IMG/VR virus record: IMGVR_UViG_3300044701_000569
Location: 186,001 to 250,000 of that record
Length of the DNA: 64,000 bases
Direction: 5' to 3' (one strand)
Below the pieces are notes generated by a model. That model was not told the DNA's origin, ran no database searches, and saw only the letters and a list, made by a program, of their open reading frames with translations. The position numbers were made by a program, and so were the translations under genes. Positions 1 to 64,000 of this stretch are shown one piece after another; within the stretch, counting starts at the first letter, position 1, and the number at the start of each line of letters is the position of its first letter.

Positions 1-660
1 CAAGGTTATGCTGATAAGATTTTAATTAGATACAATTCTAACGGATTATTACTAGACGAAGAAACATTAGAGTTATGGAAAAATTTTAAGAAAGTAAAAT
101 TTGCTGTGAGTATTGATGATATTACTGACAGAAACTATTACATTAGATATCCGTCTGATTGGGATAGATTAGAAAAGAATATGCATATTCTTGATAATAC
201 GCCTAGCAACGTACAAGTAAGTATTGCTACAGCTATTCAAATCCTAAACATAAAAACTCTACCTGAATTAGCAAAGTGGAAAATTACACAGAATTTTAAA
301 AAGATAAATTTTGAAAATGTTTATGAAGGTATACAAGCCGGCGGCGGAATAGTAAACATGCACTTATTGTATATACCTACTTTTTTAAGTATACGATGCT
401 TGCCTAAAGAGGACAAGCAAGAAGTAAGAAAAATATTTGAAGATTTTAGATTATGGCTTCTAGAAAACTATACACAAGATTCAGACTTTTGGAATGTAAA
501 TCCGTATGGGTGGAAGCGTTGGCAGGCTGTTTTAGATTTTATGGACGGTGAAGATCATACACACGAACTACCGGCATTTAAAGAATACATACATAAACTA
601 GATTCTATTAGAAACACAGATTTTAAAACTATTTTTCCGTTATTGAGTCACTTAGTATGA
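1..660 (+). CDS. Radical SAM protein, C-terminal part (5'-truncated by window edge)
   Basis: Frame is open from base 1 (QGYADKILIRYNSNG...KFAVSIDD...YIRYPSDW). It resembles the YATNG/VSIDG/YIRG segments of the rSAM at 2519-3784. Confidence 0.75.
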   Translation, partial: QGYADKILIRYNSNGLLLDEETLELWKNFKKVKFAVSIDDITDRNYYIRYPSDWDRLEKNMHILDNTPSNVQVSIATAIQILNIKTLPELAKWKITQNFKKINFENVYEGIQAGGGIVNMHLLYIPTFLSIRCLPKEDKQEVRKIFEDFRLWLLENYTQDSDFWNVNPYGWKRWQAVLDFMDGEDHTHELPAFKEYIHKLDSIRNTDFKTIFPLLSHLV

Positions 661-1655
661 AACAACTAGCAAGAGTTATTACTACACAAGATCCTACTCT
701 TTTAGATGTGAGATTTTGGCCTACCGATATTTGTAACTTTAGTTGTAACTATTGTTTTCCTGGCAGTGTTCTTAACAAGTATCGTTATCCTAAAAATGTC
801 AACACTGTAATAAAGAATTTTAGAATACTGTTTGATGCATATATGAAACTGCATAACAAGAAAAAGTTTAAGATAAACATAGTAGGGGGAGGTGAACCTA
901 CATTATGGCCGCATCTCTCAGAGTTCTGTCAAGGCATTAAAGAAACACATCCAGTTGAAATACAATTGACTTCTAACGGCAGTAGAACTCTTAGATGGTG
1001 GGAAGAAAATAGTTTATATGTTGATAAAGTAGTATTAAGTTGTCATTACAAAGATGTTGACATTAATAATTTTATTCAAGTAGCTGATTATATTTTTGGA
1101 AGAGGTACAGACATAGGTGCTCTAATGCTTATGGATGCTACGGCTTGGGATACATGTGTTGAATTAATTGAACAAATGAGAAGCAGTAAACATCCTTGGA
1201 TTATACAAGCAAAAGAAGTTGTAGATGCTCCAGGATATGATATAAGAAACTATACAGCAGAACAGCTCAGTTATTTTAAACAACCTTTTAAACGTGTTCC
1301 GGATACTAATTGGATTATTAATAACATACATAGATTTAGAGTACACGAAAGTGTATCGCTTTATGATGATAATTCTGTAGAGCTAGCACTACCTAACTAT
1401 TACATAGTTAATAAATTAAATCAATGGAAGGGTTGGAATTGTAATGTGGCTCTTGAAAATCTAGTTATTACTTATGACGGTACAGTTACAGGTAGTTGTC
1501 AAGAACCTGTGTTTTCTAATTCTAATTTAAATATGTTTGCAGAAGATTTTGAAGAAAAATTTAGCGAAGAATCGCTAAGTTTAAAAACATTAATTTGTCC
1601 AAGAATGAATTGTAGCTGCCAACCAGATACGCACATTACAAAATGGAAGTCTTAG
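657..1655 (+). CDS. Radical SAM protein with C-terminal SPASM/twitch-like Cys cluster
   Basis: CNFSCNYC (CxxxCxxC), GGGEPT, TSNG, and C-terminal CPRMNCSC. Confidence 0.9.
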   Translation: MKQLARVITTQDPTLLDVRFWPTDICNFSCNYCFPGSVLNKYRYPKNVNTVIKNFRILFDAYMKLHNKKKFKINIVGGGEPTLWPHLSEFCQGIKETHPVEIQLTSNGSRTLRWWEENSLYVDKVVLSCHYKDVDINNFIQVADYIFGRGTDIGALMLMDATAWDTCVELIEQMRSSKHPWIIQAKEVVDAPGYDIRNYTAEQLSYFKQPFKRVPDTNWIINNIHRFRVHESVSLYDDNSVELALPNYYIVNKLNQWKGWNCNVALENLVITYDGTVTGSCQEPVFSNSNLNMFAEDFEEKFSEESLSLKTLICPRMNCSCQPDTHITKWKS

Positions 1656-2526
1656 TCAGCGGAATGTCTGCTGCACAAGTACACCAATTTCTATCACAAA
1701 TTATTTCTGATGCTGGAATACGAAAATCTCCTTTATAGATATTTCCTAAACTACCGCCAACCCTGCAAGTAGCTCGGTGTACTTCACCATCCCAGTTAAT
1801 CATTAGACTTTCAATACCTGCACTGCATTTCCAATCTTTAAATTTATTCATATGCAGTTTTATTATATCATTAGCATGATATAGATCTTTGTTGTCAACT
1901 ATGCAATTTTCTTTTGCTGTTGCGTTGTTTTCTAATAGATATTTTAAGTCATTAGGTTGATATCTCATGTCGTCGAACCAATCGTGATCACCTTCGGTCC
2001 ACCGTATTCTTCTTAGTACAAATCCTATGTTGTGACCTGTAAACAGATCAACTGAATACCGCACTCTATCCATGTGTTGATGATGAGCCATAATATTAAC
2101 TTGAAACGGTATTTCACACAACTGAGAAAACAACAGTATAGTCATAGCACACCGTTCCCAATGTTCATTATCGTAGTGTAAACTAAACACATAATGACTT
2201 ACAGGTTGTTTAGCGTACCATTCAGGTGTTCTAGTAGCGTTAGTAGTTACATTGATCCAACTAGCATGTTCTTTAGCATACGCTAACAATTCTTCAATAT
2301 CCGGATGAACACACGGTTCACCACCAGTAAAGCTGATTCTAATTGGCTTATTAATTTCCGTTAATTTGTCTACAGTATTCTTTAAAATAGCTATATCTGT
2401 GTGCGGGCTTATGTTGTCATGAATTTCAGCAGGACAATATCCGCAATCAAAGTTACAACGTTTACCAAGATTCCACTCAATCTTTACAGACTCTTGATGA
2501 GGCCAACGACTAGTTATCTTATACAT
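1636..2526 (-). CDS. Radical SAM protein with SPASM/twitch-like domain (paralog of 657-1655)
   Basis: CNFDCGYC, FTGGEP, TTNA, and C-terminal CDRNWCTC. Confidence 0.9.
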   Translation of the reverse strand: MYKITSRWPHQESVKIEWNLGKRCNFDCGYCPAEIHDNISPHTDIAILKNTVDKLTEINKPIRISFTGGEPCVHPDIEELLAYAKEHASWINVTTNATRTPEWYAKQPVSHYVFSLHYDNEHWERCAMTILLFSQLCEIPFQVNIMAHHQHMDRVRYSVDLFTGHNIGFVLRRIRWTEGDHDWFDDMRYQPNDLKYLLENNATAKENCIVDNKDLYHANDIIKLHMNKFKDWKCSAGIESLMINWDGEVHRATCRVGGSLGNIYKGDFRIPASEIICDRNWCTCAADIPLTKTSIL

Positions 2527-3784
2527 AATTTATAAACTCTGGGTTGGTTGTAAGAAAGTTTTGATTTCTAGTTTTATCTAGTTGCCGATTAAATTCAACA
2601 CAGTCAGGCCAAAATCTACTTAAATCGTTAGCCTTAAGGAAATTAATATTATCTTGTATTTGTTGTAGTGTTACAGTTTTAAGAAGAGCATGTTTTTGCA
2701 CTAACGGATAGTCTAGTATTTTTGTTTTCATAACTTCTAACTTTTCTATTACTTGTTCTTTTAATACACTTGGCAATGTCTGAGCAGATAGTGCTCTAGG
2801 ATAGTTTACACGATGTGAATAAAACACAATACCCATTTCATTTATAAAGTAGTCTATAACTTTATCTATCTGCATTATGTTATTAGCCTGTACAGTAAAT
2901 GCTCCTACTACTCGGCTTACGTTAGGAAATGACTTAAACACTTTAACATTTTCTTCTATTTCGGAAAACTTACCATTACCTCTTATGTATTCATAAACAT
3001 CATGTATACCATCAATACTTACATTTACAGCTATTGATTTAAACTTCGGCCAATAATCATGTATAGTTCTTCCTCCCTTAATTCCTAAGGTCGTACCATT
3101 AGTAGCATATTTTAATTCAATATTAGAACCATAAGGTGCAAGCATATCTAATATTTTATAATGATAAGGATCCATTAGAGGTTCGCCGCCAGCAAATTCT
3201 ACCCTACGAAAGTACGGTAATAACTTTTCAAAACTATTCCACCAGTTATCGCTATTGTCAAAGGGTCCTATATACTGACCAGGTACATCAACTAATTTTT
3301 CAATAGTAGGTATAAGATAATTGTTTTCTTTTTTATAAAATTCTGTAACTTGGTCCCAATCTTTCCAACTAGTACTATCTAGAGGATTGCACATACGGCA
3401 TTTTAAATTGCAAAGATTGTTTAATTTAATTTCCATTGTAGGAAATTCAAAAGGCATTGAAAAATCTTCTAACAGATTTTCTAATGCATTGGGATAAAGA
3501 TTAATTCTAGCTTCTGGAATAACTCCATTAATGTGTCTTTGTCTTAAACTTTCAACGCCCTGATCTTCTAAATCAAAACAGGGTTTACATACTTCTGGTC
3601 TTTCATTATTTAGAACCTGTTGGCGAACTTTGCGCATTTCACTGTTGTTCCACGCTTCTTCTAAACTTTCTTTTTGAATCCACCCTATAGGTTGACTACG
3701 ACAACAGACTTTTATTGCTCCGTCTTCTCTAGTAGCAAGTCCTGTAAAAGGATGCATACAGAAGGTACATGATTTATTTTCCAA
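2519..3784 (-). CDS. Twitch-domain radical SAM protein
   Basis: N-terminal CMHPF..CC..W....M...R.......CKPC auxiliary-cluster domain, then CNLKCRMC, AGGEP, TNG. Probable TTG start at 3784, overlapping the upstream stop (the ORF track starts at 3850). Confidence 0.88.
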   Translation of the reverse strand: MENKSCTFCMHPFTGLATREDGAIKVCCRSQPIGWIQKESLEEAWNNSEMRKVRQQVLNNERPEVCKPCFDLEDQGVESLRQRHINGVIPEARINLYPNALENLLEDFSMPFEFPTMEIKLNNLCNLKCRMCNPLDSTSWKDWDQVTEFYKKENNYLIPTIEKLVDVPGQYIGPFDNSDNWWNSFEKLLPYFRRVEFAGGEPLMDPYHYKILDMLAPYGSNIELKYATNGTTLGIKGGRTIHDYWPKFKSIAVNVSIDGIHDVYEYIRGNGKFSEIEENVKVFKSFPNVSRVVGAFTVQANNIMQIDKVIDYFINEMGIVFYSHRVNYPRALSAQTLPSVLKEQVIEKLEVMKTKILDYPLVQKHALLKTVTLQQIQDNINFLKANDLSRFWPDCVEFNRQLDKTRNQNFLTTNPEFINYV

Positions 3785-4499
3785 GAGCCCACTCCCTTTC
3801 TTTACACCAGAAACATTTTCCGCAAACAGGAACATACTGTCCTGAAACATAAGTTTTATAATCTAAGTCACCAAAAGTTTCAGGATAGTTTATTTTATCG
3901 CCTTCACAGCTTCTAGTCAAGTTTAATAAGTCTGTTATGTTATTTTTAAAATACTGATTTATTATCCAATTTTTTCTTGTATGAATAAAGGGATGACATA
4001 CAGTAACTCCCATGTGTTGTATAATAGGATCTATATGACCCTCATCTCTGTCGTCTAGAGATCCGTCAATTTCAATATCGGGGTTAAGATTAACAGCAGC
4101 AAACCAAGCATCTAGTTGTTCTCTATGAGCAATATATTCGTTATGAGCTCTAAGAATTATTTGATTACCAGATTTTAATTTTCCGTATTCGTCAACAATA
4201 TTAGGACCAGTAGATCCCCACTCTAGTTCTGGAGGTATAAAACCTTCGTGCCTAAAAAAACGATTTTTAAATCTATTTTGAAGCCAATTATACACATCTA
4301 AACTGTTTTGTCTTTGCCAGGGTCTTGTTTTCCAACAACGAATCTGTGTAATGATATGAATATCTGCACTAGTGTTCATACATATTAAATAAGCTAATAA
4401 GGCACTATCTGCCCCACCGCTTAAACTTATTCCTATCCGTGACCAATTAGGATCAATAGGCAAGATTACGTCGTCATATTTAACAGAAGGAATATTCAT
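3774..4499 (-). CDS. QueC-like PP-loop ATP pyrophosphatase (adenine nucleotide alpha-hydrolase)
   Basis: SLSGGADS PP-loop, TRSCE, and CGKCFWC Zn motif. Start set at the ATG 5 nt downstream of TAAATA. Confidence 0.7.
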   Translation of the reverse strand: MNIPSVKYDDVILPIDPNWSRIGISLSGGADSALLAYLICMNTSADIHIITQIRCWKTRPWQRQNSLDVYNWLQNRFKNRFFRHEGFIPPELEWGSTGPNIVDEYGKLKSGNQIILRAHNEYIAHREQLDAWFAAVNLNPDIEIDGSLDDRDEGHIDPIIQHMGVTVCHPFIHTRKNWIINQYFKNNITDLLNLTRSCEGDKINYPETFGDLDYKTYVSGQYVPVCGKCFWCKEREWALGK

Positions 4500-4542
4500 G
4501 CAAGTATTTATCGACATAAACTGCGCAGATAATAAATATATG
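4500..4542. promoter_or_regulatory. Divergent pair of T4-late-like TAAATA promoters
   Basis: TATTTA 4505-4510 (minus) and TAAATA 4533-4538 (plus), each 4-5 nt from an ATG. Confidence 0.65.
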
Positions 4543-5217
4543 ATGCTAACTAAAACAGGTTATACAGTTCCAAAAGAATTAATGGATCGTACATCAATAG
4601 ATCCAAAATCAATTGATGAAAAATTTACCATTAACACTCCTACGGGTAATTTCTTTTATGATCCGTGGGAAATTAAACCAGAATTTAAAAATACGATATG
4701 GAATGAAATATTAGAAACACTACCATATCCTAAAGGTGAAGCTAGACTTTTAGTTTTAGATTCTGGAAAAAACTATTTTGGCCACGCAGACATTGATGAT
4801 AGGTGGCACTTAAATATCTGCGGAACTTATAGTTTTCTTGTAGATTTAGATACAAATATGCTGCACAAAACTGACAATGATATGACATGGTATTTAATGG
4901 ATGCTGGCAGATTACATTCTGCTGCTAATTTTGGAGATAAACCGCGAGTACAGTTAGTAGTTAGAAAACTTTTAAATCGTTCAACAAAGGATTTAGTATC
5001 AATTCAGATAACTCCTACAAAGAAAAGTTTTGACACTAGATACAGATTTGATCAAACACTAAGCCCGTGGCTCAATAGAGCATCTAAAAATGGAGATATT
5101 GATAATTTTCAAATTACTTCTAATGGTGTACAGCTTGATCTTGCTGTAGATAGGATTAATGAATTGTTAGAAGTTTGCGGAACTGAATTTTTAACTACCA
5201 TCTTGGGTACTTGTTAA
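4543..5217 (+). CDS. Asp/Asn beta-hydroxylase-like Fe(II)/2OG oxygenase
   Basis: ARL...HADID (HxD), RLHSAAN (distal His), RVQLV. Start is ATG 4540 or 4543. Confidence 0.7.
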   Translation: MLTKTGYTVPKELMDRTSIDPKSIDEKFTINTPTGNFFYDPWEIKPEFKNTIWNEILETLPYPKGEARLLVLDSGKNYFGHADIDDRWHLNICGTYSFLVDLDTNMLHKTDNDMTWYLMDAGRLHSAANFGDKPRVQLVVRKLLNRSTKDLVSIQITPTKKSFDTRYRFDQTLSPWLNRASKNGDIDNFQITSNGVQLDLAVDRINELLEVCGTEFLTTILGTC

Positions 5218-5746
5218 GCTCAGCATAAAACTTATCAGGAAATAACTCCCATACTGTTTGTTGAGTTCCTCGATAGAATATCTCTTTTATTTTTTTCATT
5301 TGTCCTGATTTTTCCATAGCAGGACCAAATATTCTATGCACTAGGCGTTGTGTGCCTGCAGAATTTTCGTTAGAAGTTATAAACAACTTACTACCTTTAG
5401 GAGCCCAGTCTATACAGGTAGGAATTAAAAACTGACTAGTAACATGCTGATGTGTAATTATTTGGTTAACTGTCCTAAGAGAGGTTACTGGAATTTCATC
5501 ACTGAATGCACAAGTCCTAGCAGCTATACGATAGCAGTTTTCTCCCATTTCGTCAAAAGAGTGTGCTGCAACACTGCCTACAGGTTTGTTATTATAGTAG
5601 AGTATCCATACCTGCCATTCTCTTTCTTTTTTAAAACAATCAACTAGTAGTTTTTGAGAAGCATTATTTTCAAAACCTTTGGCAGCAGCTTTTGTATAAA
5701 ATTCATCTAGATCTAAGTCTTTAGTCCAAGGAACTATTTTATACAT
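5195..5746 (-). CDS. Hypothetical protein, possible GNAT-fold acyltransferase
   Basis: 183 aa ORF. The WILYY..KPVG...RIAARTC pattern is GNAT-like but weak. Confidence 0.35.
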   Translation of the reverse strand: MYKIVPWTKDLDLDEFYTKAAAKGFENNASQKLLVDCFKKEREWQVWILYYNNKPVGSVAAHSFDEMGENCYRIAARTCAFSDEIPVTSLRTVNQIITHQHVTSQFLIPTCIDWAPKGSKLFITSNENSAGTQRLVHRIFGPAMEKSGQMKKIKEIFYRGTQQTVWELFPDKFYAELNKYPRW

Positions 5747-6429
5747 TCGTTTACTCTACTAACAAAGTTGTCCGGGTAATTTGTTCTAAAACTCATCCAG
5801 CAAAGTTTTTCTAGCTGATTTAACGGCGCCGGAGCAGTCCAATTCATTCCTAAAGACTCTACTGTTTGTTTTAGATTGGCCTTTCTGTCTTCACTTAGAT
5901 GACTTTGATGTTTCTCTATACTTATAAATCCTTCATTGTGATGATAGGTAAAGAAATAATTAATACTTTTAAGTTTACCATCTACTATAAAGTAACTGCT
6001 AGGATGCATTGAATACTTGTATAAGTTTAGAGACTTATGGGCTTGAATAATTTCTAACATTTGTTCTTCCCAGTTTGGCAATACCTTAGAGTAATTTTCT
6101 GTAAGGCAACCTGCTTGCTCCCAAAAATCAGATCCGTCAATGTTTAAATAAATCTTTTTTTGAACATAGTCTATATCTAGTATTTGAGGAATATGCATTG
6201 GAAATGAATTGTTCATCACTGTTAAAAATTTAACTTCTCTTTCCCATTTTTCCTCCATAAGTTCAGGATCAATTACCTGATTTTGACCTTTATGGTAATC
6301 TGTGTCGTTATGATACCATTGTACAAATGTTTTCTTATCTTTACTGATAAGACTAGTATAAATTAAGTTGTTTCTACAAAGTCCTTTACCAGGAACATTG
6401 TTGTAGTAGTATTCAAATTCTGTGTTCAT
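5734..6429 (-). CDS. Protein-kinase-like fold protein (atypical)
   Basis: WEREVKFL, IPQILDID, LYKYSMHPSSYFIVDGKLKSINY. Similar to 9748-10311; no canonical HxD. Confidence 0.5.
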   Translation of the reverse strand: MNTEFEYYYNNVPGKGLCRNNLIYTSLISKDKKTFVQWYHNDTDYHKGQNQVIDPELMEEKWEREVKFLTVMNNSFPMHIPQILDIDYVQKKIYLNIDGSDFWEQAGCLTENYSKVLPNWEEQMLEIIQAHKSLNLYKYSMHPSSYFIVDGKLKSINYFFTYHHNEGFISIEKHQSHLSEDRKANLKQTVESLGMNWTAPAPLNQLEKLCWMSFRTNYPDNFVSRVNECIK

Positions 6430-6437
6430 AATAGTAA

Positions 6438-7739
6438 TTATGCTACTAGATTATTAGAACGATTTAGATTGAAAGGCATTTCAAACCACACACTATTTGT
6501 AGAATCAAGTAGTCTTTGAATTTTTTCTCTAGTTGAAATAATTTCTTCTTTTGAATATATTACATGTGTAAATGGATACACAGTTAAAATTGTGCTTGTA
6601 CCTAATAGTGTATTTTCTTCAAAATGAGTTTCAAGTTTGCTAAAATCTTTTATAATATCACATTCGATAAATTCAACAGTAACAGACTGTTTAAATTCTT
6701 TCCAATTAGCAAGAATTTTTTCTCTAACAAGATCTCTAGTATCAACCGAATTTTTTATATCAATGTCAAACGTAGGTTCAATTGGTAAGTTACAAGTTTT
6801 AGCATAATCCTGCATGAACGAATCGTAGTCGTTGCCGTCCCATTCTGTGTATAGTTTTTTCTTAAAGTTTAAATTATGTAAGTTCTTATCATACAACACA
6901 ATATTTTTAGCTCCAGAATTTACTGCACACAGCTCTCCAAGAAAACCTGTAGCAGGACAAATTACTTTTTTTGCTGGCACTGACGGAGCAAATTCATATT
7001 GCCATCCGTTAAGGACATTAAATTTTAAAACCTGTTGTATTATTTTAATAAACAGTTCTTGAGAGTCGTCTAACCCTTCTACTAGTTCTATTTTTTTAAG
7101 TGCTTCTGCAAATGCTTCAGTACTCTTTTTTGGATACAGAAAACCTCTACTAGGTAGTACAACATCTTTTAAGTAATCATTAGCTGTTTTAGGATAGCGC
7201 CATTCTTGATCCCAATTACGTACCTCAAAATTATTTTTAAGACATTCTTCGATAACTCGTGTTCCAAATTTTAAATCTCTGTTTACAGTCTTTCCGCCTA
7301 ATGTTATGTACAGCGGAGCATGACCATCGTGCATGTCTTCGTAACTGCGAATTAAATTGAATCCTTGATCCTTGCCACCATTAAATTCTAATTTTTTAAA
7401 TGCAGCAGTTCTCAATATAAAAAATTGTTCGTGAAAGTACGGGGTAGTATCATAATCATATTGAAGTAAGTTTGCAATTAAACCTACAGTCTCTGGTATA
7501 GAATGCATCTTGTTATAGATGTGATCTCTTTCTACTATCACAGTACCTGCAGACGCTACTACAAGAAACTCTGCTGAAGTTAAATAATCGTTTATTTCAT
7601 TATAGGATGATAATGTGTGGACAGGATATTCGCCTATGTTGAGAATATCGATAAATGCTTGCGTAATCTGAAGCATCTTTTCATCCAACCAATCATCACT
7701 AGAAAAGCTCGGTACTATAAGAAAATTGACCTTGTGCAT
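6438..7739 (-). CDS. Hypothetical protein (433 aa), possibly a two-domain transferase
   Basis: Long ORF in operon. The C-terminal PATGFLG...VLYD...IECDI resembles a Rossmann/methyltransferase pattern, weakly. Confidence 0.5.
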   Translation of the reverse strand: MHKVNFLIVPSFSSDDWLDEKMLQITQAFIDILNIGEYPVHTLSSYNEINDYLTSAEFLVVASAGTVIVERDHIYNKMHSIPETVGLIANLLQYDYDTTPYFHEQFFILRTAAFKKLEFNGGKDQGFNLIRSYEDMHDGHAPLYITLGGKTVNRDLKFGTRVIEECLKNNFEVRNWDQEWRYPKTANDYLKDVVLPSRGFLYPKKSTEAFAEALKKIELVEGLDDSQELFIKIIQQVLKFNVLNGWQYEFAPSVPAKKVICPATGFLGELCAVNSGAKNIVLYDKNLHNLNFKKKLYTEWDGNDYDSFMQDYAKTCNLPIEPTFDIDIKNSVDTRDLVREKILANWKEFKQSVTVEFIECDIIKDFSKLETHFEENTLLGTSTILTVYPFTHVIYSKEEIISTREKIQRLLDSTNSVWFEMPFNLNRSNNLVA

Positions 7740-8355
7740 TTTGTTCCTTTATTGCTAACTCAAATAAATTTTTCCATTTAGGCGTAGAATCATAATGATG
7801 TACTATAAGATGATATCGATCTTCGTTACTGTCATTTTTAATAGAATGGGTATAGCTAATGTTCATAGCATAAGCATCACCCGGTTTAAATTCTAACGAT
7901 TCTCCATCCTCCCAATACCATTTACAATTTTGAGGGTTTGTTATTGCTATGTTTATAGCACCTAGTACTGGATATTCTGTGTCTTTATGTGGTTCTATAT
8001 AACCACCTGGTTCTAGTAACATAAATCTAACCCTAGCATAACTAGAGCTAGGATAAACGTTCTTAAGCCATTCAACAGTTACTGGACATTTCTCAGCTAT
8101 GTCTGTATACTGCATATATGGTGCGGCATCTCTAGCTGTATTAAACTCTTTGTATTGATCCCATGCGTATGGTTCTTCGCTGCTCTTACCTATAATAGGT
8201 AATGAATACCATCCTTTTGTTTTATATGTTGATCTATATTCAACAAACTTAGATCTTAAAGCACTAGCTTCTTGTGCAATAAGTTCGTGAGGAAAATCTA
8301 AATTTAATTTTAGATATTTGGCATTACTTAAAAAATATTCTCTACCTTCAAACAT
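7699..8355 (-). CDS. Asp/Asn beta-hydroxylase family Fe(II)/2OG oxygenase
   Basis: RVRFMLLEPGGYIEPHKD, THSIKNDSNEDRYHLIV. Confidence 0.85.
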   Translation of the reverse strand: MFEGREYFLSNAKYLKLNLDFPHELIAQEASALRSKFVEYRSTYKTKGWYSLPIIGKSSEEPYAWDQYKEFNTARDAAPYMQYTDIAEKCPVTVEWLKNVYPSSSYARVRFMLLEPGGYIEPHKDTEYPVLGAINIAITNPQNCKWYWEDGESLEFKPGDAYAMNISYTHSIKNDSNEDRYHLIVHHYDSTPKWKNLFELAIKEQNAQGQFSYSTELF

Positions 8356-8394
8356 GAAATATTTACCTTTAAAATTGTAGGCATAAATATTTTC
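8356..8394. promoter_or_regulatory. Divergent pair of TAAATA late promoters, quasi-palindromic
   Basis: TATTTA 8360-8365 and TAAATA 8384-8389, 4 and 5 nt from their ATGs. Confidence 0.65.
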
Positions 8395-9210
8395 ATGATT
8401 AGAGGAATTAATAACAAACCGTACGTAAGTCTAGATCCTTATATTGACATAGAAGGATTTAAACAACTTCATCCTGAAATTTGCAAAGGCTTTGCACAAG
8501 CTAGAGACTATGCTAAAGAAGGAACTTGGATGCAGCCAGGATTTGACCCCAAAGACTGTAGCTATATTGTAGATTGGAAACCTATTTACAAAGCATTTGA
8601 AGAATATCAAAAATTGCCTGATACCGATCCTATTAAAATACATGGCAATGAAATATTTCCTAATGATTTTAAAGATTATAAACAGCGTAATTTGTTTACA
8701 CGTTACTTAAAAAGCACGTTAGGTGCTAATGACCCTTATATCTATTATTTTCTTTGGAATGAAGGCGACTGGAATGAGCGTAATGCTGAACGTCAACGTA
8801 CTGAAGAGAGTAAATTCTTTCCAGGTGTAGTTAAGTGGGTTGAAGGGTTACAGGAACAAGGTATAATTGATCGTATAGGTCGCGTTATATTTTTTCACTG
8901 TGATCATAACGGTAAAGCATTTGAACATAGAGATTTAGATGCTAAAAATGGTATACATACTAATAATCAGTATACACCTCATAACAATGAATTCATCCAT
9001 ATACGCTATAGAACTAAAAGAGGGTTCTATATATGGGATCCAGACAGTCAGAATAAACACTATCTAAATTGCCATGCATCTTTTTGGAATGATCAAGATT
9101 GGCATGGCGGCGAAGAGTCTAAAGAAGTTGAATACGGACTGCGTATTGATTGTAAATTTAGTTTAGATTTAAAGAAGAAGTTAGGTATTGATCACCTAAC
9201 TCACTATTAA
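8395..9210 (+). CDS. Putative Fe(II)/2OG oxygenase (double-stranded beta-helix)
   Basis: GRVIFF...EHRD (HxD), DWHGG, GLRID. Confidence 0.6.
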   Translation: MIRGINNKPYVSLDPYIDIEGFKQLHPEICKGFAQARDYAKEGTWMQPGFDPKDCSYIVDWKPIYKAFEEYQKLPDTDPIKIHGNEIFPNDFKDYKQRNLFTRYLKSTLGANDPYIYYFLWNEGDWNERNAERQRTEESKFFPGVVKWVEGLQEQGIIDRIGRVIFFHCDHNGKAFEHRDLDAKNGIHTNNQYTPHNNEFIHIRYRTKRGFYIWDPDSQNKHYLNCHASFWNDQDWHGGEESKEVEYGLRIDCKFSLDLKKKLGIDHLTHY

Positions 9211-9755
9211 CCCCAAATATTAAAAAGATACTTTGGAGTAAGTCCTGCGTTGGCCCCAGCATGCCAACTTTTCCTGTCAGGCCATTCATAGACATTACCT
9301 TGTGCTTCGTTGTAAAGACAGGTATTTTCTACTATTACAATGTGTCCGGGTCTTGGAATATCAATATGACAATGAAATCTTCTAATTGTACCTTTAGCAT
9401 TAAGAGTATTTTCATCATCAGTGATGTCCCAGTGCCAGGGAGCTACATCTCCCGGTAGTACTTTACTGATCCAGCAGTTTATATAACTGTCCATGCCAAT
9501 AAAGTCCATAAACTTTTCTACTACTTCTTGGGGAAATTGTCTTCCTGGGAAATGCATTTCCCAGCTAGCATTGCCGCCTTCTGCCTTCATTTTATATCCA
9601 GCATTCCTTAGCGGTCTAGCTACTTCTTCTACACCCTCTACTGCATAACCTACATCGTGTCTAGGTCCTAAGTAACCAGGCATACTATTATCAACTGCCT
9701 CTATTACTTCGTTCCAATTGATAATGTGATTGCAATTACCTATAAATTTAAGCAT
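9207..9755 (-). CDS. Putative Fe(II)/2OG oxygenase (AspH-like)
   Basis: PGDVAPWHWD, RFHCHI, WHAGANAG. Confidence 0.65.
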   Translation of the reverse strand: MLKFIGNCNHIINWNEVIEAVDNSMPGYLGPRHDVGYAVEGVEEVARPLRNAGYKMKAEGGNASWEMHFPGRQFPQEVVEKFMDFIGMDSYINCWISKVLPGDVAPWHWDITDDENTLNAKGTIRRFHCHIDIPRPGHIVIVENTCLYNEAQGNVYEWPDRKSWHAGANAGLTPKYLFNIWG

Positions 9756-10311
9756 TCAGCGAAATAGGCCAATCGCCAGCATTGCTGTCTATAGAACGTC
9801 TGTAACTTGTTACTATGTCTAGGTATCCGTCAGTAAATTTGAACCTATCCCAGTTTCTAATTACATCATTAACTGTAGTGAGAGGAATCTTTTCGTCGCC
9901 TTTGCAACAGCCATAGAGATCGTGGATCTTTAATTTGTTATCCTTAACATACACTGTATGCGGATAAAAATTTAGTTTATAAAGATTATTACTTTCTAGA
10001 TCCTGTAGTAAGGATTTTAATTGCTGTACCCAATCGCTAGGCATCTCTCTACCAAAAAACAGTAAATGGCTCAAACTACTGTCATACCATTTGAAAGTTA
10101 TTTTTCTGTTGCCTTCGTCAACTGATTCTATTTCAGGAGCGTAATCTTTGCCTGCAATTAAATCTAATCCGTATAATTCTCTGCGGAACCAAAATTCCTC
10201 AAAGAATGTCATAGAATATGAAGTACTGTTATACTCGGCTTTATAAACATCGTTAGGAGTGCCGGGATATCCGTCACTACTGTATTTGTAAAAATCTTTA
10301 AATGTTTCCAT
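9748..10311 (-). CDS. Protein-kinase-like fold protein (atypical)
   Basis: FRRELYGL, APEIESVD, LKIHDLY. Paralog of 5734-6429. Confidence 0.5.
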   Translation of the reverse strand: METFKDFYKYSSDGYPGTPNDVYKAEYNSTSYSMTFFEEFWFRRELYGLDLIAGKDYAPEIESVDEGNRKITFKWYDSSLSHLLFFGREMPSDWVQQLKSLLQDLESNNLYKLNFYPHTVYVKDNKLKIHDLYGCCKGDEKIPLTTVNDVIRNWDRFKFTDGYLDIVTSYRRSIDSNAGDWPISLNA

Positions 10312-10348
10312 GTTTATATTTAACCCTATTCTAACTCACCCGCCTTAA

Positions 10349-12073
10349 TTAAGGCTCAACAGCCATTTGTCTCCAACCACCGCCTAGATAAACTACCATC
10401 TGCTGTTTAGCTGGAGCACCAATGCCTAATGGATCCCATCCGCTTACAGAGTCACCGTCAGCAATAGCTACCATACCGTTGACTGGTGTTGCTGGTGCAG
10501 CACTTAACACTGCTAGTTTGGCAAATCCGTTGATGTCAAGAGTTGCTTCTGCTTCATAACCTAGTGTGTGATTAATTGAAGTATAACCTCGAGAATCAAT
10601 ATTAACGCCTTTAGGATTTAAAGGATTACCGTCAGTAAATGTTAATAAAGAAATACTTCCAGGTACTTCTCCTTCGTCAACTACGGCATTAGGATCAACA
10701 CTGCGTAGAATGATGCTGGATAGCGTGTAACTTGCAGTGCCTTCACCGGTAAGTGATATGCCGTCGTAACCTAGTGCAGCATCAATCTTAATTGTATCAC
10801 CAACTTGAATTGCTGTAGGAGCACTAAGTGTTCCACGTGATGATCTAAATGTTTCGCCTGGGCCAAAGAACCCTTGAGTAATACCGTTAGTGATATTAAC
10901 AAAATCACCGTCTGGGCATAGTCTTATAATTTGAGTAGTTCTTGTTGGATCTGTATTTTGTATTCTAATTGGAATAGATGATTCGATAATACTGTTACTA
11001 AAAGACATCGTTGATGTTCTTAAGATCGAGTTTACACCATCAACTAGTACTGTAGAATCATCACCAAAGAATGATCCTTTAAATGCAGAAGCTTCAACTT
11101 CGCCGTCAAACACTGCACTACCATTAACATCTAGAGCAGCTCTAGCAAAAAACTCTAAAGGTTGATTAATAGCAGTAAATCCTCTAGAGTCTATTATTAG
11201 ACCTTTATATGCACTAGTATTGCTATCTGCAAATGTTAATAGCTGTATGCTACCTGGAATTTCTCCTGCAGCAACTGACACATTATAATCTACACTGTGT
11301 CTAATAGCACTTGAAAGTGTATATACAGGATCGCCCTCACCATCAACTGATACGCCGTCGTAGCCTAGAGCAACATCAATTTTAATTGCATCACCAACTG
11401 TAAGATTAGTTGGTGCAGCTAGTGTCCCTCGAGACGCTCTAAAACTTTCACCTGGTCCTAAAAATCCTTGGCTTATACCCGTTGTAATAGCAGAGAATCC
11501 ACCGTCAGGCGCTGTTCGTATAAAGTTTAGAGTTACTGCTGGGTTATCGTGTTTGAATACTAATGCTGCAGAAGTACTGTTAACAGTAAATCCGGAAATG
11601 TCTAATATACCTGTAGAAAGAGTTTTTGTAGTAGAATTTACTAAAACTGTACTATCTGTAGCTTCTACATCTCCAATGTGCGTGCCGTCTGTATCACCTG
11701 TAACGTTACCAATTACATTACCATTAAGCGTACCATAAAAGTTTGATGTTACTGAGTCAACAACAATTTGATCAGTTGCATTAGTAATATCAATGTGATA
11801 ATCACCACCAGGTGTAAAAGCACCTTCATCTGCTGCTACAAACGCTGTACCGTTAAATTTTAGTATTTGTCCTGTTAGCGCAGGAAGTGTAAGATCTACG
11901 TCTAACAGATCATTAAGAGATTGAGCTATGCCAGAGTTTACTACAATACCGCCAACAGTGCTACCGTCACCTACCCACAAACGTTTAGTATCTGTAGTAT
12001 AGACAAGCTCGCCTTCTGTGGGCGTAATTAGTAATCTTTGTGCATTAGTTCCGCGTCTGAGACGTAAGGCCAT
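10349..12073 (-). CDS. Tail fibre / virion appendage protein with Mtd-N / hyaluronidase-N-like anchor
   Basis: N-terminal LRLRRGT...EGELVYTTDTKRLWVGDG; G/T/S-rich beta composition; TAAATA and GGGAG upstream. Confidence 0.75.
   Translation of the reverse strand: MALRLRRGTNAQRLLITPTEGELVYTTDTKRLWVGDGSTVGGIVVNSGIAQSLNDLLDVDLTLPALTGQILKFNGTAFVAADEGAFTPGGDYHIDITNATDQIVVDSVTSNFYGTLNGNVIGNVTGDTDGTHIGDVEATDSTVLVNSTTKTLSTGILDISGFTVNSTSAALVFKHDNPAVTLNFIRTAPDGGFSAITTGISQGFLGPGESFRASRGTLAAPTNLTVGDAIKIDVALGYDGVSVDGEGDPVYTLSSAIRHSVDYNVSVAAGEIPGSIQLLTFADSNTSAYKGLIIDSRGFTAINQPLEFFARAALDVNGSAVFDGEVEASAFKGSFFGDDSTVLVDGVNSILRTSTMSFSNSIIESSIPIRIQNTDPTRTTQIIRLCPDGDFVNITNGITQGFFGPGETFRSSRGTLSAPTAIQVGDTIKIDAALGYDGISLTGEGTASYTLSSIILRSVDPNAVVDEGEVPGSISLLTFTDGNPLNPKGVNIDSRGYTSINHTLGYEAEATLDINGFAKLAVLSAAPATPVNGMVAIADGDSVSGWDPLGIGAPAKQQMVVYLGGGWRQMAVEP
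10526..11657 (-). repeat. Tandem ~200-aa internal duplication in the tail fibre gene
   Basis: DSTVLV...GI(S/T)QGF.GPGE.FR.SRGTL.APT...GD.IKID.ALGYDG...YTLSS...G(E)xPGSI.LLTF.D...IDSRG...LD(V/I)NG occurs twice, about 597 nt apart. Confidence 0.9.
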
Positions 12074-12104
12074 CTTTGTAACTCCCGGTATAGTATGTTA
12101 CAAG

Positions 12105-12110
12105 TATTTA
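12105..12110 (-). promoter_or_regulatory. TAAATA late promoter for the tail fibre gene
   Basis: CATAAATAC about 30 nt upstream of the ATG at 12073. Confidence 0.6.
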
Positions 12111-12124
12111 TGCCTTTTTAGGAT

Positions 12125-12436
12125 TTACCTACGACGTTTCATGAAGCGTTTTGTACGATCCTGTACGTCTTTTTTAACTTTTGCTGTATTAAGATTAAAG
12201 TCTACGCTTTCAATTAGCTCGTCGTGTTCTTTAAAGAACTCGTCTAAAATCTCTTCTACAGATTCTATAGTAATTCCACGTTTTCTACGTAGATCAATAT
12301 TCCACTGACGCCCGTCTTTAAAGTGTACATTTACACCTTGCAAATACTCTATTGGTATTGCTTTTATTTCAACATCTTCAAATATTTCGGGCCAATGATC
12401 TATTATTTCTTGCGGTAGCTTATTATTTTTAGGCAC
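12125..12436 (-). CDS. Hypothetical phage protein
   Basis: 103 aa ORF tightly coupled to its neighbour. Confidence 0.7.
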   Translation of the reverse strand: MPKNNKLPQEIIDHWPEIFEDVEIKAIPIEYLQGVNVHFKDGRQWNIDLRRKRGITIESVEEILDEFFKEHDELIESVDFNLNTAKVKKDVQDRTKRFMKRRR

Positions 12437-13025
12437 TTGCTTCAGTTGATTTCTTCTTGGTAGGGCTCAGCTTTTCAGCTTCTTCTCTAAGACGCTTTGC
12501 TTCCTTGTATAGTCTATCTGCATCACTACGATACTTAGTTGCAAGAGCTTCGTCCGTTAGAGGTTCTTCGTTTACTGCAAGTGCTTCAAACGTTTCTGTA
12601 GCAGCTGATACAGCTTTTGGTGCTTCATTAGCATTAGCTGGCTTAACTGCTAGATCAGCAACTGATACACCTCTTTGTTTAGCTACAATCTCGTTAAGTT
12701 CCTTAAGAGAAATAGTAGTCTGCATATTTGGAGTCATTTCAACCATACTGGTGTTGATCTTGATCATCTTACCTGTAGCATGGAATGCAGCCAACATAAT
12801 ACGCCCGTCCGGAAGTCTAGTTCTAGCCATAGCATCAGCTAGCTCATTAGACTGTTGTCCAGCATCGGATTCAACCAGCTTCATAAGAGCATCGTGTTCA
12901 TCTGCCATAAGATTTTCTGTAGTAACTACAATACAATTATCCGGATCATTTGGTACTACACGGTATGCAACTATTACTTTACGTTTTGTTGTAGTAATAC
13001 GACCTACATGTTTGATATTAGCCAT
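12429..13025 (-). CDS. Hypothetical phage protein
   Basis: 198 aa ORF with AAGGA upstream. Confidence 0.75.
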   Translation of the reverse strand: MANIKHVGRITTTKRKVIVAYRVVPNDPDNCIVVTTENLMADEHDALMKLVESDAGQQSNELADAMARTRLPDGRIMLAAFHATGKMIKINTSMVEMTPNMQTTISLKELNEIVAKQRGVSVADLAVKPANANEAPKAVSAATETFEALAVNEEPLTDEALATKYRSDADRLYKEAKRLREEAEKLSPTKKKSTEASA

Positions 13026-13038
13026 TTTATTTTTCCTT

Positions 13039-13272
13039 TTAGTTAGCTTGTGGTGCAGCTACTGCCTTTAGGAAAGTGTCTAGCTTGGTATAAACAGTTC
13101 CTACAGCAGTCATCTCATTGGGCTTAAAAGCACCTCTAGAGCTTGCTACATCAATAATGCTTCTTAGTGCTTGAAGATCCTGTACAGTTAGATCAGGTCC
13201 TTGTTCCTGCTTTGTTTGGGTAGCAGTGGTCTCAGTCTTCTGTGCAGTTTCGTTCTTTTGTTCGTCGCTCAT
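13039..13272 (-). CDS. Hypothetical phage protein
   Basis: 77 aa ORF with AGGAG SD. Confidence 0.75.
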   Translation of the reverse strand: MSDEQKNETAQKTETTATQTKQEQGPDLTVQDLQALRSIIDVASSRGAFKPNEMTAVGTVYTKLDTFLKAVAAPQAN

Positions 13273-13308
13273 ATGAATCTCCTATAATATTATATATGCG
13301 CAGTTTAT

Positions 13309-13602
13309 TTATTTGTACTTCAAATGTGGACAAGCCAACATGAAATAGGACAGCTCTTTTGGTTCTTCAAATCCTATCCTTAGCGAATAATTTAATTTGT
13401 TATCGTAATCAATGATAGTACTTCGTCCAATATAATACTTGCTCTTTAGATTATATTCTATCCATTTTTCAAGAGCATCTTTCATGTTGTACGGAAGTAC
13501 AAGATCCGCATATTCAAAATGGATAGGAGGAACAGTAGTCCTCCTAATCCCAAACACCTCTAATGGATTAACTGTAAGTGCTTTACGCATTAGCCTCTTC
13601 AT
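13309..13602 (-). CDS. Hypothetical phage protein
   Basis: 97 aa ORF overlapping the upstream stop. Confidence 0.65.
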   Translation of the reverse strand: MKRLMRKALTVNPLEVFGIRRTTVPPIHFEYADLVLPYNMKDALEKWIEYNLKSKYYIGRSTIIDYDNKLNYSLRIGFEEPKELSYFMLACPHLKYK

Positions 13603-14854
13603 AATGTGCAGTTACACCAAATGGAGCCTGCAGATTCTTATCGTGATGTCCGTGTACGATAAAGATAGTATCGCAGTAGTTATCTTCACCCCAACTGTCA
13701 AATGGGTAACCATCTGTAAACATGATAAACTTTTTTGGTTGGATATTGTTATTGCGCATGTATGCCCAATTGGCCATAAAGTCAGTACCACCGCCACCTT
13801 TGATTTCATAGTCTAGTAGACTGTCACCACCATCAGCACTAAAGTCCTGTTCGTTATAGACCTTAGTGTCAAAGCACCACAGTTTAATATTGTAGTCTTT
13901 GTACTCGTCCATAATGCCTTTAATCTCGCCTAAGAAATCTTTTGCTTGATCATCACCAATTGATCCTGACATATCTAAGCTAATGCAGATATCAATCGTT
14001 TCGTCAAAGTTCATACCGGGCAGGATAGCACCAGTATGCCATCCTTTGCGACTTGGACGAGCAAAAGTGTAGTCATTACGGATAGTGCTTTGGATTTGCT
14101 GACGTAGCATCTGCCGCCAATTCATCTTTGGCTCAGTAAGCTCTTTGATCATCCGACGGATTTCACCGGGTACGTTGCCAGCGCCAGCACTCTGTGCCGC
14201 ACTGATCATACCTTCCTTAATCTCGTCACGAATCTTACGAAGCTCTTCCTTGCTGTACTTTGGACGCTTACCCTTGCCTTCTTTTGGATCACTGTCGCCG
14301 TCCTCGTCGTCACCTTCCCAGTCAATATGCTCGTCAAGAAGCTCACCTAGCTTTTCGAGCTCTTCCTTAGTCTTCTTAAACAAGTCGTCATATACTTCTT
14401 CAGAAGTCCAATCTTGGTACTTGAAGTCTTGATAGCAGTCTACTATCTTTGGCTTGTCACCAATTCGATCTCTTACAAGAAGATTGTTGACAATGTAGTC
14501 AGATGCAATGTTATGTAAGATTGGGTTACGATCTTCTCTACGACTAAGGTGATCAAAAACGCAGTGAAGAATTTCGTGTGCAATAACAAACTCAATTTCT
14601 TTATTGTTCATAGCGTTAAAGAATTGAGTGTTAAAGAATAGATTCCTGCCGTCTACAGCGGCAGTAGGCAACCATTCGTCGGCTGCTTGAATACGCAAAC
14701 GAGTTGCCATATTACCAAAAAACGGGTGACGCAACAGTAGTCCAATACGAGCAGTGATAATTCTATCAACTACTTCTTTGCGCATATACTCTAGCTTTTC
14801 TGGAGTAATGTTTGGATCTGGTTGCCAGTTCTTCTTTTTGCTAGCTACGGTCAT
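13583..14854 (-). CDS. Metallopeptidase-like (HExxH) plus VWA domain protein (DUF2201-like)
   Basis: TAAVDG, AHEILH, acidic linker, LDMSGS MIDAS, GGGTDF, FTDG. Confidence 0.85.
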   Translation of the reverse strand: MTVASKKKNWQPDPNITPEKLEYMRKEVVDRIITARIGLLLRHPFFGNMATRLRIQAADEWLPTAAVDGRNLFFNTQFFNAMNNKEIEFVIAHEILHCVFDHLSRREDRNPILHNIASDYIVNNLLVRDRIGDKPKIVDCYQDFKYQDWTSEEVYDDLFKKTKEELEKLGELLDEHIDWEGDDEDGDSDPKEGKGKRPKYSKEELRKIRDEIKEGMISAAQSAGAGNVPGEIRRMIKELTEPKMNWRQMLRQQIQSTIRNDYTFARPSRKGWHTGAILPGMNFDETIDICISLDMSGSIGDDQAKDFLGEIKGIMDEYKDYNIKLWCFDTKVYNEQDFSADGGDSLLDYEIKGGGGTDFMANWAYMRNNNIQPKKFIMFTDGYPFDSWGEDNYCDTIFIVHGHHDKNLQAPFGVTAHYEEANA

Positions 14855-14884
14855 AGCATGTTCCTTATTCAGTGCCTATACTGT

Positions 14885-14912
14885 ATAATAACATATTTAC
14901 AGGATATGTCAA
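14885..14912 (-). promoter_or_regulatory. Sigma70-like promoter with TAAATA in the spacer
   Basis: TTGACA-16-(TGt)TATTAT. Confidence 0.65.
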
Positions 14913-14922
14913 CCTAGAATAG

Positions 14923-14950
14923 AAAAAGTGGGCCTTTTGGACCCACTTTT
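14923..14950 (-). terminator. Intrinsic terminator after the MoxR gene
   Basis: AAAAGTGGG-TCCAAAAGG-CCCACTTTTT hairpin with T-tract. Confidence 0.75.
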
Positions 14951-14956
14951 GACTCT

Positions 14957-16045
14957 TTACGCAGACTGTGCTGCCTTAATATACTTACCAAATCGATCAT
15001 GGAACTCATCAAAGCAAGGTACAGCATCCGGATCAATTGGAAGATTGTATTGGGTAAGAGCAACCTTAATGCCCATTACAACCAATTCAGTTTCAAAATT
15101 GTCCATTGCAAAACGCAGGAAGTTATGAACCTTTTCGTCAAACTTCTTGTCGCCCTTGTCACTTGCTTCTTTAAGTTCGTAGCAGAGCGAAATAGTCAAG
15201 GAATACATGGCACTGATTTCTTTAGCCTTCAGCTCTTTTACCTTACCATCCAAAATGTCAGTTGGATTAGGCATATTGCCAGCAACCTTGCGGTGAGCCA
15301 TAAACTTAACAGCAAGACCTTCACCGACGGAGCCACTAACTAGATCAGTGATAGTGCTGTGTTCCAAATCGTCTTCCAACAGCTCGCTAACAAAACTCCA
15401 AGAACGAGGAGTAGCAAATGAACGGCTTGCTGACTTTGGATCAAAGTCGTAAAGGTCCTGCTTTGCAAATTGCAAGTAACCTACTACGTCCTTGTGAATC
15501 TTGTTTTCAACTGCCCACTGGAACCAGTCTTCAAAACTGACAGCCATTTCCAAGTGAACAAAACGGTTAGCCAGTGGAGCAGGCATACGATAAGTAACAC
15601 CCTTGTCTGCTTCACGGTTACCAGCGGCAACAATGAATACGTTGTCTGGCAGGCGATAAGTACCAACCTTGCGGTTGAGGATCAGCTGATAGGCAGCTGC
15701 CTGTACAGCAGGAGCCGCTGAGTTCATTTCGTCCAAAAATAGAACGATAGCTTCGTGTTTGGATGCTAGTTCCTCATCTGGAAGTTCCATAGGAGGCGCC
15801 CAAACCATTTTGTTAGCATTGCTATCAAAATACGGAATGCCCTTAATGTCAGTGGGTTCCCAAAGGCTCAAACGTACATCAATGACATGAGCATCAATGC
15901 TGTCTGCAATCTGGTGAACGATATCTGACTTACCAATACCTGGAGGACCCCACAGGAAGATTGGACGCTTCTTAGCGATAGCGTGTTTGATACTTGCCTT
16001 AGCCTTGTTTGGGCTAACTGTACGAATTACGTCTGAATGTGCCAT
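14957..16045 (-). CDS. MoxR-like AAA+ ATPase
   Basis: GPPGIGKS Walker A, LFLDE Walker B, AAGN, PLANRF. Confidence 0.9.
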   Translation of the reverse strand: MAHSDVIRTVSPNKAKASIKHAIAKKRPIFLWGPPGIGKSDIVHQIADSIDAHVIDVRLSLWEPTDIKGIPYFDSNANKMVWAPPMELPDEELASKHEAIVLFLDEMNSAAPAVQAAAYQLILNRKVGTYRLPDNVFIVAAGNREADKGVTYRMPAPLANRFVHLEMAVSFEDWFQWAVENKIHKDVVGYLQFAKQDLYDFDPKSASRSFATPRSWSFVSELLEDDLEHSTITDLVSGSVGEGLAVKFMAHRKVAGNMPNPTDILDGKVKELKAKEISAMYSLTISLCYELKEASDKGDKKFDEKVHNFLRFAMDNFETELVVMGIKVALTQYNLPIDPDAVPCFDEFHDRFGKYIKAAQSA

Positions 16046-16081
16046 GTAGTATTCCCTCTTTTAAACAGTGTCTACATATAT

Positions 16082-16109
16082 ATAATAGCACCTTTAAGCA
16101 TATTGTCAA
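16082..16109 (-). promoter_or_regulatory. Sigma70-like promoter
   Basis: TTGACA-16-(TGc)TATTAT upstream of the MoxR gene. Confidence 0.65.
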
Positions 16110-16112
16110 GAG

Positions 16113-16502
16113 TTAATCTAGATCTTTTTGGGCTTTTTTCATAGCTTTTATGAGTCCAAGTTTACGGACATCGCCCGAGAACAGAGTGAGTTCTACGGCC
16201 TTGCGCTCGTTAGTAACCACTATGCTATGATCAAAAAGATAATATGGACAGTCAATGTAATTGTCTAAAAATACAATAACTTGAACAGTGAGTACCATGT
16301 CTTTTGGAAATGGAATATCATAAGTAGCTAATCCAATTTCCATAACAGTTTCATACCCTGCTTCAGTTAGACGTAGTCCGCCTGAATCTTTTTCTCGTGT
16401 GTTCTTCCACCAAATTGGAAGATACTGCTTGACAGTTGATTCGTCTGTACTCTTGTCAAGCTGCTTCAAAAATATTTTGGTATATGTTTCTTTCCAATTC
16501 AT
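16113..16502 (-). CDS. Hypothetical phage protein
   Basis: 129 aa ORF, ATGA-coupled. Confidence 0.7.
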   Translation of the reverse strand: MNWKETYTKIFLKQLDKSTDESTVKQYLPIWWKNTREKDSGGLRLTEAGYETVMEIGLATYDIPFPKDMVLTVQVIVFLDNYIDCPYYLFDHSIVVTNERKAVELTLFSGDVRKLGLIKAMKKAQKDLD

Positions 16503-16819
16503 TCTTCGTCAATGCCGTTAGACACTATTGTGTTCTCAGACACTACATCTCCTGACACTAATTTATGTACGGCAAAGTCCTCGCATTTGAACATAGTGTT
16601 CAATTTTTTTGCAAGGTTAAAGGCATGGCCTGGATTTGAGAAGGAGACCTTTTTATATTTAGGTCCTGGATAATTGGTAAGAGAATTTGAACTCTTTAAA
16701 TTGAACGGCTGGCCCTTATAAAAGACTGCCCAAATAGCATCAGCCTCTAGTACCTGTTCAGTCTTATAGGTTTTGTTATTTGTATGTTCTAATATTATAG
16801 TTGGCTTTGGCCGACTCAT
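16499..16819 (-). CDS. Hypothetical phage protein
   Basis: 106 aa ORF (MSRPKP...YPGPKYKKVSFSNPGHA); TAAATA and AAGGA upstream. Confidence 0.75.
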   Translation of the reverse strand: MSRPKPTIILEHTNNKTYKTEQVLEADAIWAVFYKGQPFNLKSSNSLTNYPGPKYKKVSFSNPGHAFNLAKKLNTMFKCEDFAVHKLVSGDVVSENTIVSNGIDEE

Positions 16820-16883
16820 ATGCGTATCCTTGTTATTTAAGTACGCATATATTTATCTTTCTTTGGGGGTTATCTACGCAGTT

Positions 16884-17126
16884 TTACCAGCTAGAATTAG
16901 AGCCAATTTGCACTTGAATTACGTCATCTGTACCGCTTTTAGCGTTAGAAATCAGCTTTTCTAAGTCGCCTTCTAAACGACTCATAACAATACCTATAGT
17001 AAAGGCTAAATTCTTAGCCTGTTCAATAGTAAGTTTAACTTCTTTCGAACGACTATTTTCAGCAGCCTTAACTTGCTGAATAAATTGCTGTAGTGGTATT
17101 GTGTTTAACGGTTCAATGGTTTGCAT
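16884..17126 (-). CDS. Hypothetical phage protein
   Basis: 80 aa ORF in operon. Confidence 0.7.
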   Translation of the reverse strand: MQTIEPLNTIPLQQFIQQVKAAENSRSKEVKLTIEQAKNLAFTIGIVMSRLEGDLEKLISNAKSGTDDVIQVQIGSNSSW

Positions 17127-17583
17127 TTGCTAGTTCCTGTCGCATTTCTAATTCAGTTTTAAAAGGTCCACGAGTTTCGTATCGTTCAACTGTAATTAGT
17201 TTTGGACAAAAACTTTTAACCCAACCTTTTTCAAATTTAATAATATAATAACCAGCACAGTAAAGACTTTTTGATTTTAAAGACTTAGTGAACAGTGGTA
17301 GTTTCCGTTTAATGTCATACATTGAGTTAAATGGTTCAACACTGGCTTTATATCCATGAACTTCATAATCTTTGTCTGAAATAACCTCTTTCTCGACCTC
17401 TGCCCAGATTATGTCTACACCAAATCTTTTCTTAAGTTGTTTCTTGTTATCAAAGAAACATGTTTCTGCACTACTAGAAAACATGTAACGATCATCGTTC
17501 CAAGATAGCGTTCCTATCTTTTCGCCATCATTTTCAACGATCCAAAATTTGTCTTTTAAAACTGATTTTGCTTTTACTGTCAT
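17113..17583 (-). CDS. Hypothetical phage protein
   Basis: 156 aa ORF, ATGA-coupled to RNase H. Confidence 0.7.
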   Translation of the reverse strand: MTVKAKSVLKDKFWIVENDGEKIGTLSWNDDRYMFSSSAETCFFDNKKQLKKRFGVDIIWAEVEKEVISDKDYEVHGYKASVEPFNSMYDIKRKLPLFTKSLKSKSLYCAGYYIIKFEKGWVKSFCPKLITVERYETRGPFKTELEMRQELANANH

Positions 17584-18566
17584 TCTGGGTACCTTGCATT
17601 AAGTGATTCTGAATAAAGTGAAGATTGATCAGCAATTTTTTGCATGTTCCATTTACCGCAAAATTTGATCAGCTTCATGCCTACTTGTGTAACAGACTTT
17701 GGAAAACAAGCCTGCTTAATTGTGTTGTTAATAATTTCTTTAATATTATCTGGCTGTGCAGTTAGATCACATAGTGTTACATTTCTGTTGTAGTCGTCAA
17801 GGACTCTGTGTTCAACACCTTCGTGATCTACCCAGCGTTGAAGCATGAGATTGTTCCAAGCAAACCCCTTTGTTTTTTTATCTTGGAATGCTTCAGTAAG
17901 ACCTACTTTGTTCTTAGTGCCTTTAATGCGCACACCGGGATAGGCTGAAAAGACGTTGTCACTAGTGTCTCCACGCATGCATTTCTCAAACAATAACCAT
18001 TGTGGATCAGGTGCAGGTTTAGTTTCTTTTGTTTTCTTATCTACGACAGGTCTACCCTTCTCGTCAAAATAACCTTCATGGGTAATAGTAGTATTACTAA
18101 CACCGTTATATTGCTTGACATTAGGCGCAATTAATTGTGCAAAGTCACCATCTGTAGAAATAATAATGTGATTGTCATTAGGATGATTTGCAACCCAGCC
18201 TGCAATAAGATCATCAGCTTCTAGTACAGGATTCTGCAATACTGTACAGTTTGTTTTAGTATGAACAAAATCTTTAAACTCATCAAAGATTTCCCAAAAT
18301 ACACGATCTTCTTCTGCTTCTCTAGGACTTAGAGCAGAACGAGCATCACTGCGATTGCGCTTATATGGCTCGTAATAATCCTTTCGCCAACTGCGCCCTT
18401 CTAAGAAGAACACTACATGACTACCATTAAAATCAGTCCACGCCTTCTTAATGCTGTTTAGCGTAATATGCAGCGCCATACCTACTTTTGTATCAAGGTC
18501 GCCACGGATTACGTGTCTAGCACGAAAGAAAGTGTTAGCAGTGTCTACTAGAATGTAATTGCTCAT
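17580..18566 (-). CDS. rnh: T4 RNase H-like 5'-3' exonuclease / flap endonuclease
   Basis: ILVD..N, SWRK.YYEPYK.NR, EADDLIA, STDGDF.QL, GDTSDNV..PG. Confidence 0.9.
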   Translation of the reverse strand: MSNYILVDTANTFFRARHVIRGDLDTKVGMALHITLNSIKKAWTDFNGSHVVFFLEGRSWRKDYYEPYKRNRSDARSALSPREAEEDRVFWEIFDEFKDFVHTKTNCTVLQNPVLEADDLIAGWVANHPNDNHIIISTDGDFAQLIAPNVKQYNGVSNTTITHEGYFDEKGRPVVDKKTKETKPAPDPQWLLFEKCMRGDTSDNVFSAYPGVRIKGTKNKVGLTEAFQDKKTKGFAWNNLMLQRWVDHEGVEHRVLDDYNRNVTLCDLTAQPDNIKEIINNTIKQACFPKSVTQVGMKLIKFCGKWNMQKIADQSSLYSESLNARYPE

Positions 18567-19021
18567 GATACTTGTGATTTGCCTTTACTAATTGGTATAA
18601 CATTAATATACCCGGCATTTCGTGATTTGTCAAGTCCTTCTTCATCTAACATTTGGTAGATTATGTCTCTAAACCATCGATCTACTACTTCTTCTTGCGG
18701 ATCATTGTCAACACCATAGCCGTTTTGGATTAATTCTTTGATAAAGATATCATTCCAGTCTAGCTCAAAGAATCCATTTCTAATATTGTCTTTGTTAATT
18801 TTTACATCTAATACACTGACCCAAGGTTCGCCCTTGCGTGTTGCATAGGCCTTTGGATCTCTCTTTTTAAGTATTTCGAGTTCAGCTTCTTCGATAGCCT
18901 TACGCTTTGCTTCTGCATCTTCTGCTACACGGATTTTTTCTTCTTCAATACGTCTAGCTTCAGCGGCAAGAGCTTGTTCTTTAGCTTCAATACCTGTAAC
19001 TTTCTTAAGCCATTGTTTCAT
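18563..19021 (-). CDS. Hypothetical phage protein
   Basis: 152 aa ORF; coiled N-terminus, FFELDWN. Confidence 0.7.
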   Translation of the reverse strand: MKQWLKKVTGIEAKEQALAAEARRIEEEKIRVAEDAEAKRKAIEEAELEILKKRDPKAYATRKGEPWVSVLDVKINKDNIRNGFFELDWNDIFIKELIQNGYGVDNDPQEEVVDRWFRDIIYQMLDEEGLDKSRNAGYINVIPISKGKSQVS

Positions 19022-19081
19022 AACATCTCCCGTATTCTCTTAAATTCTTCGTCTGATTTGATAGTTGATGGAAGCGCAGGC

Positions 19082-19954
19082 TTAGGTGCCCCACGCATTT
19101 CCGAATATGTCGACATGGAGACGGGGCGTATATCTCCATCCCCGCTCCATTGCGAGGTTTGCGACTCGCTTGGTGTTTTGCTGGTAAAGCCCATCTTTTC
19201 CACCAACTGGCATAACATAGACTGGACATTCGATACCAGCACTGCGATATTCTCTAACAGCCTTTTCAACTTCGTCCACGTCCACTTCATCAGCAACAAC
19301 AAACTTGAAGTAAATGTCACTGTTAGGTACGGTACTATAAGACAGAGCAATATCAGGTTTGATAGCATCATTCCAAGACTCCCCCGAAACAGAAAGCTTC
19401 GGTGAGCAGGACCAAGTAATTCTGAGTTTGCTCTGTTGACAGAGATAGTCTCTAAAATCAGGTCTGAGAGCTTGTGTAGTATTTGTTTCAAAAGTAACAT
19501 TTTTTAAATCTTTCATTCTAGGATGTTCAAACAATTCTTGATAAAACTTTTGCCATCCTAGCAAAGGTTCTCCGCCTGTGATAATAAAATGAATGTCCTG
19601 CCCATTGTCCATCGTCCACTTGCCCGTAGGAGTAAGACTCAACAAGTGATCTACAACTTCGTCTACAGTCTTATCCTGCATAAACTTTTTAAATTCAGGA
19701 TAGATGCTAGCATAGGTATCACAGCCTGTGCCTATGATAGGTAAGTCTTTAAACTCTACAATAGATTCAAGACGTCCACTGTCTAGTAGTTCTTTTACTT
19801 CCGGATTATACTTATCGTTAACAGTTCCTCTAGGTAAACCAAAGTTCATACAACGAAAGTTACAACCAAAAGTACGTAGGAACACACTAGGTACTCCTAC
19901 GTAACGACCTTCACCTTGAATAGAATAAAATGCTTCGCTATATCTTAATTTCAC
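19082..19954 (-). CDS. queE: 7-carboxy-7-deazaguanine synthase (radical SAM)
   Basis: EAFYSIQGEG...SVFLRTFGCNFRC...CDT, TGGEP, ETN, SPKL, RLH; next to folE. Confidence 0.85.
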   Translation of the reverse strand: MKLRYSEAFYSIQGEGRYVGVPSVFLRTFGCNFRCMNFGLPRGTVNDKYNPEVKELLDSGRLESIVEFKDLPIIGTGCDTYASIYPEFKKFMQDKTVDEVVDHLLSLTPTGKWTMDNGQDIHFIITGGEPLLGWQKFYQELFEHPRMKDLKNVTFETNTTQALRPDFRDYLCQQSKLRITWSCSPKLSVSGESWNDAIKPDIALSYSTVPNSDIYFKFVVADEVDVDEVEKAVREYRSAGIECPVYVMPVGGKDGLYQQNTKRVANLAMERGWRYTPRLHVDIFGNAWGT

Positions 19955-20325
19955 TTCAAGTTCTCCAATGTAGCGATCCTAGCAATCTTTTCGCCAAAAT
20001 CTTCATCCTTACCTATAATATACAGCGTAGATTCACTTCTGTCAATCTTACGATCCATCCTACGAAATTCAACAATAGTACCACCAATAGCAGGATAGAC
20101 CCTAAAATTTAATTTAGGGTCTTGTTCCGGAGTGTCTCTCTCAAGACTAATTGGTCCATCGCTTGTACGTTGTACACGATTTGTTCTGGAAGCATTTTCC
20201 CAATCTTCCCTAACCCAACGTAGTATCATACGTTTAAACCAATTTATCTTTCTAGGCTTGTTGTAACCTTCGTCAAGTTGTGATGGCATTTTTGCTTCTT
20301 CAACTGCGTACATTGATGTTCCCAT
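19951..20325 (-). CDS. Hypothetical phage protein
   Basis: 124 aa ORF between folE and queE. Confidence 0.65.
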   Translation of the reverse strand: MGTSMYAVEEAKMPSQLDEGYNKPRKINWFKRMILRWVREDWENASRTNRVQRTSDGPISLERDTPEQDPKLNFRVYPAIGGTIVEFRRMDRKIDRSESTLYIIGKDEDFGEKIARIATLENLK

Positions 20326-20327
20326 AA

Positions 20328-21026
20328 TTATCGTGGTGCAAATTCTTGCTGTAGTTTAATGTTGTCAAAAAACTCTTTCTTAGTACCTGGGTCATCTTTA
20401 AATGCACCTTTGAGTACTGTAGTCTGAGTTAATGAACTATGTGCCATAATGCCACGATTCTCACAGCATCCGTGTGTGGCTTGAATATATACAGCTACAT
20501 TTTCTGAGTCGGTAACTCGCATGATTTCGCGGGCAATATCATTGCAGAGCTCTTCTTGAAGCGTCCCGCGCCTGGCACACCACTGTGCGATACGAGTGTA
20601 TTTGGAAAGCCCAATGAGTTTGTTGGCGGCAATAATCCCGATATATGCCACGCCACTAACGGGCTGATGATGATGACTACACATACTACGAAGCTCACTA
20701 CGGACAACCAGCATACCTTCGTAGCGGTCCTCCGAATCGTTGGGAAATGCTGTTGCGTCTGGTGCTGGGTCATATCTTCCTGCCATAATTTCATTCACGT
20801 ACATCTTAGCAAGACGCCTTGCGGTGCCTCGACTGTTAGGATCTGTATGTCTGTCAATAACTAGTGCGTCTAGCACACCTTCAAACTTTTCAGTAATTTC
20901 ATCAATTAACTGATCTCGTTCACTAGGAGCAAGCCATTGGCTAATGTTGTCACCAGCCCAAAAGCGACCGCCTTCATTCTTAATTCTATTTCTAATTACC
21001 TGTGATAGGTTCTTTTCTTGAGTCAT
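20328..21026 (-). CDS. folE: GTP cyclohydrolase I
   Basis: SMCSHH, IGLSKYTR, RGTLQEEL, HGCCENRG. Confidence 0.95.
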   Translation of the reverse strand: MTQEKNLSQVIRNRIKNEGGRFWAGDNISQWLAPSERDQLIDEITEKFEGVLDALVIDRHTDPNSRGTARRLAKMYVNEIMAGRYDPAPDATAFPNDSEDRYEGMLVVRSELRSMCSHHHQPVSGVAYIGIIAANKLIGLSKYTRIAQWCARRGTLQEELCNDIAREIMRVTDSENVAVYIQATHGCCENRGIMAHSSLTQTTVLKGAFKDDPGTKKEFFDNIKLQQEFAPR

Positions 21027-21079
21027 TATTTCTTTCTCCGATGTTGAGGCAGAGGATTGCCGTATATACTATATGTTAT

Positions 21080-21108
21080 AGTATACACTTTATTTAGGTT
21101 TTTGTCAA
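21080..21108 (-). promoter_or_regulatory. Sigma70-like promoter with TAAATA in the spacer, upstream of folE
   Basis: TTGACA-17-TATACT. Confidence 0.75.
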
Positions 21109-21110
21109 GA

Positions 21111-21314
21111 TTAAACACTAAAATATTTTTTTAGCATTTCTAACTTGTCGCTGTACTCTGCCATAATTGCCAATTCCTTTTCAATAGCATCCATTATATC
21201 AGTATGCTCTGGAATAGCAATTGGATTGTTAAGCATTACTTCAACATTCATCTTGTGCTTTAGAATATGCGACTCAAAATGAACTTTGGATGTTTCTAAA
21301 ATTTCTTTACGCAT
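21111..21314 (-). CDS. Hypothetical phage protein
   Basis: 67 aa ORF with GGAG SD. Confidence 0.7.
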   Translation of the reverse strand: MRKEILETSKVHFESHILKHKMNVEVMLNNPIAIPEHTDIMDAIEKELAIMAEYSDKLEMLKKYFSV

Positions 21315-21660
21315 GAGGCTCTCCTTTTCTATAGTTGCCTTTTTCTGGGATAACGTGTCTTACGCCTCCCCTTGGATCTTCCATGTCACCCTTGCGACGT
21401 GGTATTAAGTGTATATGAGGATACATAACAGTTTGTCCTGCAGCCTCCCCTACATTTTGACCAATGTTGAACGCATCGCAGTATCCGCGATCAACCCAAT
21501 CATAGCCCCACTTGTAAGCAGCTTCCCAGCATTTTACCATGTGTTGCCAATCTTCAACTTTTGGTACAAAAAGTACATGTCCTTCTGTAACAGGAAATCC
21601 GTCCTTATAGACGGTAAAATCTCTAGTATCTAATAAAACATTAGTCCAAGGTCCTGGCAT
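21307..21660 (-). CDS. HIT family nucleotide hydrolase
   Basis: FPVTEGHVLFVP, AGQTVMYPHIHLIPR (first His of the triad is Tyr). Confidence 0.85.
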   Translation of the reverse strand: MPGPWTNVLLDTRDFTVYKDGFPVTEGHVLFVPKVEDWQHMVKCWEAAYKWGYDWVDRGYCDAFNIGQNVGEAAGQTVMYPHIHLIPRRKGDMEDPRGGVRHVIPEKGNYRKGEPHA

Positions 21661-21669
21661 ATCTTACTC

Positions 21670-22266
21670 TCATATAAAATTAAAATTTATAACGGTCCTA
21701 ACATCACTACTAGGGGGCGTACTAGCATGATAATGTCTTCCGTCAAATATTAAACATCTTCCTTTTTTAGGAGATATTTTAGTTAAAACTTTCTGTTCGT
21801 TAGGATTTAAATGTTGATTTATATCACTGTCGTCGTTCATTTTATCAAAAATAACAGTATCGCCGTCGCTGTCGTTTACATAATAGATACACACAAGATG
21901 CATTCCTGGGCGATCAACATGAGGTCTATCAACTTTCTGATTGTTAATTGGAGAAGACATAAACCCTCTTATAAGAGTGATGTCGTTTAATTTTATATTT
22001 GCAGCATCAACAGCATTATACAACACAGAAGTTACTAGGTGATTAGTAGTACCATAATTTTTTTCTTTGTCAAAAATCATACTACCCCAGCCAAATCTCT
22101 TTTTTAATGGAACACCAACTTTTAAAAACTCATTAATCTGCAAATCAGAAAAAGTTATATCAGACTGAAACCACCAGGGTTGTTTGTTGTGCATATACTC
22201 TTCAATTTGATTTTGAAAAGTTGTAGATATAGCATTATCAACGACAACGAAGTCATCTAGTATCAT
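21670..22266 (-). CDS. Fe(II)/2OG oxygenase
   Basis: PHVD, IYYVNDSDGDT, PKKGR..IFDG..YHAS, RTVINFN. Confidence 0.85.
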   Translation of the reverse strand: MILDDFVVVDNAISTTFQNQIEEYMHNKQPWWFQSDITFSDLQINEFLKVGVPLKKRFGWGSMIFDKEKNYGTTNHLVTSVLYNAVDAANIKLNDITLIRGFMSSPINNQKVDRPHVDRPGMHLVCIYYVNDSDGDTVIFDKMNDDSDINQHLNPNEQKVLTKISPKKGRCLIFDGRHYHASTPPSSDVRTVINFNFI

Positions 22267-22513
22267 TTTTCTTTTTCTCGTAGTCGTATATTAACATAGA
22301 CAAGTCGTCTAATTTATCATTAGTTTCAAAAACATGAGTGGCTACACTGCCAACAATATCCATATGATACTTGCTAGGATAATGACGCAGGCAGTAATAT
22401 GCTTGTTTACGAATTGCTTTAGGAACACGAGGCGTCTTCTTAGGATCAAGAAGATCGTGTAAAAATTTTCCAGTGTTTATTACAGAACGATATCTTTCGT
22501 CAGGCAGCGTCAT
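22253..22513 (-). CDS. Hypothetical protein (MTLPDER...LRHYP type)
   Basis: ORF ATGA-coupled to the PRTase, with GGAG SD. Confidence 0.65.
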   Translation of the reverse strand: MTLPDERYRSVINTGKFLHDLLDPKKTPRVPKAIRKQAYYCLRHYPSKYHMDIVGSVATHVFETNDKLDDLSMLIYDYEKKKNDTR

Positions 22514-23052
22514 TTTTTCTCCCAAGGATATACTAGCCAAACATCATTTTCAATTTTATTAACCTCATGCGAGTAGTATGAGATATTGTCAAAGTTACTG
22601 GACAGATTGTTTGTTAAAACTGCGAATCGTACATTACCGCCAAATACATTACTCCAACCAGCATCTTCGTTGGGTAAACAACTACTGCGCCAATCCTTTT
22701 CAATCCATTCCAGTGTTGCACCTGTATCGTTAATGTCGTCAACAATTAGTATGTTTGATCTACGTGCAGGATCCCACCTGCTTTTGTAAAGTTCTTGTTC
22801 TTCAAGGGCAACGCATCCAAACGCATCTTCTGCCATCCAGCAGTTACTTTCACACTCTCCACCGTCACGCAGACTAACCTTTAGCGATTCGCAACGTACA
22901 TCAATCATATGAGAAATAATAGTAGCAGGAATGTTTCCGCCACGAGTTAAGCCAACAATGTAATCAGGACGCCAAAGGTCTTTGTACATCTGCAGAACAA
23001 TGTCAGTACACATCTGTTCTACATCTTGCCAAGAGTAGAAATGTTTATTCAT
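22510..23052 (-). CDS. Phosphoribosyltransferase (xanthine/guanine PRT-like)
   Basis: IVGLTRGG, ILIVDDINDTGAT PRPP motif, WLVYPWE. Confidence 0.9.
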   Translation of the reverse strand: MNKHFYSWQDVEQMCTDIVLQMYKDLWRPDYIVGLTRGGNIPATIISHMIDVRCESLKVSLRDGGECESNCWMAEDAFGCVALEEQELYKSRWDPARRSNILIVDDINDTGATLEWIEKDWRSSCLPNEDAGWSNVFGGNVRFAVLTNNLSSNFDNISYYSHEVNKIENDVWLVYPWEKK

Positions 23053-23324
23053 TGTAGTGTCCTTTTACGAGGCATGCCCGCACGTTCAAGTTCTTCTAAC
23101 TCATCTTCATCAAAGAAGTGTTCTGCAATTTGTGCTAGAACTTCTGGAGGAAGATCGTCAACATCTACTGGCCTAGCACCTAGAGATTCAATTTCGTCAG
23201 AAGTTTTGCCTTCAAACATGTTAGTTAATTCTTTAATGAAAGCATCAAGTTCTTCCTGTGTGCCTTCAAAGTTGTCAAAGCACCCTGGTGCAAATTCAAC
23301 TCGCATTTTCTTTTCTTCTGTCAT
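23049..23324 (-). CDS. Hypothetical acidic protein
   Basis: 91 aa ORF, coupled. Confidence 0.7.
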   Translation of the reverse strand: MTEEKKMRVEFAPGCFDNFEGTQEELDAFIKELTNMFEGKTSDEIESLGARPVDVDDLPPEVLAQIAEHFFDEDELEELERAGMPRKRTLQ

Positions 23325-23773
23325 TTTGAGTCCTTAATGGCGTCAAAGGTTTTATATTTTTCTAAAGCACGTTCGTAAGCATCTTTAAGTTCTTTGAGCT
23401 TAGGATACTTCTCTTCCATGCGAATGTCACGCTTTAATAATAACAGAGCATCACGCATTTCGTCAAGCTCTTTTAAGATATCTCTACCATTAACTTCTAA
23501 TGGTGTAGTAATTTTTGTTACAGACGGTCCTATACTAACTGTAGTATCTTGAGTTACGGAGTTTAAAGAGTAAACTGGACTTGATACCCATGAAACTCCA
23601 TTAAGACCGGGTGTAGTTACCAGTCCACTACCGCCACCTCCGCCGCCCACTGCTGAAATGTTAACACCACTAACAGAAGGAACAGGTCCATAGCCCTGTA
23701 AGAAACCACCAACTGTAGCGCCAGCGGTTAACTCAGTTATTAGCGGAGTATTTTTCTCTAAGGTATCGCTCAT
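23321..23773 (-). CDS. Hypothetical protein, G/S/T-rich N-terminus
   Basis: 150 aa ORF; C-terminal EEKYPKLKEL helix. Confidence 0.65.
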   Translation of the reverse strand: MSDTLEKNTPLITELTAGATVGGFLQGYGPVPSVSGVNISAVGGGGGGSGLVTTPGLNGVSWVSSPVYSLNSVTQDTTVSIGPSVTKITTPLEVNGRDILKELDEMRDALLLLKRDIRMEEKYPKLKELKDAYERALEKYKTFDAIKDSK

Positions 23774-24173
23774 GCTGTATCCATTCTCCGTTTACATCAA
23801 AACCCCAGTCTTTTTGCTTAGGACCAGGCATAAACAAGGTCCAACAATCAACCCCAGGTTCTAATTCTACTCTATGATAACTGTTTGCCCTGCAGGTTCT
23901 AAAATGTCCTGCACCTCTCCAAAAACGACCTTCTGGAGTAGTTTCCCAATAGCCACCTTTAAGGATCAGCGTAGCATAAGGCCAAGGATGATCATGAAGA
24001 TCGTCAGGATCACCTTTTAGAAACTTGTGTAGAAAGACGTTAAACGGAAATCGTTCTCTTTCTTTTAAGAAAAGATAATAGCGTTCAAGGTATGGCTCAG
24101 AACTTAGTCTGTCCATAATGATACGCTTGCGGTCAGTTTTGTCTAGCAGTTTAAAAAAGAGACGTTTGATCAT
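23733..24173 (-). CDS. Cupin-like protein
   Basis: LHKF...DDLHDHPW...GGYWE...HRVEL...WTLF. Confidence 0.7.
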   Translation of the reverse strand: MIKRLFFKLLDKTDRKRIIMDRLSSEPYLERYYLFLKERERFPFNVFLHKFLKGDPDDLHDHPWPYATLILKGGYWETTPEGRFWRGAGHFRTCRANSYHRVELEPGVDCWTLFMPGPKQKDWGFDVNGEWIQHERYLREKYSANN

Positions 24174-24525
24174 CTTTCATTTTACCTTTCCAGTCTTGTT
24201 CGACCATTTTGTAAACAGTTTTAAAATTTTCAAATGCTTTAGCTAGTCCGGGATATTCTTCACACATCTTTTCTACAGTATCAAAGTCTGGAAAGCAGTC
24301 CTTCCATTCAGTTCTATCAAATACAAATGTACTGCTGCTAAGACCGTCTAGATTAATTGCTGTATCAGTTGATAAAATATAATCTGTGCCGGATAGCGTA
24401 ATAGTTTCTATACCACCTGCCATAGTTGACACTGTAAAAACATCTTGAGCTGCATAGTTGCTATCAACAGTAATAGTTACGTCGCCTGTGGATGTAAAAA
24501 CAAATTCATCGTCTTTATTTTCCAT
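24151..24525 (-). CDS. Hypothetical protein
   Basis: 124 aa ORF; T/S-rich N-terminus, EEYPGLAKAF. Confidence 0.65.
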   Translation of the reverse strand: MENKDDEFVFTSTGDVTITVDSNYAAQDVFTVSTMAGGIETITLSGTDYILSTDTAINLDGLSSSTFVFDRTEWKDCFPDFDTVEKMCEEYPGLAKAFENFKTVYKMVEQDWKGKMKDDQTSLF

Positions 24526-25618
24526 TCTTTATCGCCTCATAGAGATCCTTACCATTAAAGAATTCTTTCTTTAACTTAGCGACCTGCTTATCTAGACTAA
24601 CTAGAAAGTCTTCGTAGTGTTCCATATATTCTACTATTTGAGCTACTATCTTAGCTCTATTGTCTTTATAAGACAGGAAGTCAGTAGTCCAGTCAGACGG
24701 ATATTTAAACTCTGGTAGAGACATCTCGCTGTAACTAAGCCTATCAGGAACCATAGGAATAGCATCTACTAGTGCGCCTTCATACCAACTGATGCCTAAT
24801 GTTTCCTGCAAGTTAGCACTGAACACTAACTTAGCTTGTCCTAGTAAGTTATGATATTCGTTCTTTGTTAAACTGCGTTCTTGACAGATTACAAATTCGT
24901 ACTGTGGAAGTTGTTCTGCTAGATCTCTAAAAATATCAACCTGCTTTTCTGGAGCAATACGATGCGGGAAAAGAATTAAATCTTTCTTCTCCATACCTTT
25001 ATATTGACTTAGACTGTTTGCAAGATACTCCATGGGCCAACCAACACGTACAATCTTCCCATCGTTGTATCGATCTTCCCATTCCTCATGATACCAGGGA
25101 TTTTCTAATGGGATGCCATCATGTAGCAGTTCATCAAACAACATCTTTACATGAAACTCTGTTGCAAAAAAGTTTTGATCATAACAGTGAAACATGCTCT
25201 TCTCAGCATTCCTGACCCAGCTTGCTGGGCCTATAAGTCTTCCTAGGAAGTCTGCCTCATCATAAGAACCAGCATGCCATAAACCACCAATTCGAATGTC
25301 GATGCCCAAGAGCTCAGCCATGTACCGAAGCTGTATAACCGTGGGGTTCCAAGCATCTGTGTAAAGAAAATAGTCGCCATTTTTAATTTCTCCTTTGCAG
25401 AACATTTCACCAATCTGTTCGAGCTGTTTGCTCTTATACACATTGGTACCGCCAAAATTGAGAAAAGCCCCAGGCGTAGTAGCCTGAGGCGTTTCACCAC
25501 CACTAATTACAACAACTTTTTCATTCGTAGCATGGCGAAGCTGTTGTGGAAGATAGTCCTTCCACTGTTTAGTGTAGCGTGTATCTACTGCTTCAATATC
25601 TACGATGTATATAGTCAT
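24515..25618 (-). CDS. GT-B fold glycosyltransferase (GT4-like)
   Basis: FPHRIAPEKQ, ETLGISWYEG (E-x7-E donor-binding motif), PDRLSYSE. Confidence 0.8.
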   Translation of the reverse strand: MTIYIVDIEAVDTRYTKQWKDYLPQQLRHATNEKVVVISGGETPQATTPGAFLNFGGTNVYKSKQLEQIGEMFCKGEIKNGDYFLYTDAWNPTVIQLRYMAELLGIDIRIGGLWHAGSYDEADFLGRLIGPASWVRNAEKSMFHCYDQNFFATEFHVKMLFDELLHDGIPLENPWYHEEWEDRYNDGKIVRVGWPMEYLANSLSQYKGMEKKDLILFPHRIAPEKQVDIFRDLAEQLPQYEFVICQERSLTKNEYHNLLGQAKLVFSANLQETLGISWYEGALVDAIPMVPDRLSYSEMSLPEFKYPSDWTTDFLSYKDNRAKIVAQIVEYMEHYEDFLVSLDKQVAKLKKEFFNGKDLYEAIKNGK

Positions 25619-25821
25619 TGGTGTGTATTTTTCTCAAAACGTCGTGTGTTCTTAAATTTCGAACGTTGCCATCCGCGATAGCGTTCGTATGCCTGCCAAT
25701 TAGGATCTTCCTTATTATAAAGAGCCCGTTCGTTGAATACCTTACCTTCAAAGCGGCAATAATCGCGATAACTATCGAGATCATTAAATACCTTGTTGAT
25801 AACGGGATTAGTGATAGACAT
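25615..25821 (-). CDS. Hypothetical protein
   Basis: 68 aa ORF with AAGGA upstream. Confidence 0.65.
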   Translation of the reverse strand: MSITNPVINKVFNDLDSYRDYCRFEGKVFNERALYNKEDPNWQAYERYRGWQRSKFKNTRRFEKNTHQ

Positions 25822-25835
25822 TGTTGTTTTTTCCT

Positions 25836-26228
25836 TTAAATCAAGTTGTAAGGATAATAGATAAGTGAGCCATTTTCTCCATCTTCGGAGACTTCAATTT
25901 CTACAAATCGGCCCGGAAACTTTGTAGAAATTTCCTTATACAAGTCATCCGAAATCATTTCGCAAGACTTGTGATTAAGTTCTAGTGTACCTTGGTTATA
26001 TAGATTTTCAAGCCAACGCTTGAATTGAATGAATTCAATATCTCGGTCATCATGGAAAACTTCGATACGAACCTTAAAGTGAAAGATATGTCGATGTGGA
26101 GTAGCTAGAAAACTCACATCATATTCATCACCTGTTGCTAGCTTAGGATCTACGCTTGCGGCAGGATAGCAGTGGATACCTTCTTTACGGAAAGTAACCC
26201 AAACACTCTTTGAAATAGGTTGACTCAT
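25836..26228 (-). CDS. QueD/PTPS-like T-fold enzyme
   Basis: EGIHCYP, HRHIFHFKV, DRDIEFIQFK, SCEM, EDGENG; lies in the folE/queE/TGT neighbourhood. Confidence 0.7.
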   Translation of the reverse strand: MSQPISKSVWVTFRKEGIHCYPAASVDPKLATGDEYDVSFLATPHRHIFHFKVRIEVFHDDRDIEFIQFKRWLENLYNQGTLELNHKSCEMISDDLYKEISTKFPGRFVEIEVSEDGENGSLIYYPYNLI

Positions 26229-26256
26229 TTGTTGCCTTTGTTTTTGTTATATTTTA

Positions 26257-26285
26257 AGTATATGTTCACTTAACTACCTTGTCAA
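26257..26285 (-). promoter_or_regulatory. Sigma70-like promoter
   Basis: TTGACA-17-TATACT. Confidence 0.7.
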
Positions 26286-26784
26286 GTGTATATTTGGACC
26301 AATCAGTAAATTTTGTTCTATCCATTAGTTCATGAAGACTATGACTCCAAACACCTGGGTTAGTTGCCTTAAAGTCCTTGTCATCGATCTTGAGCATAGT
26401 GTTATAATTCCAAAGACGGATATAAGGAATTGGAACACGTATTTGTGGAATAAAATTATCTTGTTCGTTTAACCCACCATCGTTAAATTCTTCAACACAA
26501 TGAATTGGAATATCTAAACTACAAAAATAATCCTTTTTAAGAAAATACATAATCATATCTTCCCATACTTTCCATTCTTCGTAGGTGCTGCCAGGATTAA
26601 AACTGTGATTAGCACCAAAGAAGATATGCTGTATGTGATGCTTGAGTTTAGATTCTATAACATGAACAGAATGAACACCTACTACAAACAGTGTGTCCAT
26701 TCCATATGCAGGAGTGTGTTCTACTTCTTCACCGTAGAAGAATACAGCGTCATCTTCTACTCCGTCGATATAATCTCTTTTCAT
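26266..26784 (-). CDS. Hypothetical protein between the TGT-like and QueD-like genes
   Basis: 172 aa ORF (EVEHTPAYG..TLFV, IFFGANHSF, KIDD.DF.ATNPGVW). Confidence 0.7.
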   Translation of the reverse strand: MKRDYIDGVEDDAVFFYGEEVEHTPAYGMDTLFVVGVHSVHVIESKLKHHIQHIFFGANHSFNPGSTYEEWKVWEDMIMYFLKKDYFCSLDIPIHCVEEFNDGGLNEQDNFIPQIRVPIPYIRLWNYNTMLKIDDKDFKATNPGVWSHSLHELMDRTKFTDWSKYTLDKVVK

Positions 26785-26987
26785 AATGCTAATGCTCTTA
26801 ATTTAGTTTCGTAAAGGTTGATTTCGTCTTTGATCCAAAGTTTTTTAGTTTTAAGCATGTTAACTGTTGAGTCGGGAGCAAACTTATTATATAACAAGTT
26901 TATCTCGTCGTCAAGCTCTCTATGCTTTTTATAAAGTTCTTGTAGATGTGCCACAAGTTTATCGTGGTCTGTTTCAAAGTTGTTCAT
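26781..26987 (-). CDS. DUF465/YdcH-like small coiled-coil protein
   Basis: HRELDDEI...LKTKKLWIKDEI. Confidence 0.7.
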   Translation of the reverse strand: MNNFETDHDKLVAHLQELYKKHRELDDEINLLYNKFAPDSTVNMLKTKKLWIKDEINLYETKLRALAL

Positions 26988-28533
26988 CCTCCAACTCCTC
27001 CAGTTTATGTTCTTGTTCTTCCGTAAACTCACCCGCTTCTAGTTCTTGCTCTGTCGTTTGCTCTACTTCAAACAGCGCATCGAAGTATGTACTAGAGTTC
27101 ACAGTTTTCTTTCCAATTGCACCGCGAGTACCGGGAATAGCAATCCAAAATTTTGAATACTTTTCAATTACTTCTAATGATTCTTCTCGAGTTGTCTTTG
27201 AAAATATTTCTTCTACAACATCTCTAAAGAACAGTCTATCAAACTTTTCTTGTACCAACATGTTTGGAACAACACCTGCATCATACTGTCTATTTGCTTC
27301 TTGCACAGCATTGATGTGACTCCATACATTATGACCCATCTGAATAGCATAACTAAAACTATCCCAACTGGTGCGCCCTTCCTTGCCAATCTTATTCAAA
27401 TCGCCTGGTTTATAAATGCATACATCAGATACTTTCATTTCTGATGTAATTGGACTGTCTTCAAAGTTCTTGAAGATACCGTCTTGCAATACTGCTTGTT
27501 TAAAAGTTCTAGTATCGGTTGCATACTTTTTATGGTCAATGCTTGGAACCATTCGATAGGTCCACTTGCCTCTATCAGGTGTTTCATTTTGAATGTAAAT
27601 CTGTCCATTAGCAGTTGCTAAGAACGGGCTAGCACAGTCAAACGTCAGCATCATAGTAGGATTATAATACTTGCGAATAGCACGTTGTAAGTCTGTAAGC
27701 AAACATGCCCACTCTAATTTACTAGTGCCCAAGAAATGCATTACATCATGTACACCGCTTTGTAACAAGCCGTCATAGTGCAGAGCAACAATACGTTTGA
27801 GTACTAAGTGTACATCACACATGTTCTGTCCACCCATACTCCACCCATTAAAGTGATTGTCAGGATAGATGTTAGGGTCGCAGTAATCTTTCATCTGCTG
27901 ATACCAATCTTCTGCATCAGTGTGATTTTCACCTTGCAGAACATTTAAGAACTTACATGCTCCTGTACGATGCTTTAACCAATAGTCATTATTAATGCGT
28001 GTTGCTTTAACGGCTTCTTGATAAGTGCTGATACCAGTAGCCTTTGCGCCTTCAGGTGAACGAGCAACCCAGGCTGGGATATCAAGTACCATGCCATAGT
28101 CCATATAAGCGTCCATCCAACGCAATACACCATCTCGTTTCTTTTGAGCCTTAGGGCAATTAGGATCTTTCCAATCACCTTCCCAAACACCCTTACCAAT
28201 CTGGAAGCCGCCTGAGTCACCCAGCAACCAAGTGTTCTGTCTATCTCTATTACGAACCATGTCTTCTTTAGGCACAATCTTAGTTGTATCTAAATCAGCA
28301 TGTCCTGCAGAGTAAAGCGTCCACTTGTATGTGAACGCTCCTTCTTGCGCATTAAGATAGTTTAGACTTTCAACTCCGTGTTGGAAGTTAGCAGGAATAC
28401 GAGCTGCCTCAATGTAAGGACCTTTAACAGGATCTGGATGACGCTGCTTGCCTACATAAGTTGCATAGAAGCCGCTTAGTGCTGGTAAGAAGTGTGCGTA
28501 ATCGTTTTGTGTCGCTGTTAAGTCTTTATTCAT
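26974..28533 (-). CDS. tRNA-guanine transglycosylase-like protein (DpdA-type base-exchange enzyme candidate)
   Basis: LGDSGGFQ, MVLDIP, VLQG, MHFLG, TFDCASP, GHN. The CxCxxC Zn motif is absent. Confidence 0.8.
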   Translation of the reverse strand: MNKDLTATQNDYAHFLPALSGFYATYVGKQRHPDPVKGPYIEAARIPANFQHGVESLNYLNAQEGAFTYKWTLYSAGHADLDTTKIVPKEDMVRNRDRQNTWLLGDSGGFQIGKGVWEGDWKDPNCPKAQKKRDGVLRWMDAYMDYGMVLDIPAWVARSPEGAKATGISTYQEAVKATRINNDYWLKHRTGACKFLNVLQGENHTDAEDWYQQMKDYCDPNIYPDNHFNGWSMGGQNMCDVHLVLKRIVALHYDGLLQSGVHDVMHFLGTSKLEWACLLTDLQRAIRKYYNPTMMLTFDCASPFLATANGQIYIQNETPDRGKWTYRMVPSIDHKKYATDTRTFKQAVLQDGIFKNFEDSPITSEMKVSDVCIYKPGDLNKIGKEGRTSWDSFSYAIQMGHNVWSHINAVQEANRQYDAGVVPNMLVQEKFDRLFFRDVVEEIFSKTTREESLEVIEKYSKFWIAIPGTRGAIGKKTVNSSTYFDALFEVEQTTEQELEAGEFTEEQEHKLEELEDEQL

Positions 28534-29276
28534 TATTTGCTCTGTGCTGGAAGGATGTAATCGTACTTGGCCAATCCGCTATCTACGGAAATCATCATAG
28601 CACCTTGGTCTGAAATGCTTACAGTTGACTCACCGTCTAAATTTAAAATAGCCTGCATTTGACTTACTGGCCAACTCCATGCATGCTTCAAACTACCCGA
28701 TACGTTGTTTTGGAATACAAACTTACCAGCATGTGTGCTAGCATCACCAAAGTAGAATACTAGATCAGTTACTCCGCCTGTTACTTCAGTCTTAACTGTA
28801 AAGATTGGCTCTTCAGAGTGTGCTGTACTCATTAGCTTCATACGCTGAATAGCTGCCATTGATGGCTTAAATTGAACATCCCAGCTAGCACCTTTGAACT
28901 TAACAGTCTTGAGCTTTTCTTCAATAATTGCCTTGTTCATAAAACGATAGTCGTTTTCAAAGTCGCCTGTTGCATTTTCAAAGTGAATATGCGTAGGAAT
29001 AGTTTCACCGTTCCTATCCGCACTAACAACTTCAATCTTTGCATTATCCTTGTACTCCGGATTCTTTAAGTGAAGTGCTAGCTTGTCTAGGTTAGGCATA
29101 CCAAACGTACCTGTAAATTCAGTTACTGCCTTGTGTGTTGACGATGTAAGAATAACGGAACGATCTTCTGCCATTGCGTCAATAGTAGTTGCGCCATTTT
29201 CGCTAGTAACCTTAACTAGGGATAAGAAGCCTAGTGAATGTGTATGAGCTACGATGTCTTGTAAAATGTCTTTCAT
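28533..29276 (-). CDS. DNA polymerase sliding clamp (gp45/PCNA-like)
   Basis: 247 aa alpha/beta ORF ending YDYILPA, near polB; a clamp loader is also in the window. Confidence 0.6.
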   Translation of the reverse strand: MKDILQDIVAHTHSLGFLSLVKVTSENGATTIDAMAEDRSVILTSSTHKAVTEFTGTFGMPNLDKLALHLKNPEYKDNAKIEVVSADRNGETIPTHIHFENATGDFENDYRFMNKAIIEEKLKTVKFKGASWDVQFKPSMAAIQRMKLMSTAHSEEPIFTVKTEVTGGVTDLVFYFGDASTHAGKFVFQNNVSGSLKHAWSWPVSQMQAILNLDGESTVSISDQGAMMISVDSGLAKYDYILPAQSK

Positions 29277-30025
29277 GGGTTTTCTCCTGTAATATATTGT
29301 AGTTTAACGTCTATGCCTTTATTTGTCAAGAAGTTTTCTACGGTGTATTTAGGTTTGAAGCCTAAACTGGTTAAAAATTTTATATCTGCCTGAGTGTGTG
29401 TTCTTTCGTGGGGTGTATATTCTTTAATTTTAAGATTTGGTGCGATGCTAGGGATATAGATACTAGTGCCAGTTCCAACATCTACAACACCTTTTAAGTC
29501 AGTATTTTCAATAAGGTATAGGAAAGCAGAACAAACATCTTCCAAATGAATAAAATCTCTATAATGCTTAGTTGCATATTCTAATCCTCCATTTAGTAGT
29601 TTGTCAAAAAACATGTCTTTACGGGGTGTGTCGCTGTATACAGTGTGTAGTCTAATTCCTAATGAATTAGAATGTTTGGCACCTATATATTCAACTAATA
29701 ATTTTGTTGCGGCATACGGGTTACGTTCGGGTTCATACGCAGAACTAGAACTAGCATAGATAATTCTAGTATTCTTAAATACTTCAAAGATTCGTCTACT
29801 ACCTTCTACGTTGTTATACCAATATGCACTAGGATTCTTAAGGCTTTGACGAACGCCGCTCTTTCCTGCTAGATGTATTACTAGATCAACTTCGTAGTCT
29901 AAACTACAGGTATTGATATCTTTGCCGTCTGCTAGATCAATGCCATATACTACATGATCTTTTTCCAAGACTTCTTTTAGTCTTGAGCCAACAAATCCTT
30001 TATGGCCTGTTAACAATATACGCAT
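29273..30025 (-). CDS. NAD-dependent epimerase/dehydratase
   Basis: TGHKGFVG, HLAG, ASSS, YAATK (YxxxK), RDFIHLED. Confidence 0.92.
   Translation of the reverse strand: MRILLTGHKGFVGSRLKEVLEKDHVVYGIDLADGKDINTCSLDYEVDLVIHLAGKSGVRQSLKNPSAYWYNNVEGSRRIFEVFKNTRIIYASSSSAYEPERNPYAATKLLVEYIGAKHSNSLGIRLHTVYSDTPRKDMFFDKLLNGGLEYATKHYRDFIHLEDVCSAFLYLIENTDLKGVVDVGTGTSIYIPSIAPNLKIKEYTPHERTHTQADIKFLTSLGFKPKYTVENFLTNKGIDVKLQYITGENP
29301..29329 (-). promoter_or_regulatory. Sigma70-like promoter for the clamp-TGT unit, inside the epimerase 3' end
   Basis: TTGACA-17-TAAACT, followed by AGGAG. Confidence 0.65.
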
Positions 30026-30026
30026 A

Positions 30027-30776
30027 TTATTTTCTTATTTTATTATTATAGTTTATTGCTTCTTGCATAACACTTAACTCAACACCTTCTAGTTCTGCGG
30101 TGTGCAGTAAAGCAGCAGTGTCTTTAGGAAAACAATGTCCTCCCCAACCTCTTGCAGAAGTAACATCAGTGTGACTAGCACCAATCCTTAGATCTTGACC
30201 CACACCAGCAGCAACATTTTTATAATTAACTCCGAATGCTTGGCATAGGTCATAAACTTGATTAAAGAAACTTACCTTGGTGGCTAGAAATGCATTTCTA
30301 AAATATTTTACAAGTATTAACTCTTCAGGCTGCATATGAACTGAAATTACCTTAGGAAATACTTTTCTAAAGGTAGCTTCCCAAAATGTAATATCATCTC
30401 CTGCATAGTACATATACTGTGTATTTCTAAAATCTCTTTCAGCAGTTTCTGCTCTAAGAAATTCTGGACTATATGTTAAGCTACGTTCTGAAAATGTTTC
30501 TTTAAGATAAAGCCAACCTTCTAAACTAATAGTACTGCGTATTAGAATTGGTATATCTTTAGGTGTATCTGTAATAACTTCATATACATTGTTTATGTTG
30601 CAAGCACCTGAAGGATGCTGAGGTGTATTAACACATATAATAACGGCATCAGTGGGATTGTCTTTAATTTTATCAGTACTAATTTTAGGATCTACTATAT
30701 TGATAGTAAAATGTTGCTTCATTAATTCAACATGAGACTTACCAACAAATCCGTATCCTGCTATTGTGATGTTCAT
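30027..30776 (-). CDS. UDP-glucose/GDP-mannose dehydrogenase family (lacks C-terminal domain)
   Basis: GYGFVG, ICVNTP, RST, SPEFLR, KYFRNAFLATKVSFFN, GGHCFPKD. Confidence 0.9.
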   Translation of the reverse strand: MNITIAGYGFVGKSHVELMKQHFTINIVDPKISTDKIKDNPTDAVIICVNTPQHPSGACNINNVYEVITDTPKDIPILIRSTISLEGWLYLKETFSERSLTYSPEFLRAETAERDFRNTQYMYYAGDDITFWEATFRKVFPKVISVHMQPEELILVKYFRNAFLATKVSFFNQVYDLCQAFGVNYKNVAAGVGQDLRIGASHTDVTSARGWGGHCFPKDTAALLHTAELEGVELSVMQEAINYNNKIRK

Positions 30777-31480
30777 AGTGCTATACCTTTTGATTGTAAT
30801 TCTCGAAGAGTTTTAAAAGTTTCTCTCCAGGATTTTACATAGAATGTATTTGTAACAACTTTTGCAATAGGGTAATCATTACCATTTATATCACATCTAT
30901 CACCGAAAAAATAAATGTTACTAATATCTTCAAAGTCTTTTAAAATTTGAGATTTATCTAAACCTTTTGGAAAAATATCAATTCCTGTTTCTCCGCCTAC
31001 TTTTGCTTCAAGTTTTAGAAACAATGAATTAAAATCTTTTGCTATTTTAATTCTTTCATCGGAACTATTATCCCATTTAACATATTCTGCTCTTTGCAGT
31101 TTATTGGCACCTCTACCAACAATGCTAAAATTACACATACCGGGACGATGTTCAAAATGAGTTCCTGTTCTAACTTTAAAATCGCTAGTCTTTAAATATT
31201 CTATCAAAAACGTTTCTGCTGCGTCTGGTAAATGCCATTCATTTGTATGAGTGTTAATACCTGACTCCCAGATATCATTCCCTGAACAGTTATATACTTT
31301 TCTAACAGTTTCACATATTTTTAAACCTAATTGCTCAACCGTTTTAGGATAATCACTACCAGTTACTAGATAGACTTCATTAGCAAAACAAAAGTCTAAA
31401 AAGTAAGACTGAAACATTCCGTCAATGCTGCTTCTACTTTCAGTCAAAGTTCCGTCTACGTCAAAAATAAATTGATTCAT
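30773..31480 (-). CDS. HAD-IIB phosphomannomutase-like
   Basis: FDVDGTLT, VTGSD, EHRPGMCNFSIVGR, GGETGIDIFP, FFGD...GNDY. Confidence 0.85.
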   Translation of the reverse strand: MNQFIFDVDGTLTESRSSIDGMFQSYFLDFCFANEVYLVTGSDYPKTVEQLGLKICETVRKVYNCSGNDIWESGINTHTNEWHLPDAAETFLIEYLKTSDFKVRTGTHFEHRPGMCNFSIVGRGANKLQRAEYVKWDNSSDERIKIAKDFNSLFLKLEAKVGGETGIDIFPKGLDKSQILKDFEDISNIYFFGDRCDINGNDYPIAKVVTNTFYVKSWRETFKTLRELQSKGIAL

Positions 31481-31902
31481 TGTGAATTTTTCATTTCCCT
31501 ATCTACTACTCTTTTTCTTAAATCACTAGAGCTGAATCGATGTTCTCGTTTATTGAAATAAAGTTGTATTCCTCTTTTCTTACAGATATCCTTACCTGTA
31601 AAATCTTTATCTCTATATTCTTCACCTAAAATCCTAACGTCAATATGATACATTGATAATATATCTTCAAGATCACCTTCTGATGAATAAGGAATTATTT
31701 CATCTACATAACCAACTGCTTTAAGTTGAGTATATCTTTCAACTACAGTTTGAATTGGTGAATTTTTAGTTGGCCTATCTAAGCTAGGATCAAACTGTAA
31801 TCCACATATCAAATAATCACACTGCTCCTTAGCTTCTCTAAGCATTTGAACATGACCTGCATGTAATAGGTCAAAAGTTGAACAAGTAAATCCTACTTTC
31901 AT
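31477..31902 (-). CDS. Glycerol-3-phosphate cytidylyltransferase-like (TagD)
   Basis: TFDLLHAGH, ERYTQL, RFSSSDLR. Confidence 0.88.
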   Translation of the reverse strand: MKVGFTCSTFDLLHAGHVQMLREAKEQCDYLICGLQFDPSLDRPTKNSPIQTVVERYTQLKAVGYVDEIIPYSSEGDLEDILSMYHIDVRILGEEYRDKDFTGKDICKKRGIQLYFNKREHRFSSSDLRKRVVDREMKNSQ

Positions 31903-32009
31903 AGTTTCATTTTATCTGCTAAATTTCTCAGCGCCGCGATAATTTCCTCAATTACATTAAGGTCACGATCTTGGTCTGTGTCTATTTCTATTTCTATTTT
32001 AATTTTCAT
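31899..32009 (-). CDS. Small hypothetical protein (36 aa, not in ORF track)
   Basis: MKIKIEIEIDTDQDRDLNVIEEIIAALRNLADKMKL; GGAG upstream; fills the gap with an ATGA overlap. Confidence 0.6.
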   Translation of the reverse strand: MKIKIEIEIDTDQDRDLNVIEEIIAALRNLADKMKL

Positions 32010-32010
32010 T

Positions 32011-34701
32011 TTATTCTCCGAAGTCAAATAAACTTGAGAAAGTATTGTGCTGCTTTGTATCTTCTAAACTATAGTTTAGAACTCCAATCAAGTTATCCAA
32101 CTTATTGTCAATAATTGTTTCTTCCATAGCACTATCATCAAATGGAAGTTCTTTGAACCAATCAGGCAATCTTAGTTCATCAACTGGGTATGCAACTGAA
32201 GTATATCCTAACGGATTGTCCTTTACTTTACATACAATTACCTTCATACCGTCAACAATTTCCATTGAGTATCTATCACCGTTCATACGTTTTAGTGTAT
32301 TCCAGTTGATACTTGCACGGACATGTCCAGGCATGTTAGCTTTGCCTTTCTTTTGCTCTTCTCTCTGATAGTGACCAATTTTGTTTGCTCTCTTTGGTGA
32401 ACCTTTTTCCCATCCTGGACGTTCTTTGAACACCTGTCTAAAAGCAGTAATACGTTCAATAACTTCCTTTTCTTCCTTACCGGTCAATACCATTAGAAGT
32501 ACTTCACTTAGAAACTCCTGCATAAACACAGGAGTATCTGATCGACGAAGATCTAAACCCATAGCTTTTACTTTGCCTGGTTTGCCATCCACATCTTTTC
32601 TAGTACCTTCTTGATCGTATACTAATGCTGCATAGCGTTTCTTAGTAATATACAATCCGCTTTCTGCTACAATTTCTCTGCCTGCTGCAATAACATCTGC
32701 ACGACTCTTAGGACAGTGAAACGCCTTGCCCATAAATTCTGGGAACGTCTTATTAGCTTCTTCACTTACTTGATCGTAAAGCATTGTGATATTTTCTTTA
32801 CTCCAAGGTATACGTCCTGCATCAATGTCTTCTTTGAGTGTTGTATAAGCACTAAAGTATACAGAGTCAGTATCACCATAGATAACAGCGTTACCTACGT
32901 GATCATATGTGCCTGTAATGATTTCATTTACCTTAGAAGCCATGTGCTTGGCAATTTGACGTCCTGTGAGCGTAGTTGATTGTCCAATGCGTTTATCAAA
33001 GAACCTGCAACCAGGGTTAAGAATAGCACCATACAAACTGTTAAGGTTAATCTTTTTAACAAGCTGACGCTTATCCCAGAACGCAATTTCTGTATCATTA
33101 CCGGCCTCCTGAGCCTTCTTTTTCATAGCCTGGAGTTCTTTACGTTCAGCGTACCAACGCTTTAGTAGTCCAGGGATAACACCTTCATATTCTGTTGTAA
33201 AAATAGTTCCGTTGGCACTGAGCATCCAAGGCATGTGACTGTCAAAGATTAGCTTGAATATTTCAGCACCACTTAGTACGTCACTTCTGCCATCTTCCCA
33301 GTCAACTGTAATTGCAACATCTTTACGTTGGGTAATTACTGCTTCGTATTCTTCAGAACCAAACCTACCTTCCCAGCTATTAGCAAAGCTCATCTTTTTA
33401 AGATTTGTGTCTTCGTGGATACGTGCATCAGTAAGTGTAGAACGTAACTGCCCAACGATTGTCTCTGGTGCCATGTTTAGCGCACGAATTACGGATGGAT
33501 ACAGACTGTTCAAGTCCATTGACGCAATCCATTTATGTAATCCTACTTTTGGATAAGCAACATACGCACCTGCGGCTTGAGTATTCTCGTCATCCTGTTT
33601 GGGACGATTAGGAACCTGTAGTCCTCTGTTGTGAGCTTCATTGATAATAGCCTGTTCTGTAACAGCTACAGCACCCATTGTAGTTTGTAGTAGTACAGTA
33701 TTTGCATGAGCAAGTTCGTTTGATAAATCAATGAACCTTAGCTTCTTATCAAGTTTGTCCAGTAGTGCAACGTCCTGTCTGTTGTATTCAATGAACGTTC
33801 TAAAATCGTTGTTGTACAACTGATCCAGTGTGCCTTCATAAACAGTCTTGTTTTCACCAATCTCCATTTCGCCAATGGCATCTAGTCGATAGCTGTGACG
33901 TTCTTCATAAGTATACTTTCGATACAGTTCAAGACTGTCTAAGTGTACACGACCTACAAAGTCAAATGTTTCAGCAGTCTTGCCATACTTTTCGTATTCA
34001 CGTTTCTTAGGTAATTGACCCCACAAGCAGAATCTGCGTGTATCATCCTTGCTTAACATCCTAGCAACACGATTTACAGTATAAGGAACGTCATAGCCTT
34101 CTGAGTTCCAACCGCTTACAATGTCTGCATCCTCAATCAAGTCAAGAAATGTTTTAAGCATTTCTCGCTCGCCGTTGCCATCCTTGTCATTCTCAAAGAG
34201 AATAATGTTGTCACCCCATTCCGTACACATTTCTCTAGCTTGATCCATAGTCAGTCCTTTGGGTGGAACTGCTAGAGTAATCAATGCATTGAGCCACTGT
34301 AGGCATACAGTGATAGCTGTAATGGGCATGAATGGGTCTGAAGGATCAGCGAATCCTCGTTCCGGATCAAAGTCCGTCTCAATATCCCAGAATGCAATGT
34401 TTAGCTTTGGTGCATCCTGATTGAGATAGTTCTCACTGAGACATTGGAATATAGGGTTGATATCGCTTTCATACAACTTCTTACTGTTGTTGATAGCTAG
34501 TTCTTTGCGGAAGTCTTTAGTGTTTTTACAAACAATACGACTTAGCTGAGTACCATACACACTCTTATATTTGCCCTTGGGGTCTTCATAGTAAAAGGTG
34601 TATTTTACTGGGTGTTCTGTAAAGCGTCTTTTACCGTCTTTACGTTCAACGATTCTGATGATATCAGAATCTCTGTCAAAAATTGCATCTACGTAACTCA
34701 A
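32011..34701 (-). CDS. Family B DNA polymerase (T4 gp43-like)
   Basis: Exo motifs DIET, GWNSEGYD, YNRQD; pol motifs DLNSLYPS, KINLNSLYG, YGDTDS, KKRY. TTG start with GGAGG. Confidence 0.97.
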   Translation of the reverse strand: MSYVDAIFDRDSDIIRIVERKDGKRRFTEHPVKYTFYYEDPKGKYKSVYGTQLSRIVCKNTKDFRKELAINNSKKLYESDINPIFQCLSENYLNQDAPKLNIAFWDIETDFDPERGFADPSDPFMPITAITVCLQWLNALITLAVPPKGLTMDQAREMCTEWGDNIILFENDKDGNGEREMLKTFLDLIEDADIVSGWNSEGYDVPYTVNRVARMLSKDDTRRFCLWGQLPKKREYEKYGKTAETFDFVGRVHLDSLELYRKYTYEERHSYRLDAIGEMEIGENKTVYEGTLDQLYNNDFRTFIEYNRQDVALLDKLDKKLRFIDLSNELAHANTVLLQTTMGAVAVTEQAIINEAHNRGLQVPNRPKQDDENTQAAGAYVAYPKVGLHKWIASMDLNSLYPSVIRALNMAPETIVGQLRSTLTDARIHEDTNLKKMSFANSWEGRFGSEEYEAVITQRKDVAITVDWEDGRSDVLSGAEIFKLIFDSHMPWMLSANGTIFTTEYEGVIPGLLKRWYAERKELQAMKKKAQEAGNDTEIAFWDKRQLVKKINLNSLYGAILNPGCRFFDKRIGQSTTLTGRQIAKHMASKVNEIITGTYDHVGNAVIYGDTDSVYFSAYTTLKEDIDAGRIPWSKENITMLYDQVSEEANKTFPEFMGKAFHCPKSRADVIAAGREIVAESGLYITKKRYAALVYDQEGTRKDVDGKPGKVKAMGLDLRRSDTPVFMQEFLSEVLLMVLTGKEEKEVIERITAFRQVFKERPGWEKGSPKRANKIGHYQREEQKKGKANMPGHVRASINWNTLKRMNGDRYSMEIVDGMKVIVCKVKDNPLGYTSVAYPVDELRLPDWFKELPFDDSAMEETIIDNKLDNLIGVLNYSLEDTKQHNTFSSLFDFGE

Positions 34702-34711
34702 ATCTGCCTCC

Positions 34712-34729
34712 CGTTGCTTGTGGCCAACG
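34712..34729 (-). promoter_or_regulatory. 5-bp-stem / 8-nt-loop hairpin directly 5' of the polymerase SD (candidate translational operator)
   Basis: CGTTG-GCCACAAG-CAACG followed by GGAGG. Confidence 0.45.
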
Positions 34730-34799
34730 CTGCCGTACTACATGCTCGTAAAGTGAGCGACTCTGAAATATTTAGTACCGCTGTTACACGGCACTAAAA

Positions 34800-35060
34800 T
34801 TATTTGTCATAGCCAAGTGTTGAAACTAGTGTTTCTAGATCTTCAAACGAATCGGCATACTTGTCCCAGTCACGCTTTTGGGCAATCTTAATTGCCTTAG
34901 TAATTAGTGCTGGTTTAATGTCTAATTCTTCTGCAACTGCCTTAACAGTTTCCTTAAGACCTTCCTGCAAGTCTTCAATTTCTTGAAGTACAGTAATGCC
35001 TTCTCTAACTAGACGCTCTAGCTTTGCCTTTTCTTCTGCACCATAGGTACGATCGCTCAT
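34800..35060 (-). CDS. dsDNA-binding protein (T4 DsbA / GapR-like)
   Basis: 86 aa helical ORF with pattern L..LV.E...L.EI.DL...LKE.VK...EE.DI.P..I.KAIK. Confidence 0.55.
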   Translation of the reverse strand: MSDRTYGAEEKAKLERLVREGITVLQEIEDLQEGLKETVKAVAEELDIKPALITKAIKIAQKRDWDKYADSFEDLETLVSTLGYDK

Positions 35061-35085
35061 CGGTAATCCTCCGTTAATAGTAATA

Positions 35086-35114
35086 ATTATATAGTGATTT
35101 AGTATTTAGAGCAA
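35086..35114 (-). promoter_or_regulatory. Sigma70-like promoter with TAAATA in the spacer
   Basis: TTGCTC-17-TATAAT. Confidence 0.6.
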
Positions 35115-35122
35115 GAGATATT

Positions 35123-35734
35123 TTAAAGAGACTTAAGAGTTCTCTCAGCAAATGTCCAGCCAAATATCTCTTTGGCTTTCCAATCATTCTGTTTGAAACC
35201 TTCAAGATTGGACCATTCACTTTCTTTTGCTATAATATGTTTACTTATGCTTTCCCAGTCTGTGCTGAGAATTTTTTCTTGAATAGATTCTTTCATTTCA
35301 ACTATTTCGTTAAAATGATAACTGTCCCATTCGATATGCACTATTTCCCAAATGCTTCCGCGGTCATCAATATAGTCAAGTGCAAAGTCAAAGCCCCACT
35401 TCTTTTTTGATTTTAACAACATCTGAGCTTTTGGATTTTGAGTCATAAGATCTGTAATTTCATTTCTTGCATCATCTGCAAAGTCACAGCGATGTAATAG
35501 CATACAATGATCTAGAATAAATTTAGGATGCTGAATATTCATCCATGTGTCTTGCCAACACAAGTGATACAAACATTCAGTAAGGGGAAAATTCATTGCA
35601 GCATATAATTTTTTTTCTGCTGCACATAGTTCAAAACCGTCTTTGTCGTACCAACGAAAATCTTCAGGTATTAGATTTGCAGTTTTGGTACAGGTTATAT
35701 CTTTTGTAAAATTATTGACAACAAGATCAAACAT
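35123..35734 (-). CDS. Hypothetical protein
   Basis: 203 aa ORF. Confidence 0.7.
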   Translation of the reverse strand: MFDLVVNNFTKDITCTKTANLIPEDFRWYDKDGFELCAAEKKLYAAMNFPLTECLYHLCWQDTWMNIQHPKFILDHCMLLHRCDFADDARNEITDLMTQNPKAQMLLKSKKKWGFDFALDYIDDRGSIWEIVHIEWDSYHFNEIVEMKESIQEKILSTDWESISKHIIAKESEWSNLEGFKQNDWKAKEIFGWTFAERTLKSL

Positions 35735-36536
35735 CGTCTTTATTCAACGCTGCCCACAGTCTGTCTTTGATAGATTCAGTAGCATAATCTTTCTTATGCT
35801 TTTCTTTGCCTATTTTTGCATCATACTTCTTGTCTTTATGAGTGCCACCTGCGCCACTGGTACGCTTTGCTAACATAGTGCGCCAGTTAGGATCTCTCTG
35901 CTTAGGTGCTTGCACTTTCATGTTATCTGCCTCTTCTATGCCTTCATCTTTAACGTATAGTTTTGGATCAGCCTTTTTCATTAGTTCTATGAACTCTCTT
36001 TTAAGCTCTCTTTCACTGGTAAAGATTTTTTCTAGAGCATACTTAAAAGGTTCTAATTTTGACTGTAGCTTAGGATGCAGTACGCTAGATGAGCTACTCT
36101 GCTTTGCCGTAGCAGGTCGTTTAACGTTGCCGCCTGTAAAGAAATCTCCAACGCCTTTTTCTAAAGCACCAGGGTCGTAATCTTTTACACCCTGTTGCAT
36201 TTGGTCTAGAGGACCTTCACCTACTAGTCTGTCTTTAAATGGATGCTTGGTTCTGCCTGGTTCTGCCTTGGGTTTTGGTTCATTACCTCTAACCTTATCA
36301 GCAGCTTTTTGCTGGCTTTCATTAATAGCAACACCTGCTAGTTTAGCAAAGTCTGCTATGCTGTCAATCTCTAATGGCAACGAACCTTTGGAAACATTTA
36401 CTGTTTCGTTTAGGTAATCTTTAGTTGGGGGGACATTCGCAGGACCTCTAGCTGCTTCCTGCAACTTTTTCAAATCTTCTCTAGGATCACTAGGATCTAT
36501 TTCAAATAGTTTACGTTGCAGTGCATGGAAGTCCAT
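35727..36536 (-). CDS. Lys-rich modular protein, probable head-internal protein
   Basis: Basic modules separated by LNE/INE/VGE/IEE-type sites. Confidence 0.6.
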   Translation of the reverse strand: MDFHALQRKLFEIDPSDPREDLKKLQEAARGPANVPPTKDYLNETVNVSKGSLPLEIDSIADFAKLAGVAINESQQKAADKVRGNEPKPKAEPGRTKHPFKDRLVGEGPLDQMQQGVKDYDPGALEKGVGDFFTGGNVKRPATAKQSSSSSVLHPKLQSKLEPFKYALEKIFTSERELKREFIELMKKADPKLYVKDEGIEEADNMKVQAPKQRDPNWRTMLAKRTSGAGGTHKDKKYDAKIGKEKHKKDYATESIKDRLWAALNKDDV

Positions 36537-36538
36537 GA

Positions 36539-37201
36539 TTAATCCTTCTTAACGTGCTCAGGCTTACCTTTGTGCTTGGTAGCAGCATAATCTTTAGCAT
36601 CTGCCTTGCTCATACCTTTAGCAGCTTTAGCAACATCAGGACTTGCAGCTGGTTCACCTTTCTTAGCAGCATATACCATACCCATGAACTTTTGTTGAGC
36701 CTTACTCTTTGCTTTTTCTGTTACTTGAGCGTGTAGTCTTGCTTTGAAAGGATCTTCCTTTAGGCGGCCATCCTTTTCTGCACTCTTGAGCATAGCAACA
36801 CGATCTTTGTAACCTTTGATACCTGGCTTAATATCTTTAGCAGCCTTCTTCTCGCCTGCTGTTGGATCTTTAACATGCTTCATTGTAGTTTTAGACTGAT
36901 GGCTAGCAGCTTCGCCTACCTGTATTTCCATTTCAGGACCTGCTCCGCCACCGTCAGCACCAAACTTCATTTCGTAGTCTAGATTGTGATATACTGAGCC
37001 AATGTAATCTGCTGACTTGGTGATCTTGCTTTGTACCCAACCTTCAAGACCCTGTTCTTCAGAAACATTCTTAAGCATTTCGTGCAGTTTGATAGCGTAC
37101 TTGGCAATTTTATAAAGCTCTGCACGAGCCATTTGTACTTCATGGTCTCTTTCAGCAGCGCCAGCTAGATCAGCTAAACCTTCTTTAATTTTATCTGTCA
37201 T
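36539..37201 (-). CDS. Lys-rich modular protein with C-terminal DUF3008-like module
   Basis: KAKSKAQQKFMG...A..MSK.DAKDYA.TKHKG.PE; TAAATA at 37232-37237. Confidence 0.65.
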   Translation of the reverse strand: MTDKIKEGLADLAGAAERDHEVQMARAELYKIAKYAIKLHEMLKNVSEEQGLEGWVQSKITKSADYIGSVYHNLDYEMKFGADGGGAGPEMEIQVGEAASHQSKTTMKHVKDPTAGEKKAAKDIKPGIKGYKDRVAMLKSAEKDGRLKEDPFKARLHAQVTEKAKSKAQQKFMGMVYAAKKGEPAASPDVAKAAKGMSKADAKDYAATKHKGKPEHVKKD

Positions 37202-37234
37202 ATTTTTAACTCCAATGAGGCATTGATGTAGTAT

Positions 37235-37408
37235 TTATCGTTTAACTAACTTGCCACCAAATAAACTAACACCCTTCATATCTAGAGCATTATCTGTAGG
37301 TTTTTGTTTTTTAGGTTTCTTTTTACTGTGAGGGTTAGCTACTGCGGCTACACTTCCTGCGCTAGTAGCACCTGCACTAGCAGTTTCTATTAATTCTCTT
37401 AGTCTCAT
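37235..37408 (-). CDS. Small basic protein (57 aa, not in ORF track)
   Basis: MRLRELIE-TASAGATSAGSVAAVANPHSKKKPKK...; ATGA-coupled to the upstream gene. Confidence 0.7.
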   Translation of the reverse strand: MRLRELIETASAGATSAGSVAAVANPHSKKKPKKQKPTDNALDMKGVSLFGGKLVKR

Positions 37409-38493
37409 TTGCTACGCCCTGATTTCATATTAGCGCACCAATGAGCCATGCGAGCTTTCTCACCCGAGCTGTTCTTTGCTACACTGCGAAGTTTTGTAAC
37501 ACTTTGTTTACAGTTAACACCACTACGTTTGGCTAGTCCTTTGCGTCCCGGATTCTTACCATCAGCAAAGTTTTCGTGCATGCCAAAGTTTCCACTCATA
37601 GGCATCTGTTTAATACCAACATCACTTGCAAAACGATCTATAACCATTGCAATTTGAAAGTCTAACAGTGTTAGACCTTTAACATCAGATGTGCTGGTCT
37701 TTACAGTAACTTCTGCAACATCCTGTGTTACTTCACAGAAGTGATCCATTTTTTCGCTGAGCATGTTAATAATCTTAACAAATGCTACAGCAGCTCTATG
37801 ATCGTCTGCTACATATTTTGCTTGTAGCGTTCTATGGTCTAACATTTCCCAGTCTGGAAGATATTTGCTTTTTAAATTATCTAGTGCATCATTAGAAGGT
37901 TTGAATTCCTCAACATCGTTAGCTCTAAATTCACCTTCAGTCATACCGTCACTGCCTCCATCTCCGCTATAGCCCGGATAATAACCATATAAGCCGTAAG
38001 GTCCTGGACCATAAGCTGCACTGCGTAGTTTACGTGTGCTCTTACGTTTCTTCTTACGACTTTCAACATTGTATGTAGGATCTGTCTTTTGACCTTTTTT
38101 AGCACTGTGTCCAGCAGGGTCAATATCAGTAGTTGTTAAACCAAGTTTTAATAAATCTTTTATAAACTCGTGTTCTATATCTTCACTGCCAAATGATATA
38201 ATAGCACTAGGAGGCCCCTTGCCAAAATCATGTTTGCCTAGACCTTTTAGATTGCTAATGTGTTGTCCTAGCTTGTACCAATCATACACGTCGCTTACAT
38301 CTATTTTTACAGTGCCTTTGGGCATAGTAGGTTTAGTTTCTGGACCCATAGGAGGATCATTAGGATGCTGATCTTCATTTTCATTACGACCAGCACAGTG
38401 AGCACGTTGACTAAACCCTTTTGGATTAGAGCAGTTTATAGAACGCTTATATTTGTCGCTCCATTTTTCAGGAAGTACATCTTTTGATTTCAT
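37405..38493 (-). CDS. Modular protein containing a pterin-4a-carbinolamine dehydratase-like domain
   Basis: LPDWE...AVAFV..I..LSEKMDHFCEV...V.VKTSTSDVKGLTLLDF.IA..ID embedded between short basic Cys/His modules. Confidence 0.7.
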   Translation of the reverse strand: MKSKDVLPEKWSDKYKRSINCSNPKGFSQRAHCAGRNENEDQHPNDPPMGPETKPTMPKGTVKIDVSDVYDWYKLGQHISNLKGLGKHDFGKGPPSAIISFGSEDIEHEFIKDLLKLGLTTTDIDPAGHSAKKGQKTDPTYNVESRKKKRKSTRKLRSAAYGPGPYGLYGYYPGYSGDGGSDGMTEGEFRANDVEEFKPSNDALDNLKSKYLPDWEMLDHRTLQAKYVADDHRAAVAFVKIINMLSEKMDHFCEVTQDVAEVTVKTSTSDVKGLTLLDFQIAMVIDRFASDVGIKQMPMSGNFGMHENFADGKNPGRKGLAKRSGVNCKQSVTKLRSVAKNSSGEKARMAHWCANMKSGRSK

Positions 38494-38783
38494 TTTTTAC
38501 TCCCTTTAACAGGTTTTTCTCCTGTCATATATGGAAGGCTAAACCAAAGCTGAAACCATTCAGGTGTTCCTGGCTGTATATTTTTTTCTCTTTGAATTCT
38601 ACCTTTTTCATTACCAGTAACAGATATATTGCTGCCTTGGTATTCGTGTAGTCTTGCTGCATGTCCTAGACCTGCTAGATACTGCATTGATTTAATTTCG
38701 TGTATAGGATCGTTAGGCGGAAGTACACAGTCTTCTGGACTAGCCTGATTTAAATGTTCTGTAGTGATTCTATACTGTTTCAT
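38490..38783 (-). CDS. Hypothetical protein
   Basis: 97 aa ORF (IQPGTPEWFQLWF). Confidence 0.7.
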   Translation of the reverse strand: MKQYRITTEHLNQASPEDCVLPPNDPIHEIKSMQYLAGLGHAARLHEYQGSNISVTGNEKGRIQREKNIQPGTPEWFQLWFSLPYMTGEKPVKGSKK

Positions 38784-39871
38784 TTTGAAGCAGGCTCTCC
38801 AGTTTTAAAAACTTCCCACTTCTTGCCCGTAGCTTGAGACTTCTTTTGAGCCATAGATTTTAATCTATAGTATTCTCTTTCTTCTTCAGGACTGTCAGCA
38901 TATGCACCGTAAGGTCCTGGAAATACTTTCCACTTTTTACCATTAATATAAACAGCAAAGTTATTTCCGGGCTCTGTATTGCCTTCGTCCCAATCTTCAG
39001 GATCTCTTACTCGTTCTGTAGTTTTTCTCATACTCGGTGATACAGCAATAATAGAATCAGGATCAACTCTTGGTTCAACTGTTAAAAATTTCCAACCTGG
39101 ATCAACTACAATTTCAATATCGCCGCCGCTATTAGGAAATGGTTTGTTGTTTGCACTCTTAATTTTAACAGCATCATCGTCAAAATCGACAGCAGTTATT
39201 ATAGATGGAAACTCTTGTCCTTGTGAATTTTTATAAATTACTCGTTGCCCAACACGGAAGTCATTGCCAGGTGTTCCTTCCGCTACACCTTCCGCAGGTT
39301 CTAATTCTTTTACACCCATACCAGTACGCACAGCACTGTAAACATTCTTAGCATTGTTTTGTAAACCTCGCGGTAGGCCTTGTGCAAATGCTTCAAAGTT
39401 ACCTTTCATTGCAGCTTCGCGCATCTTACTAGCACTCATTCCTTCTGCACCTTCTGCATCAGGATCACGCTCACCTGCACTGATTACTTTGATTGATTTA
39501 AAGGTATAGTCTTTGCCGTTGTATTTGTTAAGCATTTCAGAGAAACTATCAAGTCTATCTGAACCTGCTACATATATTAGATTGTCGTAGCCCATTGACT
39601 CAATTTTTTGTAGAGCTTGAATAATTGTTTTTACATTTGCATCGCCCACAGTTACATTAGGAAATGCTGCTTGTGCAAACTCTAGTTTGATATTAAAAGG
39701 AAGCGGGTCGGTTTTGGGCTTTTGAGTTTGTGTTACAAACAAAAAAGGGTCTGCCTTTTGACTTGCAATAACATTAACTAGCTTTTCATGTCCGATGGTA
39801 GGAGGGTTCATTCTACCAAAGGCTATTGCTGCTGTTTTGCCTTCCGCTTCAAAAATCTGTCTTAATCGCAT
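38780..39871 (-). CDS. HIGH-type nucleotidyl/cytidyltransferase-like domain plus appended modules
   Basis: FGRMNPPTIGHEKL, VAGSDR, SAGERDPDAEGAEGMSASKMR; then an SH3-like module and a further module. Confidence 0.75.
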   Translation of the reverse strand: MRLRQIFEAEGKTAAIAFGRMNPPTIGHEKLVNVIASQKADPFLFVTQTQKPKTDPLPFNIKLEFAQAAFPNVTVGDANVKTIIQALQKIESMGYDNLIYVAGSDRLDSFSEMLNKYNGKDYTFKSIKVISAGERDPDAEGAEGMSASKMREAAMKGNFEAFAQGLPRGLQNNAKNVYSAVRTGMGVKELEPAEGVAEGTPGNDFRVGQRVIYKNSQGQEFPSIITAVDFDDDAVKIKSANNKPFPNSGGDIEIVVDPGWKFLTVEPRVDPDSIIAVSPSMRKTTERVRDPEDWDEGNTEPGNNFAVYINGKKWKVFPGPYGAYADSPEEEREYYRLKSMAQKKSQATGKKWEVFKTGEPASK

Positions 39872-40203
39872 TAGTAAACCCCCTTCTGAATGTTGTTTAA
39901 CTCTTCAGAATATAATTTCTGTATCAACCCTTTTTTGTCTTCGTTGGTTAATAGATCATCGGGGTGTTTGTTGATTTTAAATTTCTTGCAGTAACTATGT
40001 GCGGCTTTATTAATCATTGATCCAAAAATAGATTCAGGACTAACAGATTCTTTTTTGTCATGAGATGCCTTCATGCTTATAATGGCAGGAAACATTTCCT
40101 TTCTATAAAACACAGGATCGTTTCTCATATACACAGACAAGTCATCAACTACGTCAAATGGTAACTTGTCATTTTCTATTTTAGAAAATTCTTCAATGCG
40201 CAT
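39871..40203 (-). CDS. Hypothetical protein
   Basis: 110 aa ORF with AAGGA SD. Confidence 0.7.
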   Translation of the reverse strand: MRIEEFSKIENDKLPFDVVDDLSVYMRNDPVFYRKEMFPAIISMKASHDKKESVSPESIFGSMINKAAHSYCKKFKINKHPDDLLTNEDKKGLIQKLYSEELNNIQKGVY

Positions 40204-40212
40204 GTTTAATCC

Positions 40213-40773
40213 TTACCACTTACGGCAGGACCAGTAGCGTGCCTTATGGCGTGGTCCTGGATTGTCGCAGTTGTGACGAGCACGGAAGCTGCGTCTACGA
40301 GCTGGATTTGACTTTTTAATCTTCATGTTAGGGTCACCAAAGTTTACCTTAACTACATTGCCGCCCGGCTTACGAACATATACTTTAAATTTCTTAACAT
40401 CGCCTCTCATAGGCTTGCCTAATGGAACCGAGCGACCTTGATATTCAGCTTCGTCCAAAGCGTCATCTTCATTGAACCACATTACGCCGTATTCTAAAAA
40501 GAAATTATCGCCGTCGTACGTTTCTTCGTCTACAGGTTCACCTTCTACAGACATCTCTATATCAAAATCATCATAGCCTTCGTCTTGAAGATAACTAGTT
40601 AGATGTTCTGCAAACTTATCAGCTTCTTCTTCTGAAAGCTGACGTGGAAGGGGTATATCTACAACTGTAGCACCCCTGTCTGATTCATACACTAGATTGT
40701 TTGGGAAAATTGATTCATCTAACTTCTGCGCTAGATCTGTCTTTTCCATTATTACTCTAATAAAATGTTCCAT
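40213..40773 (-). CDS. Acidic N-terminal / basic C-terminal modular protein
   Basis: C-terminal KKFKVYV...VKVNFGD...RRSFRARHNC...ARYWSC after ALDE. Confidence 0.7.
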   Translation of the reverse strand: MEHFIRVIMEKTDLAQKLDESIFPNNLVYESDRGATVVDIPLPRQLSEEEADKFAEHLTSYLQDEGYDDFDIEMSVEGEPVDEETYDGDNFFLEYGVMWFNEDDALDEAEYQGRSVPLGKPMRGDVKKFKVYVRKPGGNVVKVNFGDPNMKIKKSNPARRRSFRARHNCDNPGPRHKARYWSCRKW

Positions 40774-40783
40774 AGCTGTAGCC

Positions 40784-41128
40784 TTAGTGATTTAATCTTA
40801 TGCTGTTGACAGTCCCGTCAGTGAACAGTAGCTTTGCTCTAAGCCATACATAGTTTCCTGTAAAGTTAGCAATTCTACTGCCAGTTTCGTCGTTAGCAGA
40901 ATATGAATGCACTTCAAACCAATCATCTTCTATTGGATCCAGTACTAGAGTAGCTTGGATTATAATATCACCAGAAAGTCCGGTATATGTATATTGGACT
41001 GTGTGCAATCCATCACTGCGTCCGTAATAACCGTCACCCTTAAAAGGGAGACCTACAACAGTAGCTAAATCGCTGTTAGCTGGTGTATGTGTATATTCTG
41101 ATAGTATAATTTCACTGTTAGTCGTCAT
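40784..41128 (-). CDS. Small beta-rich protein, probably structural
   Basis: KGDGYYG..DGLHT...NFTGNYVWLRA; ATG 5 nt after TAAATA. Confidence 0.6.
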   Translation of the reverse strand: MTTNSEIILSEYTHTPANSDLATVVGLPFKGDGYYGRSDGLHTVQYTYTGLSGDIIIQATLVLDPIEDDWFEVHSYSANDETGSRIANFTGNYVWLRAKLLFTDGTVNSIRLNH

Positions 41129-41819
41129 ACTTATATTTATCAATATCGCCCTTGTAGACTATTTTGTCTACTTTGCGTATTGCATGACCTATAAGCATCT
41201 CAACTAGCGACATAACACGGTCGTCACGTACATAAATGTAACTTCCGTTCGCAAATCCATTACCAATATCTTTAAGTGTTTTAGGACCTACTTTTACTTT
41301 GTCAGTGTTAGATTTTAACCAATTGTAAGCATTAGCATCAAGCCTCTTGTAGGATAAGTGTACTTGATATTGATAAGAACTGGGATAATTTACAATTATT
41401 AAGTTTTCTTTGCGCGAAAGAAGATCAACTGCTTCCGGGCTTGGTTCCCAAAACTCCTTAACACTTACACGCATTTTATTAGAAATTTTCATTAAAAGAC
41501 TTCTATTGCTACTGTATATGTTAAGTGTATTAGATTCGCATCTTACTTTATAGTCACTGGCTTTTTTTAAGATATTGTAAATATCCTTAGCATCAAAAAA
41601 TGCGTCCTCAGTTATTTCTACTGTAGATCTATATGTGGTCTTAGTTAAGGGTTCACCTGCTTTATGCTGTGCTGTTAGAGTATCTAATCTAACTTTAGCA
41701 TGAGCTAACTTTTTATCAGAATTTGAATCTGATCTAAAAATTGTAGCCAGCGGATTGGAAAGTACCAGTTTGTACAGGTACTTTCCGTGATGCAGTTTTT
41801 TAGTTTCAAACAGTCTCAT
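41118..41819 (-). CDS. Hypothetical protein
   Basis: About 233 aa ORF downstream of clpA; start 41819 or 41831. Confidence 0.65.
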   Translation of the reverse strand: MRLFETKKLHHGKYLYKLVLSNPLATIFRSDSNSDKKLAHAKVRLDTLTAQHKAGEPLTKTTYRSTVEITEDAFFDAKDIYNILKKASDYKVRCESNTLNIYSSNRSLLMKISNKMRVSVKEFWEPSPEAVDLLSRKENLIIVNYPSSYQYQVHLSYKRLDANAYNWLKSNTDKVKVGPKTLKDIGNGFANGSYIYVRDDRVMSLVEMLIGHAIRKVDKIVYKGDIDKYKYDD

Positions 41820-44052
41820 TAGCTGCTTCATTTACTACACAGTCCAATTTGATTTCGTTTTCACGATAGTCAACAGTTACACTGCCCCCATTCTTTAAAT
41901 CACCAAACAGTATCTGTCTTGACAAGGGACGCTTAATCTCTTTGTCAATAACACGCTGTAGAGGTCTTGCACCCATCTTAGGGTCAAATCCCTTATCTAC
42001 TAGATAGTCTAATGCTTCGTCAGTAATTGAGATAGCAATGTTCTTTTCCTTGACCATTTGCTTGAGTTCTAACAGGAACTTGCCTACAATCTTCATCATA
42101 GTTTCCTTGCTCAACTTAGCAAACGTAATTACACCGTCTAGTCTGTTGCGGAATTCAGGTGCAAAGAATTTCTTAAGCTCACTGTCATTGTAGTTGCCTT
42201 CAATTGAATCATTAAATCCAATCTTGTTCTTTTCAGCTTCCTTAGCGCCTAGGTTAGTGGTAAGGATTAGGATACAGTTTCTACCATCAGCTTCCTTGCC
42301 ATTTGAACCTGTTACTTTACCGTTATCCATCAACTGTAGTAGGATTTGGCTAACATCAGGGTGTGCCTTTTCAATTTCATCCAGCAGTAATACACAGTTT
42401 GGATTTTCCTGTAGCTTGGTAATCAGCAAGCCTGCATTTTCTTCAAAACCAACATAACCAGGAGGTGAACCAATCAACTTGCTAACAGCATGCTTCTCTT
42501 GATATTCACTCATATCAAATCTTACTAGCTTGACACCGAGATGTTTAGATAGCTGTTTGGCTGTTTCGGTCTTACCTGTACCTGTTGGACCCATAAACAC
42601 AAATGCACCTACGGGCTTGTCATCTGCTTTTAGACCAGCTTGGCTAACAAGTATCTTGTCAACAATGCTTTCAATAGCATCATCCTGTCCATATACACCC
42701 TGCTTGAGGTTGTTTTCTAGGTTCACAAGATTTTCTGTTTCTCTTTCTGCTACTTGTTCAGCAGGAAGATTAACAATCTTAGCCAGTTCGTATTGAATTT
42801 CAGCAGCGCCTACAACCTTATTGTCCTTTTGATTCTTGAGCTTGAATCTTGAACAAGCAACGTCAATGAGGTCAATAGCCTTGTCCGGCAGCTTCTTATC
42901 ACTCTGATACTTCACACTGAGTTTGACTGCTGCTTCAATTGCAGCGTCAGTAATTTCTGTCTTGTGATAGTCTTCATAATACTTCTTAATACCTTGTAGG
43001 ATATCTTTAGTAGTTTCTGGAGAAGGCTCATCTACAGTTACTCTCTGGAATCTGCGCATCAGCGCACGATCCTTTTCAAAGTACTTGCGGTATTCTTCCC
43101 AAGTAGTACTTGCTACTACCTTCAAGTCGCCTTTGGTAAGAGCTGGCTTGAGCATGTTAGCGAGATCATTAGCACCACCGCTGCCACCAGCACCAGCACC
43201 ACTCATCATGTGTGCTTCGTCGATGAACATGATAGTCTTACCCTGCTTAGTTAGAGCCTGTAGCACTAACTTGAAGCGTTCTTCAAAGTCGCCTCGATAC
43301 TTAGATCCTGCCAGCATTGAACCAATGTCTAGTACATAAACACTGTAGTCCTGCAGAAACTCCGGTACGTCCTTGTTTACAATCTTATATGCAAGTCCTT
43401 CTGCAATGGCAGTTTTACCTACACCGGGATCACCGACCATTAGCACATTGTTCTTTGAACGACGTCCTAGTGCTAGTGCAATAGAATCTAATTCTTCACT
43501 ACGACCAATAATAGGATCAATCTTGTTACGCTTTACTTCGTCATTTAGATTAGTAGTAAACGCTCTCAATGCCCTTCGAGCTTCGCTGCTGATAGAATTA
43601 TCCTCTTCAACTTCCTCTTCAACTTCGTTATTAAGAAATTCAGCAAACTTGTCTTTTACAATGTTAGCCTCATTAAGATAATATACAGCTATGCTACGTT
43701 TTTCAGTTAGCATGCTAAGAAGTACGTCGGATAAATTAATATGATTTCGACCATTAAACAATGTTTGCGTAAATGCTCTATTAAGCACACGCTCAACTGC
43801 TTGTGTTTTCTTAGGCTTAAACTTTTCTAGCTCTGTCTTTAAGTCATCACAATTAGTCTTTAAATGATGCTCTAAATTTGTTTTGATAAAGTTAACGTCA
43901 CTGCCATACATGGACAATACATTGACAAAATTTTCCTCACAGAGCATAGCATAGAGAAGATGCTCTAGAGTAACATATTCATGCTTTAACTTCTGAGCAT
44001 CTTTAACTGCTTTATCAAATACTAATGTTAACTCTTCTGATGGTTCGACCAT
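41806..44052 (-). CDS. clpA: ATP-dependent Clp protease ATPase subunit, ClpA-like
   Basis: N-domain HEYVTLEHLL; two AAA modules (GDPGVGKT, GPTGTGKT); GSPPGYVG; IGF loop; no ClpB middle coil. Confidence 0.92.
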   Translation of the reverse strand: MVEPSEELTLVFDKAVKDAQKLKHEYVTLEHLLYAMLCEENFVNVLSMYGSDVNFIKTNLEHHLKTNCDDLKTELEKFKPKKTQAVERVLNRAFTQTLFNGRNHINLSDVLLSMLTEKRSIAVYYLNEANIVKDKFAEFLNNEVEEEVEEDNSISSEARRALRAFTTNLNDEVKRNKIDPIIGRSEELDSIALALGRRSKNNVLMVGDPGVGKTAIAEGLAYKIVNKDVPEFLQDYSVYVLDIGSMLAGSKYRGDFEERFKLVLQALTKQGKTIMFIDEAHMMSGAGAGGSGGANDLANMLKPALTKGDLKVVASTTWEEYRKYFEKDRALMRRFQRVTVDEPSPETTKDILQGIKKYYEDYHKTEITDAAIEAAVKLSVKYQSDKKLPDKAIDLIDVACSRFKLKNQKDNKVVGAAEIQYELAKIVNLPAEQVAERETENLVNLENNLKQGVYGQDDAIESIVDKILVSQAGLKADDKPVGAFVFMGPTGTGKTETAKQLSKHLGVKLVRFDMSEYQEKHAVSKLIGSPPGYVGFEENAGLLITKLQENPNCVLLLDEIEKAHPDVSQILLQLMDNGKVTGSNGKEADGRNCILILTTNLGAKEAEKNKIGFNDSIEGNYNDSELKKFFAPEFRNRLDGVITFAKLSKETMMKIVGKFLLELKQMVKEKNIAISITDEALDYLVDKGFDPKMGARPLQRVIDKEIKRPLSRQILFGDLKNGGSVTVDYRENEIKLDCVVNEAANETV

Positions 44053-44053
44053 A

Positions 44054-44881
44054 TTAATCGTTTTCCTTTTTTATACTTTTATTTAAGTCCTGCAACTTTT
44101 GATACACTTCTGGATCTGACATATCAGGCATTATCGGATCAATTTTTACAAATACTTTACCTTTTTTTCTAGTATGCAAATCTGGAATACCATAATCTGC
44201 TATACTAAAAGTTGTGCCTGGTTTGGTGCCTTTAGGTATTGTTAGTTGAACTGTTCTTTCATCTAACGTTGTCACTAGTATAACACAACCTAACAAAATG
44301 TCAAACAAAAATACTTGTTGAGATGTGTACAAATCATTGCCATCTCTCCGCCATCCATCTATATCAAAAACTTGTATTTTAATAAAAAGATCACCGCGTT
44401 GAAATCTAGGATCTCCGTCATCACCTAGTCCAGTATAGCGCACTGTGTCACCGTTTCTTGCACCTGGTGGAATATCAACTTCTACAGTTTCTTGTTTTCC
44501 AGAACGAAGTCTATAAGATACTATTAGTTGTTTTCCAAGTATAACATCTTTTAAATCAATTCTAGCGAGAACTGTGAGGTCTCTGTTTTTAGGAGCGCCT
44601 CGACCCATACCAAATTGTGAAAATATATCTCCAAAAGGACTGCCATTCCCAAAAGGATTTTGATTAGCCCAGCCAGGATTTTGCCATTGTGTTTGCGGAT
44701 TATCGTAGTTAGCTTTTTTATCAGGATCGCCTAGTGTGTCATATGCTTCATTTATTTTAGCAAATGTATTGTGATCCCCGCCGCGGTCGGGATGATGCTG
44801 CATCGCTAGTTTGCGATATGCTCTTTTTATTTCTTCTGGCGAAGCTGTTCGTGAGACGCCCAGCGTACTGTAGTGATCCAT
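44054..44881 (-). CDS. DnaJ-class chaperone without zinc finger (CbpA-like)
   Basis: J-domain with HPD, G/F-rich linker, C-terminal DnaJ domain. Confidence 0.92.
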   Translation of the reverse strand: MDHYSTLGVSRTASPEEIKRAYRKLAMQHHPDRGGDHNTFAKINEAYDTLGDPDKKANYDNPQTQWQNPGWANQNPFGNGSPFGDIFSQFGMGRGAPKNRDLTVLARIDLKDVILGKQLIVSYRLRSGKQETVEVDIPPGARNGDTVRYTGLGDDGDPRFQRGDLFIKIQVFDIDGWRRDGNDLYTSQQVFLFDILLGCVILVTTLDERTVQLTIPKGTKPGTTFSIADYGIPDLHTRKKGKVFVKIDPIMPDMSDPEVYQKLQDLNKSIKKEND

Positions 44882-44928
44882 GCTAATACTTAGCTGACCT
44901 GTACGCTGGGCGTGGTGTTAGTGAAAGA

Positions 44929-45405
44929 TTAGTTTCTACCTTCTACTTTTTCTTTAGTACGACCGTATGCAGCAATACCAAGTACAGCACCCATAGCAAT
45001 GTGATATAGGCCTGCGCCCTGAAGCGTTAGCGGTTGCCATTGGCTTGTTACTTGCCCGCCTTGTACTGCCTGTAATAGGCTCCAAAGGATTGGGAATATA
45101 ACAAAGTCAAATGTACAAGTTCCCATGTACAACCAACCCATAGCTGGACGCCATTTCTTGTTGATCCAATCTTCGTTTGTGTTCTTAACTAGGACGTCCG
45201 CGTCCCCTACATTATTACTCATATCTGCCCTCGCTGCTGGCGGGGTATTTCTAAATCCACTGACAGAGTCACTGTCCCCCCTACGTGTTGTAATTACAGT
45301 TTCTTCATACTTAGGTGCTGAAGCTGCTGCTGAAAAACTTGATGATGTTGAACTAGAACCAAAACTGTTAGCAGGTTCTAGATCTTCTGGCTTTAATCTA
45401 GGCAT
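44929..45405 (-). CDS. Putative holin (3TM / GTA-holin-like)
   Basis: KWRPAMGW followed by TM segments, LGIAAYGRTKEK; TAAATA and AAGGAGG upstream. Confidence 0.65.
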   Translation of the reverse strand: MPRLKPEDLEPANSFGSSSTSSSFSAAASAPKYEETVITTRRGDSDSVSGFRNTPPAARADMSNNVGDADVLVKNTNEDWINKKWRPAMGWLYMGTCTFDFVIFPILWSLLQAVQGGQVTSQWQPLTLQGAGLYHIAMGAVLGIAAYGRTKEKVEGRN

Positions 45406-45436
45406 GTTCCCTCCTTAATTACCCTTGCGCAAGTAT

Positions 45437-46141
45437 TTAGCGCAATTTGGCTAATTTAAATGCTCTGAAAATGCAGAACCACATCCATCCTATATCAAAT
45501 TCAAACCAACGACGGCTAAGTTTAGGGTTTGCAGGATCTAAATGATGATTATTATGAAGTTCTTCACCGCCTATTATAATGCCCCAAGGACTTACGTTAC
45601 GACTATGATCCTTAGTGTTACCATTGCGATAACCCCACCAGTGTCCTATACCATTAATAAAGCCTGCTGCCCAGAATGGAATCCATATCATCTGTACACC
45701 CCATACTAGAAAACCCCATAGCCCAAATAATAACAGATCTATAATTAGCATTAAAAAAATGCCTAGTCGATGATGCGGAGTATATAATTTTCTTTCAATC
45801 CAATCTTTTGGAGTACCAACACCATATCTAAGTACAAACTGCGGATCTTTGGTAGCTTCGTGATAAAGACTCCAACCGCCAAATAATAATTTCCAAATGC
45901 CAAATACATGAGGACTATGCGGATCACCGTTTATATCAGTGCTTTGATGATGTTTACGATGTACAGCCACCCATGCTTTAGTAGTCATACCTGTTGTAAG
46001 CCATAGCCAAAAGCGCATGAAATGCTCAACAATTGGATGAAATATAATTAATTTATGTGCTTGGCTACGGTGCAGATAAAGGGTAACACATATAATAGTA
46101 ATATGTGTCATAATAAGGGTCGCGAGTAATAAAGTTATCAT
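45437..46141 (-). CDS. Acyl-lipid (delta-9-type) fatty acid desaturase
   Basis: His boxes HRSQAH, HRKHH, HNNHH; TM segments. Confidence 0.92.
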   Translation of the reverse strand: MITLLLATLIMTHITIICVTLYLHRSQAHKLIIFHPIVEHFMRFWLWLTTGMTTKAWVAVHRKHHQSTDINGDPHSPHVFGIWKLLFGGWSLYHEATKDPQFVLRYGVGTPKDWIERKLYTPHHRLGIFLMLIIDLLLFGLWGFLVWGVQMIWIPFWAAGFINGIGHWWGYRNGNTKDHSRNVSPWGIIIGGEELHNNHHLDPANPKLSRRWFEFDIGWMWFCIFRAFKLAKLR

Positions 46142-46151
46142 CTAGTATTTA

Positions 46152-46254
46152 GTGCTCACTTCTTAAAACTTAGGGTAGCGAATCCGGTTTTAAAGGCAGC
46201 AGCCGCCTAACGCCTTAGGCTCAGATAACTGAGTAACGGTCCCAAGGTGTGTTC
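46152..46254 (-). ncRNA. Candidate structured non-coding RNA (unidentified)
   Basis: GC-rich intergenic stretch of about 100 nt with several nested inverted repeats; strand uncertain. Confidence 0.4.
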
Positions 46255-46485
46255 TTAAATCATTTTAGTGAGTGCGTAAACTCCAGCTACTAGCAGAGCT
46301 TTAACTTCAATGTCATCTGCTTCGTCATCTAGTCTATCTGTGCGAACTAGGTCTTCTAACAGTTCTTTAAACTCGTCAGCACTTAGTTCATCGTTCTCAT
46401 ACTGAGCTGCTAGATCTAGTGCTATCTGAGCTCTTTCAGCAGCCCAGGGTCTATCGCAGTTTGCTAGTTCTCTCAACGCTTTCAT
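46255..46485 (-). CDS. Hypothetical protein
   Basis: 76 aa ORF. Confidence 0.65.
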   Translation of the reverse strand: MKALRELANCDRPWAAERAQIALDLAAQYENDELSADEFKELLEDLVRTDRLDDEADDIEVKALLVAGVYALTKMI

Positions 46486-46488
46486 GAT

Positions 46489-46539
46489 TTATCTCTTGTG
46501 ATTGCCGCCGCAAATTGGGCATTCTTCTACTGTGTTCAT
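46489..46539 (-). CDS. 16-aa micro-ORF MNTVEECPICGGNHKR
   Basis: AAGGA SD; ATGA overlap with the upstream ORF; fills the gap. Confidence 0.4.
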   Translation of the reverse strand: MNTVEECPICGGNHKR

Positions 46540-46658
46540 AATGTATCCTTTTTAAACATTGTCATAAATCTTGCTTGTATATTTTTAGCGAATTGTGGTT
46601 GAGGAAAATTCCAACCTACAAATGCCCCTATTGCTAACCAAAATAATGTTTCTAACAT
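46536..46658 (-). CDS. Small membrane protein (40 aa, not in ORF track)
   Basis: MLETLFWLAIGAFVGWNFPQPQFAK...; AGGAG upstream. Confidence 0.65.
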   Translation of the reverse strand: MLETLFWLAIGAFVGWNFPQPQFAKNIQARFMTMFKKDTL

Positions 46659-46679
46659 AATACCCTCTCCTTTGTAATA

Positions 46680-47243
46680 TTACATGAATAAGAATAGGCC
46701 CTGAGCACTTAACAGTAACCCAACACCTGCTACAGCAAAGCTGGCCCAGAACATTGGCATACTAACTGCAAGAATACTTGCAGAAAGAACTACAATAGCT
46801 AACTGATATGCTGTACTTGCGTAGCCAATCCACGGACTAGATTTTTTAGCAATCTCACGTTCTGCTTCCATCTTACGTGCATTGATAGAGATTTCTTTCT
46901 TGTCAGATTCCATACGCTCTGCTTCTGCACGGAATTCTTTCTTCAATGCAGGGTCGTTGGTTGTCTTACTAGCAATTTCAAAACTGACTAGACGATTATT
47001 CTTTGCTTGATATTGTGCCCATGCATTGTTAGCACCCAGTGTATTGTTAAGAACTGTAGAACTTAACTTACCACCATACCATGCATTTACTGCAAGGAAT
47101 AGTGCAAACACAGATATAACCATACCTGCTTTGTCTTTGATTTTTGCTTCGCGCTCAGAACGAGATCCGGGAGCCGGCTTTGGAGCATCCGGATCTTTAG
47201 GTTCTTTATTGATTAATTTTAAAATAGAGTCTTGTATAGCCAT
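46680..47243 (-). CDS. Membrane protein, DUF4337-like
   Basis: TM segment, WAQYQAK, coiled coil, then QLAIVVLSASIL and two TM segments. Confidence 0.65.
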   Translation of the reverse strand: MAIQDSILKLINKEPKDPDAPKPAPGSRSEREAKIKDKAGMVISVFALFLAVNAWYGGKLSSTVLNNTLGANNAWAQYQAKNNRLVSFEIASKTTNDPALKKEFRAEAERMESDKKEISINARKMEAEREIAKKSSPWIGYASTAYQLAIVVLSASILAVSMPMFWASFAVAGVGLLLSAQGLFLFM

Positions 47244-47252
47244 CTTCCCTCC

Positions 47253-47645
47253 TTAGAATCTTGATAGAACTGCGGCAGCTGCCTTTTCTGCTTGTGCTGA
47301 CATTATCTTTTTCTTGGCTTCGCAATATGCAGGAGAACCCTCTTTCTCTACACTGCGCTTATAAAAATCGTCTACAGTTTCACGCATAGGCTTTATTAGT
47401 GTTCTTACGTCAGTCTGTCTTAAACCTTTGCTTTCACTGTACATATCAAACCATTCTAGGTTGTCTGATATTTTCTTAACCTGTGCTGCATGTGGCTGTT
47501 TGCAATCCAGCTGTGCTACACTCTGTCTTACGTCTATAATACGTGCAGATTGATTAGAATCACTAAAGCTGGGGATCTTGCTGGTTAAGCTAGCACACCC
47601 TGAAAGTGTTACAGCTAGTGCAACTGTTGCAAGTAGTTTTATCAT
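47253..47645 (-). CDS. Lipoprotein
   Basis: MIKLLATVALAVTLSG-C lipobox; start corrected to 47645. Confidence 0.75.
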   Translation of the reverse strand: MIKLLATVALAVTLSGCASLTSKIPSFSDSNQSARIIDVRQSVAQLDCKQPHAAQVKKISDNLEWFDMYSESKGLRQTDVRTLIKPMRETVDDFYKRSVEKEGSPAYCEAKKKIMSAQAEKAAAAVLSRF

Positions 47646-47646
47646 A

Positions 47647-48042
47647 TTAGTTTTCCTTACAGGAACATTTTGTTTCGTAGTCGTGTATAGCTGCTTTAAT
47701 TGCATCTTCTGCAAGAATTGAGCAGTGTATTTTAACTGGCGGTAGAGCTAGTTCTTCTGCAATTTCTGAATTTTTAATTTCTTTAGCTTGTTGGAGTGTT
47801 CTTCCTTTGACCCACTCTGTGACAAGGCTCGAGCTCGCGATAGCCGATCCGCAGCCATACGTTTTAAATTTTGCATCTGTAATAATACCTGTATCATTAT
47901 CAACCTTTATTTGTAATTTCATTACATCGCCGCAAGCAGGTGCGCCAACCATACCAGTACCAATGGAAGCATCACTAGTAGAAAAACTACCCACGTTTCT
48001 GGGGTTTTCATAATGATCAAGAACTTTATCAGAATATGCCAT
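47647..48042 (-). CDS. iscU: Fe-S cluster scaffold protein IscU
   Basis: MAYSDKVLDHYENPRNVGS, APACGDVM, TYGCGSAIASSS, LPPVKIHCS. Confidence 0.97.
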   Translation of the reverse strand: MAYSDKVLDHYENPRNVGSFSTSDASIGTGMVGAPACGDVMKLQIKVDNDTGIITDAKFKTYGCGSAIASSSLVTEWVKGRTLQQAKEIKNSEIAEELALPPVKIHCSILAEDAIKAAIHDYETKCSCKEN

Positions 48043-48045
48043 AAT

Positions 48046-48453
48046 TTATTTTTTATCTATCTTAACAGCTTCGTTTAGTTTTGAATCAGCTTCTTTATAA
48101 TATCTTTCATACGCTGCAATAATTGCCTGTTGCTGTTGAACATAGGCTCTAATGTCTGAAAGATTTAATCCTAGATCTGCATAGCCTTTGTCAGTTAGAC
48201 CAAATACAGCAATAGGTCTTCCTGACTTAGACAACTCGTCAAAAACTTCTTTATAGTTATCTTTAGTAATAACTACCCATTCGATGTTTCTCATACGAAC
48301 TCGATCAGCTTTGGGTAATTCTAATTTAGGTTTCTCAACTGGAGTAGTTGAGATTTGAATCTCTCTTGGCTTGGGAGTTAGTAAAGCGCAACCACTAACG
48401 CTTAACGAGATTATCAAAAAGCCAAGGACACTCGCTATTGAACGAACGGCCAT
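48046..48453 (-). CDS. Outer-membrane spanin (o-spanin) lipoprotein
   Basis: VSG-C lipobox; Pro-rich; overlaps the 3' end of the i-spanin. Confidence 0.7.
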   Translation of the reverse strand: MAVRSIASVLGFLIISLSVSGCALLTPKPREIQISTTPVEKPKLELPKADRVRMRNIEWVVITKDNYKEVFDELSKSGRPIAVFGLTDKGYADLGLNLSDIRAYVQQQQAIIAAYERYYKEADSKLNEAVKIDKK

Positions 48454-48856
48454 CTTTTGCCTCCTTCTCTGTCTTAGTTAGTTCTGCACCTGACAACAGC
48501 TCAAAGCATCTACCTGCTTTAGCACTGGCCGCATTGACTACACGTTGTATAGCTTCTGGTTTTGCGGCAGCAGTTTGTCCTAGGTCATGACGCTCTAGTT
48601 TCTCAGCAAGAACTTGATTCTGTGCTCTAATTCTACTAAACTCTTCATTAGTCTGCTTAATTTCAGTTGTTACACGAGCAAAGTCTTTTTTCATAGTATC
48701 GATCGTTTGCTCGTTTAATTTAACAGCAGTGTCTAACTTTGCATTGTTCTCAGTCAGGATTCGTATTCTGTCCTGACTGTCTTTATAATACCAGTAGCCA
48801 GCACCACCTAAGACGAGCATGACTACTAGCATTATACCTGCAAGTTTAAATCCCAT
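48395..48856 (-). CDS. Inner-membrane spanin (i-spanin)
   Basis: N-terminal TM plus long coiled coil, directly after the endolysin. Confidence 0.7.
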   Translation of the reverse strand: MGFKLAGIMLVVMLVLGGAGYWYYKDSQDRIRILTENNAKLDTAVKLNEQTIDTMKKDFARVTTEIKQTNEEFSRIRAQNQVLAEKLERHDLGQTAAAKPEAIQRVVNAASAKAGRCFELLSGAELTKTEKEAKDGRSFNSECPWLFDNLVKR

Positions 48857-48861
48857 GGAGT

Positions 48862-49740
48862 TTATCCCAATAAAGCCTGTAAGGTTTTTGGTCCAGCTAC
48901 TCCATCCGCCGACAACCCATTTTGTGCTTGCCAGTTTTGTAGAGCTCGCTTGGTTCCCGGACCAAAATCTCCATCCGCGTTTAAACCAAGAGCTTCCTGT
49001 AGCTGCTGTACTAAAGGGCCTCTTGAACCTTCCTTTAGTACTTGATTGAAATTTACCTCACCACTGTCATCGTGATCTTCGTTATGTGAAGAAGATCCGC
49101 CACCGCTGCCTAAAACTTCTATTGCATGATTAAAATGCTTCTTACGATCTTCTAGACCAATAGTTCCGCCATTGATTTTCTTAGTCATGCCTACAATATC
49201 GCCAGCATCACAGAACTTGTTAATGTTGTTAGTATCCCAGAACCAAGCAGCACTGTCAAGAGCACCCTTCTTAGTTCCGATATAATCTACAGCTTCGCCA
49301 AGATCCATTTCCATTGCCTTGGCAAAACCTGAATAGTTACTCTTACCAGTCAACTGAATCAATCCACGACCACGATAGCGGAAACCATCACCAGAAGCTT
49401 CATCACCGTTGCCCATTCTGCTCGAATAGACTACGTTAGCAATTTTCTCTGGCTGGCGAGCATATGCGTTAGCATCTCTACCTGCATTCTTAAAATACTT
49501 AGGGAAAATCTTATTCAAACCATCAGCTGAATAGTTTAGATTTTCTGAAAGTACCTTAAAGCCTGCTGATTCGTGTGCGCACTGTGCGACGAATCCGGCT
49601 ACACGTTCTACAGTATTAATTTGCCAAAGCGGTAGTACTTCACACATAGCTTCGTACCATGCATCAGCTTCTTTATTTCCATGCAGTAGTTCTCTTACTT
49701 GATCTACTGTAAACTTAAACTTAAAATGTTCTGCACCCAT
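48862..49740 (-). CDS. Endolysin: GH19 lysozyme/chitinase domain plus C-terminal peptidoglycan-binding domain
   Basis: AQCAHES, ENLNYS, RGRGLIQLTG, INGGTIGLEDR; ADGDFGPGT...ADGVAGPKT. Confidence 0.93.
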   Translation of the reverse strand: MGAEHFKFKFTVDQVRELLHGNKEADAWYEAMCEVLPLWQINTVERVAGFVAQCAHESAGFKVLSENLNYSADGLNKIFPKYFKNAGRDANAYARQPEKIANVVYSSRMGNGDEASGDGFRYRGRGLIQLTGKSNYSGFAKAMEMDLGEAVDYIGTKKGALDSAAWFWDTNNINKFCDAGDIVGMTKKINGGTIGLEDRKKHFNHAIEVLGSGGGSSSHNEDHDDSGEVNFNQVLKEGSRGPLVQQLQEALGLNADGDFGPGTKRALQNWQAQNGLSADGVAGPKTLQALLG

Positions 49741-49755
49741 TGCAATTACCTTCCT

Positions 49756-50472
49756 TTAAAAAATGCGCTTTAGAACAACGACTTTGTCTTTGTTTTCCAG
49801 CGTCAGCTTGTCACCGTATTTGGTAATGTTATAATCTCCAATGTACTTAGTCAAAAATATAATTTCTGCAAAGTCATTAGCATTAAAACCTTCATTAATA
49901 TTAGTTATTGTTTCTTCAGCATCACCAAAGTCTACAAATCTAAATCTTACAGGATCTGCCCATGGTTTCTTGATAGTGAGTATATCGTCTATCATTTCTA
50001 CTGATTCAACATAACTTCTATTAAAGAAATTCTTATAATTTTCTAAATTTGATTCTGTAACAGTTAACCCATATTGATCTGGCTCAACTGGGATCATTTC
50101 AGAAAGATTCTTTTCATCAACTGCTAGACTGCGCCAATTCTTATAGTATCTAAATTTTAGATTATCCATGTCGCACAAGTTTTTAATACCGTTAGCAATT
50201 TCTAAAATTTGACTAGGTGCATCCTTATGTCGTTCAATTTCAACAAACACTTTGTATGTACCGTCACTTGTTTCTCCGCTAGTAGCATCTGCATCAAGAA
50301 CAAAGCTGTAACCTTTTTCTAAAAAAGTTTCTAAATCATCGGCAGCTTCTTTAGTTTTAACACTAAAGCTCATAGTGATAATATCTTGATCAGACCCCAT
50401 TTTACTTTTATAACTGTCTATCTCCATAATGTGATAGACTAAATCACGCAGATCGCTTTGTCTTAGTGTCAT
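49756..50472 (-). CDS. Hypothetical phage protein
   Basis: 238 aa ORF (EIDSYKSKMG.D.D). Confidence 0.7.
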   Translation of the reverse strand: MTLRQSDLRDLVYHIMEIDSYKSKMGSDQDIITMSFSVKTKEAADDLETFLEKGYSFVLDADATSGETSDGTYKVFVEIERHKDAPSQILEIANGIKNLCDMDNLKFRYYKNWRSLAVDEKNLSEMIPVEPDQYGLTVTESNLENYKNFFNRSYVESVEMIDDILTIKKPWADPVRFRFVDFGDAEETITNINEGFNANDFAEIIFLTKYIGDYNITKYGDKLTLENKDKVVVLKRIF

Positions 50473-51023
50473 TGTACAGCCCCTTCTTCAGGTGCTGCTG
50501 CAACAGCTTCAGGTGCTACTGCACCAGTTGTTAACTCATCAGCGTTTTGAGATGTTGAAGGAATTTTAGTATCCTTAGCTGGTTCAACGGCTGCTTCTTT
50601 ATATCCTGAGTAAATATCAGCTATAAGAGATTTAGGCATCTGTATTTCTACTAACCAGATAGGATGTAGGTCTAATTTACCTTTTTTAGTACCTGGACGT
50701 ATGTCATCAGGTTCGCGTATTTTTCTAGGTTCAATTAGATTAGAACGAATGTATTTGACTTTACAATCATAATCTAGCAAACGTTTGCCGCCCATAGGAT
50801 CAGGCATCTTATCTTTTGGCCACATAAACGTACAAGTAACCCAGTGTCTTTCGATCGTTGGGCCACTAGCAAGCTCGCCTTCTGCCCAGTTAGCATACAC
50901 ATAGATATCTAGCTCATCAAGAACTCTTTCGAAGTCTTTAAGTACTTCAAACGCTGTGTTAGAATCGTATATATTTTCAATGTTGTTTATAATATCAAGA
51001 ACGTCTTGCATAGCTGTTTCCAT
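50469..51023 (-). CDS. Hypothetical phage protein
   Basis: 184 aa ORF (DFERVLDELDIYV..NW..GEL..GP, MPDP.GG.RL); TAAATA at 51037-51042. Confidence 0.7.
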   Translation of the reverse strand: METAMQDVLDIINNIENIYDSNTAFEVLKDFERVLDELDIYVYANWAEGELASGPTIERHWVTCTFMWPKDKMPDPMGGKRLLDYDCKVKYIRSNLIEPRKIREPDDIRPGTKKGKLDLHPIWLVEIQMPKSLIADIYSGYKEAAVEPAKDTKIPSTSQNADELTTGAVAPEAVAAAPEEGAVQ

Positions 51024-51169
51024 AGTTTCCTATACTTATTTATCGTATCTAAAAAGTTAACAAGCGTTTTTATCATTTTTAATGTTTACTAAATAACTGT
51101 GTAAGGGATGTATTTTCCCTTGCTGGAAAGACAGTCCTTACACAAAACTACCCTTAAGGAGGACATTTA

Positions 51170-51895
51170 ATGGGTGCAAGACGTGCTTCTAAGAAGCAAA
51201 ACAGCGCAACTTTCAACTACAGCAATGTAGTAAATATCAATACTTTCCAAAAGCAGAAAACAGTCCACATTATTCCAAGGAATAGAAATCAAGAAGCCTA
51301 CGTGCTAACATTACTGGATCCAAAGAAAGACATAGTCTTCGGTATTGGTCCAGCAGGAACAGGTAAGACACTCTTAGCTGTGCAGGTAGCAGTAAAATAT
51401 TTTAAAGAAGAAAAGATAGATAAGATTATCGTCACAAGACCAGCCGTGTCTGTAGACGAAGATCTAGGATTTCTGCCAGGTACACTAGAACAAAAAATGG
51501 CTCCGTGGACAAGACCAATTTTTGATGTGTTAAGAGAGTATTTTAACTCACGTGAAATAGAAGGGATGATAGAAGAAGGTATTATTGAAATCGCACCACT
51601 AGCTTATATGCGCGGCCGAACATTTAAGAACGCATTTATTCTTGCTGATGAAATGCAAAACGCAACACCCAATCAAATGAAAATGTTGCTAACAAGAATA
51701 GGTGAAGGCTCTAAAATGGCTGTCACAGGAGACCTTAATCAAGCAGACAGATTAAAAGACAACGGTCTTATTGATTTTATCAAACAGCTTGAGAATAAGA
51801 ACGCAACAAGGCTGGACATAGTCCAATTTACACAAGGGGATATTGAAAGACACGAAGCAGTAAAAGAAGTACTCAGCGTCTACGGCGACGAATAA
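51170..51895 (+). CDS. phoH: PhoH family ATPase
   Basis: GPAGTGKT, TRPAV, LGFLPG, AYMRGRTF, DEMQN, TGDLNQAD. Confidence 0.95.
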   Translation: MGARRASKKQNSATFNYSNVVNINTFQKQKTVHIIPRNRNQEAYVLTLLDPKKDIVFGIGPAGTGKTLLAVQVAVKYFKEEKIDKIIVTRPAVSVDEDLGFLPGTLEQKMAPWTRPIFDVLREYFNSREIEGMIEEGIIEIAPLAYMRGRTFKNAFILADEMQNATPNQMKMLLTRIGEGSKMAVTGDLNQADRLKDNGLIDFIKQLENKNATRLDIVQFTQGDIERHEAVKEVLSVYGDE

Positions 51896-51897
51896 AG

Positions 51898-51922
51898 GAA
51901 AAGGACCTTAATGGTCCTTTTC
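51898..51922. terminator. Bidirectional hairpin terminator between convergent phoH and dCMP deaminase
   Basis: GAAAAGGACC-TTAAT-GGTCCTTTTC, a perfect 10-bp stem. Confidence 0.7.
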
Positions 51923-52357
51923 TACTTTTACAACTTCGATTCCGGATTTTTCGAGGAACTCCGTACCTTCAGAGCTGCGATAAGCAGTGCTATAAAACAC
52001 ACGCTTAATGCCGCTTTGATAAATGAGCTTGGCACAATCCAAACAAGGACTGTGAGTGACGAATAGGTCAGCACCAAATCCAGATTCCGTTCCTCTAGCC
52101 AACTTAGCAATCGCGTTAGTTTCTGCATGCAAAACCTCCGGTTTAGTTTTTAAAATGATATCTTCGCCTACTTCAGCTTCTCTCACAATCTCATCTTCAC
52201 AGTTGTTATCCCAACCAGCAGGCATACCGTTGTAACCAATTGAAATAATTCTGTCATCTTTTACAATGATAGCGCCTACATGAAGTCTACGTGCATGACT
52301 AAGCTCTGCAAATGTTTCAGCAGTTTTCATATATGCTTGAATAAATTTATTCTTCAC
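51908..52357 (-). CDS. dCMP deaminase
   Basis: VGAIIV, GYNG, HAETNA, SPCLDC. Confidence 0.93.
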   Translation of the reverse strand: MKNKFIQAYMKTAETFAELSHARRLHVGAIIVKDDRIISIGYNGMPAGWDNNCEDEIVREAEVGEDIILKTKPEVLHAETNAIAKLARGTESGFGADLFVTHSPCLDCAKLIYQSGIKRVFYSTAYRSSEGTEFLEKSGIEVVKVEKDH

Positions 52358-52796
52358 TTACAATCTCCCATGTGCCATCTCCTAATAATCTAACAGCATG
52401 TTCGTATACGTAATCAATAGGAACACCGGTACACCAATCATTAGGACCTAAAATAGCTAATCTATAAAATTCTTTTCTTTTGTCCCATATTAGATAATAT
52501 GTTTTATATGGAACTGTAACAAATTGGTATTCTGACTCTAATACTTTATCTGTTACAGACAATCTATCAATAATTTTCTGTGCTTGTTTTTGTATTAGTT
52601 CTGCTTGTTTTAATACTAACTGATATTGCTCATTTAATTCTTCTAATTTTTCATTAGCGTGATAGCGAGCAATATTTTTAGCCTTATCCTTTATAGTAGC
52701 AATAGGCAAAGGTTCAAACTTTGGTGCTCCTACATTTGTAGGATAAGGCATTATATTAGGATGATCTGCTACTTGATCAGGTTTTTTATTCTTCAT
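52347..52796 (-). CDS. Hypothetical protein (DUF2452-like)
   Basis: MPYPTNVGAPKF, coiled coil, GPNDW, DGTW. Confidence 0.55.
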   Translation of the reverse strand: MKNKKPDQVADHPNIMPYPTNVGAPKFEPLPIATIKDKAKNIARYHANEKLEELNEQYQLVLKQAELIQKQAQKIIDRLSVTDKVLESEYQFVTVPYKTYYLIWDKRKEFYRLAILGPNDWCTGVPIDYVYEHAVRLLGDGTWEIVSEE

Positions 52797-52995
52797 ACCG
52801 ATTGTTTAAGATCATCATTATGTATTCATTTTTAGTATAGATAAATCTATTCTTAAAAATCTTATCTTTTTTCATATACTGATATTCATATGCGTGATAC
52901 ATGTTTAACCAAATTAGTTTTTTGCTCCATGTACTGCGCACAGGGAGCCATGCATATTTTTCGTACCAACGCTCATCAAGTATATTATAGGTCAT
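52786..52995 (-). CDS. Hypothetical protein
   Basis: 69 aa ORF (AWLPVR). Confidence 0.6.
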
Positions 52996-53858
52996 ACAGC
53001 CATAGGTGCAGTAATACTGTCCATAGGAAAATAGTTAATTAGTTTATACTGTTCGGGTTTTGTCTTTACTAATTCTTCAAGATCTTTAAACTTAGGCATT
53101 TCTAAAGTAGGCCCAGACGCAGGTTCTCTTGTTATTTGCAACTTAACCTGCTCAAAATGATTTTGATAGATATGACAGTCTCCGCCAGTCCATACAAAAT
53201 CGCCTACCTTTAGATTTAATAACTGCGCCATCATATGAGTTAGTAGACTATAAGATGCAATGTTAAACGGAACACCTAAGAACATATCAGCACTACGCTG
53301 ATACAGTTGACAGCTTAGTTCGCCGTCTTGAATATGAAACTGAAATAATGTATGACACGGAGGCAACGCCATAACATTAACCTTATCAGCGTTCCATGCA
53401 CTTACAATGTGCCTGCGACTGTTAGGATTGTAATACATGTTTTCGAGAACTTCAGCTATCTGGTCAACATATCCAATTTGTGCATCCCAACTACGCCATT
53501 GGTGTCCATATACTGGTCCTAGATCTTTTTCTATATCAGTATTAGTGTAACCTAAATCTTTAGCCTGCTTGTCAGCATTAGCAGTCCAAATAGTTGTTTT
53601 TCCTACAAGTTCTTCACGGTTCTTTCCATAGTGTATTTCAGCTAGACGTCTCTCATCTGAACTTCCTTCAAGCATCCATAGCAGTTCCGAAACTACACTT
53701 TTCCAAGCCAGCTTCTTTGTTGTAACCGCAGGAAAGCTCTCACGCAGGTCAAACCGCATTTGATAACCAAATACTCCCCGTGTACCTACACCAGTTCGGT
53801 CATCTCTATCTTTGCCATTTTCTAAAATAAATTTTAGTGCATCAATGTACTGTTTCAT
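52992..53858 (-). CDS. thyA: Thymidylate synthase
   Basis: [37 protein letters not shown]. Confidence 0.97.
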
Positions 53859-54343
53859 TTTCTCTTCTTTAATATCTGAAAGGTAACATCTTCATGAACT
53901 TCTTCCCAGTCAACTTTGAATAAGGTATCAATTTTTCTATTTGGTAAGAAAGTGTCGCAGTTATAAACACCTGGTATTTTACTAAGATAAAACTCGTCAA
54001 TAACACCCAAGCATTGTTCAACAACTTTTGCTCCACCAATAATCCAAACAAATTGACCAGGATATTTTTCCTTTAGTTTTAATAATTCGTTTACTAGATT
54101 TCCTAAGATGTATTCATCTGCTCCAGGATACGAATCTTTATTATTAGTAACTAAGACATTAGTCCTTAGAGGTAATGGGCGTGGCATGTGAGGATCAATC
54201 CATGTAGTAGATCCCATAACGACTACATGGCCTTTAGTATTTTCTTTAAACCATTTTAAATCTTTTGAATTGTGAGGCCAAGGAAGTGTTCCTGAATTAC
54301 TGATACCACCTGCATCGTCACAGGCCATAATAGCTCTAATCAT
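53855..54343 (-). CDS. folA: Dihydrofolate reductase
   Basis: LPWP..DL..FK, VVMG, RPLP.R, IIGGA, CDTF. Confidence 0.93.
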
Positions 54344-54690
54344 TAGTCTCCCTTTCCTGGCTTCGTAGAAAAGTGTTCTACAAATTTATTAGGAACTCCG
54401 TTCCATTCTTCTGCATCCTTAGGAACATCAAACTCTCTTCGTTTGGTTATGTTTGGCCACAGTTTACTATACTTTTTATTGATTTCCATCCAACGATCTA
54501 CATCTTCAACAGCAGCTTCAGGGTGGATAGCATCTATAGGACATTCTGGTTGACATACACCGCAATCAATGCACTCATCTGGATTAATCACTAGGAAGTT
54601 TTCACCTTCATAGAAACAGTCAACAGGGCAGACTGTTACACAGTCCATATGCTTGCATTTAATACAGTTTTCAGTTACTAGATATGTCAT
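54343..54690 (-). CDS. fdxA: 7Fe/8Fe ferredoxin (FdxA type)
   Basis: [17 protein letters not shown] and [12 protein letters not shown]. Confidence 0.93.
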
Positions 54691-55601
54691 AGTCTTGCTA
54701 ACCTAATCAGTGTTGCTGACAAATTAATCTCTGGATCAACTACAAGCGTATGATCCACTAATCCCTGTTTGATAACAAGTATTGCGCTATGCTGTCTTTC
54801 TTCATCACCGAACAGCTCAATGTTGTCATAGAGCCAACGATAGATTTCTTCCATTTCTTCTGGGCGAACACTGCCACACAGTAGTTTACGTGCTTCAAGG
54901 ATTTTGCCTGCTTTAAACAGCTCAACCATGTTGATTTTCCAATCTGCTGTACCACTGTCACCTTCGTGCGGTTTGATCAGTACACCATCCTGACTGTTCA
55001 TTTGCACCATATTAATGCATTTGCGAAGATCTGGATACGATGCTTTAACATAAGTGTCAAGGGTATCTATATCCATTTCAACTGATTCAGTTATGAGAAT
55101 TTCTGCAACCCTAGCAGTAAATTCTGTTTGATCTACTTTAGCAATATGAAAGCCCTGACAGCGACTGTGAATAGCAGGAATGATTCTATTTGGGTAGTTA
55201 CAGGTTAGTACAAATCTTGCTGTAGTGTGATACTCTTCCATAACGCCACGCAGGATAGCCTGAGCATTGGGAGTAAGATAGTCTGCTTCGTCTAATAGCA
55301 CAACCTTAAACGGACCAAAAGGAATCATCTGAACAAAGTTAGTGATCTTGTCACGAATAGTGTCTGCATTGTTTTCGCGGCTTGCGTTAATCTCCATAAT
55401 GTCTAGATCGTTAATGTCTAGCTCATTAAAAAGAATACGTGCCAGCGTAGTCTTACCAATACCAGCATTTCCACTAAACAGTAAGTGCGGGATCGTTTGA
55501 TCTTTGATCCACTGCATTACTTGTTTCTTTTGTGCATCATCTCTAAAGACATAACCATCTACAGTCTTAGGGCGATACTTTTCTACCCATAATTCTTTCA
55601 T
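54687..55601 (-). CDS. Clamp loader AAA+ subunit (gp44/RFC-like)
   Basis: [29 protein letters not shown]. Confidence 0.93.
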
Positions 55602-55642
55602 GATTTTAACCTCAAATATAAGTTTCTAATAGCCTTAGCTAG

Positions 55643-55671
55643 ATTATAATATCTAGCTTTGTATTTGTCAT
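55643..55671 (-). promoter_or_regulatory. Sigma70-like promoter with a palindrome over the -10 box
   Basis: ATGACA-17-TATAAT; AGCTAGAT-TATAAT-ATCTAGCT at 55637-55658. Confidence 0.6.
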
Positions 55672-55682
55672 TGATTATTTCT

Positions 55683-55874
55683 TTAGCTAGCGGATTCATC
55701 ATTTTCCTTAGCAGGTGGTTGCTTCTTACGCTTACCATAAAAGCTAGTACTAGAAAGCACAGCCTCTTCCGATCTTTTTCCGTATGGAATTTTTTGAATT
55801 ACTCCACCTTTATTAAGAAACTCTTGTATTGCTTCTTCTGAAACATTGTCTAATGTTTTTTTTATGTGTATCAT
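55683..55874 (-). CDS. Hypothetical protein
   Basis: 63 aa ORF (IQEFLNKGGVIQKIP.G). Confidence 0.65.
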   Translation of the reverse strand: MIHIKKTLDNVSEEAIQEFLNKGGVIQKIPYGKRSEEAVLSSTSFYGKRKKQPPAKENDESAS

Positions 55875-56239
55875 AATATCTCTTCTTTGTAGTCTTTAGA
55901 AATAGAGTCTAGCAACTCGAAGTTTTCTTCTGCCCGCTTAATGGCTTCTAGTGCTTTCAGCAATGCTGGATTCTTTTGTGCAGCCTCAAGCCTACGCATA
56001 TACATAGTACGCTGTGCTCTAGCCCATTCTAATAAATTTTTAACATCTGGCGTAAGATCAATAGCAGGGTATGACGGCACTATCTGCTTCCAAGATACTC
56101 CGTCACTAACTTCTATACAGTTCATATTAGGGTTCCAACGCATCATACCAGCACCTATTGCACTTGTACTGATGAACGGTGGCGTCGACCCACCGCCTGA
56201 TACTTGTATATATTCACTACCAGTTATGTTAGTAATCAT
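55871..56239 (-). CDS. Hypothetical protein
   Basis: 122 aa ORF, coupled. Confidence 0.65.
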   Translation of the reverse strand: MITNITGSEYIQVSGGGSTPPFISTSAIGAGMMRWNPNMNCIEVSDGVSWKQIVPSYPAIDLTPDVKNLLEWARAQRTMYMRRLEAAQKNPALLKALEAIKRAEENFELLDSISKDYKEEIL

Positions 56240-56772
56240 CTTGTTATCCCTAGCTTTTCGTAAGCAATTTGTACTGCCTTAGCTTGATAGTAAGCATCAG
56301 CAAGTGCGTTGTGAAGATCGCTCTGCATACTCTTTCTAGGATCTTCAGATAAACAACCAAATAGTGTGCGGCTGTCCTTGACTTGCCAAAACTGCCAAGG
56401 GATTGGGCGTTTAACATTGCGATAAAGGTCTTCAAGGATAGTGATATCAAATCCGTATCCGTGACCCCAAATAACGTCAACACCAACTAGCCATTTGTTT
56501 AGTTCTGTTAGAATATCACCTACTGGTAATCTATTCTCTGTATCAAACGCTTCTTCCTGAATAGCAGGGTCTTGTTTACCCCACCATTCAACTGTAGCAT
56601 CTGACACTGTCCTACCAAGGCGATCTTGTTCGTCTATATCAAACTTTACATAAAATTCACTGTAGGGTTCTGACTTACTGTTAGGATTAAACTTAACTGC
56701 TCCTAGTGTTAGAATTGTACACTGAGGGCAAGTATCAAGTGTTTCCAAATCAATCATTGCGTGTGTGGCCAT
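56236..56772 (-). CDS. DEDDh 3'-5' exo(ribo)nuclease
   Basis: MIDLETL, WGHG..FD, DSRT, HNALADA; start corrected to 56772. Confidence 0.88.
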   Translation of the reverse strand: MATHAMIDLETLDTCPQCTILTLGAVKFNPNSKSEPYSEFYVKFDIDEQDRLGRTVSDATVEWWGKQDPAIQEEAFDTENRLPVGDILTELNKWLVGVDVIWGHGYGFDITILEDLYRNVKRPIPWQFWQVKDSRTLFGCLSEDPRKSMQSDLHNALADAYYQAKAVQIAYEKLGITR

Positions 56773-56773
56773 T

Positions 56774-56938
56774 TTATTGTTTCCTATTTTCCTGTCCAAT
56801 GCCTGCTAGTATTAAAAAGACATACAGAATGGGCCAGCCCCAACCTGTAAGATAATCGGTAATATGTAGAATCATTAACGCAATACCGGTTGCGCCACTG
56901 GTACCTATTCCACTGCTTTGTGGTGTGGGTATTCGCAT
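56774..56938 (-). CDS. Small membrane protein (54 aa, not in ORF track)
   Basis: MRIPTPQ...GIALMILHITDYLTGWGWPILYVFLILAG; AAGGAG SD; has its own promoter. Confidence 0.65.
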   Translation of the reverse strand: MRIPTPQSSGIGTSGATGIALMILHITDYLTGWGWPILYVFLILAGIGQENRKQ

Positions 56939-56964
56939 AAAAGAAAACTCCTTAGTATAATCAC

Positions 56965-56993
56965 AGTATAGCAGATTATATCTAAGGAGTCAA
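56965..56993 (-). promoter_or_regulatory. Sigma70-like promoter overlapping a long inverted repeat
   Basis: TTGACT-17-TATACT. Confidence 0.7.
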
Positions 56994-57001
56994 GTGTTTT
57001 A

Positions 57002-57397
57002 TTAAACTGGATGACCGACTATATCTTGTTCTTTAGTTACAAATGAATCCAATGCCGGTGGAACCCAACCTTCTGGCTTAAGAACCTTACCGTCTTCGCG
57101 CTTGCGCACCTTACCAGTAGTAGGATCAATTTTAGCAAAGTTAGTTCTCATAACTTCGTTCCAAGCACCTTCTCCGTCAGCTCCCATGCTGTGGATAGCA
57201 CCAATAGTAACAACAAGTATATCAACTAGTGCATCTAGTTGTTCAACTTTGTTGTTGGCTTTAACTGCATCTTGAAATTCCCAGAACTCCTCAACAATTA
57301 ACTTTTGGTACATACTGTATTGGGGTGTGTTAAAAAAGTCTGTGCTTTGATCACAGGCCTGCATAAATCGTTCTTGATCTTTAAATGGATTTGTCAA
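57002..57397 (-). CDS. MazG-like / PRA-PH family NTP pyrophosphohydrolase
   Basis: LIVEEFWE, EQLDALVD, NFAK, REDGKVLKP; TTG start. Confidence 0.85.
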   Translation of the reverse strand: MTNPFKDQERFMQACDQSTDFFNTPQYSMYQKLIVEEFWEFQDAVKANNKVEQLDALVDILVVTIGAIHSMGADGEGAWNEVMRTNFAKIDPTTGKVRKREDGKVLKPEGWVPPALDSFVTKEQDIVGHPV

Positions 57398-57406
57398 TTT
57401 TGCCTC

Positions 57407-57808
57407 TTATCGCATAAAATCTTCTGGTCTAATGTCAGTACCTTGACCATTTGAATATTCATTACCTATTTGTACGCCTTCTGGCTTTTCCTTACTGTAC
57501 ATTAATACACAATCAGGGTCAACCATGCGAAGTTCTACATTGCCTTCACCTTCGTCAACATTAAAACTTCTAGTCCATCGACCGTGTTCTATAAGAATCC
57601 AGTCACCTATTTCATAGTCGTCTTTGTTTTCAGGACCTTTATTATGTACCTTAGCCCATCGAGGATATATTCCTCGAGTAGTGCCGTCGTCACTTTTAAT
57701 GATAAGACCACTAGCAGTCTTTTGTTCACCAAAATGCATTTCTGAAACAAGAACTCTATTATGTAAAGCTCTTACTCGGCCTTTTGCAACAGATGTTGAA
57801 ATTGACAT
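57407..57808 (-). CDS. GroES-like co-chaperonin
   Basis: RALHNRVLV, KTASGLII, GP......IGDWIL. Confidence 0.75.
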   Translation of the reverse strand: MSISTSVAKGRVRALHNRVLVSEMHFGEQKTASGLIIKSDDGTTRGIYPRWAKVHNKGPENKDDYEIGDWILIEHGRWTRSFNVDEGEGNVELRMVDPDCVLMYSKEKPEGVQIGNEYSNGQGTDIRPEDFMR

Positions 57809-58152
57809 TACTGACCTTTTCTTACAAAGTTTCCATTTTCATCTTCGATCCATTCGTCGTCTTCTAACATTTCTGCTTCGTTCGGCGCTAGATCTTCTTT
57901 AGCAATCTTAGATTCTTTAAAAACTCCCGAACCTTCTTTTGCTGTCTTAGGGTGTTGATTATAAAATTCTTTAATTATCTCTTCACGCTTTTTAATAATC
58001 TTTCCACCTGGGCCTAGTTCGTCGCCTCGAGCATTGACCCTAGCGTTGCCTACGGCGGGTGTTAATTCATTCTTTTTACGTAACAGTTCCATGTCAACAG
58101 GGAGACCTCTCATTGAGTGATACTGTTTACGCCCTACTTGCATTTTAGACAT
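57808..58152 (-). CDS. Hypothetical phage protein
   Basis: 114 aa (AVGNARVNARGDELGPGGKI); AGGAG SD. Confidence 0.7.
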   Translation of the reverse strand: MSKMQVGRKQYHSMRGLPVDMELLRKKNELTPAVGNARVNARGDELGPGGKIIKKREEIIKEFYNQHPKTAKEGSGVFKESKIAKEDLAPNEAEMLEDDEWIEDENGNFVRKGQ

Positions 58153-58183
58153 ATTGTTCTCCTAATATATACGTACTTATCTC

Positions 58184-58525
58184 TTAATAGCATTCTCTAA
58201 TTAAGGTTTGATATCTATTACCCCAACCGTCATATTCTGTAATCCAACGTTCTACACATTGTACTGGATACGAATAATCATACCTTGGCTGAGGCTGATA
58301 GTAAACTGGCGGTGGAGGAGTATAGTAATAACTGCGATTTTGATTTGCAATTATCCCTCCAATAACTAGGCCGCCCACTAGCGGTGCTACCCAATTATGG
58401 CTGTTATGATAATGATGATGATGGCGGTGTTGTTGATGCCTATTATGATGTCGTCCGTCTGCTAGTGCTACGCTAGGCACTATTAAACTTAAGGCTAAAA
58501 TACCTGCTGCTATTCTTTTTAACAT
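58184..58525 (-). CDS. Exported His-rich / Pro-Tyr-rich small protein
   Basis: Signal peptide ending ALA-D; HHNRHQQHRHHHHYH; GGLVIGGII; PPPPVYY; two Cys. Confidence 0.7.
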   Translation of the reverse strand: MLKRIAAGILALSLIVPSVALADGRHHNRHQQHRHHHHYHNSHNWVAPLVGGLVIGGIIANQNRSYYYTPPPPVYYQPQPRYDYSYPVQCVERWITEYDGWGNRYQTLIRECY

Positions 58526-58539
58526 ACACTTCTCCTTGT

Positions 58540-59061
58540 TTAGCGTAAAAATTCACGCCAGTCTAGATTATAGTTAATACTATTTACCCTGTGTACTCCT
58601 ATGAGGTATAGCACATAACTTGCTACGCTTGAACCTCTACCCACACCCCAAACTATTTTGTTTTCGCGCATAAAATCTACAAGATAAATCATATAGCGCA
58701 GTAGATCAAGTAGTCCACGTTTTTCAAATTCTTCTAATTCTTCTAGAGCTCGAATCAGTTCTTTATCTGTTTTACATTTACTGCTAACGTAGTTATAAAC
58801 GTCTACGTTCTTATATCCATCCGGCATAAACCATTCTGAACGTAAAGCCTCGTCAAATTGTGCCTTGTCAACGTCTAGTGGAATATATTTGGTAAGTTCA
58901 GGAAGTCCCTGCTCTTTCATAGCAGAGTTAAACTTATCAATTTCGTCACTGGGCTCGCAGAGAACCACGTGACATTTATCAATATGTCCGCTATAGATCA
59001 TATCAATTAAGTCGCGATTAGAGAATCTGGGTATACCTAAATTATCAGTTTTCATTAACAT
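58540..59061 (-). CDS. Stand-alone fragment of DNA polymerase III alpha (DnaE)
   Basis: R..EEL..F......LL.....LVD.MR......GVGRGSSVASYVLYLIGV..V....Y.L...EFL; stops just before the catalytic PDxD. Confidence 0.8.
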   Translation of the reverse strand: MLMKTDNLGIPRFSNRDLIDMIYSGHIDKCHVVLCEPSDEIDKFNSAMKEQGLPELTKYIPLDVDKAQFDEALRSEWFMPDGYKNVDVYNYVSSKCKTDKELIRALEELEEFEKRGLLDLLRYMIYLVDFMRENKIVWGVGRGSSVASYVLYLIGVHRVNSINYNLDWREFLR

Positions 59062-59067
59062 GCTAAC

Positions 59068-59096
59068 AGTTTAACTTACATTTATTAAACTGTCAA
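59068..59096 (-). promoter_or_regulatory. Sigma70-like promoter giving a near-leaderless dnaE-fragment mRNA
   Basis: TTGACA-17-TAAACT-6nt-ATG. Confidence 0.65.
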
Positions 59097-59313
59097 GATC
59101 TTTTCCGTTTGAGTCCATTTGTTCTCTCTGCTTTTGAGCAGCGATGGATCTTCTAGTGTTTAGTTCGTCTTTATATATGTCCAAAATATTTGCTATTTGG
59201 ACTTGCAGTTGAGGATTGTTTGTTTTGAAATACTTCCGCTGGAGCTCTTGAGCTTTATCTTCTAACTGCGAATCAGTAAACTCACTGAGATTGTTAACCA
59301 ACGGATGTATCAT
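59071..59313 (-). CDS. Hypothetical protein
   Basis: 80 aa from MIHPLV; helical. Confidence 0.65.
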   Translation of the reverse strand: MIHPLVNNLSEFTDSQLEDKAQELQRKYFKTNNPQLQVQIANILDIYKDELNTRRSIAAQKQREQMDSNGKDLDSLINVS

Positions 59314-59314
59314 A

Positions 59315-59899
59315 TTAGCTAAAGAGACCCTTGTATTCGGCGTATACTGTTTCGCCGCCGTCATAGGACCAAAACTCAAAAATAGTAGGATTAATAGATC
59401 CTATAGTAACAGTGCCTGGCCAAGAACTATTTTTCTTTATAGTGCCGCCGCCCTCTGAAGTAAATTCAACAGTCTTACTGTCTCCAGCAGTTGCTAGTTT
59501 TATTTCTACAGTAATTTTAGCTAAACGATTTTCATCTTCAGTGGATGGCCAATTAGATAATTGGAAAGTAGCACTGGGCGTTTCTGCAGGGAGAGATAAT
59601 CCAATAGTTTGGTATCTTCCTTCTGTAAAACTAATTTCACTACCGCTTGCAAAATTACCCTTTGCAATAAAAGATTCTGTACAGGTTTCAAACTGTGCAT
59701 CAATAATGTGTGATCCTTGGAAATTACTGCTAGAATCTAATCTAGCAGCATTATTCTGAAGGTCTGTAATTTCAGTAGCTGCATACTGAAAGTTCTGCTT
59801 TATGATACCAAAATTGTCACGAAAACCCTGTGTATCGTTATCAACACCTGCTACCGGATATGTTGCGTCAATTGTATCGCTTGTAATATTGCTGGCCAT
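59315..59899 (-). CDS. Virion structural protein
   Basis: MASNI...YPVAGVDNDTQGFRDNF...EITDLQ N-terminus; beta-rich; TAAATA upstream. Confidence 0.6.
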   Translation of the reverse strand: MASNITSDTIDATYPVAGVDNDTQGFRDNFGIIKQNFQYAATEITDLQNNAARLDSSSNFQGSHIIDAQFETCTESFIAKGNFASGSEISFTEGRYQTIGLSLPAETPSATFQLSNWPSTEDENRLAKITVEIKLATAGDSKTVEFTSEGGGTIKKNSSWPGTVTIGSINPTIFEFWSYDGGETVYAEYKGLFS

Positions 59900-59929
59900 T
59901 TTTAATCCTCTTTTATATATTTATTTTTC

Positions 59930-62900
59930 TTATACGTTGAACTGATAATTTGCGAACAGTATGTACTGTTCCTGGCTATTGCCCTCAGTTCTTTGTACTA
60001 TGTATCTATCTATTTCAAAATCTAAATCTTTGAAATCAAACCCATTATTTTTAATGTTTAGAAGTATTTCGTCTCCTAGACCCGGTTTACAGTACACTAT
60101 TGGAATAGCACTAACATAGTCTAGTTCTTGGAAGCCTGCTTGCGGAGTTCGCATCCAAAGCGGCAAGTAATTTCTTTCATTTTTTCCAATTTCTTTAATA
60201 TTTCTACGCATATTATCTATGCTAGATATATATCTTTTTCTATCGTTACCGTCCGATACTTTAACTGCATCACTGTCTGCTTTTACTGTATTAGCGTATA
60301 CTGGTCTTCTACGCATTGGTTCGCTGTCGCCTACCTGTAAAATAACCTGTACTTCGTTTGTGTTAACCAGTTCAACAAAGAAATCATTGTTATCAACATC
60401 AAGTACAACATCACCGTCTCTAGTATTAATTATAATTCTGTCATCAGTAGGAAACAAGAAACTGATAGTGTTTCTAGCATATATTGGCAATTGGTTGTAA
60501 CCCAAGTTTGTTGATGTCGAGTCATCAACAGCAGGATACAGCAAACTATCAACAGTTAAACGATTTGTTGTGTTAATAGTAAAATCTTTTTGAGTTTTTC
60601 CTTTTTTAGGTTTAGCTCTATCTATAACCTCAACATATATAACTTCGTACACAGTGTCTAATGTGCCTGGTTCTCTAGCAATAGCTTTTTTAATTTCACC
60701 AAGAGCATATCTCTTTTTCTTATGATTTTTAGCCGATGCAGCTACAAAATGTTGAACCTGTTTAGCCTCAATACCTGCGTATACTAACATTTTCATTTTC
60801 TTCTGTATGCCAAATGCTGGATCGTCTGGTCTGTATATATTTTCTGTTGTAAATATCTCTGGTGTTGAAATAAAGTTTCTATAAACATCTCTATGATTTT
60901 GTTTCATATACGGAGTAGCATATATGTCAGTATATAACGTATTATCTAAATCTTCTACATCGAGCACAAATTCTCTACGAACTGCTACTAGATTAAATCT
61001 GTCTCTAGCCTCGACAGTAAATCTATATTGTCTGTCAAACGAAGTTATTCCAGGAAATGAACCGTCCCAAGTTGTAGATTTAGAATCAAATGTAGTCAAA
61101 CCAGGATTACCATTTTCGGGAAACTGACGTGCAGTTCCTACAATTTCTCCATAATAATTTAATCTCATTCCAAAAGGAAGTCTTCCATCTACTAAGAAAT
61201 ACAACATCTTAGTGTCAGGAACAGTAGTTGTTGCTTGTACTTTAAGAGTGCTGGTAAAGTTTGCATTTATTTTTCCTAGATAAGATTCTGTAATCCAAGA
61301 AATTTTAGAATCAATTTCCCCTATAACATTTAATTCAAATGTTTTTGCTTTACTTGGTATAACAGTTTCATCTGTACTAGTAAGAACAATACTTTTAGAG
61401 AAAAAGTCATTTTTAAATAAAGCGATACCAATATTTCTACCAGCATTTAACTGCCTAGATAGACTGGTAGTAAAACTTATTCTATGTTCGTTGTCACGCA
61501 GTAATCTTACCTGTATTTGTGTACTACTGCTATCAAGTGCAAAGAAATCTCTTACGGTAGAAATAATTCTTGTTATAGACGTACTAAGAAGTTTTATTCT
61601 CCATTTGTTTTCGTTTATTACTTCAATATATGCTGTACCACCAAATTCTGCTTCCAGGGCTTGTTTGGTAGCATCTAACACATCCTCTGACGTTAGATCG
61701 CTAATGGTCTCAGCTACTTCTGTCCATTTTGAACTTTCAAAAATAATTTGAGGATTTCCATCTTCGTCTGTTATAATATTGCCGTCAATATTTGTTTGAG
61801 GCTGTATATTATGTGCTACTGTACAACGATAAATTTTTCCATCGCCTCCTGATTCTGCAGTATAAATTGCAAGATCATTAGCAAAATAATTTTCATAAAG
61901 ATCAATAGTTCTTGGAACAGCTCTAGGTCTTATGGGATCGTTTGCAGGAGTAGTCTGTGTAATTTCATATTCAATATAAGGTAAAATATCCTGCACTGCA
62001 TAAACTTCAGTGTCACTGAATCTAAATTCTCTTCCCTGGTATTTGTTAAGTTCTTGTTCTCCCAACCTGTTCACATAGATGTGATCCTGTCCTATAATAG
62101 CAGTTCGACTCATTATTAAAGATATATTTGGACCAATTGTGTCGTCTACATATATTAAATCAAACTCGGGGTCTCTATTATCAATATTAGTTACAGTGTA
62201 TTCTCTACTATTTAGAAGAATTTTTCTACCACGAAGTTCTTGTAGATCAAGTACATCATCTGTACTACCAGTAAGATCTAACTTATAAACTTTGAAGACG
62301 TTCTTACCCAACATGGTGTCTTCATAAAAGTTAGCAAAGATTGTAGCACTTTCTAATGCTCCTTCAAATCTAGTTGCTCTTACTGTAAATCTATAATTTT
62401 GAGTTATAGCAGGTTGATAAGGAATGCGTCCTGTTATTTCACCAGAGACACTGTCTAAACTTAAACCAGGAGGAAGTTCAGATACTGTACCGTCATCGTT
62501 AACGTCTTCTAGTGTATATACAACTGCACCAGTTAGTGTATCGTTATCAATTATATCTAGATATAGAGTTACATAATTGTTTGCTCTCTTATAGCCTAGA
62601 TCTCTTGGAGTTATCCATACTGGAGTTCTAACATGAGTAGTATCAGCGGTGAATACACCAGTACTCGATCTCATCACGGTGTTGTCTGCTCTTAGAAAAT
62701 CATCTCCAACAACATATATTTTAAATTCTCTTCGTTTGAAAGTGTCACCGTCTGTAACAGTAACCGCAAACGGAAAATATCTATTAAGTTTTCTTAAGCT
62801 CTGTGTTGCTTCGAAAAAGTCAAATGTTTGTGTATCATAATAAAAACTTCCGTAGCCATTACCTGACAGAACAGCATAGTCAAACGGAAAGTCTCCATAA

Positions 62901-63454
62901 GGCATTGTATCATACTGTCCGCCTTGGAATCTTTTATCTAAACTTAATATAGGATCTACAGTTCCTACTAATCTACCATCTCTAGTTAGAGAAATGCCTG
63001 GAGGTAAATTTCCATCTCCGTCTGCAATAAAGTATTCTAGTTCGTCACCAGCAGGTAAATCGTTATCTGTAGCTAATAATTGAAAATCAATAATTTCGTT
63101 ATCTAATATAAAATAAGTGTTGGTTCCGCCTACAGGTAGAAGTCCAGAAGCAGTTAGCCACTGCGGTTCGTCTGCTCCTGTAATAATAAATTTGAGGGTT
63201 CTGTCATCATAGTGACCTTCCCAATGTGCTCTAATAACGACGGTATATACAGTATCAATAGCAACTTCAAATGGAGTGCCTACTATGTTTATGTCTTGAA
63301 TTCTTGTACCGGTAGGAAGACTTCCGCTAATTATTTCAAGTTCAATGTTTGAATACCCGTTAGCTACAGGCAATGCGATGTTGATAGGATTTCTTTCTGT
63401 TAAGATACCTATCTGATAGCCATTTGGAATATTCCACAGTGATAAATCTGCCAT
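59930..63454 (-). CDS. Large virion/baseplate structural protein with repeated Ig-like (He_PIG-type) domains
   Basis: Repeated G.LP.G..L...G.I.G.P / F.V.A.D motifs; 1174 aa; TAAATA at 63473-63478. Confidence 0.7.
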   Translation of the reverse strand: MADLSLWNIPNGYQIGILTERNPINIALPVANGYSNIELEIISGSLPTGTRIQDINIVGTPFEVAIDTVYTVVIRAHWEGHYDDRTLKFIITGADEPQWLTASGLLPVGGTNTYFILDNEIIDFQLLATDNDLPAGDELEYFIADGDGNLPPGISLTRDGRLVGTVDPILSLDKRFQGGQYDTMPYGDFPFDYAVLSGNGYGSFYYDTQTFDFFEATQSLRKLNRYFPFAVTVTDGDTFKRREFKIYVVGDDFLRADNTVMRSSTGVFTADTTHVRTPVWITPRDLGYKRANNYVTLYLDIIDNDTLTGAVVYTLEDVNDDGTVSELPPGLSLDSVSGEITGRIPYQPAITQNYRFTVRATRFEGALESATIFANFYEDTMLGKNVFKVYKLDLTGSTDDVLDLQELRGRKILLNSREYTVTNIDNRDPEFDLIYVDDTIGPNISLIMSRTAIIGQDHIYVNRLGEQELNKYQGREFRFSDTEVYAVQDILPYIEYEITQTTPANDPIRPRAVPRTIDLYENYFANDLAIYTAESGGDGKIYRCTVAHNIQPQTNIDGNIITDEDGNPQIIFESSKWTEVAETISDLTSEDVLDATKQALEAEFGGTAYIEVINENKWRIKLLSTSITRIISTVRDFFALDSSSTQIQVRLLRDNEHRISFTTSLSRQLNAGRNIGIALFKNDFFSKSIVLTSTDETVIPSKAKTFELNVIGEIDSKISWITESYLGKINANFTSTLKVQATTTVPDTKMLYFLVDGRLPFGMRLNYYGEIVGTARQFPENGNPGLTTFDSKSTTWDGSFPGITSFDRQYRFTVEARDRFNLVAVRREFVLDVEDLDNTLYTDIYATPYMKQNHRDVYRNFISTPEIFTTENIYRPDDPAFGIQKKMKMLVYAGIEAKQVQHFVAASAKNHKKKRYALGEIKKAIAREPGTLDTVYEVIYVEVIDRAKPKKGKTQKDFTINTTNRLTVDSLLYPAVDDSTSTNLGYNQLPIYARNTISFLFPTDDRIIINTRDGDVVLDVDNNDFFVELVNTNEVQVILQVGDSEPMRRRPVYANTVKADSDAVKVSDGNDRKRYISSIDNMRRNIKEIGKNERNYLPLWMRTPQAGFQELDYVSAIPIVYCKPGLGDEILLNIKNNGFDFKDLDFEIDRYIVQRTEGNSQEQYILFANYQFNV

Positions 63455-63490
63455 TTAAATCATCCTTTGCAGTATTTATCGGAAAAGAAC

Positions 63491-64000
63491 TTATAAAGAT
63501 CCAGCGTCAATATTGCGTAAAGAAGGAGCAGTGATAGTTCCAAAATCAAAGTTAGCGTCTGAAATTAACCAATCTATTACGTTGTTATAGGTACCATCAA
63601 TAGTACCAAGATCCCAATAGTTTGTAAAATACTGGGCTATTGTACGTATGTCAACGCCATGCACTAAACCAGTAAGATTTCCAACAAATGATCCCGATAT
63701 TTGTGCAGCATCTATGTCGCCTATGTTTGTTAAATCAAAACCCTGCCCGTCTAAAATACCGCCAAGCTGCGGACTAGTATCACCAGATAGTTCTGATAGG
63801 CCTGTATAATCAATTACTAAGTTATTTCCTACTACTCTAGTAGTAATATCTGTACCACCAAATACATTAAGCACAGCATCTTCAGTTAGTTCAATGGGGG
63901 AACCTAAATCAGTATTAACCGTTACAATCTTAACGCCGCCGTTTGCGTCAATTGTGATATTTTGATCTGTTGCTGTTAGTGTTACATCATTGCCAGCTAT
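63491..64000 (-). CDS. Virion structural / fibre protein, C-terminal part (5' end beyond window)
   Basis: Frame open to base 64000; DTSPQLGG.LD motif; G/T/D-rich. Confidence 0.65.
   Translation of the reverse strand: MAGNDVTLTATDQNITIDANGGVKIVTVNTDLGSPIELTEDAVLNVFGGTDITTRVVGNNLVIDYTGLSELSGDTSPQLGGILDGQGFDLTNIGDIDAAQISGSFVGNLTGLVHGVDIRTIAQYFTNYWDLGTIDGTYNNVIDWLISDANFDFGTITAPSLRNIDAGSL

Follow-up and report, generated by a model that had tools for sequence, protein, structure and literature searches.

The analyzed window, a stretch of 64,000 nucleotides covering bases 186001-250000 of a 357.6 kb viral contig (IMG/VR record IMGVR_UViG_3300044701_000569), holds the right-hand third of a roughly 39 kb island with late-type promoter motifs in an uncultured freshwater jumbo phage distantly related to T4. 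At least 13 radical-SAM (rSAM) enzymes, several hydroxylases, and sugar-transferase-like, methyltransferase-like and kinase-like proteins are encoded between two tail-fibre-like genes. The island most likely decorates virion fibres or a sugar attached to them (probability about 0.4, substrate unproven), whereas a classical peptide-antibiotic (RiPP) system is not supported. The first-pass annotation described, in about 10 kb, four rSAM genes, four AspH-like or 2OG oxygenases, two kinase-like proteins, a PP-loop enzyme, a GNAT-like ORF and a 433-aa unknown, in short cassettes of alternating orientation that start with a TAAATA-type motif, abut a tail-fibre gene and continue off the left edge. 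This observation is real and understated, since only about a third of the island was seen; the cluster runs about 27 kb further left.

Gene content of the window part

All 14 ORFs were confirmed at the following coordinates:
1..660 (+), C-terminal 219 aa of TWI2, a 470-aa N-terminal-twitch rSAM enzyme whose start lies left of the window
657..1655 (+), rS332, an rSAM enzyme with a C-terminal Cys cluster, last gene of the long + strand operon
1636..2526 (-), rS296, an rSAM enzyme with a C-terminal twitch-like Cys cluster
2519..3850 (-), TWI1, an N-terminal-twitch rSAM enzyme, the most conserved gene of the island
3774..4517 (-), QueC-like PP-loop ATPase, likely true start M7 at 4499
4498..5217 (+), ox239, an AspH/Cpz10-type Fe(II)/2OG hydroxylase, likely true start M16 at 4543
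5195..5746 (-), gn183, a conserved protein without an assigned fold
5734..6429 (-), kin231, a minimal protein with a predicted protein-kinase fold
6438..7739 (-), U433, a two-domain protein with a GT-A-like N-terminal half and a class-I methyltransferase-like C-terminal half
7699..8355 (-), AspH218, an Asp/Asn beta-hydroxylase-family oxygenase leading the AspH218-U433-kin231-gn183 cassette
8395..9210 (+), ox271, an AspH-like oxygenase, a single-gene cassette
9207..9755 (-), cup182, a cupin-type HxD..H oxygenase
9748..10311 (-), kin187, a paralog of kin231
10349..12073 (-), fibre-like protein of 574 aa with a conserved tail-fibre N-terminus, an internally duplicated body and one Cys

The four rSAM genes all encode CX3CX2C, located at residue 26 in rS332 and residue 24 in rS296. 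Three of them hit Pfam Radical_SAM above cutoff, rS332 (PF04055, 7.8e-9), rS296 (PF04055, 3.7e-11) and TWI1, the latter with SPASM at residues 31-91 and Radical_SAM at residues 144-309. TWI1 is a full member of NF033640 (326.5 bits against a cutoff of 170) and is 76-86% identical in more than 300 viral contigs. The TWI2 fragment is open from base 1 and matches NF033640 positions 237-397; its full gene, at 13191-14603 of locus L009, shows Radical_SAM and N-terminal SPASM hits. In a comparison of 85 loci, orthologs were found in 81 for TWI2 and in 85 for rS296 (median 61% identity).

The four oxygenases are supported to unequal degrees. AspH218 hits PF05118 (1.6e-14) and, weakly, LpxO. In a profile search against PDB, ox239 matches the Cpz10 beta-hydroxylase 7V4F (1.2e-13) and shows invariant H96, D98, H140 and R150. 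ox271 is AspH-like only through a protein-atlas search (feature score 0.95 to PF05118 clusters, with structure hits), with invariant H178, D180 and H237. cup182 has invariant H108, D110 and H165 but only a weak Cpz10 hit (0.027); f8 and X181, two other proteins of the analysis, are its paralogs (hhalign to f8 99.6%).

The two kinase-like proteins are paralogs (hhalign 99.4%), and a protein-kinase fold is predicted for both (AF2 pLDDT 92, 91.9 for kin231; Foldseek E about 1e-6). Foldseek hits of kin231 comprise Fes, SYK, Aurora, TTK and Bud32/PRPK, and its profile matches TTK (1.5e-5), while no Pfam hit was obtained in 22 family members. The PP-loop protein carries an invariant SGGxDS motif (SGGADS), a C-terminal CxxCxxC and a QueC-like PHROG hit (phrog_1550, 7.5e-6). 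U433, the 433-aa unknown, looks like a glycosyltransferase fused to a methyltransferase, based on atlas structure hits to GT34-type clusters and feature hits to Methyltransf_24 and AspH-fused clusters; it is a homolog of the protein f18 (hhalign 98.8%) and is fused to an AspH domain in locus L091. The GNAT assignment of gn183, present in 34 of 85 loci, found no support in Pfam, PHROG or NCBIfam, and the best PDB hit is a GNAT at E = 0.42.

The fibre-like protein carries an Mtd_N N-terminus (8.6e-10) shared with annotated tail fibres and 40% identical to those of phages Minorna and AV102. Its internal repeat is 57% identical over 154 aa.

Late-type promoter motif

The motif claimed in the first-pass annotation was confirmed in relaxed form and is statistically supported, although the exact T4 octamer TATAAATA is absent from the window. 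ATAAATA is depleted in the window (11 copies against 27.5 +/- 4.6 expected), and all 11 copies are sense-oriented and lie 4-45 nt upstream of ATGs. They head the fibre gene, three cluster cassettes (ox271, ox239 and the PP-loop cassette), the endolysin operon and a gene for an Ig-domain giant protein. The motifs of the cluster are:
4505..4538, a divergent pair of ATAAATA motifs, 4511-4505 (-) for the PP-loop/TWI1/rS296 cassette, 5 nt before the ATG at 4499, and 4532-4538 (+) for ox239
8383..8389 (+), ATAAATA before ox271; its divergent partner TAAATA at 8365-8360 (-) precedes AspH218
12105..12111 (-), ATAAATA 32 nt upstream of the fibre ATG, followed by a GGGAG Shine-Dalgarno sequence

TAAATA is located 4 nt before the ATG of AspH218, here and in 7 of 7 orthologs, and 5 nt before the ATG of kin187. 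In relatives, TAAATA is conserved at ox239 starts in 62 of 68 and at PP-loop starts in 35 of 67, and the same motif as at the fibre gene lies at -36 to -41 in 7 of 7 orthologs of the fibre group f40. It is absent at operon-internal genes. Strong sigma-70 sites occur only outside the cluster. The late assignment rests on analogy with T4-type promoters and on the endolysin association; in several cassettes the motif lies only 4-6 nt from the ATG, which is unusual for T4 late promoters, and two further + strand ATAAATA copies left of the window lie inside rSAM genes, more than 200 nt from a start.

Linkage to fibre and tail genes

An Mtd_N-type variable protein, homologous to the fibre-like protein, occupies the same boundary position in 15 of the 21 loci that reach it; in the other 6, this slot holds an unrelated 250-aa protein. 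The left end of the island carries a fibre-like 497-aa gene with a hint of an IMC (intramolecular-chaperone cleavage) domain and the same motif. A core module, consisting of a fibre-like gene (FIB), the small proteins p121 and p285/p287, the GT-A-fold protein X227, an N-twitch rSAM and the methyltransferase MT202, is conserved next to fibre or tail genes across many phages, and the order FIB-p3xx-p121-p285-p287-X227-rSAM recurs in at least 12 more distant contigs. In the cultured Ralstonia phage RsoM2USA, the core sits just downstream of tail-sheath and baseplate genes: ORF355-347 lie directly downstream of the MS-confirmed structural protein ORF356, the tail sheath ORF359 and the baseplate genes (PMC8504454). 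An absence of linkage to structural genes in relatives had been named beforehand as a refuting condition; linkage was found to hold, including in this cultured phage.

Links to carbohydrate chemistry

For X227, a GT-A fold is suggested by Foldseek hits to HddC, WrtF, RmlT and SunS (2e-4), an assignment that rests on moderate scores (TM about 0.4). Relatives replace X397/X181 with an SDR epimerase/dehydratase and a UDP-Glc/GDP-Man dehydrogenase inside the rSAM operon, and RsoM2USA ORF358 has an SDR-like N-terminus. The island of this genome itself has no recognizable sugar-activating enzyme; those occur only in relatives. Cellular homologs are concentrated in Bdellovibrionota, and a bacterial array carries a methyltransferase and a GT1/GT28 glycosyltransferase between rSAM genes. 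None of the about 35 island proteins has a TM-like segment.

Proposed role of the island

The region is best explained as the right-hand part of a hypervariable fibre-tailoring island. The analysis itself establishes that two fibre-like genes bracket co-directional, overlapping cassettes of soluble enzymes, namely at least 13 rSAM proteins (many with an N-terminal twitch domain), 5 AspH/cupin oxygenases, GT-A-fold proteins, methyltransferase-like proteins, a QueC-like PP-loop ATPase and kinase-fold proteins, that the cassette-leading and fibre genes share the ATAAATA motif of the endolysin operon, and that the core module is conserved beside fibre or tail genes. The remainder is inference. It is supposed that the enzymes are made late, together with the fibres, and act in the cytoplasm on newly made fibre or tail proteins, or on a nucleotide-activated sugar that the GT-A-fold enzymes then transfer to those proteins. 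AspH-type hydroxylases would create or tailor acceptor positions; the AspH218-U433 fusion in L091 argues that hydroxylation is coupled to glycosyl or methyl transfer. The rSAM paralogs would carry out radical tailoring, perhaps epimerization, oxidation or C-methylation, and the methyltransferases would cap. More speculatively, the PP-loop enzyme may amidate a carboxylate, e.g. a uronate made by the sugar dehydrogenase seen in relatives. Swapping cassettes between close relatives would give each phage a different decoration on its receptor-binding apparatus.

This reading remains tentative, as no modification of any virion protein has been observed and thirteen rSAM enzymes are far more than any known glycan pathway uses. 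Furthermore, homologous rSAM arrays sit in Bdellovibrionota chromosomes with no phage-type fibre N-terminus within 8 kb, so the chemistry does not require a phage fibre. The interpretation in the first-pass annotation, late post-translational decoration of virion proteins or attached glycans, or a RiPP-like system, is supported in part: virion-linked tailoring of the protein or its glycan remains the best reading, but the RiPP-like label is not supported. Its premise that SPASM/twitch rSAMs and AspH enzymes point to peptide substrates does not hold here, since the closest solved relative of one hydroxylase is a small-molecule nucleoside-antibiotic enzyme (PMC9814697), and the rSAM genes match peptide and sugar/nucleotide enzymes equally weakly. 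The NDP-sugar enzymes and GT-fold proteins spliced into the same operons in relatives point to carbohydrate chemistry.

Alternative explanations

Host-envelope remodelling, in which the island makes or alters a host surface polysaccharide (LPS O-chain or capsule) to block superinfection or change recognition, is possible but less likely. Such a role was proposed for the host recognition cluster of pelagimyophages, where fibres, glycosyltransferases, UDP-glucose dehydrogenase and rSAM cassettes are described and O-chain modification is favored (PMC7029224); the NDP-sugar enzymes of relatives and the weak LpxO hit would agree with it. However, TM-like segments are lacking, no Wzx, Wzy, Gtr or undecaprenyl-type enzyme was found in the island, the late-type motif fits superinfection exclusion poorly, and in RsoM2USA the core sits inside the tail/baseplate operon. 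A late-stage pathway for a sugar- or nucleoside-derived small molecule (e.g. an envelope-biosynthesis inhibitor or a signalling or defence compound) is likewise possible but less likely. The Cpz10 match, the GT1/GT28-type glycosyltransferase (typical of natural-product pathways) in the bacterial array, the arrays in bacteria without phage fibres, and the QueC-like and numerous rSAM enzymes, typical of metabolite pathways, speak for it. On the other hand, no scaffold-forming enzyme, transporter or resistance gene was found, synteny with fibre and tail genes is tight and widely conserved, and the extreme cassette variability between close relatives resembles receptor-binding loci more than a metabolite pathway.

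A RiPP-like system, or direct rSAM cross-linking or epimerization of a peptide or virion protein without any sugar, is unlikely. SPASM/twitch domains, AspH-type hydroxylases and a protein-kinase fold all occur in peptide or protein modification, and weak NCBIfam and PDB hits include SkfB, YydG, PqqE and AlbA. These matches cover only the generic rSAM core, though, and are no better than those to viperin, BtrN, DesII and MoaA. Genes overlap or are 37-40 bp apart at the few gaps inside the cluster, so no precursor ORF fits in the window part; domain searches of the island returned no PqqD/RRE (RiPP recognition element), leader protease or ABC exporter; and the single Cys of the fibre rules out thioether chemistry on it. 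The NDP-sugar enzymes and GT-fold proteins inside the same operons also argue against a sugar-free system. DNA hypermodification of a 7-deazaguanine or sugar-based type is very unlikely. The QueC-like ATPase and weak QueE-like PHROG hits of two rSAM genes would fit, and kinase-like and transferase-like proteins occur in thymidine hypermodification clusters, but no TGT/DpdA, FolE, QueD or hydroxymethylase hit was found in the 43 kb examined, the cluster carries the late-type motif rather than early promoters, and it is linked to fibre and tail genes, not to the replication genes on its right.

Comparison with known systems

The host recognition cluster, or hypervariable tail-fibre island, of pelagimyophages and cyanomyophages (Zaragoza-Solas et al. 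2020, PMC7029224) likewise varies cassette-wise between close relatives. The phage studied here is a roughly 358 kb Atu_ph07/Rak2-like jumbo phage (PolB 45% to Atu_ph07), not a pelagimyophage, and its island is flanked on the right by replication genes instead of VrlC-gp14. The expansion to at least 13 rSAM genes and the defined core module are not described there, and no function has been shown in either case.

SPASM/twitch rSAM enzymes, be it RiPP maturases such as SkfB, PqqE and AlbA or sugar enzymes such as BtrN, share the CX3CX2C core and an auxiliary Cys-rich twitch/SPASM domain. In NF033640, the twitch domain is N-terminal, there is no RRE, no member is characterized, and no solved structure lies closer than E = 0.01. 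Cpz10 of caprazamycin biosynthesis (PDB 7V4F; PMC9814697), a small AspH-family Fe/2OG hydroxylase, is the closest solved relative of ox239, but acts on an aminoacyl-glycyluridine small molecule in an actinomycete pathway, and no other caprazamycin genes are present here.

In virion glycosylation systems, such as mycobacteriophage capsid/tail glycosylation and chlorovirus capsid glycans, phage- or virus-encoded glycosyltransferases and methyltransferases are encoded next to structural genes, expressed late, and act in the cytoplasm on virion proteins. Those systems are not known to include rSAM or AspH enzymes, and glycosylation in the present case is inferred only from folds and neighbors. In collagen lysyl hydroxylase-glycosyltransferases (LH3/PLOD; mimivirus L230), the oxygenase family differs (PLOD-type, not AspH-type); no collagen repeats occur in the 574-aa fibre, and U433 carries an additional methyltransferase-like half. 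There, a 2OG oxygenase is fused or coupled to a GT-A domain, so that hydroxylation creates the glycosylation site on a fibrous structural protein, which parallels the AspH218-U433 pair and its 740-aa fusion in L091.

Source and extent of the island

The window has no near match among deposited phages, a megablast search against phages returning no hit for the region. Its family-B DNA polymerase (32011-34701, minus strand; the longest ORF starts with TTG) is 45% identical to that of Agrobacterium phage Atu_ph07 and about 43% identical to those of the Rak2/121Q group, and the sequence is therefore assigned to an uncultured jumbo phage of the wider T4 superfamily. A scan of viral contigs with the best-conserved gene returned a 100% match on IMGVR_UViG_3300044701_000569 (357,559 bp), with window base 1 corresponding to contig base 186001. 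Two further scans extended the reading leftwards to contig base 158580, so that the statements below on the genome refer to 107 kb of the 357.6 kb contig (bases 158580-250000). Rfam and tRNA scans of the window gave no hit.

The first-pass annotation described a cluster of radical SAM (rSAM) enzymes, oxygenases and kinase-like proteins beside a tail-fibre gene, and this observation is confirmed and enlarged, with all ORFs found at the positions assigned to them. The genes of the window part are as follows.

1-660, open from base 1: the C-terminal half of TWI2, a 470-aa rSAM enzyme with an N-terminal twitch domain
657-1655 (+): rS332, rSAM enzyme, last gene of the long plus-strand array
1636-2526: rS296, rSAM enzyme
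2519-3850: TWI1, N-terminal-twitch rSAM enzyme
3774-4517: PP-loop protein, QueC-like
4498-5217: ox239, oxygenase related to the Cpz10 beta-hydroxylase
5195-5746: gn183, for which a GNAT identity had been proposed
5734-6429: kin231, protein with a predicted protein-kinase fold
7699-8355: AspH218, Asp/Asn beta-hydroxylase-family protein
8395-9210: ox271, AspH-like protein
9207-9755: cup182, cupin-type protein
9748-10311: kin187, paralog of kin231
10349-12073 (-): 574-aa fibre-like protein, with an internal tandem duplication of about 155 residues (57% identity) at 10439-11626 (-)

A further gene of the cluster encodes U433, the 433-aa protein listed as unknown in the first-pass annotation.

Radical SAM genes

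Three complete window genes (657-1655, 1636-2526 and 2519-3850) score 36-44 bits against the Pfam Radical_SAM model (PF04055; gathering cutoff 29.5). TWI1 and TWI2 belong to NCBIfam NF033640, a family of rSAM proteins whose twitch/SPASM domain is N-terminal. TWI1 reaches 326.5 bits against the required 170, with SPASM at residues 31-91 preceding Radical_SAM at residues 144-309, whereas the TWI2 fragment at the left edge scores 114.6 bits only because it is truncated. Single-sequence searches of TWI1 and rS296 against the PDB matched only the generic rSAM core and carried no signal for a substrate class.

The cluster is three times larger than originally seen. Left of the window, one long plus-strand array of overlapping genes ends at window base 1655 and encodes, from left to right:

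a 497-aa fibre-like protein with a weak Peptidase_G2/IMC (intramolecular-chaperone cleavage) hit
the paralogs p313 and p330, then p121, the paralogs p285 and p287, and p469
a 307-aa paralog of X227 (a protein with a predicted GT-A fold)
rSAM proteins of 464 and 445 aa, a 286-aa protein, then rSAM proteins of 318, 438, 332, 431 and 404 aa
a 408-aa protein and three tandem 276-aa paralogs (9174-11654 of locus L093, an extension left of the window), the latter found only in this genome and its duplicate contig
X227, the rSAM proteins rS357 and rS327, X181 (a cupin-type paralog of cup182), X397, the methyltransferase-like MT202, TWI2 and rS332

In total, 13 rSAM genes are present. CX3CX2C is kept in all 12 that were checked, and the remaining one (8626-10020 of locus L095, left of the window) is assigned by Pfam and a family HMM. 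The island spans about 38.8 kb, from the 497-aa gene to the 574-aa fibre-like gene, and no island protein has a transmembrane-like segment.

Oxygenases and other enzymes

The four oxygenases are supported to different degrees. AspH218 scores 54.5 bits against PF05118 (cutoff 22.6), and ox239 is assigned through a profile match to Cpz10 (PDB 7V4F) at 1.2e-13 together with an invariant HxD..H..R. ox271 is AspH-like by protein-atlas features and structure and keeps HxD..H, while cup182 keeps an invariant HxD..H and is a paralog of two further cupin families; the assignment of these two rests on the iron triad plus atlas or weak hits only.

kin231 and kin187 are paralogs. An AF2 model of the former (pLDDT 92) shows a bilobal protein-kinase fold with Foldseek probability 1.0 to many kinases and to Bud32/PRPK, although a Pfam search of 22 family members gave no meaningful hit. 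The family-invariant residues (Y24, E65, P81, K92, W120, K138, P143) do not obviously include an HRD or DFG Asp, and kin187 has an HDLYG motif where kin231 has SINYF; the designation kinase-like refers to the predicted fold alone. The PP-loop protein has an invariant SGGxDS motif and a QueC-like C-terminal CxxCxxC. U433 resembles viral GT34-type transferases in its N-terminal half and Methyltransf_24 proteins in its C-terminal half. Support for a GNAT identity of gn183 is lacking, since its best hit in a profile search against the PDB was a GNAT at E = 0.42. The same kind of search returned nothing for the PP-loop, U433/f18 (f18 being a U433 homolog), X227 or ox271 families.

Promoter motif and expression

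The first-pass annotation had placed a TAAATA-type late motif at the cassette starts. The exact T4 late octamer TATAAATA is absent from the window (0 against 8 expected) and occurs once left of it, before the p330 gene. In its relaxed form (NATAAATA), by contrast, the motif is found upstream of structural and lysis genes. The heptamer ATAAATA is depleted about 2.5-fold (11 copies against 27.5 +/- 4.6 in Markov shuffles), and all 11 copies (4511-, 4532+, 8383+, 12111-, 13312-, 16856-, 37238-, 41140-, 51043-, 59924- and 63479-; consensus about CGATAAATAY) lie in sense orientation 4-45 nt upstream of an ATG. Ten of these ATGs, all but the one at 41140, open listed ORFs. The genes so marked include the 574-aa fibre gene, ox271, ox239 and the PP-loop cassette, the alignments indicating starts at 4543 and 4499 for the last two. 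AspH218 and kin187 have TAAATA 4-5 nt before their ATG. Outside the cluster, the motif also marks, among others:

48862-51023 (-): lysis-type operon of two unknown proteins (184 and 238 aa) followed by a GH19 plus PG_binding_1 endolysin (292 aa)
59930-63454 (-): 1174-aa protein with a He_PIG Ig-like domain and no phage homolog by tblastn, which may be a virion decoration or adhesin protein

In relatives, the motif precedes fibre-like genes of family f40 in 7 of 7 cases at -36 to -41, TAAATA precedes 62 of 68 ox239 starts and 7 of 7 AspH218 starts, and operon-internal genes have none. The signal is therefore real, and it is probably the late promoter of this phage, but its lateness is inferred from the T4 analogy and from the association with endolysin and fibre genes. 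Several copies lie only 4-6 nt from the ATG, and two plus-strand copies left of the window lie inside rSAM genes. The only strong sigma-70-type sites in 1-17000 lie outside the cluster, where they precede the genes of the following pair.

13583-16045 (-): a MoxR-type AAA ATPase and a DUF2201 metallopeptidase/VWA protein, each with a near-consensus extended sigma-70 promoter (14912, 16109), and a strong terminator-like hairpin at 14950-14924

Sequence of this phage was found in a single RNA library, a freshwater metatranscriptome. It holds five 100%-identical fragments, located in AspH218, kin187, the fibre gene (two) and the fibre gene's 5' end with its upstream region, with the highest depth over the fibre gene. 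These are contigs without strand or transcript ends, and DNA carry-over cannot be excluded.

Comparative genomics

In 85 related loci the conserved core consists of TWI1 (about 82% identity), rS296, TWI2, the PP-loop gene, MT202, ox239, rS357, rS332, rS327, cup182, the kinase-fold genes and ox271. AspH218, U433, X397 and X181 are accessory, as are five further rSAM families found only in relatives. In some relatives an SDR epimerase/dehydratase and a UDP-Glc/GDP-Man dehydrogenase replace X397/X181 inside the rSAM operon. In several relatives (loci L012, L046, L057, L059, L069, L071 and L073) a 269-aa MUG113/T5orf172-like gene, probably a mobile element of the homing-endonuclease type, is inserted between the overlapping TWI1 and rS296 genes.

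Of 21 loci that reach the right boundary, 15 carry a protein with the same tail-fibre N-terminus but a variable body, and the other 6 carry an unrelated 250-aa gene that also has the motif. AspH218 plus U433 occurs only with Mtd_N-type fibres (8 loci), but 7 Mtd_N loci lack it, so that no strict coupling of fibre type and accessory module exists. The DUF2201 gene, followed by three or four small ORFs, forms the conserved right flank of the island in relatives. In the present genome the right flank comprises MoxR, DUF2201, an exonuclease and PolB. The window also encodes a 748-aa double-AAA Clp/ATP-dependent-protease-like protein (41806-44052, minus strand; phrog_4871, 6.7e-255).

In at least 12 more distant contigs (36-62% identity, 30-360 kb) the gene order is kept: a fibre-like gene, p3xx, p121, p285, p287, X227, then one to many N-twitch rSAM genes. 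The only cultured phage with the module is the Ralstonia jumbo phage RsoM2USA (215.9-223.6 kb, ORF347-355), in which all module genes are annotated as hypothetical. ORF355 (p313/p330-like), ORF354 (p121), ORF353/352 (p285/p287), ORF350 and ORF348 (X227-like), ORF349 (N-twitch rSAM) and ORF347 (MT202-like) lie co-directionally just downstream of ORF356 (a structural protein), ORF359 (the tail sheath) and ORF361-364 (structural and baseplate proteins), of which ORF356, 359 and 361 were identified in virion bands by mass spectrometry (PMC8504454). The nearby ORF358 begins with an SDR-type GxxGxxG motif.

The best cellular homologs of the N-twitch rSAM family are concentrated in the predatory Bdellovibrionota (36 of the 78 best loci), including chromosome-scale contigs with up to seven copies in a row. 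Some of these arrays carry MT202, X227, AspH218, f18 or PP-loop homologs, and no phage-type fibre N-terminus lies within 8 kb. One array is flanked by EF-G and dCTP deaminase genes and holds a class-I methyltransferase and a GT1/GT28-type glycosyltransferase between rSAM genes; the triad of N-twitch rSAM, methyltransferase and glycosyltransferase therefore recurs in phages and bacteria. In two Tara/JGI marine contigs (loci L089/L090), a distant N-twitch rSAM lies between a NAD_synthase-type PP-loop gene and an AdoMet decarboxylase gene, in a viral-looking contig that also carries ribosomal proteins L11 and S21, IF3, ClpX, SufBD and NifU, and the pairing of PP-loop and N-twitch rSAM thus recurs outside this phage group.

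Predicted substrate class

X227 models as a GT-A fold, with Foldseek hits only to sugar nucleotidyl- and glycosyl-transferases, and it keeps a DxD motif; a protein-atlas search with X227 returned only unnamed viral clusters, and p285 has more than 1,300 unnamed homologs with no Pfam annotation. AspH218 and U433 overlap in the window and are fused into one 740-aa protein (5688-7910 of locus L091) in a Pseudobdellovibrionaceae MAG contig (JAYVPG010000050.1) that also carries TWI1, TWI2, rS327 and rS357 orthologs. The fusion, a 'Rosetta-stone' link between the hydroxylase and the GT/MT-like protein, lies inside another array of 8 rSAM genes. The rSAM genes resemble peptide maturases no more than they resemble viperin, BtrN, DesII or MoaA, and the nearest solved relative of an island hydroxylase, Cpz10, acts on a nucleoside small molecule.

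Nothing supports a classical RiPP system, the first-pass annotation having considered a RiPP-like one. Genes of the window part overlap or are 37-40 bp apart and leave no room for a precursor gene, and no conserved small ORF was found there, the part left of the window having been checked for ORFs of at least 70 aa only. No RRE/PqqD-like domain, leader protease or exporter was hit by Pfam, NCBIfam or PHROG models in any of about 35 proteins, although remote RREs could escape HMM searches. The fibre-like protein has one Cys and no EGF-like motif. A 7-deazaguanine DNA modification cluster, in which QueC is accompanied by QueD, QueE, FolE and a DpdA/TGT transglycosylase, is likewise not supported, since only the weak QueC-like PP-loop hit was obtained and no PTPS, GTP cyclohydrolase or TGT hit was found in 43 kb. 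The Mtd_N match had also suggested a diversity-generating retroelement, which requires a TR/VR repeat pair and a reverse transcriptase, but no repeat longer than 32 nt occurs in 1-13000, and only the N-terminal 36 residues match Mtd.

Proposed function

The interpretation given in the first-pass annotation is partly supported: late, fibre-linked tailoring holds as the preferred, though tentative, reading (probability about 0.4), a RiPP system does not, and a sugar connection is likely. In this view, the island is co-expressed late with the fibre genes, and its soluble enzymes would tailor fibre or tail proteins, or a nucleotide-sugar-derived group that GT-A-fold enzymes attach to them. AspH-type enzymes would hydroxylate in a step coupled to U433, rSAM paralogs would perform radical tailoring, methyltransferases would cap, the PP-loop enzyme would possibly amidate a carboxylate, and cassette turnover would diversify the decoration. 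The gene content, the bracketing by two fibre-like genes, the distribution of the motif and the conservation of the core beside fibre or tail genes are established by the sequence comparisons, whereas late timing, the substrates and every enzymatic step are inferred. The main evidence against this model is that no modification has been observed, that the island of this genome lacks sugar-activating genes and that the bacterial arrays have no phage-type fibres nearby.

A more far-reaching possibility, which is regarded as unlikely but compatible with the data, is a previously unrecognised virion-maturation chemistry. The conserved fibre-adjacent module (p121, p285/p287, X227 with its predicted GT-A fold, N-twitch rSAM, methyltransferase), expanded here to at least 13 rSAM enzymes plus AspH hydroxylases, would install radical-derived, strain-specific modifications on tail-fibre proteins or their glycans and so set host range or defence evasion. 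The same enzyme toolkit would be used chromosomally by predatory Bdellovibrionota, perhaps on their own prey-recognition structures; the concentration of cellular homologs in this group is as yet an unexplained link.

If the island really tailors receptor-binding fibres, phage host recognition would depend on enzyme-installed chemistry as well as on fibre sequence, a layer invisible to sequence-based host-range prediction. It would also give a first biological role to the uncharacterised family NF033640, which has more than 10,000 representative clusters at 50% identity and, like the p285, p121, X227 and kinase-fold families, has no member with a known function. The module occurs in hundreds of freshwater and marine jumbo-phage contigs and in one cultured phage, RsoM2USA, so that the question is directly accessible to testing.

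Comparison with known systems

Literature searches on phage rSAM expansions found no paper beyond the description of the 'host recognition cluster' of pelagimyophages (PMC7029224), which is the closest known system. This cluster combines tail fibres, glycosyltransferases, sugar enzymes and rSAM cassettes, with AspH as a core gene, and its authors read it as host O-chain modification. The present island shares the character of a hypervariable region with tail-fibre genes plus GT and rSAM cassettes. The pelagimyophage cluster lies between VrlC and gp14 in the structural module; here, replication genes such as PolB and an exonuclease were found to the right, the left flank having been read to contig position 158.6 kb only, and in RsoM2USA the core lies in the tail module. 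The island described here belongs to a different phage lineage and has a far larger rSAM expansion and a definable conserved core module, and it lacks membrane enzymes and carries late-type promoter motifs, which together favour a virion target.

What the first reader, a model, noticed from the sequence alone, without database searches (positions are those of the whole stretch)
4499..46151. Systematic leaderless late genes: TAAATA-N4/5-ATG
Seen: nine starts lie 4-5 nt after TAAATA or a one-base variant, with no convincing SD. They are 4499(-), 4543(+), 6429(-, TAATTA), 8355(-), 8395(+), 10311(-), 41128(-), 44881(-, TAAGTA) and 46141(-). Established: T4 late promoters (TATAAATA) start transcription a few nt downstream of the motif. 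Inference: transcripts begin at or next to the AUG, so each accessory gene is an autonomous 'promoter+ATG' cassette. This would explain the easy insertion and inversion of genes in the tailoring cluster and could make them resistant to stress-altered translation. Several major structural genes instead have leaders with an SD.
Basis: partly seen in the sequence, partly recalled or inferred. Interest (0 to 1): 0.62.

Follow-up and report, generated by a model that had tools for sequence, protein, structure and literature searches.

The report
Late promoters fused to start codons
In this uncultured 358-kb freshwater jumbo phage and its relatives, about thirty genes carry the phage's T4-type late promoter core (TAAATA) exactly 4-5 bases before the ATG. 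Their late mRNAs therefore most likely begin at the start codon and are translated without a ribosome-binding site. I found no report of this design in T4-type phages, and it stays unproven until transcript 5' ends are mapped.

Summary
All nine sites are at the stated coordinates, and they are the complete set of TAA[A/G/T]TA-N4/5-ATG gene starts in the window. The window's raw count alone is not significant (7 against 3.8±1.7 in shuffles). The genome settles it: 28 TAAATA copies sit 4 or 5 nt before an ATG that opens an ORF of at least 60 aa, none sit at N6, and 2 at N7-N12. A second class lies at N13-N40 with a Shine-Dalgarno (SD) leader.

- **Replication:** the N4/N5 peak recurs in three related contigs. 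It is absent from T4, PA5oct, 121Q, Atu_ph07 and a Vibrio jumbo phage.
- **Conservation:** upstream of the large terminase, 53 of 58 distinct relatives keep terminator, T-run, motif, a variable 4-5 nt spacer and ATG.
- **Promoter identity:** the genome encodes a gp55-type late sigma. In T4 the motif ends at -6, so N5 puts +1 on the A of ATG.
- **Class features:** SD at background level, pyrimidine at -1 in 26 of 29 genes, almost only ATG starts, weakly structured 5' coding ends, and enrichment at divergent junctions and just after terminators.

The class includes terminase and tail tube, not only accessory genes. No transcription start site (TSS) data exist. Verdict: probable leaderless late genes, a new variant of known kinds.

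The parts
4497..4510 (-). TAAATA (4505-4510), 5-nt spacer, ATG (4497-4499) of a 241-aa QueC-like protein (ORF 3774-4499). It is one half of a divergent pair with the next entry.
4533..4545 (+). TAAATA (4533-4538), 4-nt spacer, ATG (4543) of a 224-aa protein (4543-5217). The G002 orthologue (45% identity) has TAAATA-N5-ATG with the same N-terminus.
6427..6440 (-). Variant TAATTA (6435-6440), 5-nt spacer, ATG (6427-6429) of a 231-aa protein (5734-6429).
8353..8365 (-). TAAATA (8360-8365), 4-nt spacer, ATG (8353-8355) of a 218-aa Asp/Arg beta-hydroxylase-like protein (7699-8355). An SD-like AAAGG lies directly upstream of the motif. Divergent partner of the next entry, with a 39-nt gap.
8384..8397 (+). 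TAAATA (8384-8389), 5-nt spacer, ATG (8395) of a 271-aa protein (8395-9210). The G002 orthologue (56% identity) has an AGGAG SD instead.
10309..10322 (-). TAAATA (10317-10322), 5-nt spacer, ATG (10309-10311) of a 187-aa protein (9748-10311).
41126..41139 (-). TAAATA (41134-41139), 5-nt spacer, ATG (41126-41128) of a 114-aa protein (40784-41128). The G001 orthologue (59% identity) keeps TAAATA-N5-ATG.
44879..44892 (-). Variant TAAGTA (44887-44892), 5-nt spacer, ATG (44879-44881) of a 275-aa DnaJ-like protein (44054-44881). The J domain starts at residue 2. The G001 orthologue (47% identity) keeps TAAGTA-N5-ATG.
46139..46151 (-). TAAATA (46146-46151), 4-nt spacer, ATG (46139-46141) of a 234-aa fatty-acid-desaturase-like protein (45437-46141). 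The -1 base is G, one of three exceptions to the pyrimidine rule.
63454..63478 (-). Leadered comparison class: TAAATA (63473-63478), 18 nt containing an SD, ATG (63454) of a 1174-aa protein.
59899..59923 (-). Leadered class: TAAATA (59918-59923), N18 with SD, ATG (59899) of a 194-aa protein.
51023..51042 (-). Leadered class, shortest spacing in the window: TAAATA (51037-51042), N13 with SD-like AGGA, ATG (51023) of a 184-aa protein.
45405..45439 (-). Leadered class: TAAATA (45434-45439), N28 with GGAGG, ATG (45405) of a 158-aa holin-like protein.
12073..12110 (-). Leadered class: TAAATA (12105-12110), N31 with SD, ATG (12073) of a 574-aa protein with an Mtd_N domain, probably a tail fibre.

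Best explanation
TAA[A>G,T]TA, usually preceded by G-(A/G), is the -10-like core of this phage's late promoters. It is read by host RNA polymerase carrying the phage's gp55-family sigma. In roughly a third of the promoter copies that lie close to a gene, the motif sits 4-5 nt before an ATG. Transcription would then start on, or within about one base of, the A of the start codon. The resulting leaderless mRNA would be bound by ribosomes through its 5'-terminal AUG rather than through an SD pairing. The remaining promoters lie at least 13 nt from the ATG and carry an ordinary SD in a short leader.

The fused form is a minimal promoter-plus-start unit. It fits into 38-43-nt divergent gaps and directly behind terminators.

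Shown: the motif, its spacing, its conservation, its contexts and the sigma gene.

Inferred: the position of the 5' end, the late timing, and the translation mechanism. A further inference is that, without an SD, these genes are translated well only from their own late transcript and not from read-through RNA.
For: 1. **Spacing.** In G000, N4=9 and N5=19, N6-N12 is almost empty, and a second class lies at N13-N40 with an SD. The same peak occurs in G001 (5, 15), G002 (2, 9) and G003 (3, 7).
2. **Specificity.** Only TAAGTA and TAATTA among the 18 single-base variants share the peak. Codons found at N4/5 are ATG 38, GTG 1, TTG 0.
3. **Sigma.** A gp55-family protein is encoded (phrog_12791 E=1e-77, phrog_234 E=2e-24). 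T4 residues N13 and Y97 are kept, and H95 is F (residue roles from PMC7892883).
4. **Geometry.** T4 TATAAATA spans -13 to -6 (PMC2988020, PMC7892883), so N5 places +1 on the A.
5. **Same promoter family.** Both the N4/5 and the leadered copies have G and A/G before TAAATA, whereas other copies in the genome have T-rich flanks.
6. **Late genes.** N4/5 precedes the large terminase, tail tube and virion proteins. The leadered class precedes tail fibre and baseplate wedge genes.
7. **Contexts that need their own promoter.** 10 of 29 members sit at divergent junctions with gaps of 25-76 nt, and 7 junctions have motifs in both directions. Four follow a terminator whose T-run ends 14-38 nt before the ATG.
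8. **Conservation.** Upstream of terminase in 58 distinct relatives (80-97% amino-acid identity): 32 N5, 15 N4, 5 TAAGTA-N5, 1 TATATA-N4. Motif columns are invariant except the fourth, the spacer is variable, and spacers of 3 or 6 never occur. Three relatives have an SD instead. In G001-G003, 20 of 31 orthologue pairs keep the motif at N4/5, and others switch to TAAATA plus SD leader or to SD only.
9. **Leaderless signatures.** A strict SD occurs in 4 of 29 members, against 56% of other genes and 11% of internal ATGs. A pyrimidine is at -1 in 26 of 29 against 185 of 417 (p=1e-6), and in 45 of 46 N5 sites pooled. The first 40 nt are less structured (-2.2 against -3.3 kcal/mol, p=3e-5, n=79 against 639).
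10. **Start codons are real.** The J domain starts at residue 2, family alignments start at residues 1-3, and terminase codons 2-4 are conserved through AGT/TCA serine switches.
Against: - No 5'-end data exist. The only RNA hits are two short metatranscriptome contigs inside genes, which could even be DNA carry-over.
- The N4 class needs initiation 5 rather than 6 nt after the motif.
- Four N4 members, including 8355, have an SD-like AAGG or GAGG about 10 nt upstream.
- Eight tandem members lie 15 nt or less from the upstream gene, so translational coupling on polycistronic RNA is also possible.
- Positions -13/-12 differ from T4's TA.
- gp33 and gp45 homologues were not detected by single-sequence search.
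- The leadered class shows only a weak pyrimidine/purine signal at the predicted start.
- The host is unknown, so the efficiency of leaderless translation in it is unknown.
- 'Late' timing is inferred from gene content only.
Confidence: 0.68

Rival explanations
1. SD-independent initiation on longer transcripts. Transcripts start well upstream, and UAAAUA just before the AUG acts in the RNA as an A/U-rich, unstructured ribosome (S1) landing site that replaces the SD.
For: The class lacks an SD. The region around the start is AT-rich and weakly structured. Eight members lie 15 nt or less behind an upstream gene and could sit on polycistronic RNA.
Against: - An A/U-rich enhancer would not demand one hexamer with a single tolerated position, nor a spacer of exactly 4-5 nt with N6-N12 empty.
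- The same motif with the same flanks occurs at N13-N40 in front of normal SDs.
- Divergent pairs with 38-43-nt gaps and starts 14-18 nt behind terminator T-runs still need a promoter, and no other motif is present. Sigma-70-like matches are below shuffle expectation in 3500-12500.
- The motif is avoided genome-wide, as in T4.
Confidence: 0.12
2. Mixed mode for a subset. The four A/G-AGGTAAATA-N4 genes (window 8355; genome 66441, 135326, 311988) are translated mainly through a weak SD at about 10-nt spacing. The overlapping TAAATA is an additional or incidental promoter.
For: AAGG or GAGG lies immediately 5' of the motif in exactly these four members. Orthologues of 135326 and 311988 have plain SD-led or TAAATA-N18-SD starts in relatives.
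Against: All three orthologues of 66441 keep TAAATA at N4/5 while the G-rich flank changes. At the 8355/8395 divergent junction, motifs are the only shared elements in a 39-nt gap. If transcription starts at the ATG, the SD is not in that RNA.
Confidence: 0.3
3. RNA-level operator or processing site. UAAAUA-N5-AUG is bound by a RegA-like translational repressor, or cut by a phage endoribonuclease, and so regulates a gene set after transcription.
For: From memory, unverified here: T4-family RegA proteins bind A/U-rich sequences around start codons. The motif sits at a fixed distance from the AUG.
Against: No RegA homologue was found, though only by single-sequence search. The gene set is dominated by structural and late-type genes, not early replication genes. 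The same motif occurs at many distances in front of SD leaders. This reading does not explain divergent and post-terminator contexts or the presence of a gp55-type sigma.
Confidence: 0.04
4. Chance in AT-rich DNA, or a by-product of TAA stop codons of upstream genes.
For: The raw count in the window alone is within the range of shuffles. The genome is 38-39% G+C.
Against: The genome-wide raw count is 30 against 14.5±3.2 in Markov simulations. Nearly all N4/5 ATGs open long ORFs, while N3 and N6 do not. The pattern is replicated in three relatives and absent in five outgroups. It is conserved across 58 terminase loci. The motif's TAA can be the upstream stop in only 2 of 19 tandem cases (gaps of 7 or 8 nt).
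Confidence: 0.02

Closest known systems
Phage T4 late promoters (TATAAATA, gp55/gp33/gp45-dependent)
   Same: An 8-bp -10-like box with no -35 element, ending at -6. It is read by a gp55-family sigma, precedes structural genes, works on either strand, and its core hexamer is avoided elsewhere in the genome (PMC2988020, PMC7892883).
   Different: Here the first two positions are G-(A/G) rather than TA, and the fourth core position tolerates G or T. No gp33 or gp45 homologue was detected. In T4 no gene-like ATG lies closer than 13 nt to TATAAATA, whereas here about a third of gene-proximal copies sit at N4/5.
Predicted ATAAATA late promoter of the Rak2-like jumbo phages CBB and GAP32
   Same: The same core motif, predicted upstream of structural genes in related jumbo myoviruses that also encode a gp55-like sigma and lack detectable gp33/gp45 (PMC5259590).
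   Different: The text I read does not report fusion to start codons. The related 121Q genome shows no N5 excess (6 against 11 control). CBB itself was not scanned.
Leaderless middle and late transcripts of Thermus phages (YS40, Lalka27a)
   Same: Most phage transcripts start with the A or G of the initiator codon, from phage-specific -10-type promoters (bioRxiv 10.64898/2026.04.20.719267).
   Different: Those are a different phage lineage with a different promoter consensus (TAGGGT in Lalka27a). From memory, their host commonly uses leaderless mRNAs. Here most phage genes use a clear SD, and only about 6% are of the fused type.
Lambda cI mRNA from PRM, the classic leaderless mRNA
   Same: A 5'-terminal AUG with no SD; 70S ribosomes bind through the terminal AUG (PMC10491246; Brock et al. 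2008, as cited in PMC5312081).
   Different: That is a single regulatory gene from a sigma-70 promoter, not a genome-wide class tied to a phage sigma.
Poxvirus late promoters (TAAAT-G initiator overlapping the ATG)
   Same: From memory, unverified here: a late-promoter core that resembles TAAATA and directly abuts or overlaps the start codon.
   Different: That is a eukaryotic virus with its own polymerase, and its transcripts acquire poly(A) heads. The resemblance is an analogy only.

Membership tests
T4-type (gp55-dependent) late promoter | The phage encodes a gp55-family late sigma factor. | tested here: met
   G000:125394-126242(-) matches phrog_12791 (E=1e-77) and phrog_234 (E=2e-24), and T4 gp55 at E=1.6e-6. 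N13 and Y97 are conserved and H95 is F.
T4-type (gp55-dependent) late promoter | A -10-like TATAAATA box with no conserved -35 element. | tested here: inconclusive
   The core TAAATA is invariant in terminase relatives, and no conserved element lies further upstream apart from the terminator. Positions -13/-12 are G-(A/G) rather than TA, and full TATAAATA occurs only 8 times. This is a variant consensus, as reported for Aeh1 (PMC2988020) and CBB (PMC5259590).
T4-type (gp55-dependent) late promoter | It precedes late (virion, packaging) genes. | tested here: met
   Terminase, tail tube, virion proteins, tail fibre and baseplate wedge genes. It also precedes non-structural genes: DnaJ, desaturase, hydroxylase.
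T4-type (gp55-dependent) late promoter | Co-activator gp33 and sliding clamp gp45 are present. | tested here: not met
   No match to T4 gp33 or gp45 at E<=10. These were single-sequence searches only, so divergent homologues are not excluded. CBB gave the same result (PMC5259590).
T4-type (gp55-dependent) late promoter | Transcription starts about 6 nt after the box and is active late in infection. | not testable with these tools
   Only Logan contigs of metatranscriptomes were available, with two short internal pieces.
Leaderless mRNA | The transcript's 5' end coincides with the start codon. | not testable with these tools
   Inferred from T4 geometry and from contexts without room for a leader. 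There is no 5'-end mapping.
Leaderless mRNA | No Shine-Dalgarno sequence upstream. | tested here: met
   A strict SD occurs in 4 of 29 members, against 235 of 417 other genes and 11% of internal ATGs.
Leaderless mRNA | The start codon is AUG, since leaderless initiation depends on a terminal AUG. | tested here: met
   Codons at N4/5 that open long ORFs just after a stop: ATG 38, GTG 1, TTG 0, any other codon 4 or fewer.
Leaderless mRNA | An unstructured 5' end. | tested here: met
   The first 40 nt fold at -2.2 against -3.3 kcal/mol for SD-led genes, p=3e-5. Lower G+C contributes to the difference.

The most novel reading that the evidence does not exclude
Promoter-gated translation in a T4-superfamily phage. 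Because these genes have no SD, they are translated efficiently only when their AUG is the 5' end of the RNA, that is, only when the phage's own late sigma fires the fused promoter. Read-through or antisense-overlapping RNA stays silent. The phage-encoded ribosomal protein bS21 sits behind a TAAATA-N23 promoter and contacts the anti-SD region of the ribosome. It would retune host ribosomes late in infection in favour of these leaderless messages. This would be a coupled transcription-translation switch shared by a large, globally distributed clade of uncultured jumbo phages.
Probability: 0.12. Interest if true: 0.8.

Novelty: new variant of a known kind. Interest (0 to 1): 0.57.

Why it matters
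T4-type late transcription and leaderless translation are each well known. I found no report of their systematic fusion, in which about 6% of genes, including the terminase and a tail tube protein, carry it, in the T4 superfamily or in the jumbo phages with mapped transcripts; phiKZ and AR9 have none.

- **Gene calling.** If the reading is right, start calls in this abundant uncultured clade need a new rule: an SD is not required, and the motif marks the start. The PA5oct terminase start looks mis-called for a related reason.
- **Genome layout.** It gives a compact explanation for single-gene inversions and very short divergent gaps.
- **Engineering and experiment.** It offers a 14-nt promoter-plus-start module. 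It also makes testable whether phages gate translation through the choice of transcription start, and whether phage-encoded bS21 plays a part.

Tried and rejected
- **RNA evidence.** One search found 20 DNA holders and no RNA holder.
- **Near-identical phage records.** None in the phage collection.
- **Sigma-70-type promoters in 3500-12500.** 25 found against 35±6 expected. One 9/12 match ends at 8375, upstream of 8395, at chance level.
- **PA5oct, the closest isolate (terminase 55% identical).** It shows no TAAATA-N4/5 excess and no other fixed-offset non-SD motif. Its published RNA-seq therefore cannot be transferred, and the paper reports only sigma-70-like promoters (10.1101/406421).
- **bS21 as the clade-specific cause.** Rejected as a simple correlate. 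The gene is also in PA5oct, Atu_ph07 and the Vibrio phage, which lack the N4/5 peak.
- **Other factors.** IF3, RegA, gp33 and gp45 were not found.
- **A at +4** (reported to stack on A1493 in the lambda cI complex). By eye 15 of 29, against 49% in all genes, so no enrichment.
- **A 3rd-order Markov simulation** timed out and was replaced by a 2nd-order one.
- **Not used.** The large protein searches, structure prediction and complex prediction, because the claim does not rest on them.

Full report
**What the window is.** The window is bases 186,001-250,000 of a 357,559-bp IMG/VR virus record that is rated complete. G+C is 38-39%. Its family-B DNA polymerase is 43-46% identical to those of Atu_ph07, Phosso, a Vibrio jumbo phage and the 121Q/PBECO4 group. 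Its large terminase is 55% identical to that of Pseudomonas phage PA5oct. It is therefore an uncultured jumbo myovirus of the distant T4 superfamily. DNA runs that hold it come from freshwater, lake, wetland and 'fungus' metagenomes in 13 studies. Most of its genes have an ordinary Shine-Dalgarno (SD) sequence: G is enriched at -11 to -8, and AGGAG is the commonest upstream word.

**Checking the observation.** A scan for TAA[A/G/T]TA-N4/5-ATG that opens an ORF of at least 60 aa finds no further site in the window.

The raw window count is not significant on its own: 7 exact matches against 3.81±1.74 in dinucleotide shuffles, reached by 7 of 100 shuffles. What makes it non-random is where the ATGs are.
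- Across the genome, TAAATA occurs 269 times, and ATG follows at N5 21 times and at N4 9 times, against about 5 at other offsets.
- The N4/N5 ATGs almost all open long ORFs just after an in-frame stop. N3 and N6 ATGs open ORFs of 2-32 codons.
- Counting only ATGs that open ORFs of at least 60 aa, the profile is 9 at N4, 19 at N5 and 0-2 at every other offset from N0 to N12.
- A 2nd-order Markov simulation gives 14.5±3.2 raw matches against 30 observed.

**A second spacing class identifies the motif as a promoter.** With my own gene calls (439 genes), TAAATA-to-ATG distances peak at N4 (8), N5 (12) and N18 (10), with smaller peaks at N21, N23 and N28. Only two sites fall between N6 and N12. The N13-N40 copies have an SD between motif and ATG. 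They precede an 1824-aa tail fibre, two baseplate wedge proteins and several tail-fibre-like proteins.

This distribution is what a promoter whose transcripts start a few bases downstream would give. Either the ATG is at the start of the RNA, or there is room for an SD. A leader of 1-7 nt serves neither purpose.

Other points agree:
- TAAATA is the rarest of the 15 A4T2 hexamers in this genome, in three relatives and in T4, with observed/expected of 0.63-0.72. 32% of copies lie in the 7% of the genome that is intergenic.
- Both spacing classes share a G and an A/G immediately before TAAATA, while the remaining copies have T-rich flanks.

**The sigma factor and the geometry.** The genome encodes a 282-aa gp55-family protein (phrog_12791 E=1e-77, phrog_234 E=2e-24, T4 gp55 E=1.6e-6). 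It keeps T4 residues N13 and Y97 and has F for H95. In the T4 open-complex structure these residues hold the flipped bases at -9 and -12 (PMC7892883).

The T4 box TATAAATA runs from -13 to -6. The review speaks of A(-13) variants, and the structure places adenines at -12, -9 and -8 (PMC2988020, PMC7892883). TAAATA-N5-ATG therefore puts +1 exactly on the A of the ATG. N4 requires initiation one base closer. In T4 itself no gene-like ATG lies closer than 13 nt to TATAAATA, so the fused class is not a T4 feature. A related motif, ATAAATA, has been predicted as the late promoter of the jumbo phages CBB and GAP32, which also have a gp55-like sigma and no detectable gp33 or gp45 (PMC5259590). I likewise found no gp33 or gp45 by single-sequence search.

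**Properties of the N4/5 class.** The class has 29 genes with ORFs of at least 45 aa.
- A strict SD core is present in 4, all of the form A/G-AGGTAAATA-N4 and including window site 8355. The comparison figures are 235 of 417 other genes and 11% of internal ATGs.
- The base before the ATG is a pyrimidine in 26 of 29, against 185 of 417 (Fisher p=1e-6), and in 45 of 46 N5 sites pooled over four genomes. From general knowledge, bacterial polymerase prefers a pyrimidine at -1 and a purine at +1. I read this as selection for precise initiation on the A.
- Codons at N4/5 that open long ORFs are ATG 38, GTG 1, TTG 0.
- The first 40 nt fold more weakly than those of SD-led genes (-2.2 against -3.3 kcal/mol, p=3e-5, 79 against 639 genes in four genomes).
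- Ten members sit at divergent junctions with gaps of 25-76 nt, in a genome with only 18 such junctions. After correcting three first-ATG calls, seven junctions carry a motif in each direction, including 4499/4543 and 8355/8395 in the window.
- Four members follow a terminator whose T-run ends 14-38 nt before the ATG.
- The motif's TAA can be the upstream gene's stop in only 2 of 19 tandem cases.

**The class is not confined to accessory genes.** It includes the large terminase, a tail tube protein, two virion structural proteins and a tail-fibre-like protein. In the window it includes a QueC-like protein, an Asp/Arg hydroxylase, DnaJ and a fatty-acid desaturase. The start codons are credible: the J domain begins at residue 2, and several family alignments begin at residues 1-3.

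**Comparative evidence.** In 58 distinct upstream sequences the layout is a terminator hairpin with compensatory stem changes, a T-run, G-(A/G/T), the motif, a spacer, then ATG.
- The counts are 32 TAAATA-N5, 15 TAAATA-N4, 5 TAAGTA-N5 and 1 TATATA-N4. Five lack the motif, and three of those have a clear SD.
- Five of the six motif columns are invariant, and the fourth is A or G. The spacer varies freely in sequence but is never 3 or 6 nt.
- Codons 2-4 are conserved as protein through AGT/TCA serine switches.

Three long related contigs reproduce the N4/N5 peak. T4, PA5oct, 121Q, Atu_ph07 and Vibrio phage 2.275.O do not. PA5oct shows no alternative fixed-offset motif either.

Of 31 orthologue pairs with aligned N-termini (26-83% protein identity), 20 keep the motif at N4/5. 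For 41128 and 44881 the orthologue keeps the same motif, and 44881 keeps the same TAAGTA variant. Others have switched to TAAATA plus an SD leader (311988, 68191) or to an SD alone (8395, 135326).

**Mechanism and rivals.** The best reading is a gp55-type late promoter fused to the start codon, giving leaderless or near-leaderless late mRNAs. I put it at about 0.68, because the 5' ends have not been seen.
- The main rival is an A/U-rich RNA element on longer transcripts. It does not explain the hexamer specificity, the empty N6-N12 zone, the leadered copies with the same flanks, or the contexts that need a promoter.
- A RegA-like operator is unlikely, given the gene set and the absence of a RegA homologue.
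- For the four AGGTAAATA-N4 genes a weak SD may contribute.
- Eight closely packed tandem members could also be translated by coupling.

**RNA data.** Two metatranscriptome runs from one study gave two short contigs inside genes 7699-8355 and 9748-10311. These show at most that RNA libraries contain these genes. A 5%-diverged population variant differs once in the 4500-4542 gap, at 4526, outside both motifs. That is too little to weigh.

**What is known.** Leaderless late transcripts are documented for the Thermus phages YS40 and Lalka27a (bioRxiv 10.64898/2026.04.20.719267). phiKZ showed none (PMC8244752), and AR9 has 5' UTRs of 26-491 nt (PMC5312081). The PA5oct transcriptome paper reports only sigma-70-like promoters (10.1101/406421). 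Four literature searches found no report of start-codon-fused T4-type late promoters. I therefore class this as a new variant of known kinds, specific to a large uncultured clade.

**Side finding.** The genome encodes ribosomal protein bS21 (Pfam E=1e-19). The gene has a GGAGG SD and a GTG start and lies third in a unit that begins with a TAAATA-N23 promoter. bS21 supports the anti-SD region, and ribosomes lacking it handle leaderless lambda cI mRNA differently (PMC10491246). Phage bS21 has been linked to late expression (PMC9723584). The gene also occurs in PA5oct, Atu_ph07 and the Vibrio phage, which lack the fused class, so any link is speculative.

Noticed in passing
G000:C1:332146-332400 (-), outside the window (L019:12146-12400): A phage-encoded ribosomal protein bS21 (Pfam PF01165, E=1e-19). 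It has a GTG start behind a strong GGAGG and is the third gene of a unit that begins at a TAAATA-N23 promoter (ATG at 334113). It is also present in G001, PA5oct, Atu_ph07 and Vibrio phage 2.275.O, and absent from 121Q and T4.
   Followed up: partly
window 657-4499: Three radical SAM proteins in a row (657-1655 +, 1636-2526 -, 2519-3850 -). The third carries a SPASM domain. Next come a QueC-like protein (3774-4499 -) and, further on, an Asp/Arg beta-hydroxylase-like cupin (7699-8355 -). This is a modification ('tailoring') cluster whose substrate is unknown.
   Followed up: partly
window 10349-12073 (-): A 574-aa protein with an N-terminal Mtd_N domain (major tropism determinant N-terminus, E=9e-10) behind a leadered TAAATA-N31 promoter. 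It is probably a receptor-binding fibre. I did not look for a diversity-generating retroelement.
   Followed up: no
window 41806-46141 (-): A chaperone and membrane block: a 748-aa ATP-dependent protease/Clp-like ATPase (phrog_4871, E=7e-255), DnaJ (44054-44881), a 3-TM holin-like protein (44929-45405) and a fatty-acid desaturase (45437-46141).
   Followed up: no
L104:1456-1490 (PA5oct NC_071039.1, about 128846-128880): The annotated terminase start of PA5oct lies inside the stem of the upstream terminator hairpin. The N-terminus conserved in relatives (M-A-A...) begins at an ATG 28 nt downstream, about 8 nt after the T-run, with no SD and no TAAATA. The start is probably mis-called, and this may be another leaderless-like start with a different signal.
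   Followed up: partly
window 59930-63454 (-): A 1174-aa protein behind a TAAATA-N18 promoter has no PHROG hit and no tblastn match in the phage collection.
   Followed up: no
window 4543-5746 and 8395-9755: The two single plus-strand genes (4543-5217 and 8395-9210) converge on minus-strand genes and overlap them by 23 nt and 4 nt, with no terminator between. Convergent transcription is therefore expected there.
   Followed up: no
window 6272-8878: Contigs of one lake metagenome join 6272 to 8878 and 6336 to 8574, skipping 2.2-2.6 kb of the cluster. This could be gene-content variation between populations, or a chimera or relative, since the sides are short (29 and 51 nt) and the likeness threshold was 85%.
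   Followed up: no
G000 N4 sites; pooled data: 82% of N4 sites have C directly after the motif (TAAATAC), against 15% of N5 sites. This may be what shifts the start by one base. It is unexplained.
   Followed up: no
window 13583-14854 (-): A 423-aa protein matches an HNH endonuclease family (phrog_1314, E=1e-111). It lies 39 nt behind a TAAATA copy.
   Followed up: no

Follow-up and report, generated by a model that had tools for sequence, protein, structure and literature searches.

An uncultured 357-kb jumbo phage carries a 7-deazaguanine DNA-modification module of the DpdL type, accompanied by a phage-specific glycosyltransferase (GT) that stays with the deazaguanine genes in every relative that could be tested. 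This predicts, but does not prove, a sugar-decorated deazaguanine not yet reported in DNA. The window analysed here is a 64,000-nucleotide stretch, positions 186,001 to 250,000 of IMG/VR record IMGVR_UViG_3300044701_000569, and all coordinates refer to it. The genes listed in the original prediction are all present and co-oriented on the minus strand, so that the observation itself is confirmed. Its interpretation, that the phage inserts 7-carboxy-7-deazaguanine (CDG) or a derivative into its DNA and glycosylates it with a self-made sugar, is only partly supported. The module and its flanks comprise the following elements.

17580-18566, minus: RNase H / 5'-3' exonuclease flanking the module
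19082-19954, minus: QueE (CDG synthase, radical SAM), with a GTG start
19951-20325, minus: 124-aa ORF of unknown function, variable among relatives
20328-21026, minus: FolE, GTP cyclohydrolase I
21307-21660, minus: HIT-family nucleotide hydrolase/transferase
21670-22266, minus: 2OG-Fe(II) oxygenase, a sporadic accessory gene
22510-23052, minus: type I phosphoribosyltransferase (PRTase), xanthine-guanine PRTase (Gpt)-like
23733-24173, minus: cupin-type protein, a variable accessory gene
24515-25618, minus: glycosyltransferase, predicted GT-B fold, GT4-like (retaining-type), dedicated to deazaguanine clusters
25615-25821, minus: 68-aa basic protein conserved between DpdL and GT
25836-26228, minus: DpdL (QueD-like T-fold; proposed CDG decarboxylase)
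26266-26784, minus: 172-aa conserved protein of unknown function associated with the module
26781-27032, minus: DUF465 small protein overlapping the 3' end of the DpdA-like gene
26974-28533, minus: divergent DpdA-type guanine transglycosylase (predicted TGT fold) with an acidic C-terminal tail
28533-29276, minus: sliding clamp
29273-30025, minus: short-chain NDP-sugar epimerase/dehydratase (optional sugar cassette)
30027-30776, minus: compact NDP-sugar dehydrogenase-like protein (rare accessory)
30773-31480, minus: eukaryote-type phosphomannomutase (PMM), HAD-IIB (optional sugar cassette)
31477-31902, minus: HIGH-type sugar-phosphate nucleotidyltransferase, RfaE domain II / TagD-like (optional sugar cassette)
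32011-34701, minus: family B DNA polymerase (PolB)

Family searches identified most of the listed genes, FolE and QueE among them. FolE matches Pfam PF01227 (1.3e-39). QueE matches PHROG 2076, "QueE-like", over its full length (1.5e-52), with a weak Pfam Radical_SAM hit and a cysteine pattern that reads C31-x3-C35-x42-C78. The T-fold gene, in contrast, had been taken for QueD-like and requires correction. It is QueD-like but carries the motif L-x3-H-R-H-x-F at residues 41-49, the signature defined for DpdL (PMC10516641), and no CxxxHGH QueD motif occurs in any frame of the window. In tblastn comparisons it is 32% identical to the founding DpdL of phage phiST, 55% to that of ACP17, 52% to PA5oct and 67% to Phosso, and it matches phrog_17812 (2.4e-34). 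No true QueD lies in the window, and no queC, queF or gat-queC was detected in the block or elsewhere in the window.

The 519-aa protein proposed to be a TGT has no Pfam, PHROG or PDB sequence hit. It carries LLGDSGGFQ, and its AF2 model (pLDDT 89.7) matches only tRNA-guanine transglycosylases among the top 14 PDB hits in Foldseek (E 4e-6). Residues D106/S107/G109, D151 and D299 are invariant and align to the TGT DSGGYQ, FD and QG motifs, so that the catalytic Asp residues are retained, while there are no conserved Zn-site cysteines. Alignment with hhalign gave 96% to the DpdA of ACP17, 95% to X1, 92% to BCSR5 and 54% to phiST DpdA3, with none to 9g DpdA1. The protein is a remote homologue of the DpdAs of phages ACP17, X1 and BCSR5. 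Its C-terminal tail shares a short motif with the C-terminus of PolB, which reads ...NTFSSLFDFGE.

The GT has no Pfam hit, but its AF2 model (pLDDT 84.3) folds as GT-B, closest to GT4/GT5 enzymes. The top Foldseek PDB hits are glycogen synthase, BshA (TM 0.67), MshA, PglA and GlgM, and a profile search hits GT4 enzymes in PDB. The EX7E motif (E272/E280) and residues R220/K225 are invariant. T4 DNA glucosyltransferases are not among the top 50 structural matches in either library searched, and the closest neighbours, BshA and MshA, act on small molecules rather than DNA.

The remaining genes differ in how closely they follow the module. The PRTase (Pfam Pribosyltran, 1.5e-07; PRPP motif ILIVDDINDTGATL) has xanthine PRTase as its best NCBIfam hit, below the cut-off, and is present in 26/26 long close relatives and 21/34 GT-centred loci with both flanks, as well as in PA5oct-like phage and the related loci L089, L091 and L103. 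The HIT gene (Pfam 3.6e-09) is present in 19/26 long relatives. It lies directly next to the PRTase gene in three MAG-derived relatives (L099-L101), whereas in the window the 2OG oxygenase and a 95-aa ORF lie between them. The cupin matches phrog_4786, "cysteine dioxygenase" (5.5e-39), and occurs in 16/26 long relatives, while the 2OG oxygenase (Pfam 2OG-FeII_Oxy_3, 6e-07) occurs in 1 of 26. The 124-aa ORF has no Pfam or PHROG hit and was found in only 3 of 26 long relatives, although a homologue sits between QueD and QueE in locus L102. The 68-aa protein (pI 9.6) has no family hit but is present in nearly all close relatives, where the DUF465 protein (Pfam, 7.9e-09) is likewise conserved. The 172-aa protein has no Pfam, PHROG, NCBIfam or PDB-profile hit. 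Homologues lie next to FolE/DpdA in ACP17 (33%), in locus L090 (37%) and elsewhere in PA5oct genomes (45%), and it is present in 22/34 GT-centred loci.

The sliding clamp lies inside the block, between the DpdA-like gene and the epimerase. It has no Pfam hit but is 38% identical (E 9e-47) to the PA5oct-like protein annotated as PCNA and 31% to the Phosso sliding clamp. Between the clamp and PolB (Pfam DNA_pol_B, 9e-38) lie the sugar-nucleotide genes. Among 66 loci covering clamp to PolB, the epimerase (Pfam Epimerase, 4e-24) is present in 46, PMM (Pfam 1.1e-26) in 49 and the nucleotidyltransferase (Pfam CTP_transf_like, 5.5e-15) in 55; the latter scores 72 bits to NCBIfam rfaE_dom_II and 63 bits to glycerol-3-P cytidylyltransferase, both below cut-off. 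The 249-aa dehydrogenase matches the UDPG_MGDP_dh central domain (2e-25) but lacks the N- and C-terminal parts, covering only positions 73-296 of the 413-position NCBIfam model. It is present in 2/66 relatives, both with the same 247-aa length.

Co-occurrence had been named beforehand as a test of the GT and of the sugar genes, and the two gave opposite results. The GT follows the DpdA-like gene in 49/49 DpdA-centred loci with enough flank, and DpdL is present in 77/77 GT-centred loci. In the 34 of those with both flanks, FolE and a DpdA are each present in 34/34 and QueE in 32/34. All 22 cultured-phage records with a GT homologue place it in a deazaguanine cluster, including a Gat-QueC type with a PIG-L deacetylase and a sugar oxidoreductase, and the only 5 hits in 185,579 prokaryotic species genomes are phage-like MAG contigs with the same module. 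The sugar-nucleotide genes, in contrast, segregate independently of the module. The epimerase, PMM and nucleotidyltransferase form an optional cassette absent together in a sub-lineage that keeps the GT, and 8 of 66 loci lack all the sugar-nucleotide genes, with the GT still present in the 7 whose sequence reaches its position. The dehydrogenase, 2OG oxygenase and cupin are sporadic. The GT passes this test and belongs to the module, whereas the proposal of a self-made sugar fails it and is not supported.

These findings suggest a model of a replication-linked DNA hypermodification module, to which a probability of about 0.5 is assigned. FolE would make dihydroneopterin triphosphate from GTP, a QueD encoded elsewhere in the 357-kb genome or supplied by the host would make 6-carboxy-tetrahydropterin, and QueE would make CDG. 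DpdL would then convert CDG to the base that is inserted, proposed in the literature to be 7-deazaguanine (DG); by analogy with phiST, the base predicted here is DG or another DpdL product rather than CDG. The divergent DpdA-type enzyme, probably tethered to the sliding clamp by its polymerase-like C-terminal peptide, would exchange that base for guanine in phage DNA, and the GT would add a sugar either in DNA or on the base before insertion. In this view the donor is a host NDP-sugar, although in most relatives the optional three-gene cassette (phosphomutase, nucleotidyltransferase, epimerase) could instead supply an NDP-sugar, and the PRTase most simply recycles released guanine into GMP/GTP, the pathway's own precursor. 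The result would be restriction- and CRISPR-resistant DNA. The analysis establishes the gene identities, folds, catalytic motifs and co-occurrence, while the chemistry of DpdL, the acceptor and donor of the GT, the presence of the sugar in DNA, clamp tethering and the role of the PRTase are inferred. DpdL activity has never been demonstrated, and its expression with DpdA in E. coli gave no dDG. If DpdL yields DG, there is no hydroxyl or carboxyl at C7 to glycosylate and an N- or C-glycoside has to be assumed. There is chemical precedent in the huimycin GT HuiG, which puts GlcNAc on a nitrogen of a free 7-deazapurine base. In addition, canonical ThyA, DHFR and dCMP deaminase in the window argue against an hmC/hmU acceptor.

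An alternative, considered unlikely, is that the phage makes plain 2'-deoxy-7-deazaguanosine (dDG, with some dCDG), as in Cellulophaga phage phiST, while the GT and sugar genes remodel host surface polysaccharide or LPS to block superinfection, or glycosylate virion proteins. Jumbo phages often carry clusters of nucleotidyltransferase, sugar-modifying enzymes and GTases, which have been interpreted as surface-polysaccharide modification (PMC7824862). The optional cassette sits in a variable slot between clamp and PolB, and DG offers no obvious acceptor group. However, the GT, unlike the cassette, never separates from the deazaguanine genes in the loci counted above, lies directly beside DpdA or DpdL in at least six independent lineages, and belongs to a family essentially absent from cellular genomes. 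A surface-remodelling GT would not be expected to track DpdL this tightly.

Less likely still, the GT may act on the free base or a nucleotide intermediate, in the manner of HuiG, BshA or MshA. The sugar would be carried into DNA by a DpdA with an enlarged pocket, or would be a transient handle removed before or after insertion, in which case the final DNA may carry no sugar. The small-molecule substrates of the closest structural relatives and of HuiG favor this reading, as does the Xanthomonas PhiXhv cluster, which pairs the GT with a PIG-L deacetylase and a GFO/MocA oxidoreductase, as small-molecule thiol pathways do. Eukaryotic TGT shows that bulky 7-substituents can be inserted by this fold. 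There is no direct evidence for either order of steps, and because the DNA glucosyltransferases of T-even phages are also GT-B enzymes, the fold does not discriminate.

A nucleotide-level route is improbable. Here the PRTase would couple CDG or DG to PRPP, as TubE does in tubercidin biosynthesis, and the deaza-GMP would be processed (DpdL, HIT, kinases, reductase) to a dNTP incorporated by the polymerase, leaving the DpdA-like enzyme a secondary or proofreading role. The PRTase recurs in the module, L091 adds an IMPDH/GMP-reductase-family gene next to it, L089 and phiST carry AAA_18 kinase-like genes, and the tubercidin pathway uses CDG, a PRTase, a decarboxylase and a GMP reductase. Against this, a DpdA is present in all 34 fully covered loci and the PRTase in only 21, the published view is that all known phage deazaguanines are inserted post-replicatively by DpdA, and guanine salvage explains a Gpt-like enzyme more simply. 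Finally, a tRNA-modifying (queuosine-type) role of the TGT-like enzyme, with the cluster as an auxiliary tRNA-modification pathway, is suggested by the TGT fold but is very improbable given the absence of a Pfam TGT hit and of conserved Zn-site cysteines, the position of the gene between clamp and replication genes, the polymerase-like C-terminal motif, the homology to phage DpdAs and the restriction-resistant DNA of the syntenic PA5oct.

A comparison with known systems places the module among phage deazaguanine clusters. No paper in the library searched reports a glycosylated deazaguanine in DNA, in agreement with the original prediction, and such a base is a reasonable, unpublished prediction. 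Phage phiST has DpdL and DpdA3 but no GT, and its DNA contains plain dDG and dCDG; DpdL systems therefore work without a GT, and about 12 of 29 cultured-phage DpdL records lack it. The same gene order as in the window recurs in hundreds of metagenomic contigs and in several cultured phage lineages, which indicates that the arrangement is not chance. The same DpdA, GT and DpdL genes cluster in ACP17, X1, BCSR5 and L089, while in Phosso GT and DpdL are adjacent but the DpdA-like gene lies far away in the genome. The block is syntenic with Pseudomonas jumbo phage PA5oct, whose restriction-resistant DNA is consistent with a modified G of unidentified structure. PA5oct-like phage share the CTP-transferase-like gene, PolB, PCNA, TGT-like gene, GT, DpdL, epimerase domain, PRTase, QueE and RNase H, and the flanking RNase H (Pfam 5_3_exonuc_N, 1.8e-18), 51% identical to its PA5oct-like counterpart, marks the same boundary of the module as in PA5oct.

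The region belongs to IMG/VR contig IMGVR_UViG_3300044701_000569, a jumbo phage of 357,559 bp, and almost all of its genes lie on the minus strand. Read in the direction of transcription, from high to low coordinates on that strand, the block and its flank contain the following.

32011-34701, PolB
31477-31902, a HIGH-type sugar-phosphate nucleotidyltransferase
30773-31480, a eukaryote-type phosphomannomutase (PMM)
30027-30776, a compact NDP-sugar dehydrogenase-like protein
29273-30025, a short SDR epimerase
28533-29276, the sliding clamp
26974-28533, a 519-aa TGT-like protein
26781-27032, a DUF465 protein
26266-26784, a conserved 172-aa protein
25836-26228, a QueD-like T-fold protein of 130 aa
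25615-25821, a 68-aa basic protein
24515-25618, a 367-aa predicted glycosyltransferase (GT), followed by several small ORFs
23733-24173, a cupin
22510-23052, a PRTase
21670-22266, a 2OG oxygenase
21307-21660, HIT
20328-21026, FolE
19951-20325, a 124-aa ORF
19082-19954, a QueE-like protein (QueE below)
17580-18566, RNase H, lying with a 152-aa protein beyond the block

The genes listed in the original prediction are therefore all present, and the observation on which it was built holds. A megablast search of the block against 50,697 phage genomes returned nothing. The 124-aa ORF was at first taken for the QueD-like gene, but it has no family hit and no His motif and is variable among relatives, and the T-fold gene is that at 25836-26228. 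The dehydrogenase-like protein, at 247-249 aa, lacks the N-terminal Rossmann start and the C-terminal domain; this length is conserved at 46-47% identity in two relatives (locus L048, 7753-8496, and locus L056, 4265-5008), so it is a compact variant rather than a fresh truncation. In L056 both the 172-aa gene and the GT are split into two ORFs (8777-9342 and 10805-11978), which could reflect frameshifts, assembly errors or decay. A profile of the 172-aa protein searched against PDB gave no meaningful hit. Isoelectric points are all acidic and say nothing about DNA binding.

The 519-aa protein shows no Pfam, PHROG or PDB sequence match at E <= 0.01 to 10, the Pfam TGT model PF01702 included, although LLGDSGGFQ is plain to read. 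Its family is very large in metagenomes, with at least 7,252 clusters at 90% identity and 958 representatives at 50%. In an alignment of 44 diverse members down to 26% identity, D106, S107, G109, D151, H266 and D299 are invariant, and a profile of the family aligns the catalytic positions to the DSGGYQ, FD and QQG motifs of Zymomonas TGT, though only with weak E-values of about 0.7-1; the assignment of D299 (in 'FDCAS') as the equivalent of the nucleophile rests on inspection. The Zn-binding CxCxxC...H site of canonical TGTs is not conserved, since no cysteine is invariant in this alignment and only H266 is retained. The AlphaFold model is confident (pLDDT 89.7), and its 14 best Foldseek matches in PDB are all bacterial, archaeal or eukaryotic tRNA-guanine transglycosylases (E 4e-6 to 2e-3, probability 0.99-1.0). 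Membership is thus at the superfamily or remote level. Profile comparisons with phage enzymes gave the values listed here.

hhalign probability of the window transglycosylase family against phage proteins
ACP17 424-aa protein: 96%
X1 (annotated TGT): 95%
BCSR5: 92%
phiST DpdA3 (CGPG_00065, gp042): 54%, E 1e-4, over 86 columns
9g DpdA1: none

The ACP17 protein is read, from its position in the cluster, as the dpdA mentioned for that phage in PMC10516641. The window protein is classed as a divergent DpdA-type enzyme, near DpdA3, of which it may be a sister clade, or forming a new subfamily.

The T-fold gene is DpdL and not QueD. The protein reads ...FLATPHRHIFHF..., and DpdL, the proposed CDG decarboxylase, was defined by exactly this change of the QueD motif CxxxHGH to LxxxHRHxF (PMC10516641). 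It is 32% identical to phiST DpdL, 55% to the ACP17 protein, 52% to PA5oct and 67% to Phosso, and H19, H45, H47, H59, E65, E90 and E115, which include the retained His and Glu ligands, are invariant across 11 homologues including phiST DpdL. A profile-profile comparison of DpdL with QueD alignments gave only 23% probability with the small alignments used, and membership therefore rests on the motif and on homology to phiST DpdL. A literature search on DpdL alone returned mostly unrelated acronyms.

No CxxxHGH motif exists in any frame of the 64-kb window, and bona fide QueD queries find nothing in it. QueD is present in the genomes of ACP17, X1, Phosso, BCSR5 and PA5oct, where cultured relatives encode it far from the module, and inside the module of one metagenomic relative (L102). 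It is therefore probably elsewhere in this genome or borrowed from the host. DpdA, FolE and QueE are present, and no QueC, QueF or Gat-QueC was found in the window. A PP-loop ORF at 3774-4517, with SGGADS and a C-terminal CGKCFWCKER, was considered as a hidden QueC and rejected, as it has no Pfam QueC hit, a blastp E of only 0.74 to a QueC and no tblastn match in cultured phages. It lies in a low-GC (32-34%) island at 627-4517 together with three radical-SAM/SPASM ORFs (657-1655 on the plus strand; 1636-2526 and 2519-3850 on the minus strand), and an Asp/Asn beta-hydroxylase-like cupin lies at 7699-8355. The QueE gene starts at GTG and its product matches the PHROG QueE-like family at 1.5e-52, while Pfam Radical_SAM scores only 18 bits; its cluster cysteines read C31-x3-C35-x42-C78, a 42-residue insertion where canonical QueE has CX3CX2C. 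Orthologues are annotated QueE in PA5oct-like phage, ACP17, X1 and BCSR5. A 362-aa protein with a pterin-4a-carbinolamine dehydratase domain (Pfam 1.6e-16) lies about 3 kb beyond PolB at 37405-38493, and this pterin-handling enzyme near a FolE-dependent pathway could be related or coincidental. A 363-aa protein at 38780-39871 has weak ATP-sulfurylase and CTP_transf_like hits and may be another nucleotidyltransferase. Further away are chaperone sets described for 'group 2.2' jumbo phages, namely a MoxR AAA+ ATPase paired with a DUF2201 metallopeptidase-VWA protein (13583-16045) and a 748-aa ClpB-like AAA+ protein next to a DnaJ (41806-44881).

The predicted glycosyltransferase has no Pfam (Glycos_transf_1 or Glyco_trans_4), PHROG or NCBIfam hit, although a 21%-identical homologue in the distant relative L091 carries PF00534. 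Its model (pLDDT 84.3) is a two-Rossmann GT-B fold closest to retaining GT4/GT5 enzymes: of 160 PDB matches at E <= 1e-3, the best 50 are all GT-B enzymes, among them BshA (TM 0.67), MshA, PglA, GlgM and glycogen synthases. The C-terminal EX7E motif (E272-x7-E280) and the phosphate-binding residues R220 and K225 are invariant in five homologues of 26-47% identity, and a family profile hits GT4 chains in PDB at E 0.01-0.3. T4 glucosyltransferases are not among the best 50 matches in either structure library.

The closest cultured synteny is with PA5oct-like Pseudomonas jumbo phages, where the order is CTP-transferase-like, PolB, PCNA, TGT-like, GT, DpdL, epimerase domain, PRTase, QueE, RNase H. 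The orders elsewhere are as follows.

Gene order in other phages and loci
ACP17: QueD, FolE, 172-aa homologue, DpdA, GT, DpdL, QueE
Phosso: PolB, clamp, ..., DpdL, GT, FolE, ..., QueE
X1: FolE, ..., GT, TGT, DpdL, QueE
BCSR5: DpdL, ..., GT, TGT-like, ..., QueE
L089 (metagenomic locus): clamp, DpdL, TGT-like, GT, FolE, PRTase, QueE

All 22 cultured-phage records with a homologue of this GT have it in a deazaguanine cluster. These include five Xanthomonas/Erwinia phages in which the neighbours are a Gat-QueC (34% identical to that of phage 9g, with a Pfam QueC hit at 4e-49), a PIG-L-type deacetylase and a GFO/MocA oxidoreductase. In Xanthomonas phage PhiXhv-15 (PV764602.1, 98820-113752) the distant GT homologue sits in the order GNAT, ..., Gat-QueC, PIG-L deacetylase, GT, GFO/MocA oxidoreductase, the gene annotated 'GlmS' being really Gat-QueC, which suggests an amino-sugar decoration of an archaeosine-type base in these phages. 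Scans of IMG/VR with the X1 and PhiXhv GTs found no relatives, and a nine-sequence GT alignment was too divergent to seed a scan. A scan of one genome for each of 185,579 prokaryotic species found only five homologues, all on phage-like MAG contigs with the same module.

Among IMG/VR loci centred on the DpdA-like gene, the GT is present in 49 of 49 with at least 3.5 kb downstream. Among 77 loci centred on the GT (34-76% identical to the window GT), DpdL is present in 77. In the 34 of those with at least 6 kb on both sides, DpdL, FolE and a DpdA are each present in 34, QueE in 32, the 172-aa protein in 22, PRTase in 21, epimerase in 19, PMM in 13, nucleotidyltransferase in 13 and dehydrogenase in 4. 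In 66 loci covering clamp to PolB, eight lack every sugar-nucleotide gene, and the seven of these with enough sequence still have the GT. The converse does not hold, as about 12 of 29 cultured DpdL records, including phiST, lack the GT, and some lineages of the DpdA-like family pair it with QueC or a methyltransferase instead. In one such lineage (locus L083, 10001-15340), the DpdA-like protein, 45% identical, is followed by a 285-aa unknown protein and a QueC instead of GT and DpdL; a TnpB (Cas12f1-like) gene lies nearby and the PolB is split by an intein. The GT is thus an add-on specific to deazaguanine systems, mostly downstream of DpdL, while the sugar-nucleotide genes are a separable, optional cassette.

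The DpdA-like proteins end in a low-confidence, disordered acidic tail carrying a ..(F/L)(D/N/S)xLF(D/E/G).. motif that matches the C-terminus of the DNA polymerase of the same phage (in the window, 26974-27120 for the tail and 32011-32050 for the PolB C-terminus; also at loci L001, L082, L088 and L098 of the comparison).

C-terminal sequences of DpdA-like proteins and of PolB
Window: DpdA tail SSTYFDALFEVE; PolB NTFSSLFDFGE
PA5oct-like: DpdA tail NSFNSLFDVD; PolB HFDSLFGW
ACP17: DpdA tail TTLDELFE; PolB PSLDDLFE
9g: DpdA tail RLQDLFDE

Twenty-four of 44 family tails carry the motif, against a mean of 6.5 (maximum 16) in 1,000 shuffles. The motif resembles the clamp-binding peptides of T4 and RB69, in which the polymerase C-terminal peptide binds the sliding clamp. 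The dpdA gene is usually next to the clamp gene, as in the window, PA5oct, 9g and the loci L083, L085 and L090. A clamp-tethered, replication-coupled base exchange is inferred from this, which favours DNA over tRNA as substrate and could explain high replacement levels.

Experimental work on related phages provides an anchor for the interpretation. A deazaguanine synthesis and incorporation system was noted in PA5oct by Iyer et al. (PMC7824862). PA5oct DNA resists cleavage at G-containing restriction sites, and the phage is restricted by END nucleases that target hypermodified DNA, one of which acts only on phages with modified G; the base was not identified in that study (PMC12191111). phiST, with DpdL but no GT, contains dDG and dCDG. 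DpdL plus DpdA from phiST or ACP17 gave no dDG in E. coli, and the authors suggested that unknown enzymes may be required (PMC10516641). No paper found in the literature searched describes a sugar on a deazaguanine in DNA.

These results present a model in which FolE and the QueE-like protein supply CDG, with QueD from elsewhere, and a TGT-fold enzyme with intact catalytic aspartates is present. This much is shown by homology, whereas the conversion of CDG by DpdL into the inserted base, proposed to be 7-deazaguanine, is inferred from the family literature, the exchange of G in DNA is supported only indirectly by clamp adjacency, the polymerase-like tail and the modified G of syntenic PA5oct, and the transfer of a sugar to the deazaguanine by the GT4-type enzyme is inferred from gene linkage. 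The claim of the original prediction, that the phage inserts CDG or a derivative and then glycosylates it with a self-made sugar, is in part supported. A probability of about 0.5 is placed on a sugar being added to the deazaguanine at some stage. Because the GT occurs with both DpdL-type and Gat-QueC-type clusters, an acceptor position common to all 7-deazaguanines, such as the exocyclic N2, is attractive. The 2OG oxygenase and the cupin were considered as enzymes that might create a hydroxyl acceptor and were rejected as a general solution, being present in 1 of 26 and 16 of 26 long relatives, respectively. The donor could be a host NDP-sugar; where present, PMM, the nucleotidyltransferase and the epimerase form a coherent route from a sugar-6-phosphate to an NDP-sugar.

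The PRTase resembles xanthine-guanine PRTase and carries a PRPP motif, and the preferred reading is that it would salvage the guanine released by base exchange back into GTP, the substrate of the pathway. A TubE-like reaction on CDG is the alternative. Distant relatives (L091 5469-7005 and L089 7337-7777; L086 8302-8799) add an IMPDH/GMP-reductase-family gene next to the PRTase (L091) or an AAA_18/APS-kinase-like gene (L089, also in phiST), which is reminiscent of nucleotide-level deazapurine pathways such as tubercidin. Of the tubercidin/toyocamycin-type set of PRTase, GMP reductase and UbiD decarboxylase or adenylosuccinate enzymes without DpdA, only the PRTase is present in the window, where a DpdA is also present, and a PF00478-family gene occurs only in L091. 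A hydroxymethyl-pyrimidine acceptor is unlikely, because dCMP deaminase, thymidylate synthase (333 bits) and DHFR, together at 51908-54343, look canonical.

A broader reading, held more tentatively, is that a widespread clade of phages carries a sugar-bearing 7-deazaguanine in virion DNA. The clade would include abundant uncultured aquatic jumbo phages, PA5oct-like Pseudomonas phages, ACP17, Phosso, X1/BUDD and BCSR5, plus a Gat-QueC variant in Xanthomonas PhiXhv-type phages. The sugar would be added by a phage-specific GT4 clade as an N-glycoside on the exocyclic amine (HuiG-like) or a C-glycoside on the pyrrole ring, and the base would be inserted by a DpdA that rides the sliding clamp through a polymerase-like C-terminal peptide. 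This would be the first glycosylated purine analogue in any DNA and the first replisome-tethered base-exchange enzyme. Known deazaguanine DNA modifications number eight and none carries a sugar, while all known DNA glycosylations sit on hydroxymethyl-pyrimidines or base J. A glycosylated deazaguanine would be a new class of DNA base, bearing on restriction, CRISPR and type IV/END nuclease evasion, on the nanopore and PCR behaviour of environmental phage DNA, and on enzyme tools. Given the size of the DpdA-like family in metagenomes, a large share of aquatic jumbo-phage DNA may be affected. The GT, the 172-aa protein and the PRTase are also concrete candidates for the unknown enzymes invoked when DpdL plus DpdA failed to give dDG. 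The question is directly testable, because PA5oct, ACP17, Phosso and X1 are in culture.

A comparison with known systems places the module. In T-even phages, hmC is decorated by GT-B enzymes (alpha- and beta-glucosyltransferases, with arabinosylation in RB69) as an anti-restriction measure, and RB69 also encodes enzymes for the sugar donor. The acceptor there is the hydroxymethyl of hmC, and no second ThyA-like hydroxymethylase was found among the window ORFs scanned. In galactosyl- and mannosyl-queuosine of eukaryotic tRNA, cited in the original prediction, a sugar is added to a 7-deazaguanine derivative after a TGT has inserted it into a nucleic acid; the acceptor is the cyclopentenediol hydroxyl of queuosine, which this pathway cannot make because QueC, QueF, QueA and QueG are absent. 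Among the actinomycete 7-deazapurine metabolites (huimycin/dapiramicin and tubercidin), made by secondary-metabolite clusters without DpdA, huimycin biosynthesis provides a precedent, in which the GT HuiG transfers GlcNAc from UDP-GlcNAc to a nitrogen of a free 7-deazapurine, reportedly at the 2-amino group, and the tubercidin pathway combines CDG with a PF00156 PRTase (TubE), a decarboxylase and a GMP reductase.

The DpdA1/DpdA2 systems for preQ0, dG+ and dADG (phages 9g, CAjan and Iggy; bacterial Dpd) share a base-exchange enzyme of the TGT superfamily fed by FolE, QueD and QueE, encoded next to the clamp and polymerase and ending in the same C-terminal ..DLF motif. They use QueC or Gat-QueC, however, have no DpdL, and have no GT except in the Gat-QueC clusters of PhiXhv-type phages found here; the window protein has no detectable profile similarity to 9g DpdA1. 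The DpdA3/DpdL system of Cellulophaga phage phiST and relatives (Cui/Hutinet et al., NAR 2023, PMC10516641) shares FolE, QueE, a DpdL with the LxxxHRHxF motif and a distant TGT-fold DpdA, all next to the polymerase genes and without QueC. It has no GT, no Gpt-like PRTase and no 172-aa protein, but MazG and an AAA_18 protein instead, and its DpdA3 relates only weakly to the window enzyme. ACP17, named in that paper as a DpdL phage, shares DpdL, the GT and the 172-aa protein with the window; the GT partner is not mentioned there, 'glycosyl' having no occurrence in the text. PA5oct (Wroclawvirus), in which the TGT-like protein is 32%, the GT 41% and DpdL 52% identical, lacks the PMM and dehydrogenase genes and has its 172-aa homologue and QueD elsewhere in the genome. 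Its TGT-like and GT genes are mostly annotated as hypothetical, and the chemical identity of its base is unpublished.

The deazaguanine part of the module belongs with the DpdA/DpdL systems already described, and PA5oct had been flagged as early as 2021. The glycosylated base itself remains a prediction. New here are the recognition of a dedicated, phage-restricted GT4 clade, together with a 172-aa protein and a Gpt-like PRTase, as recurrent partners, the extent of this module in environmental jumbo phages, and the polymerase-like tail on DpdA.
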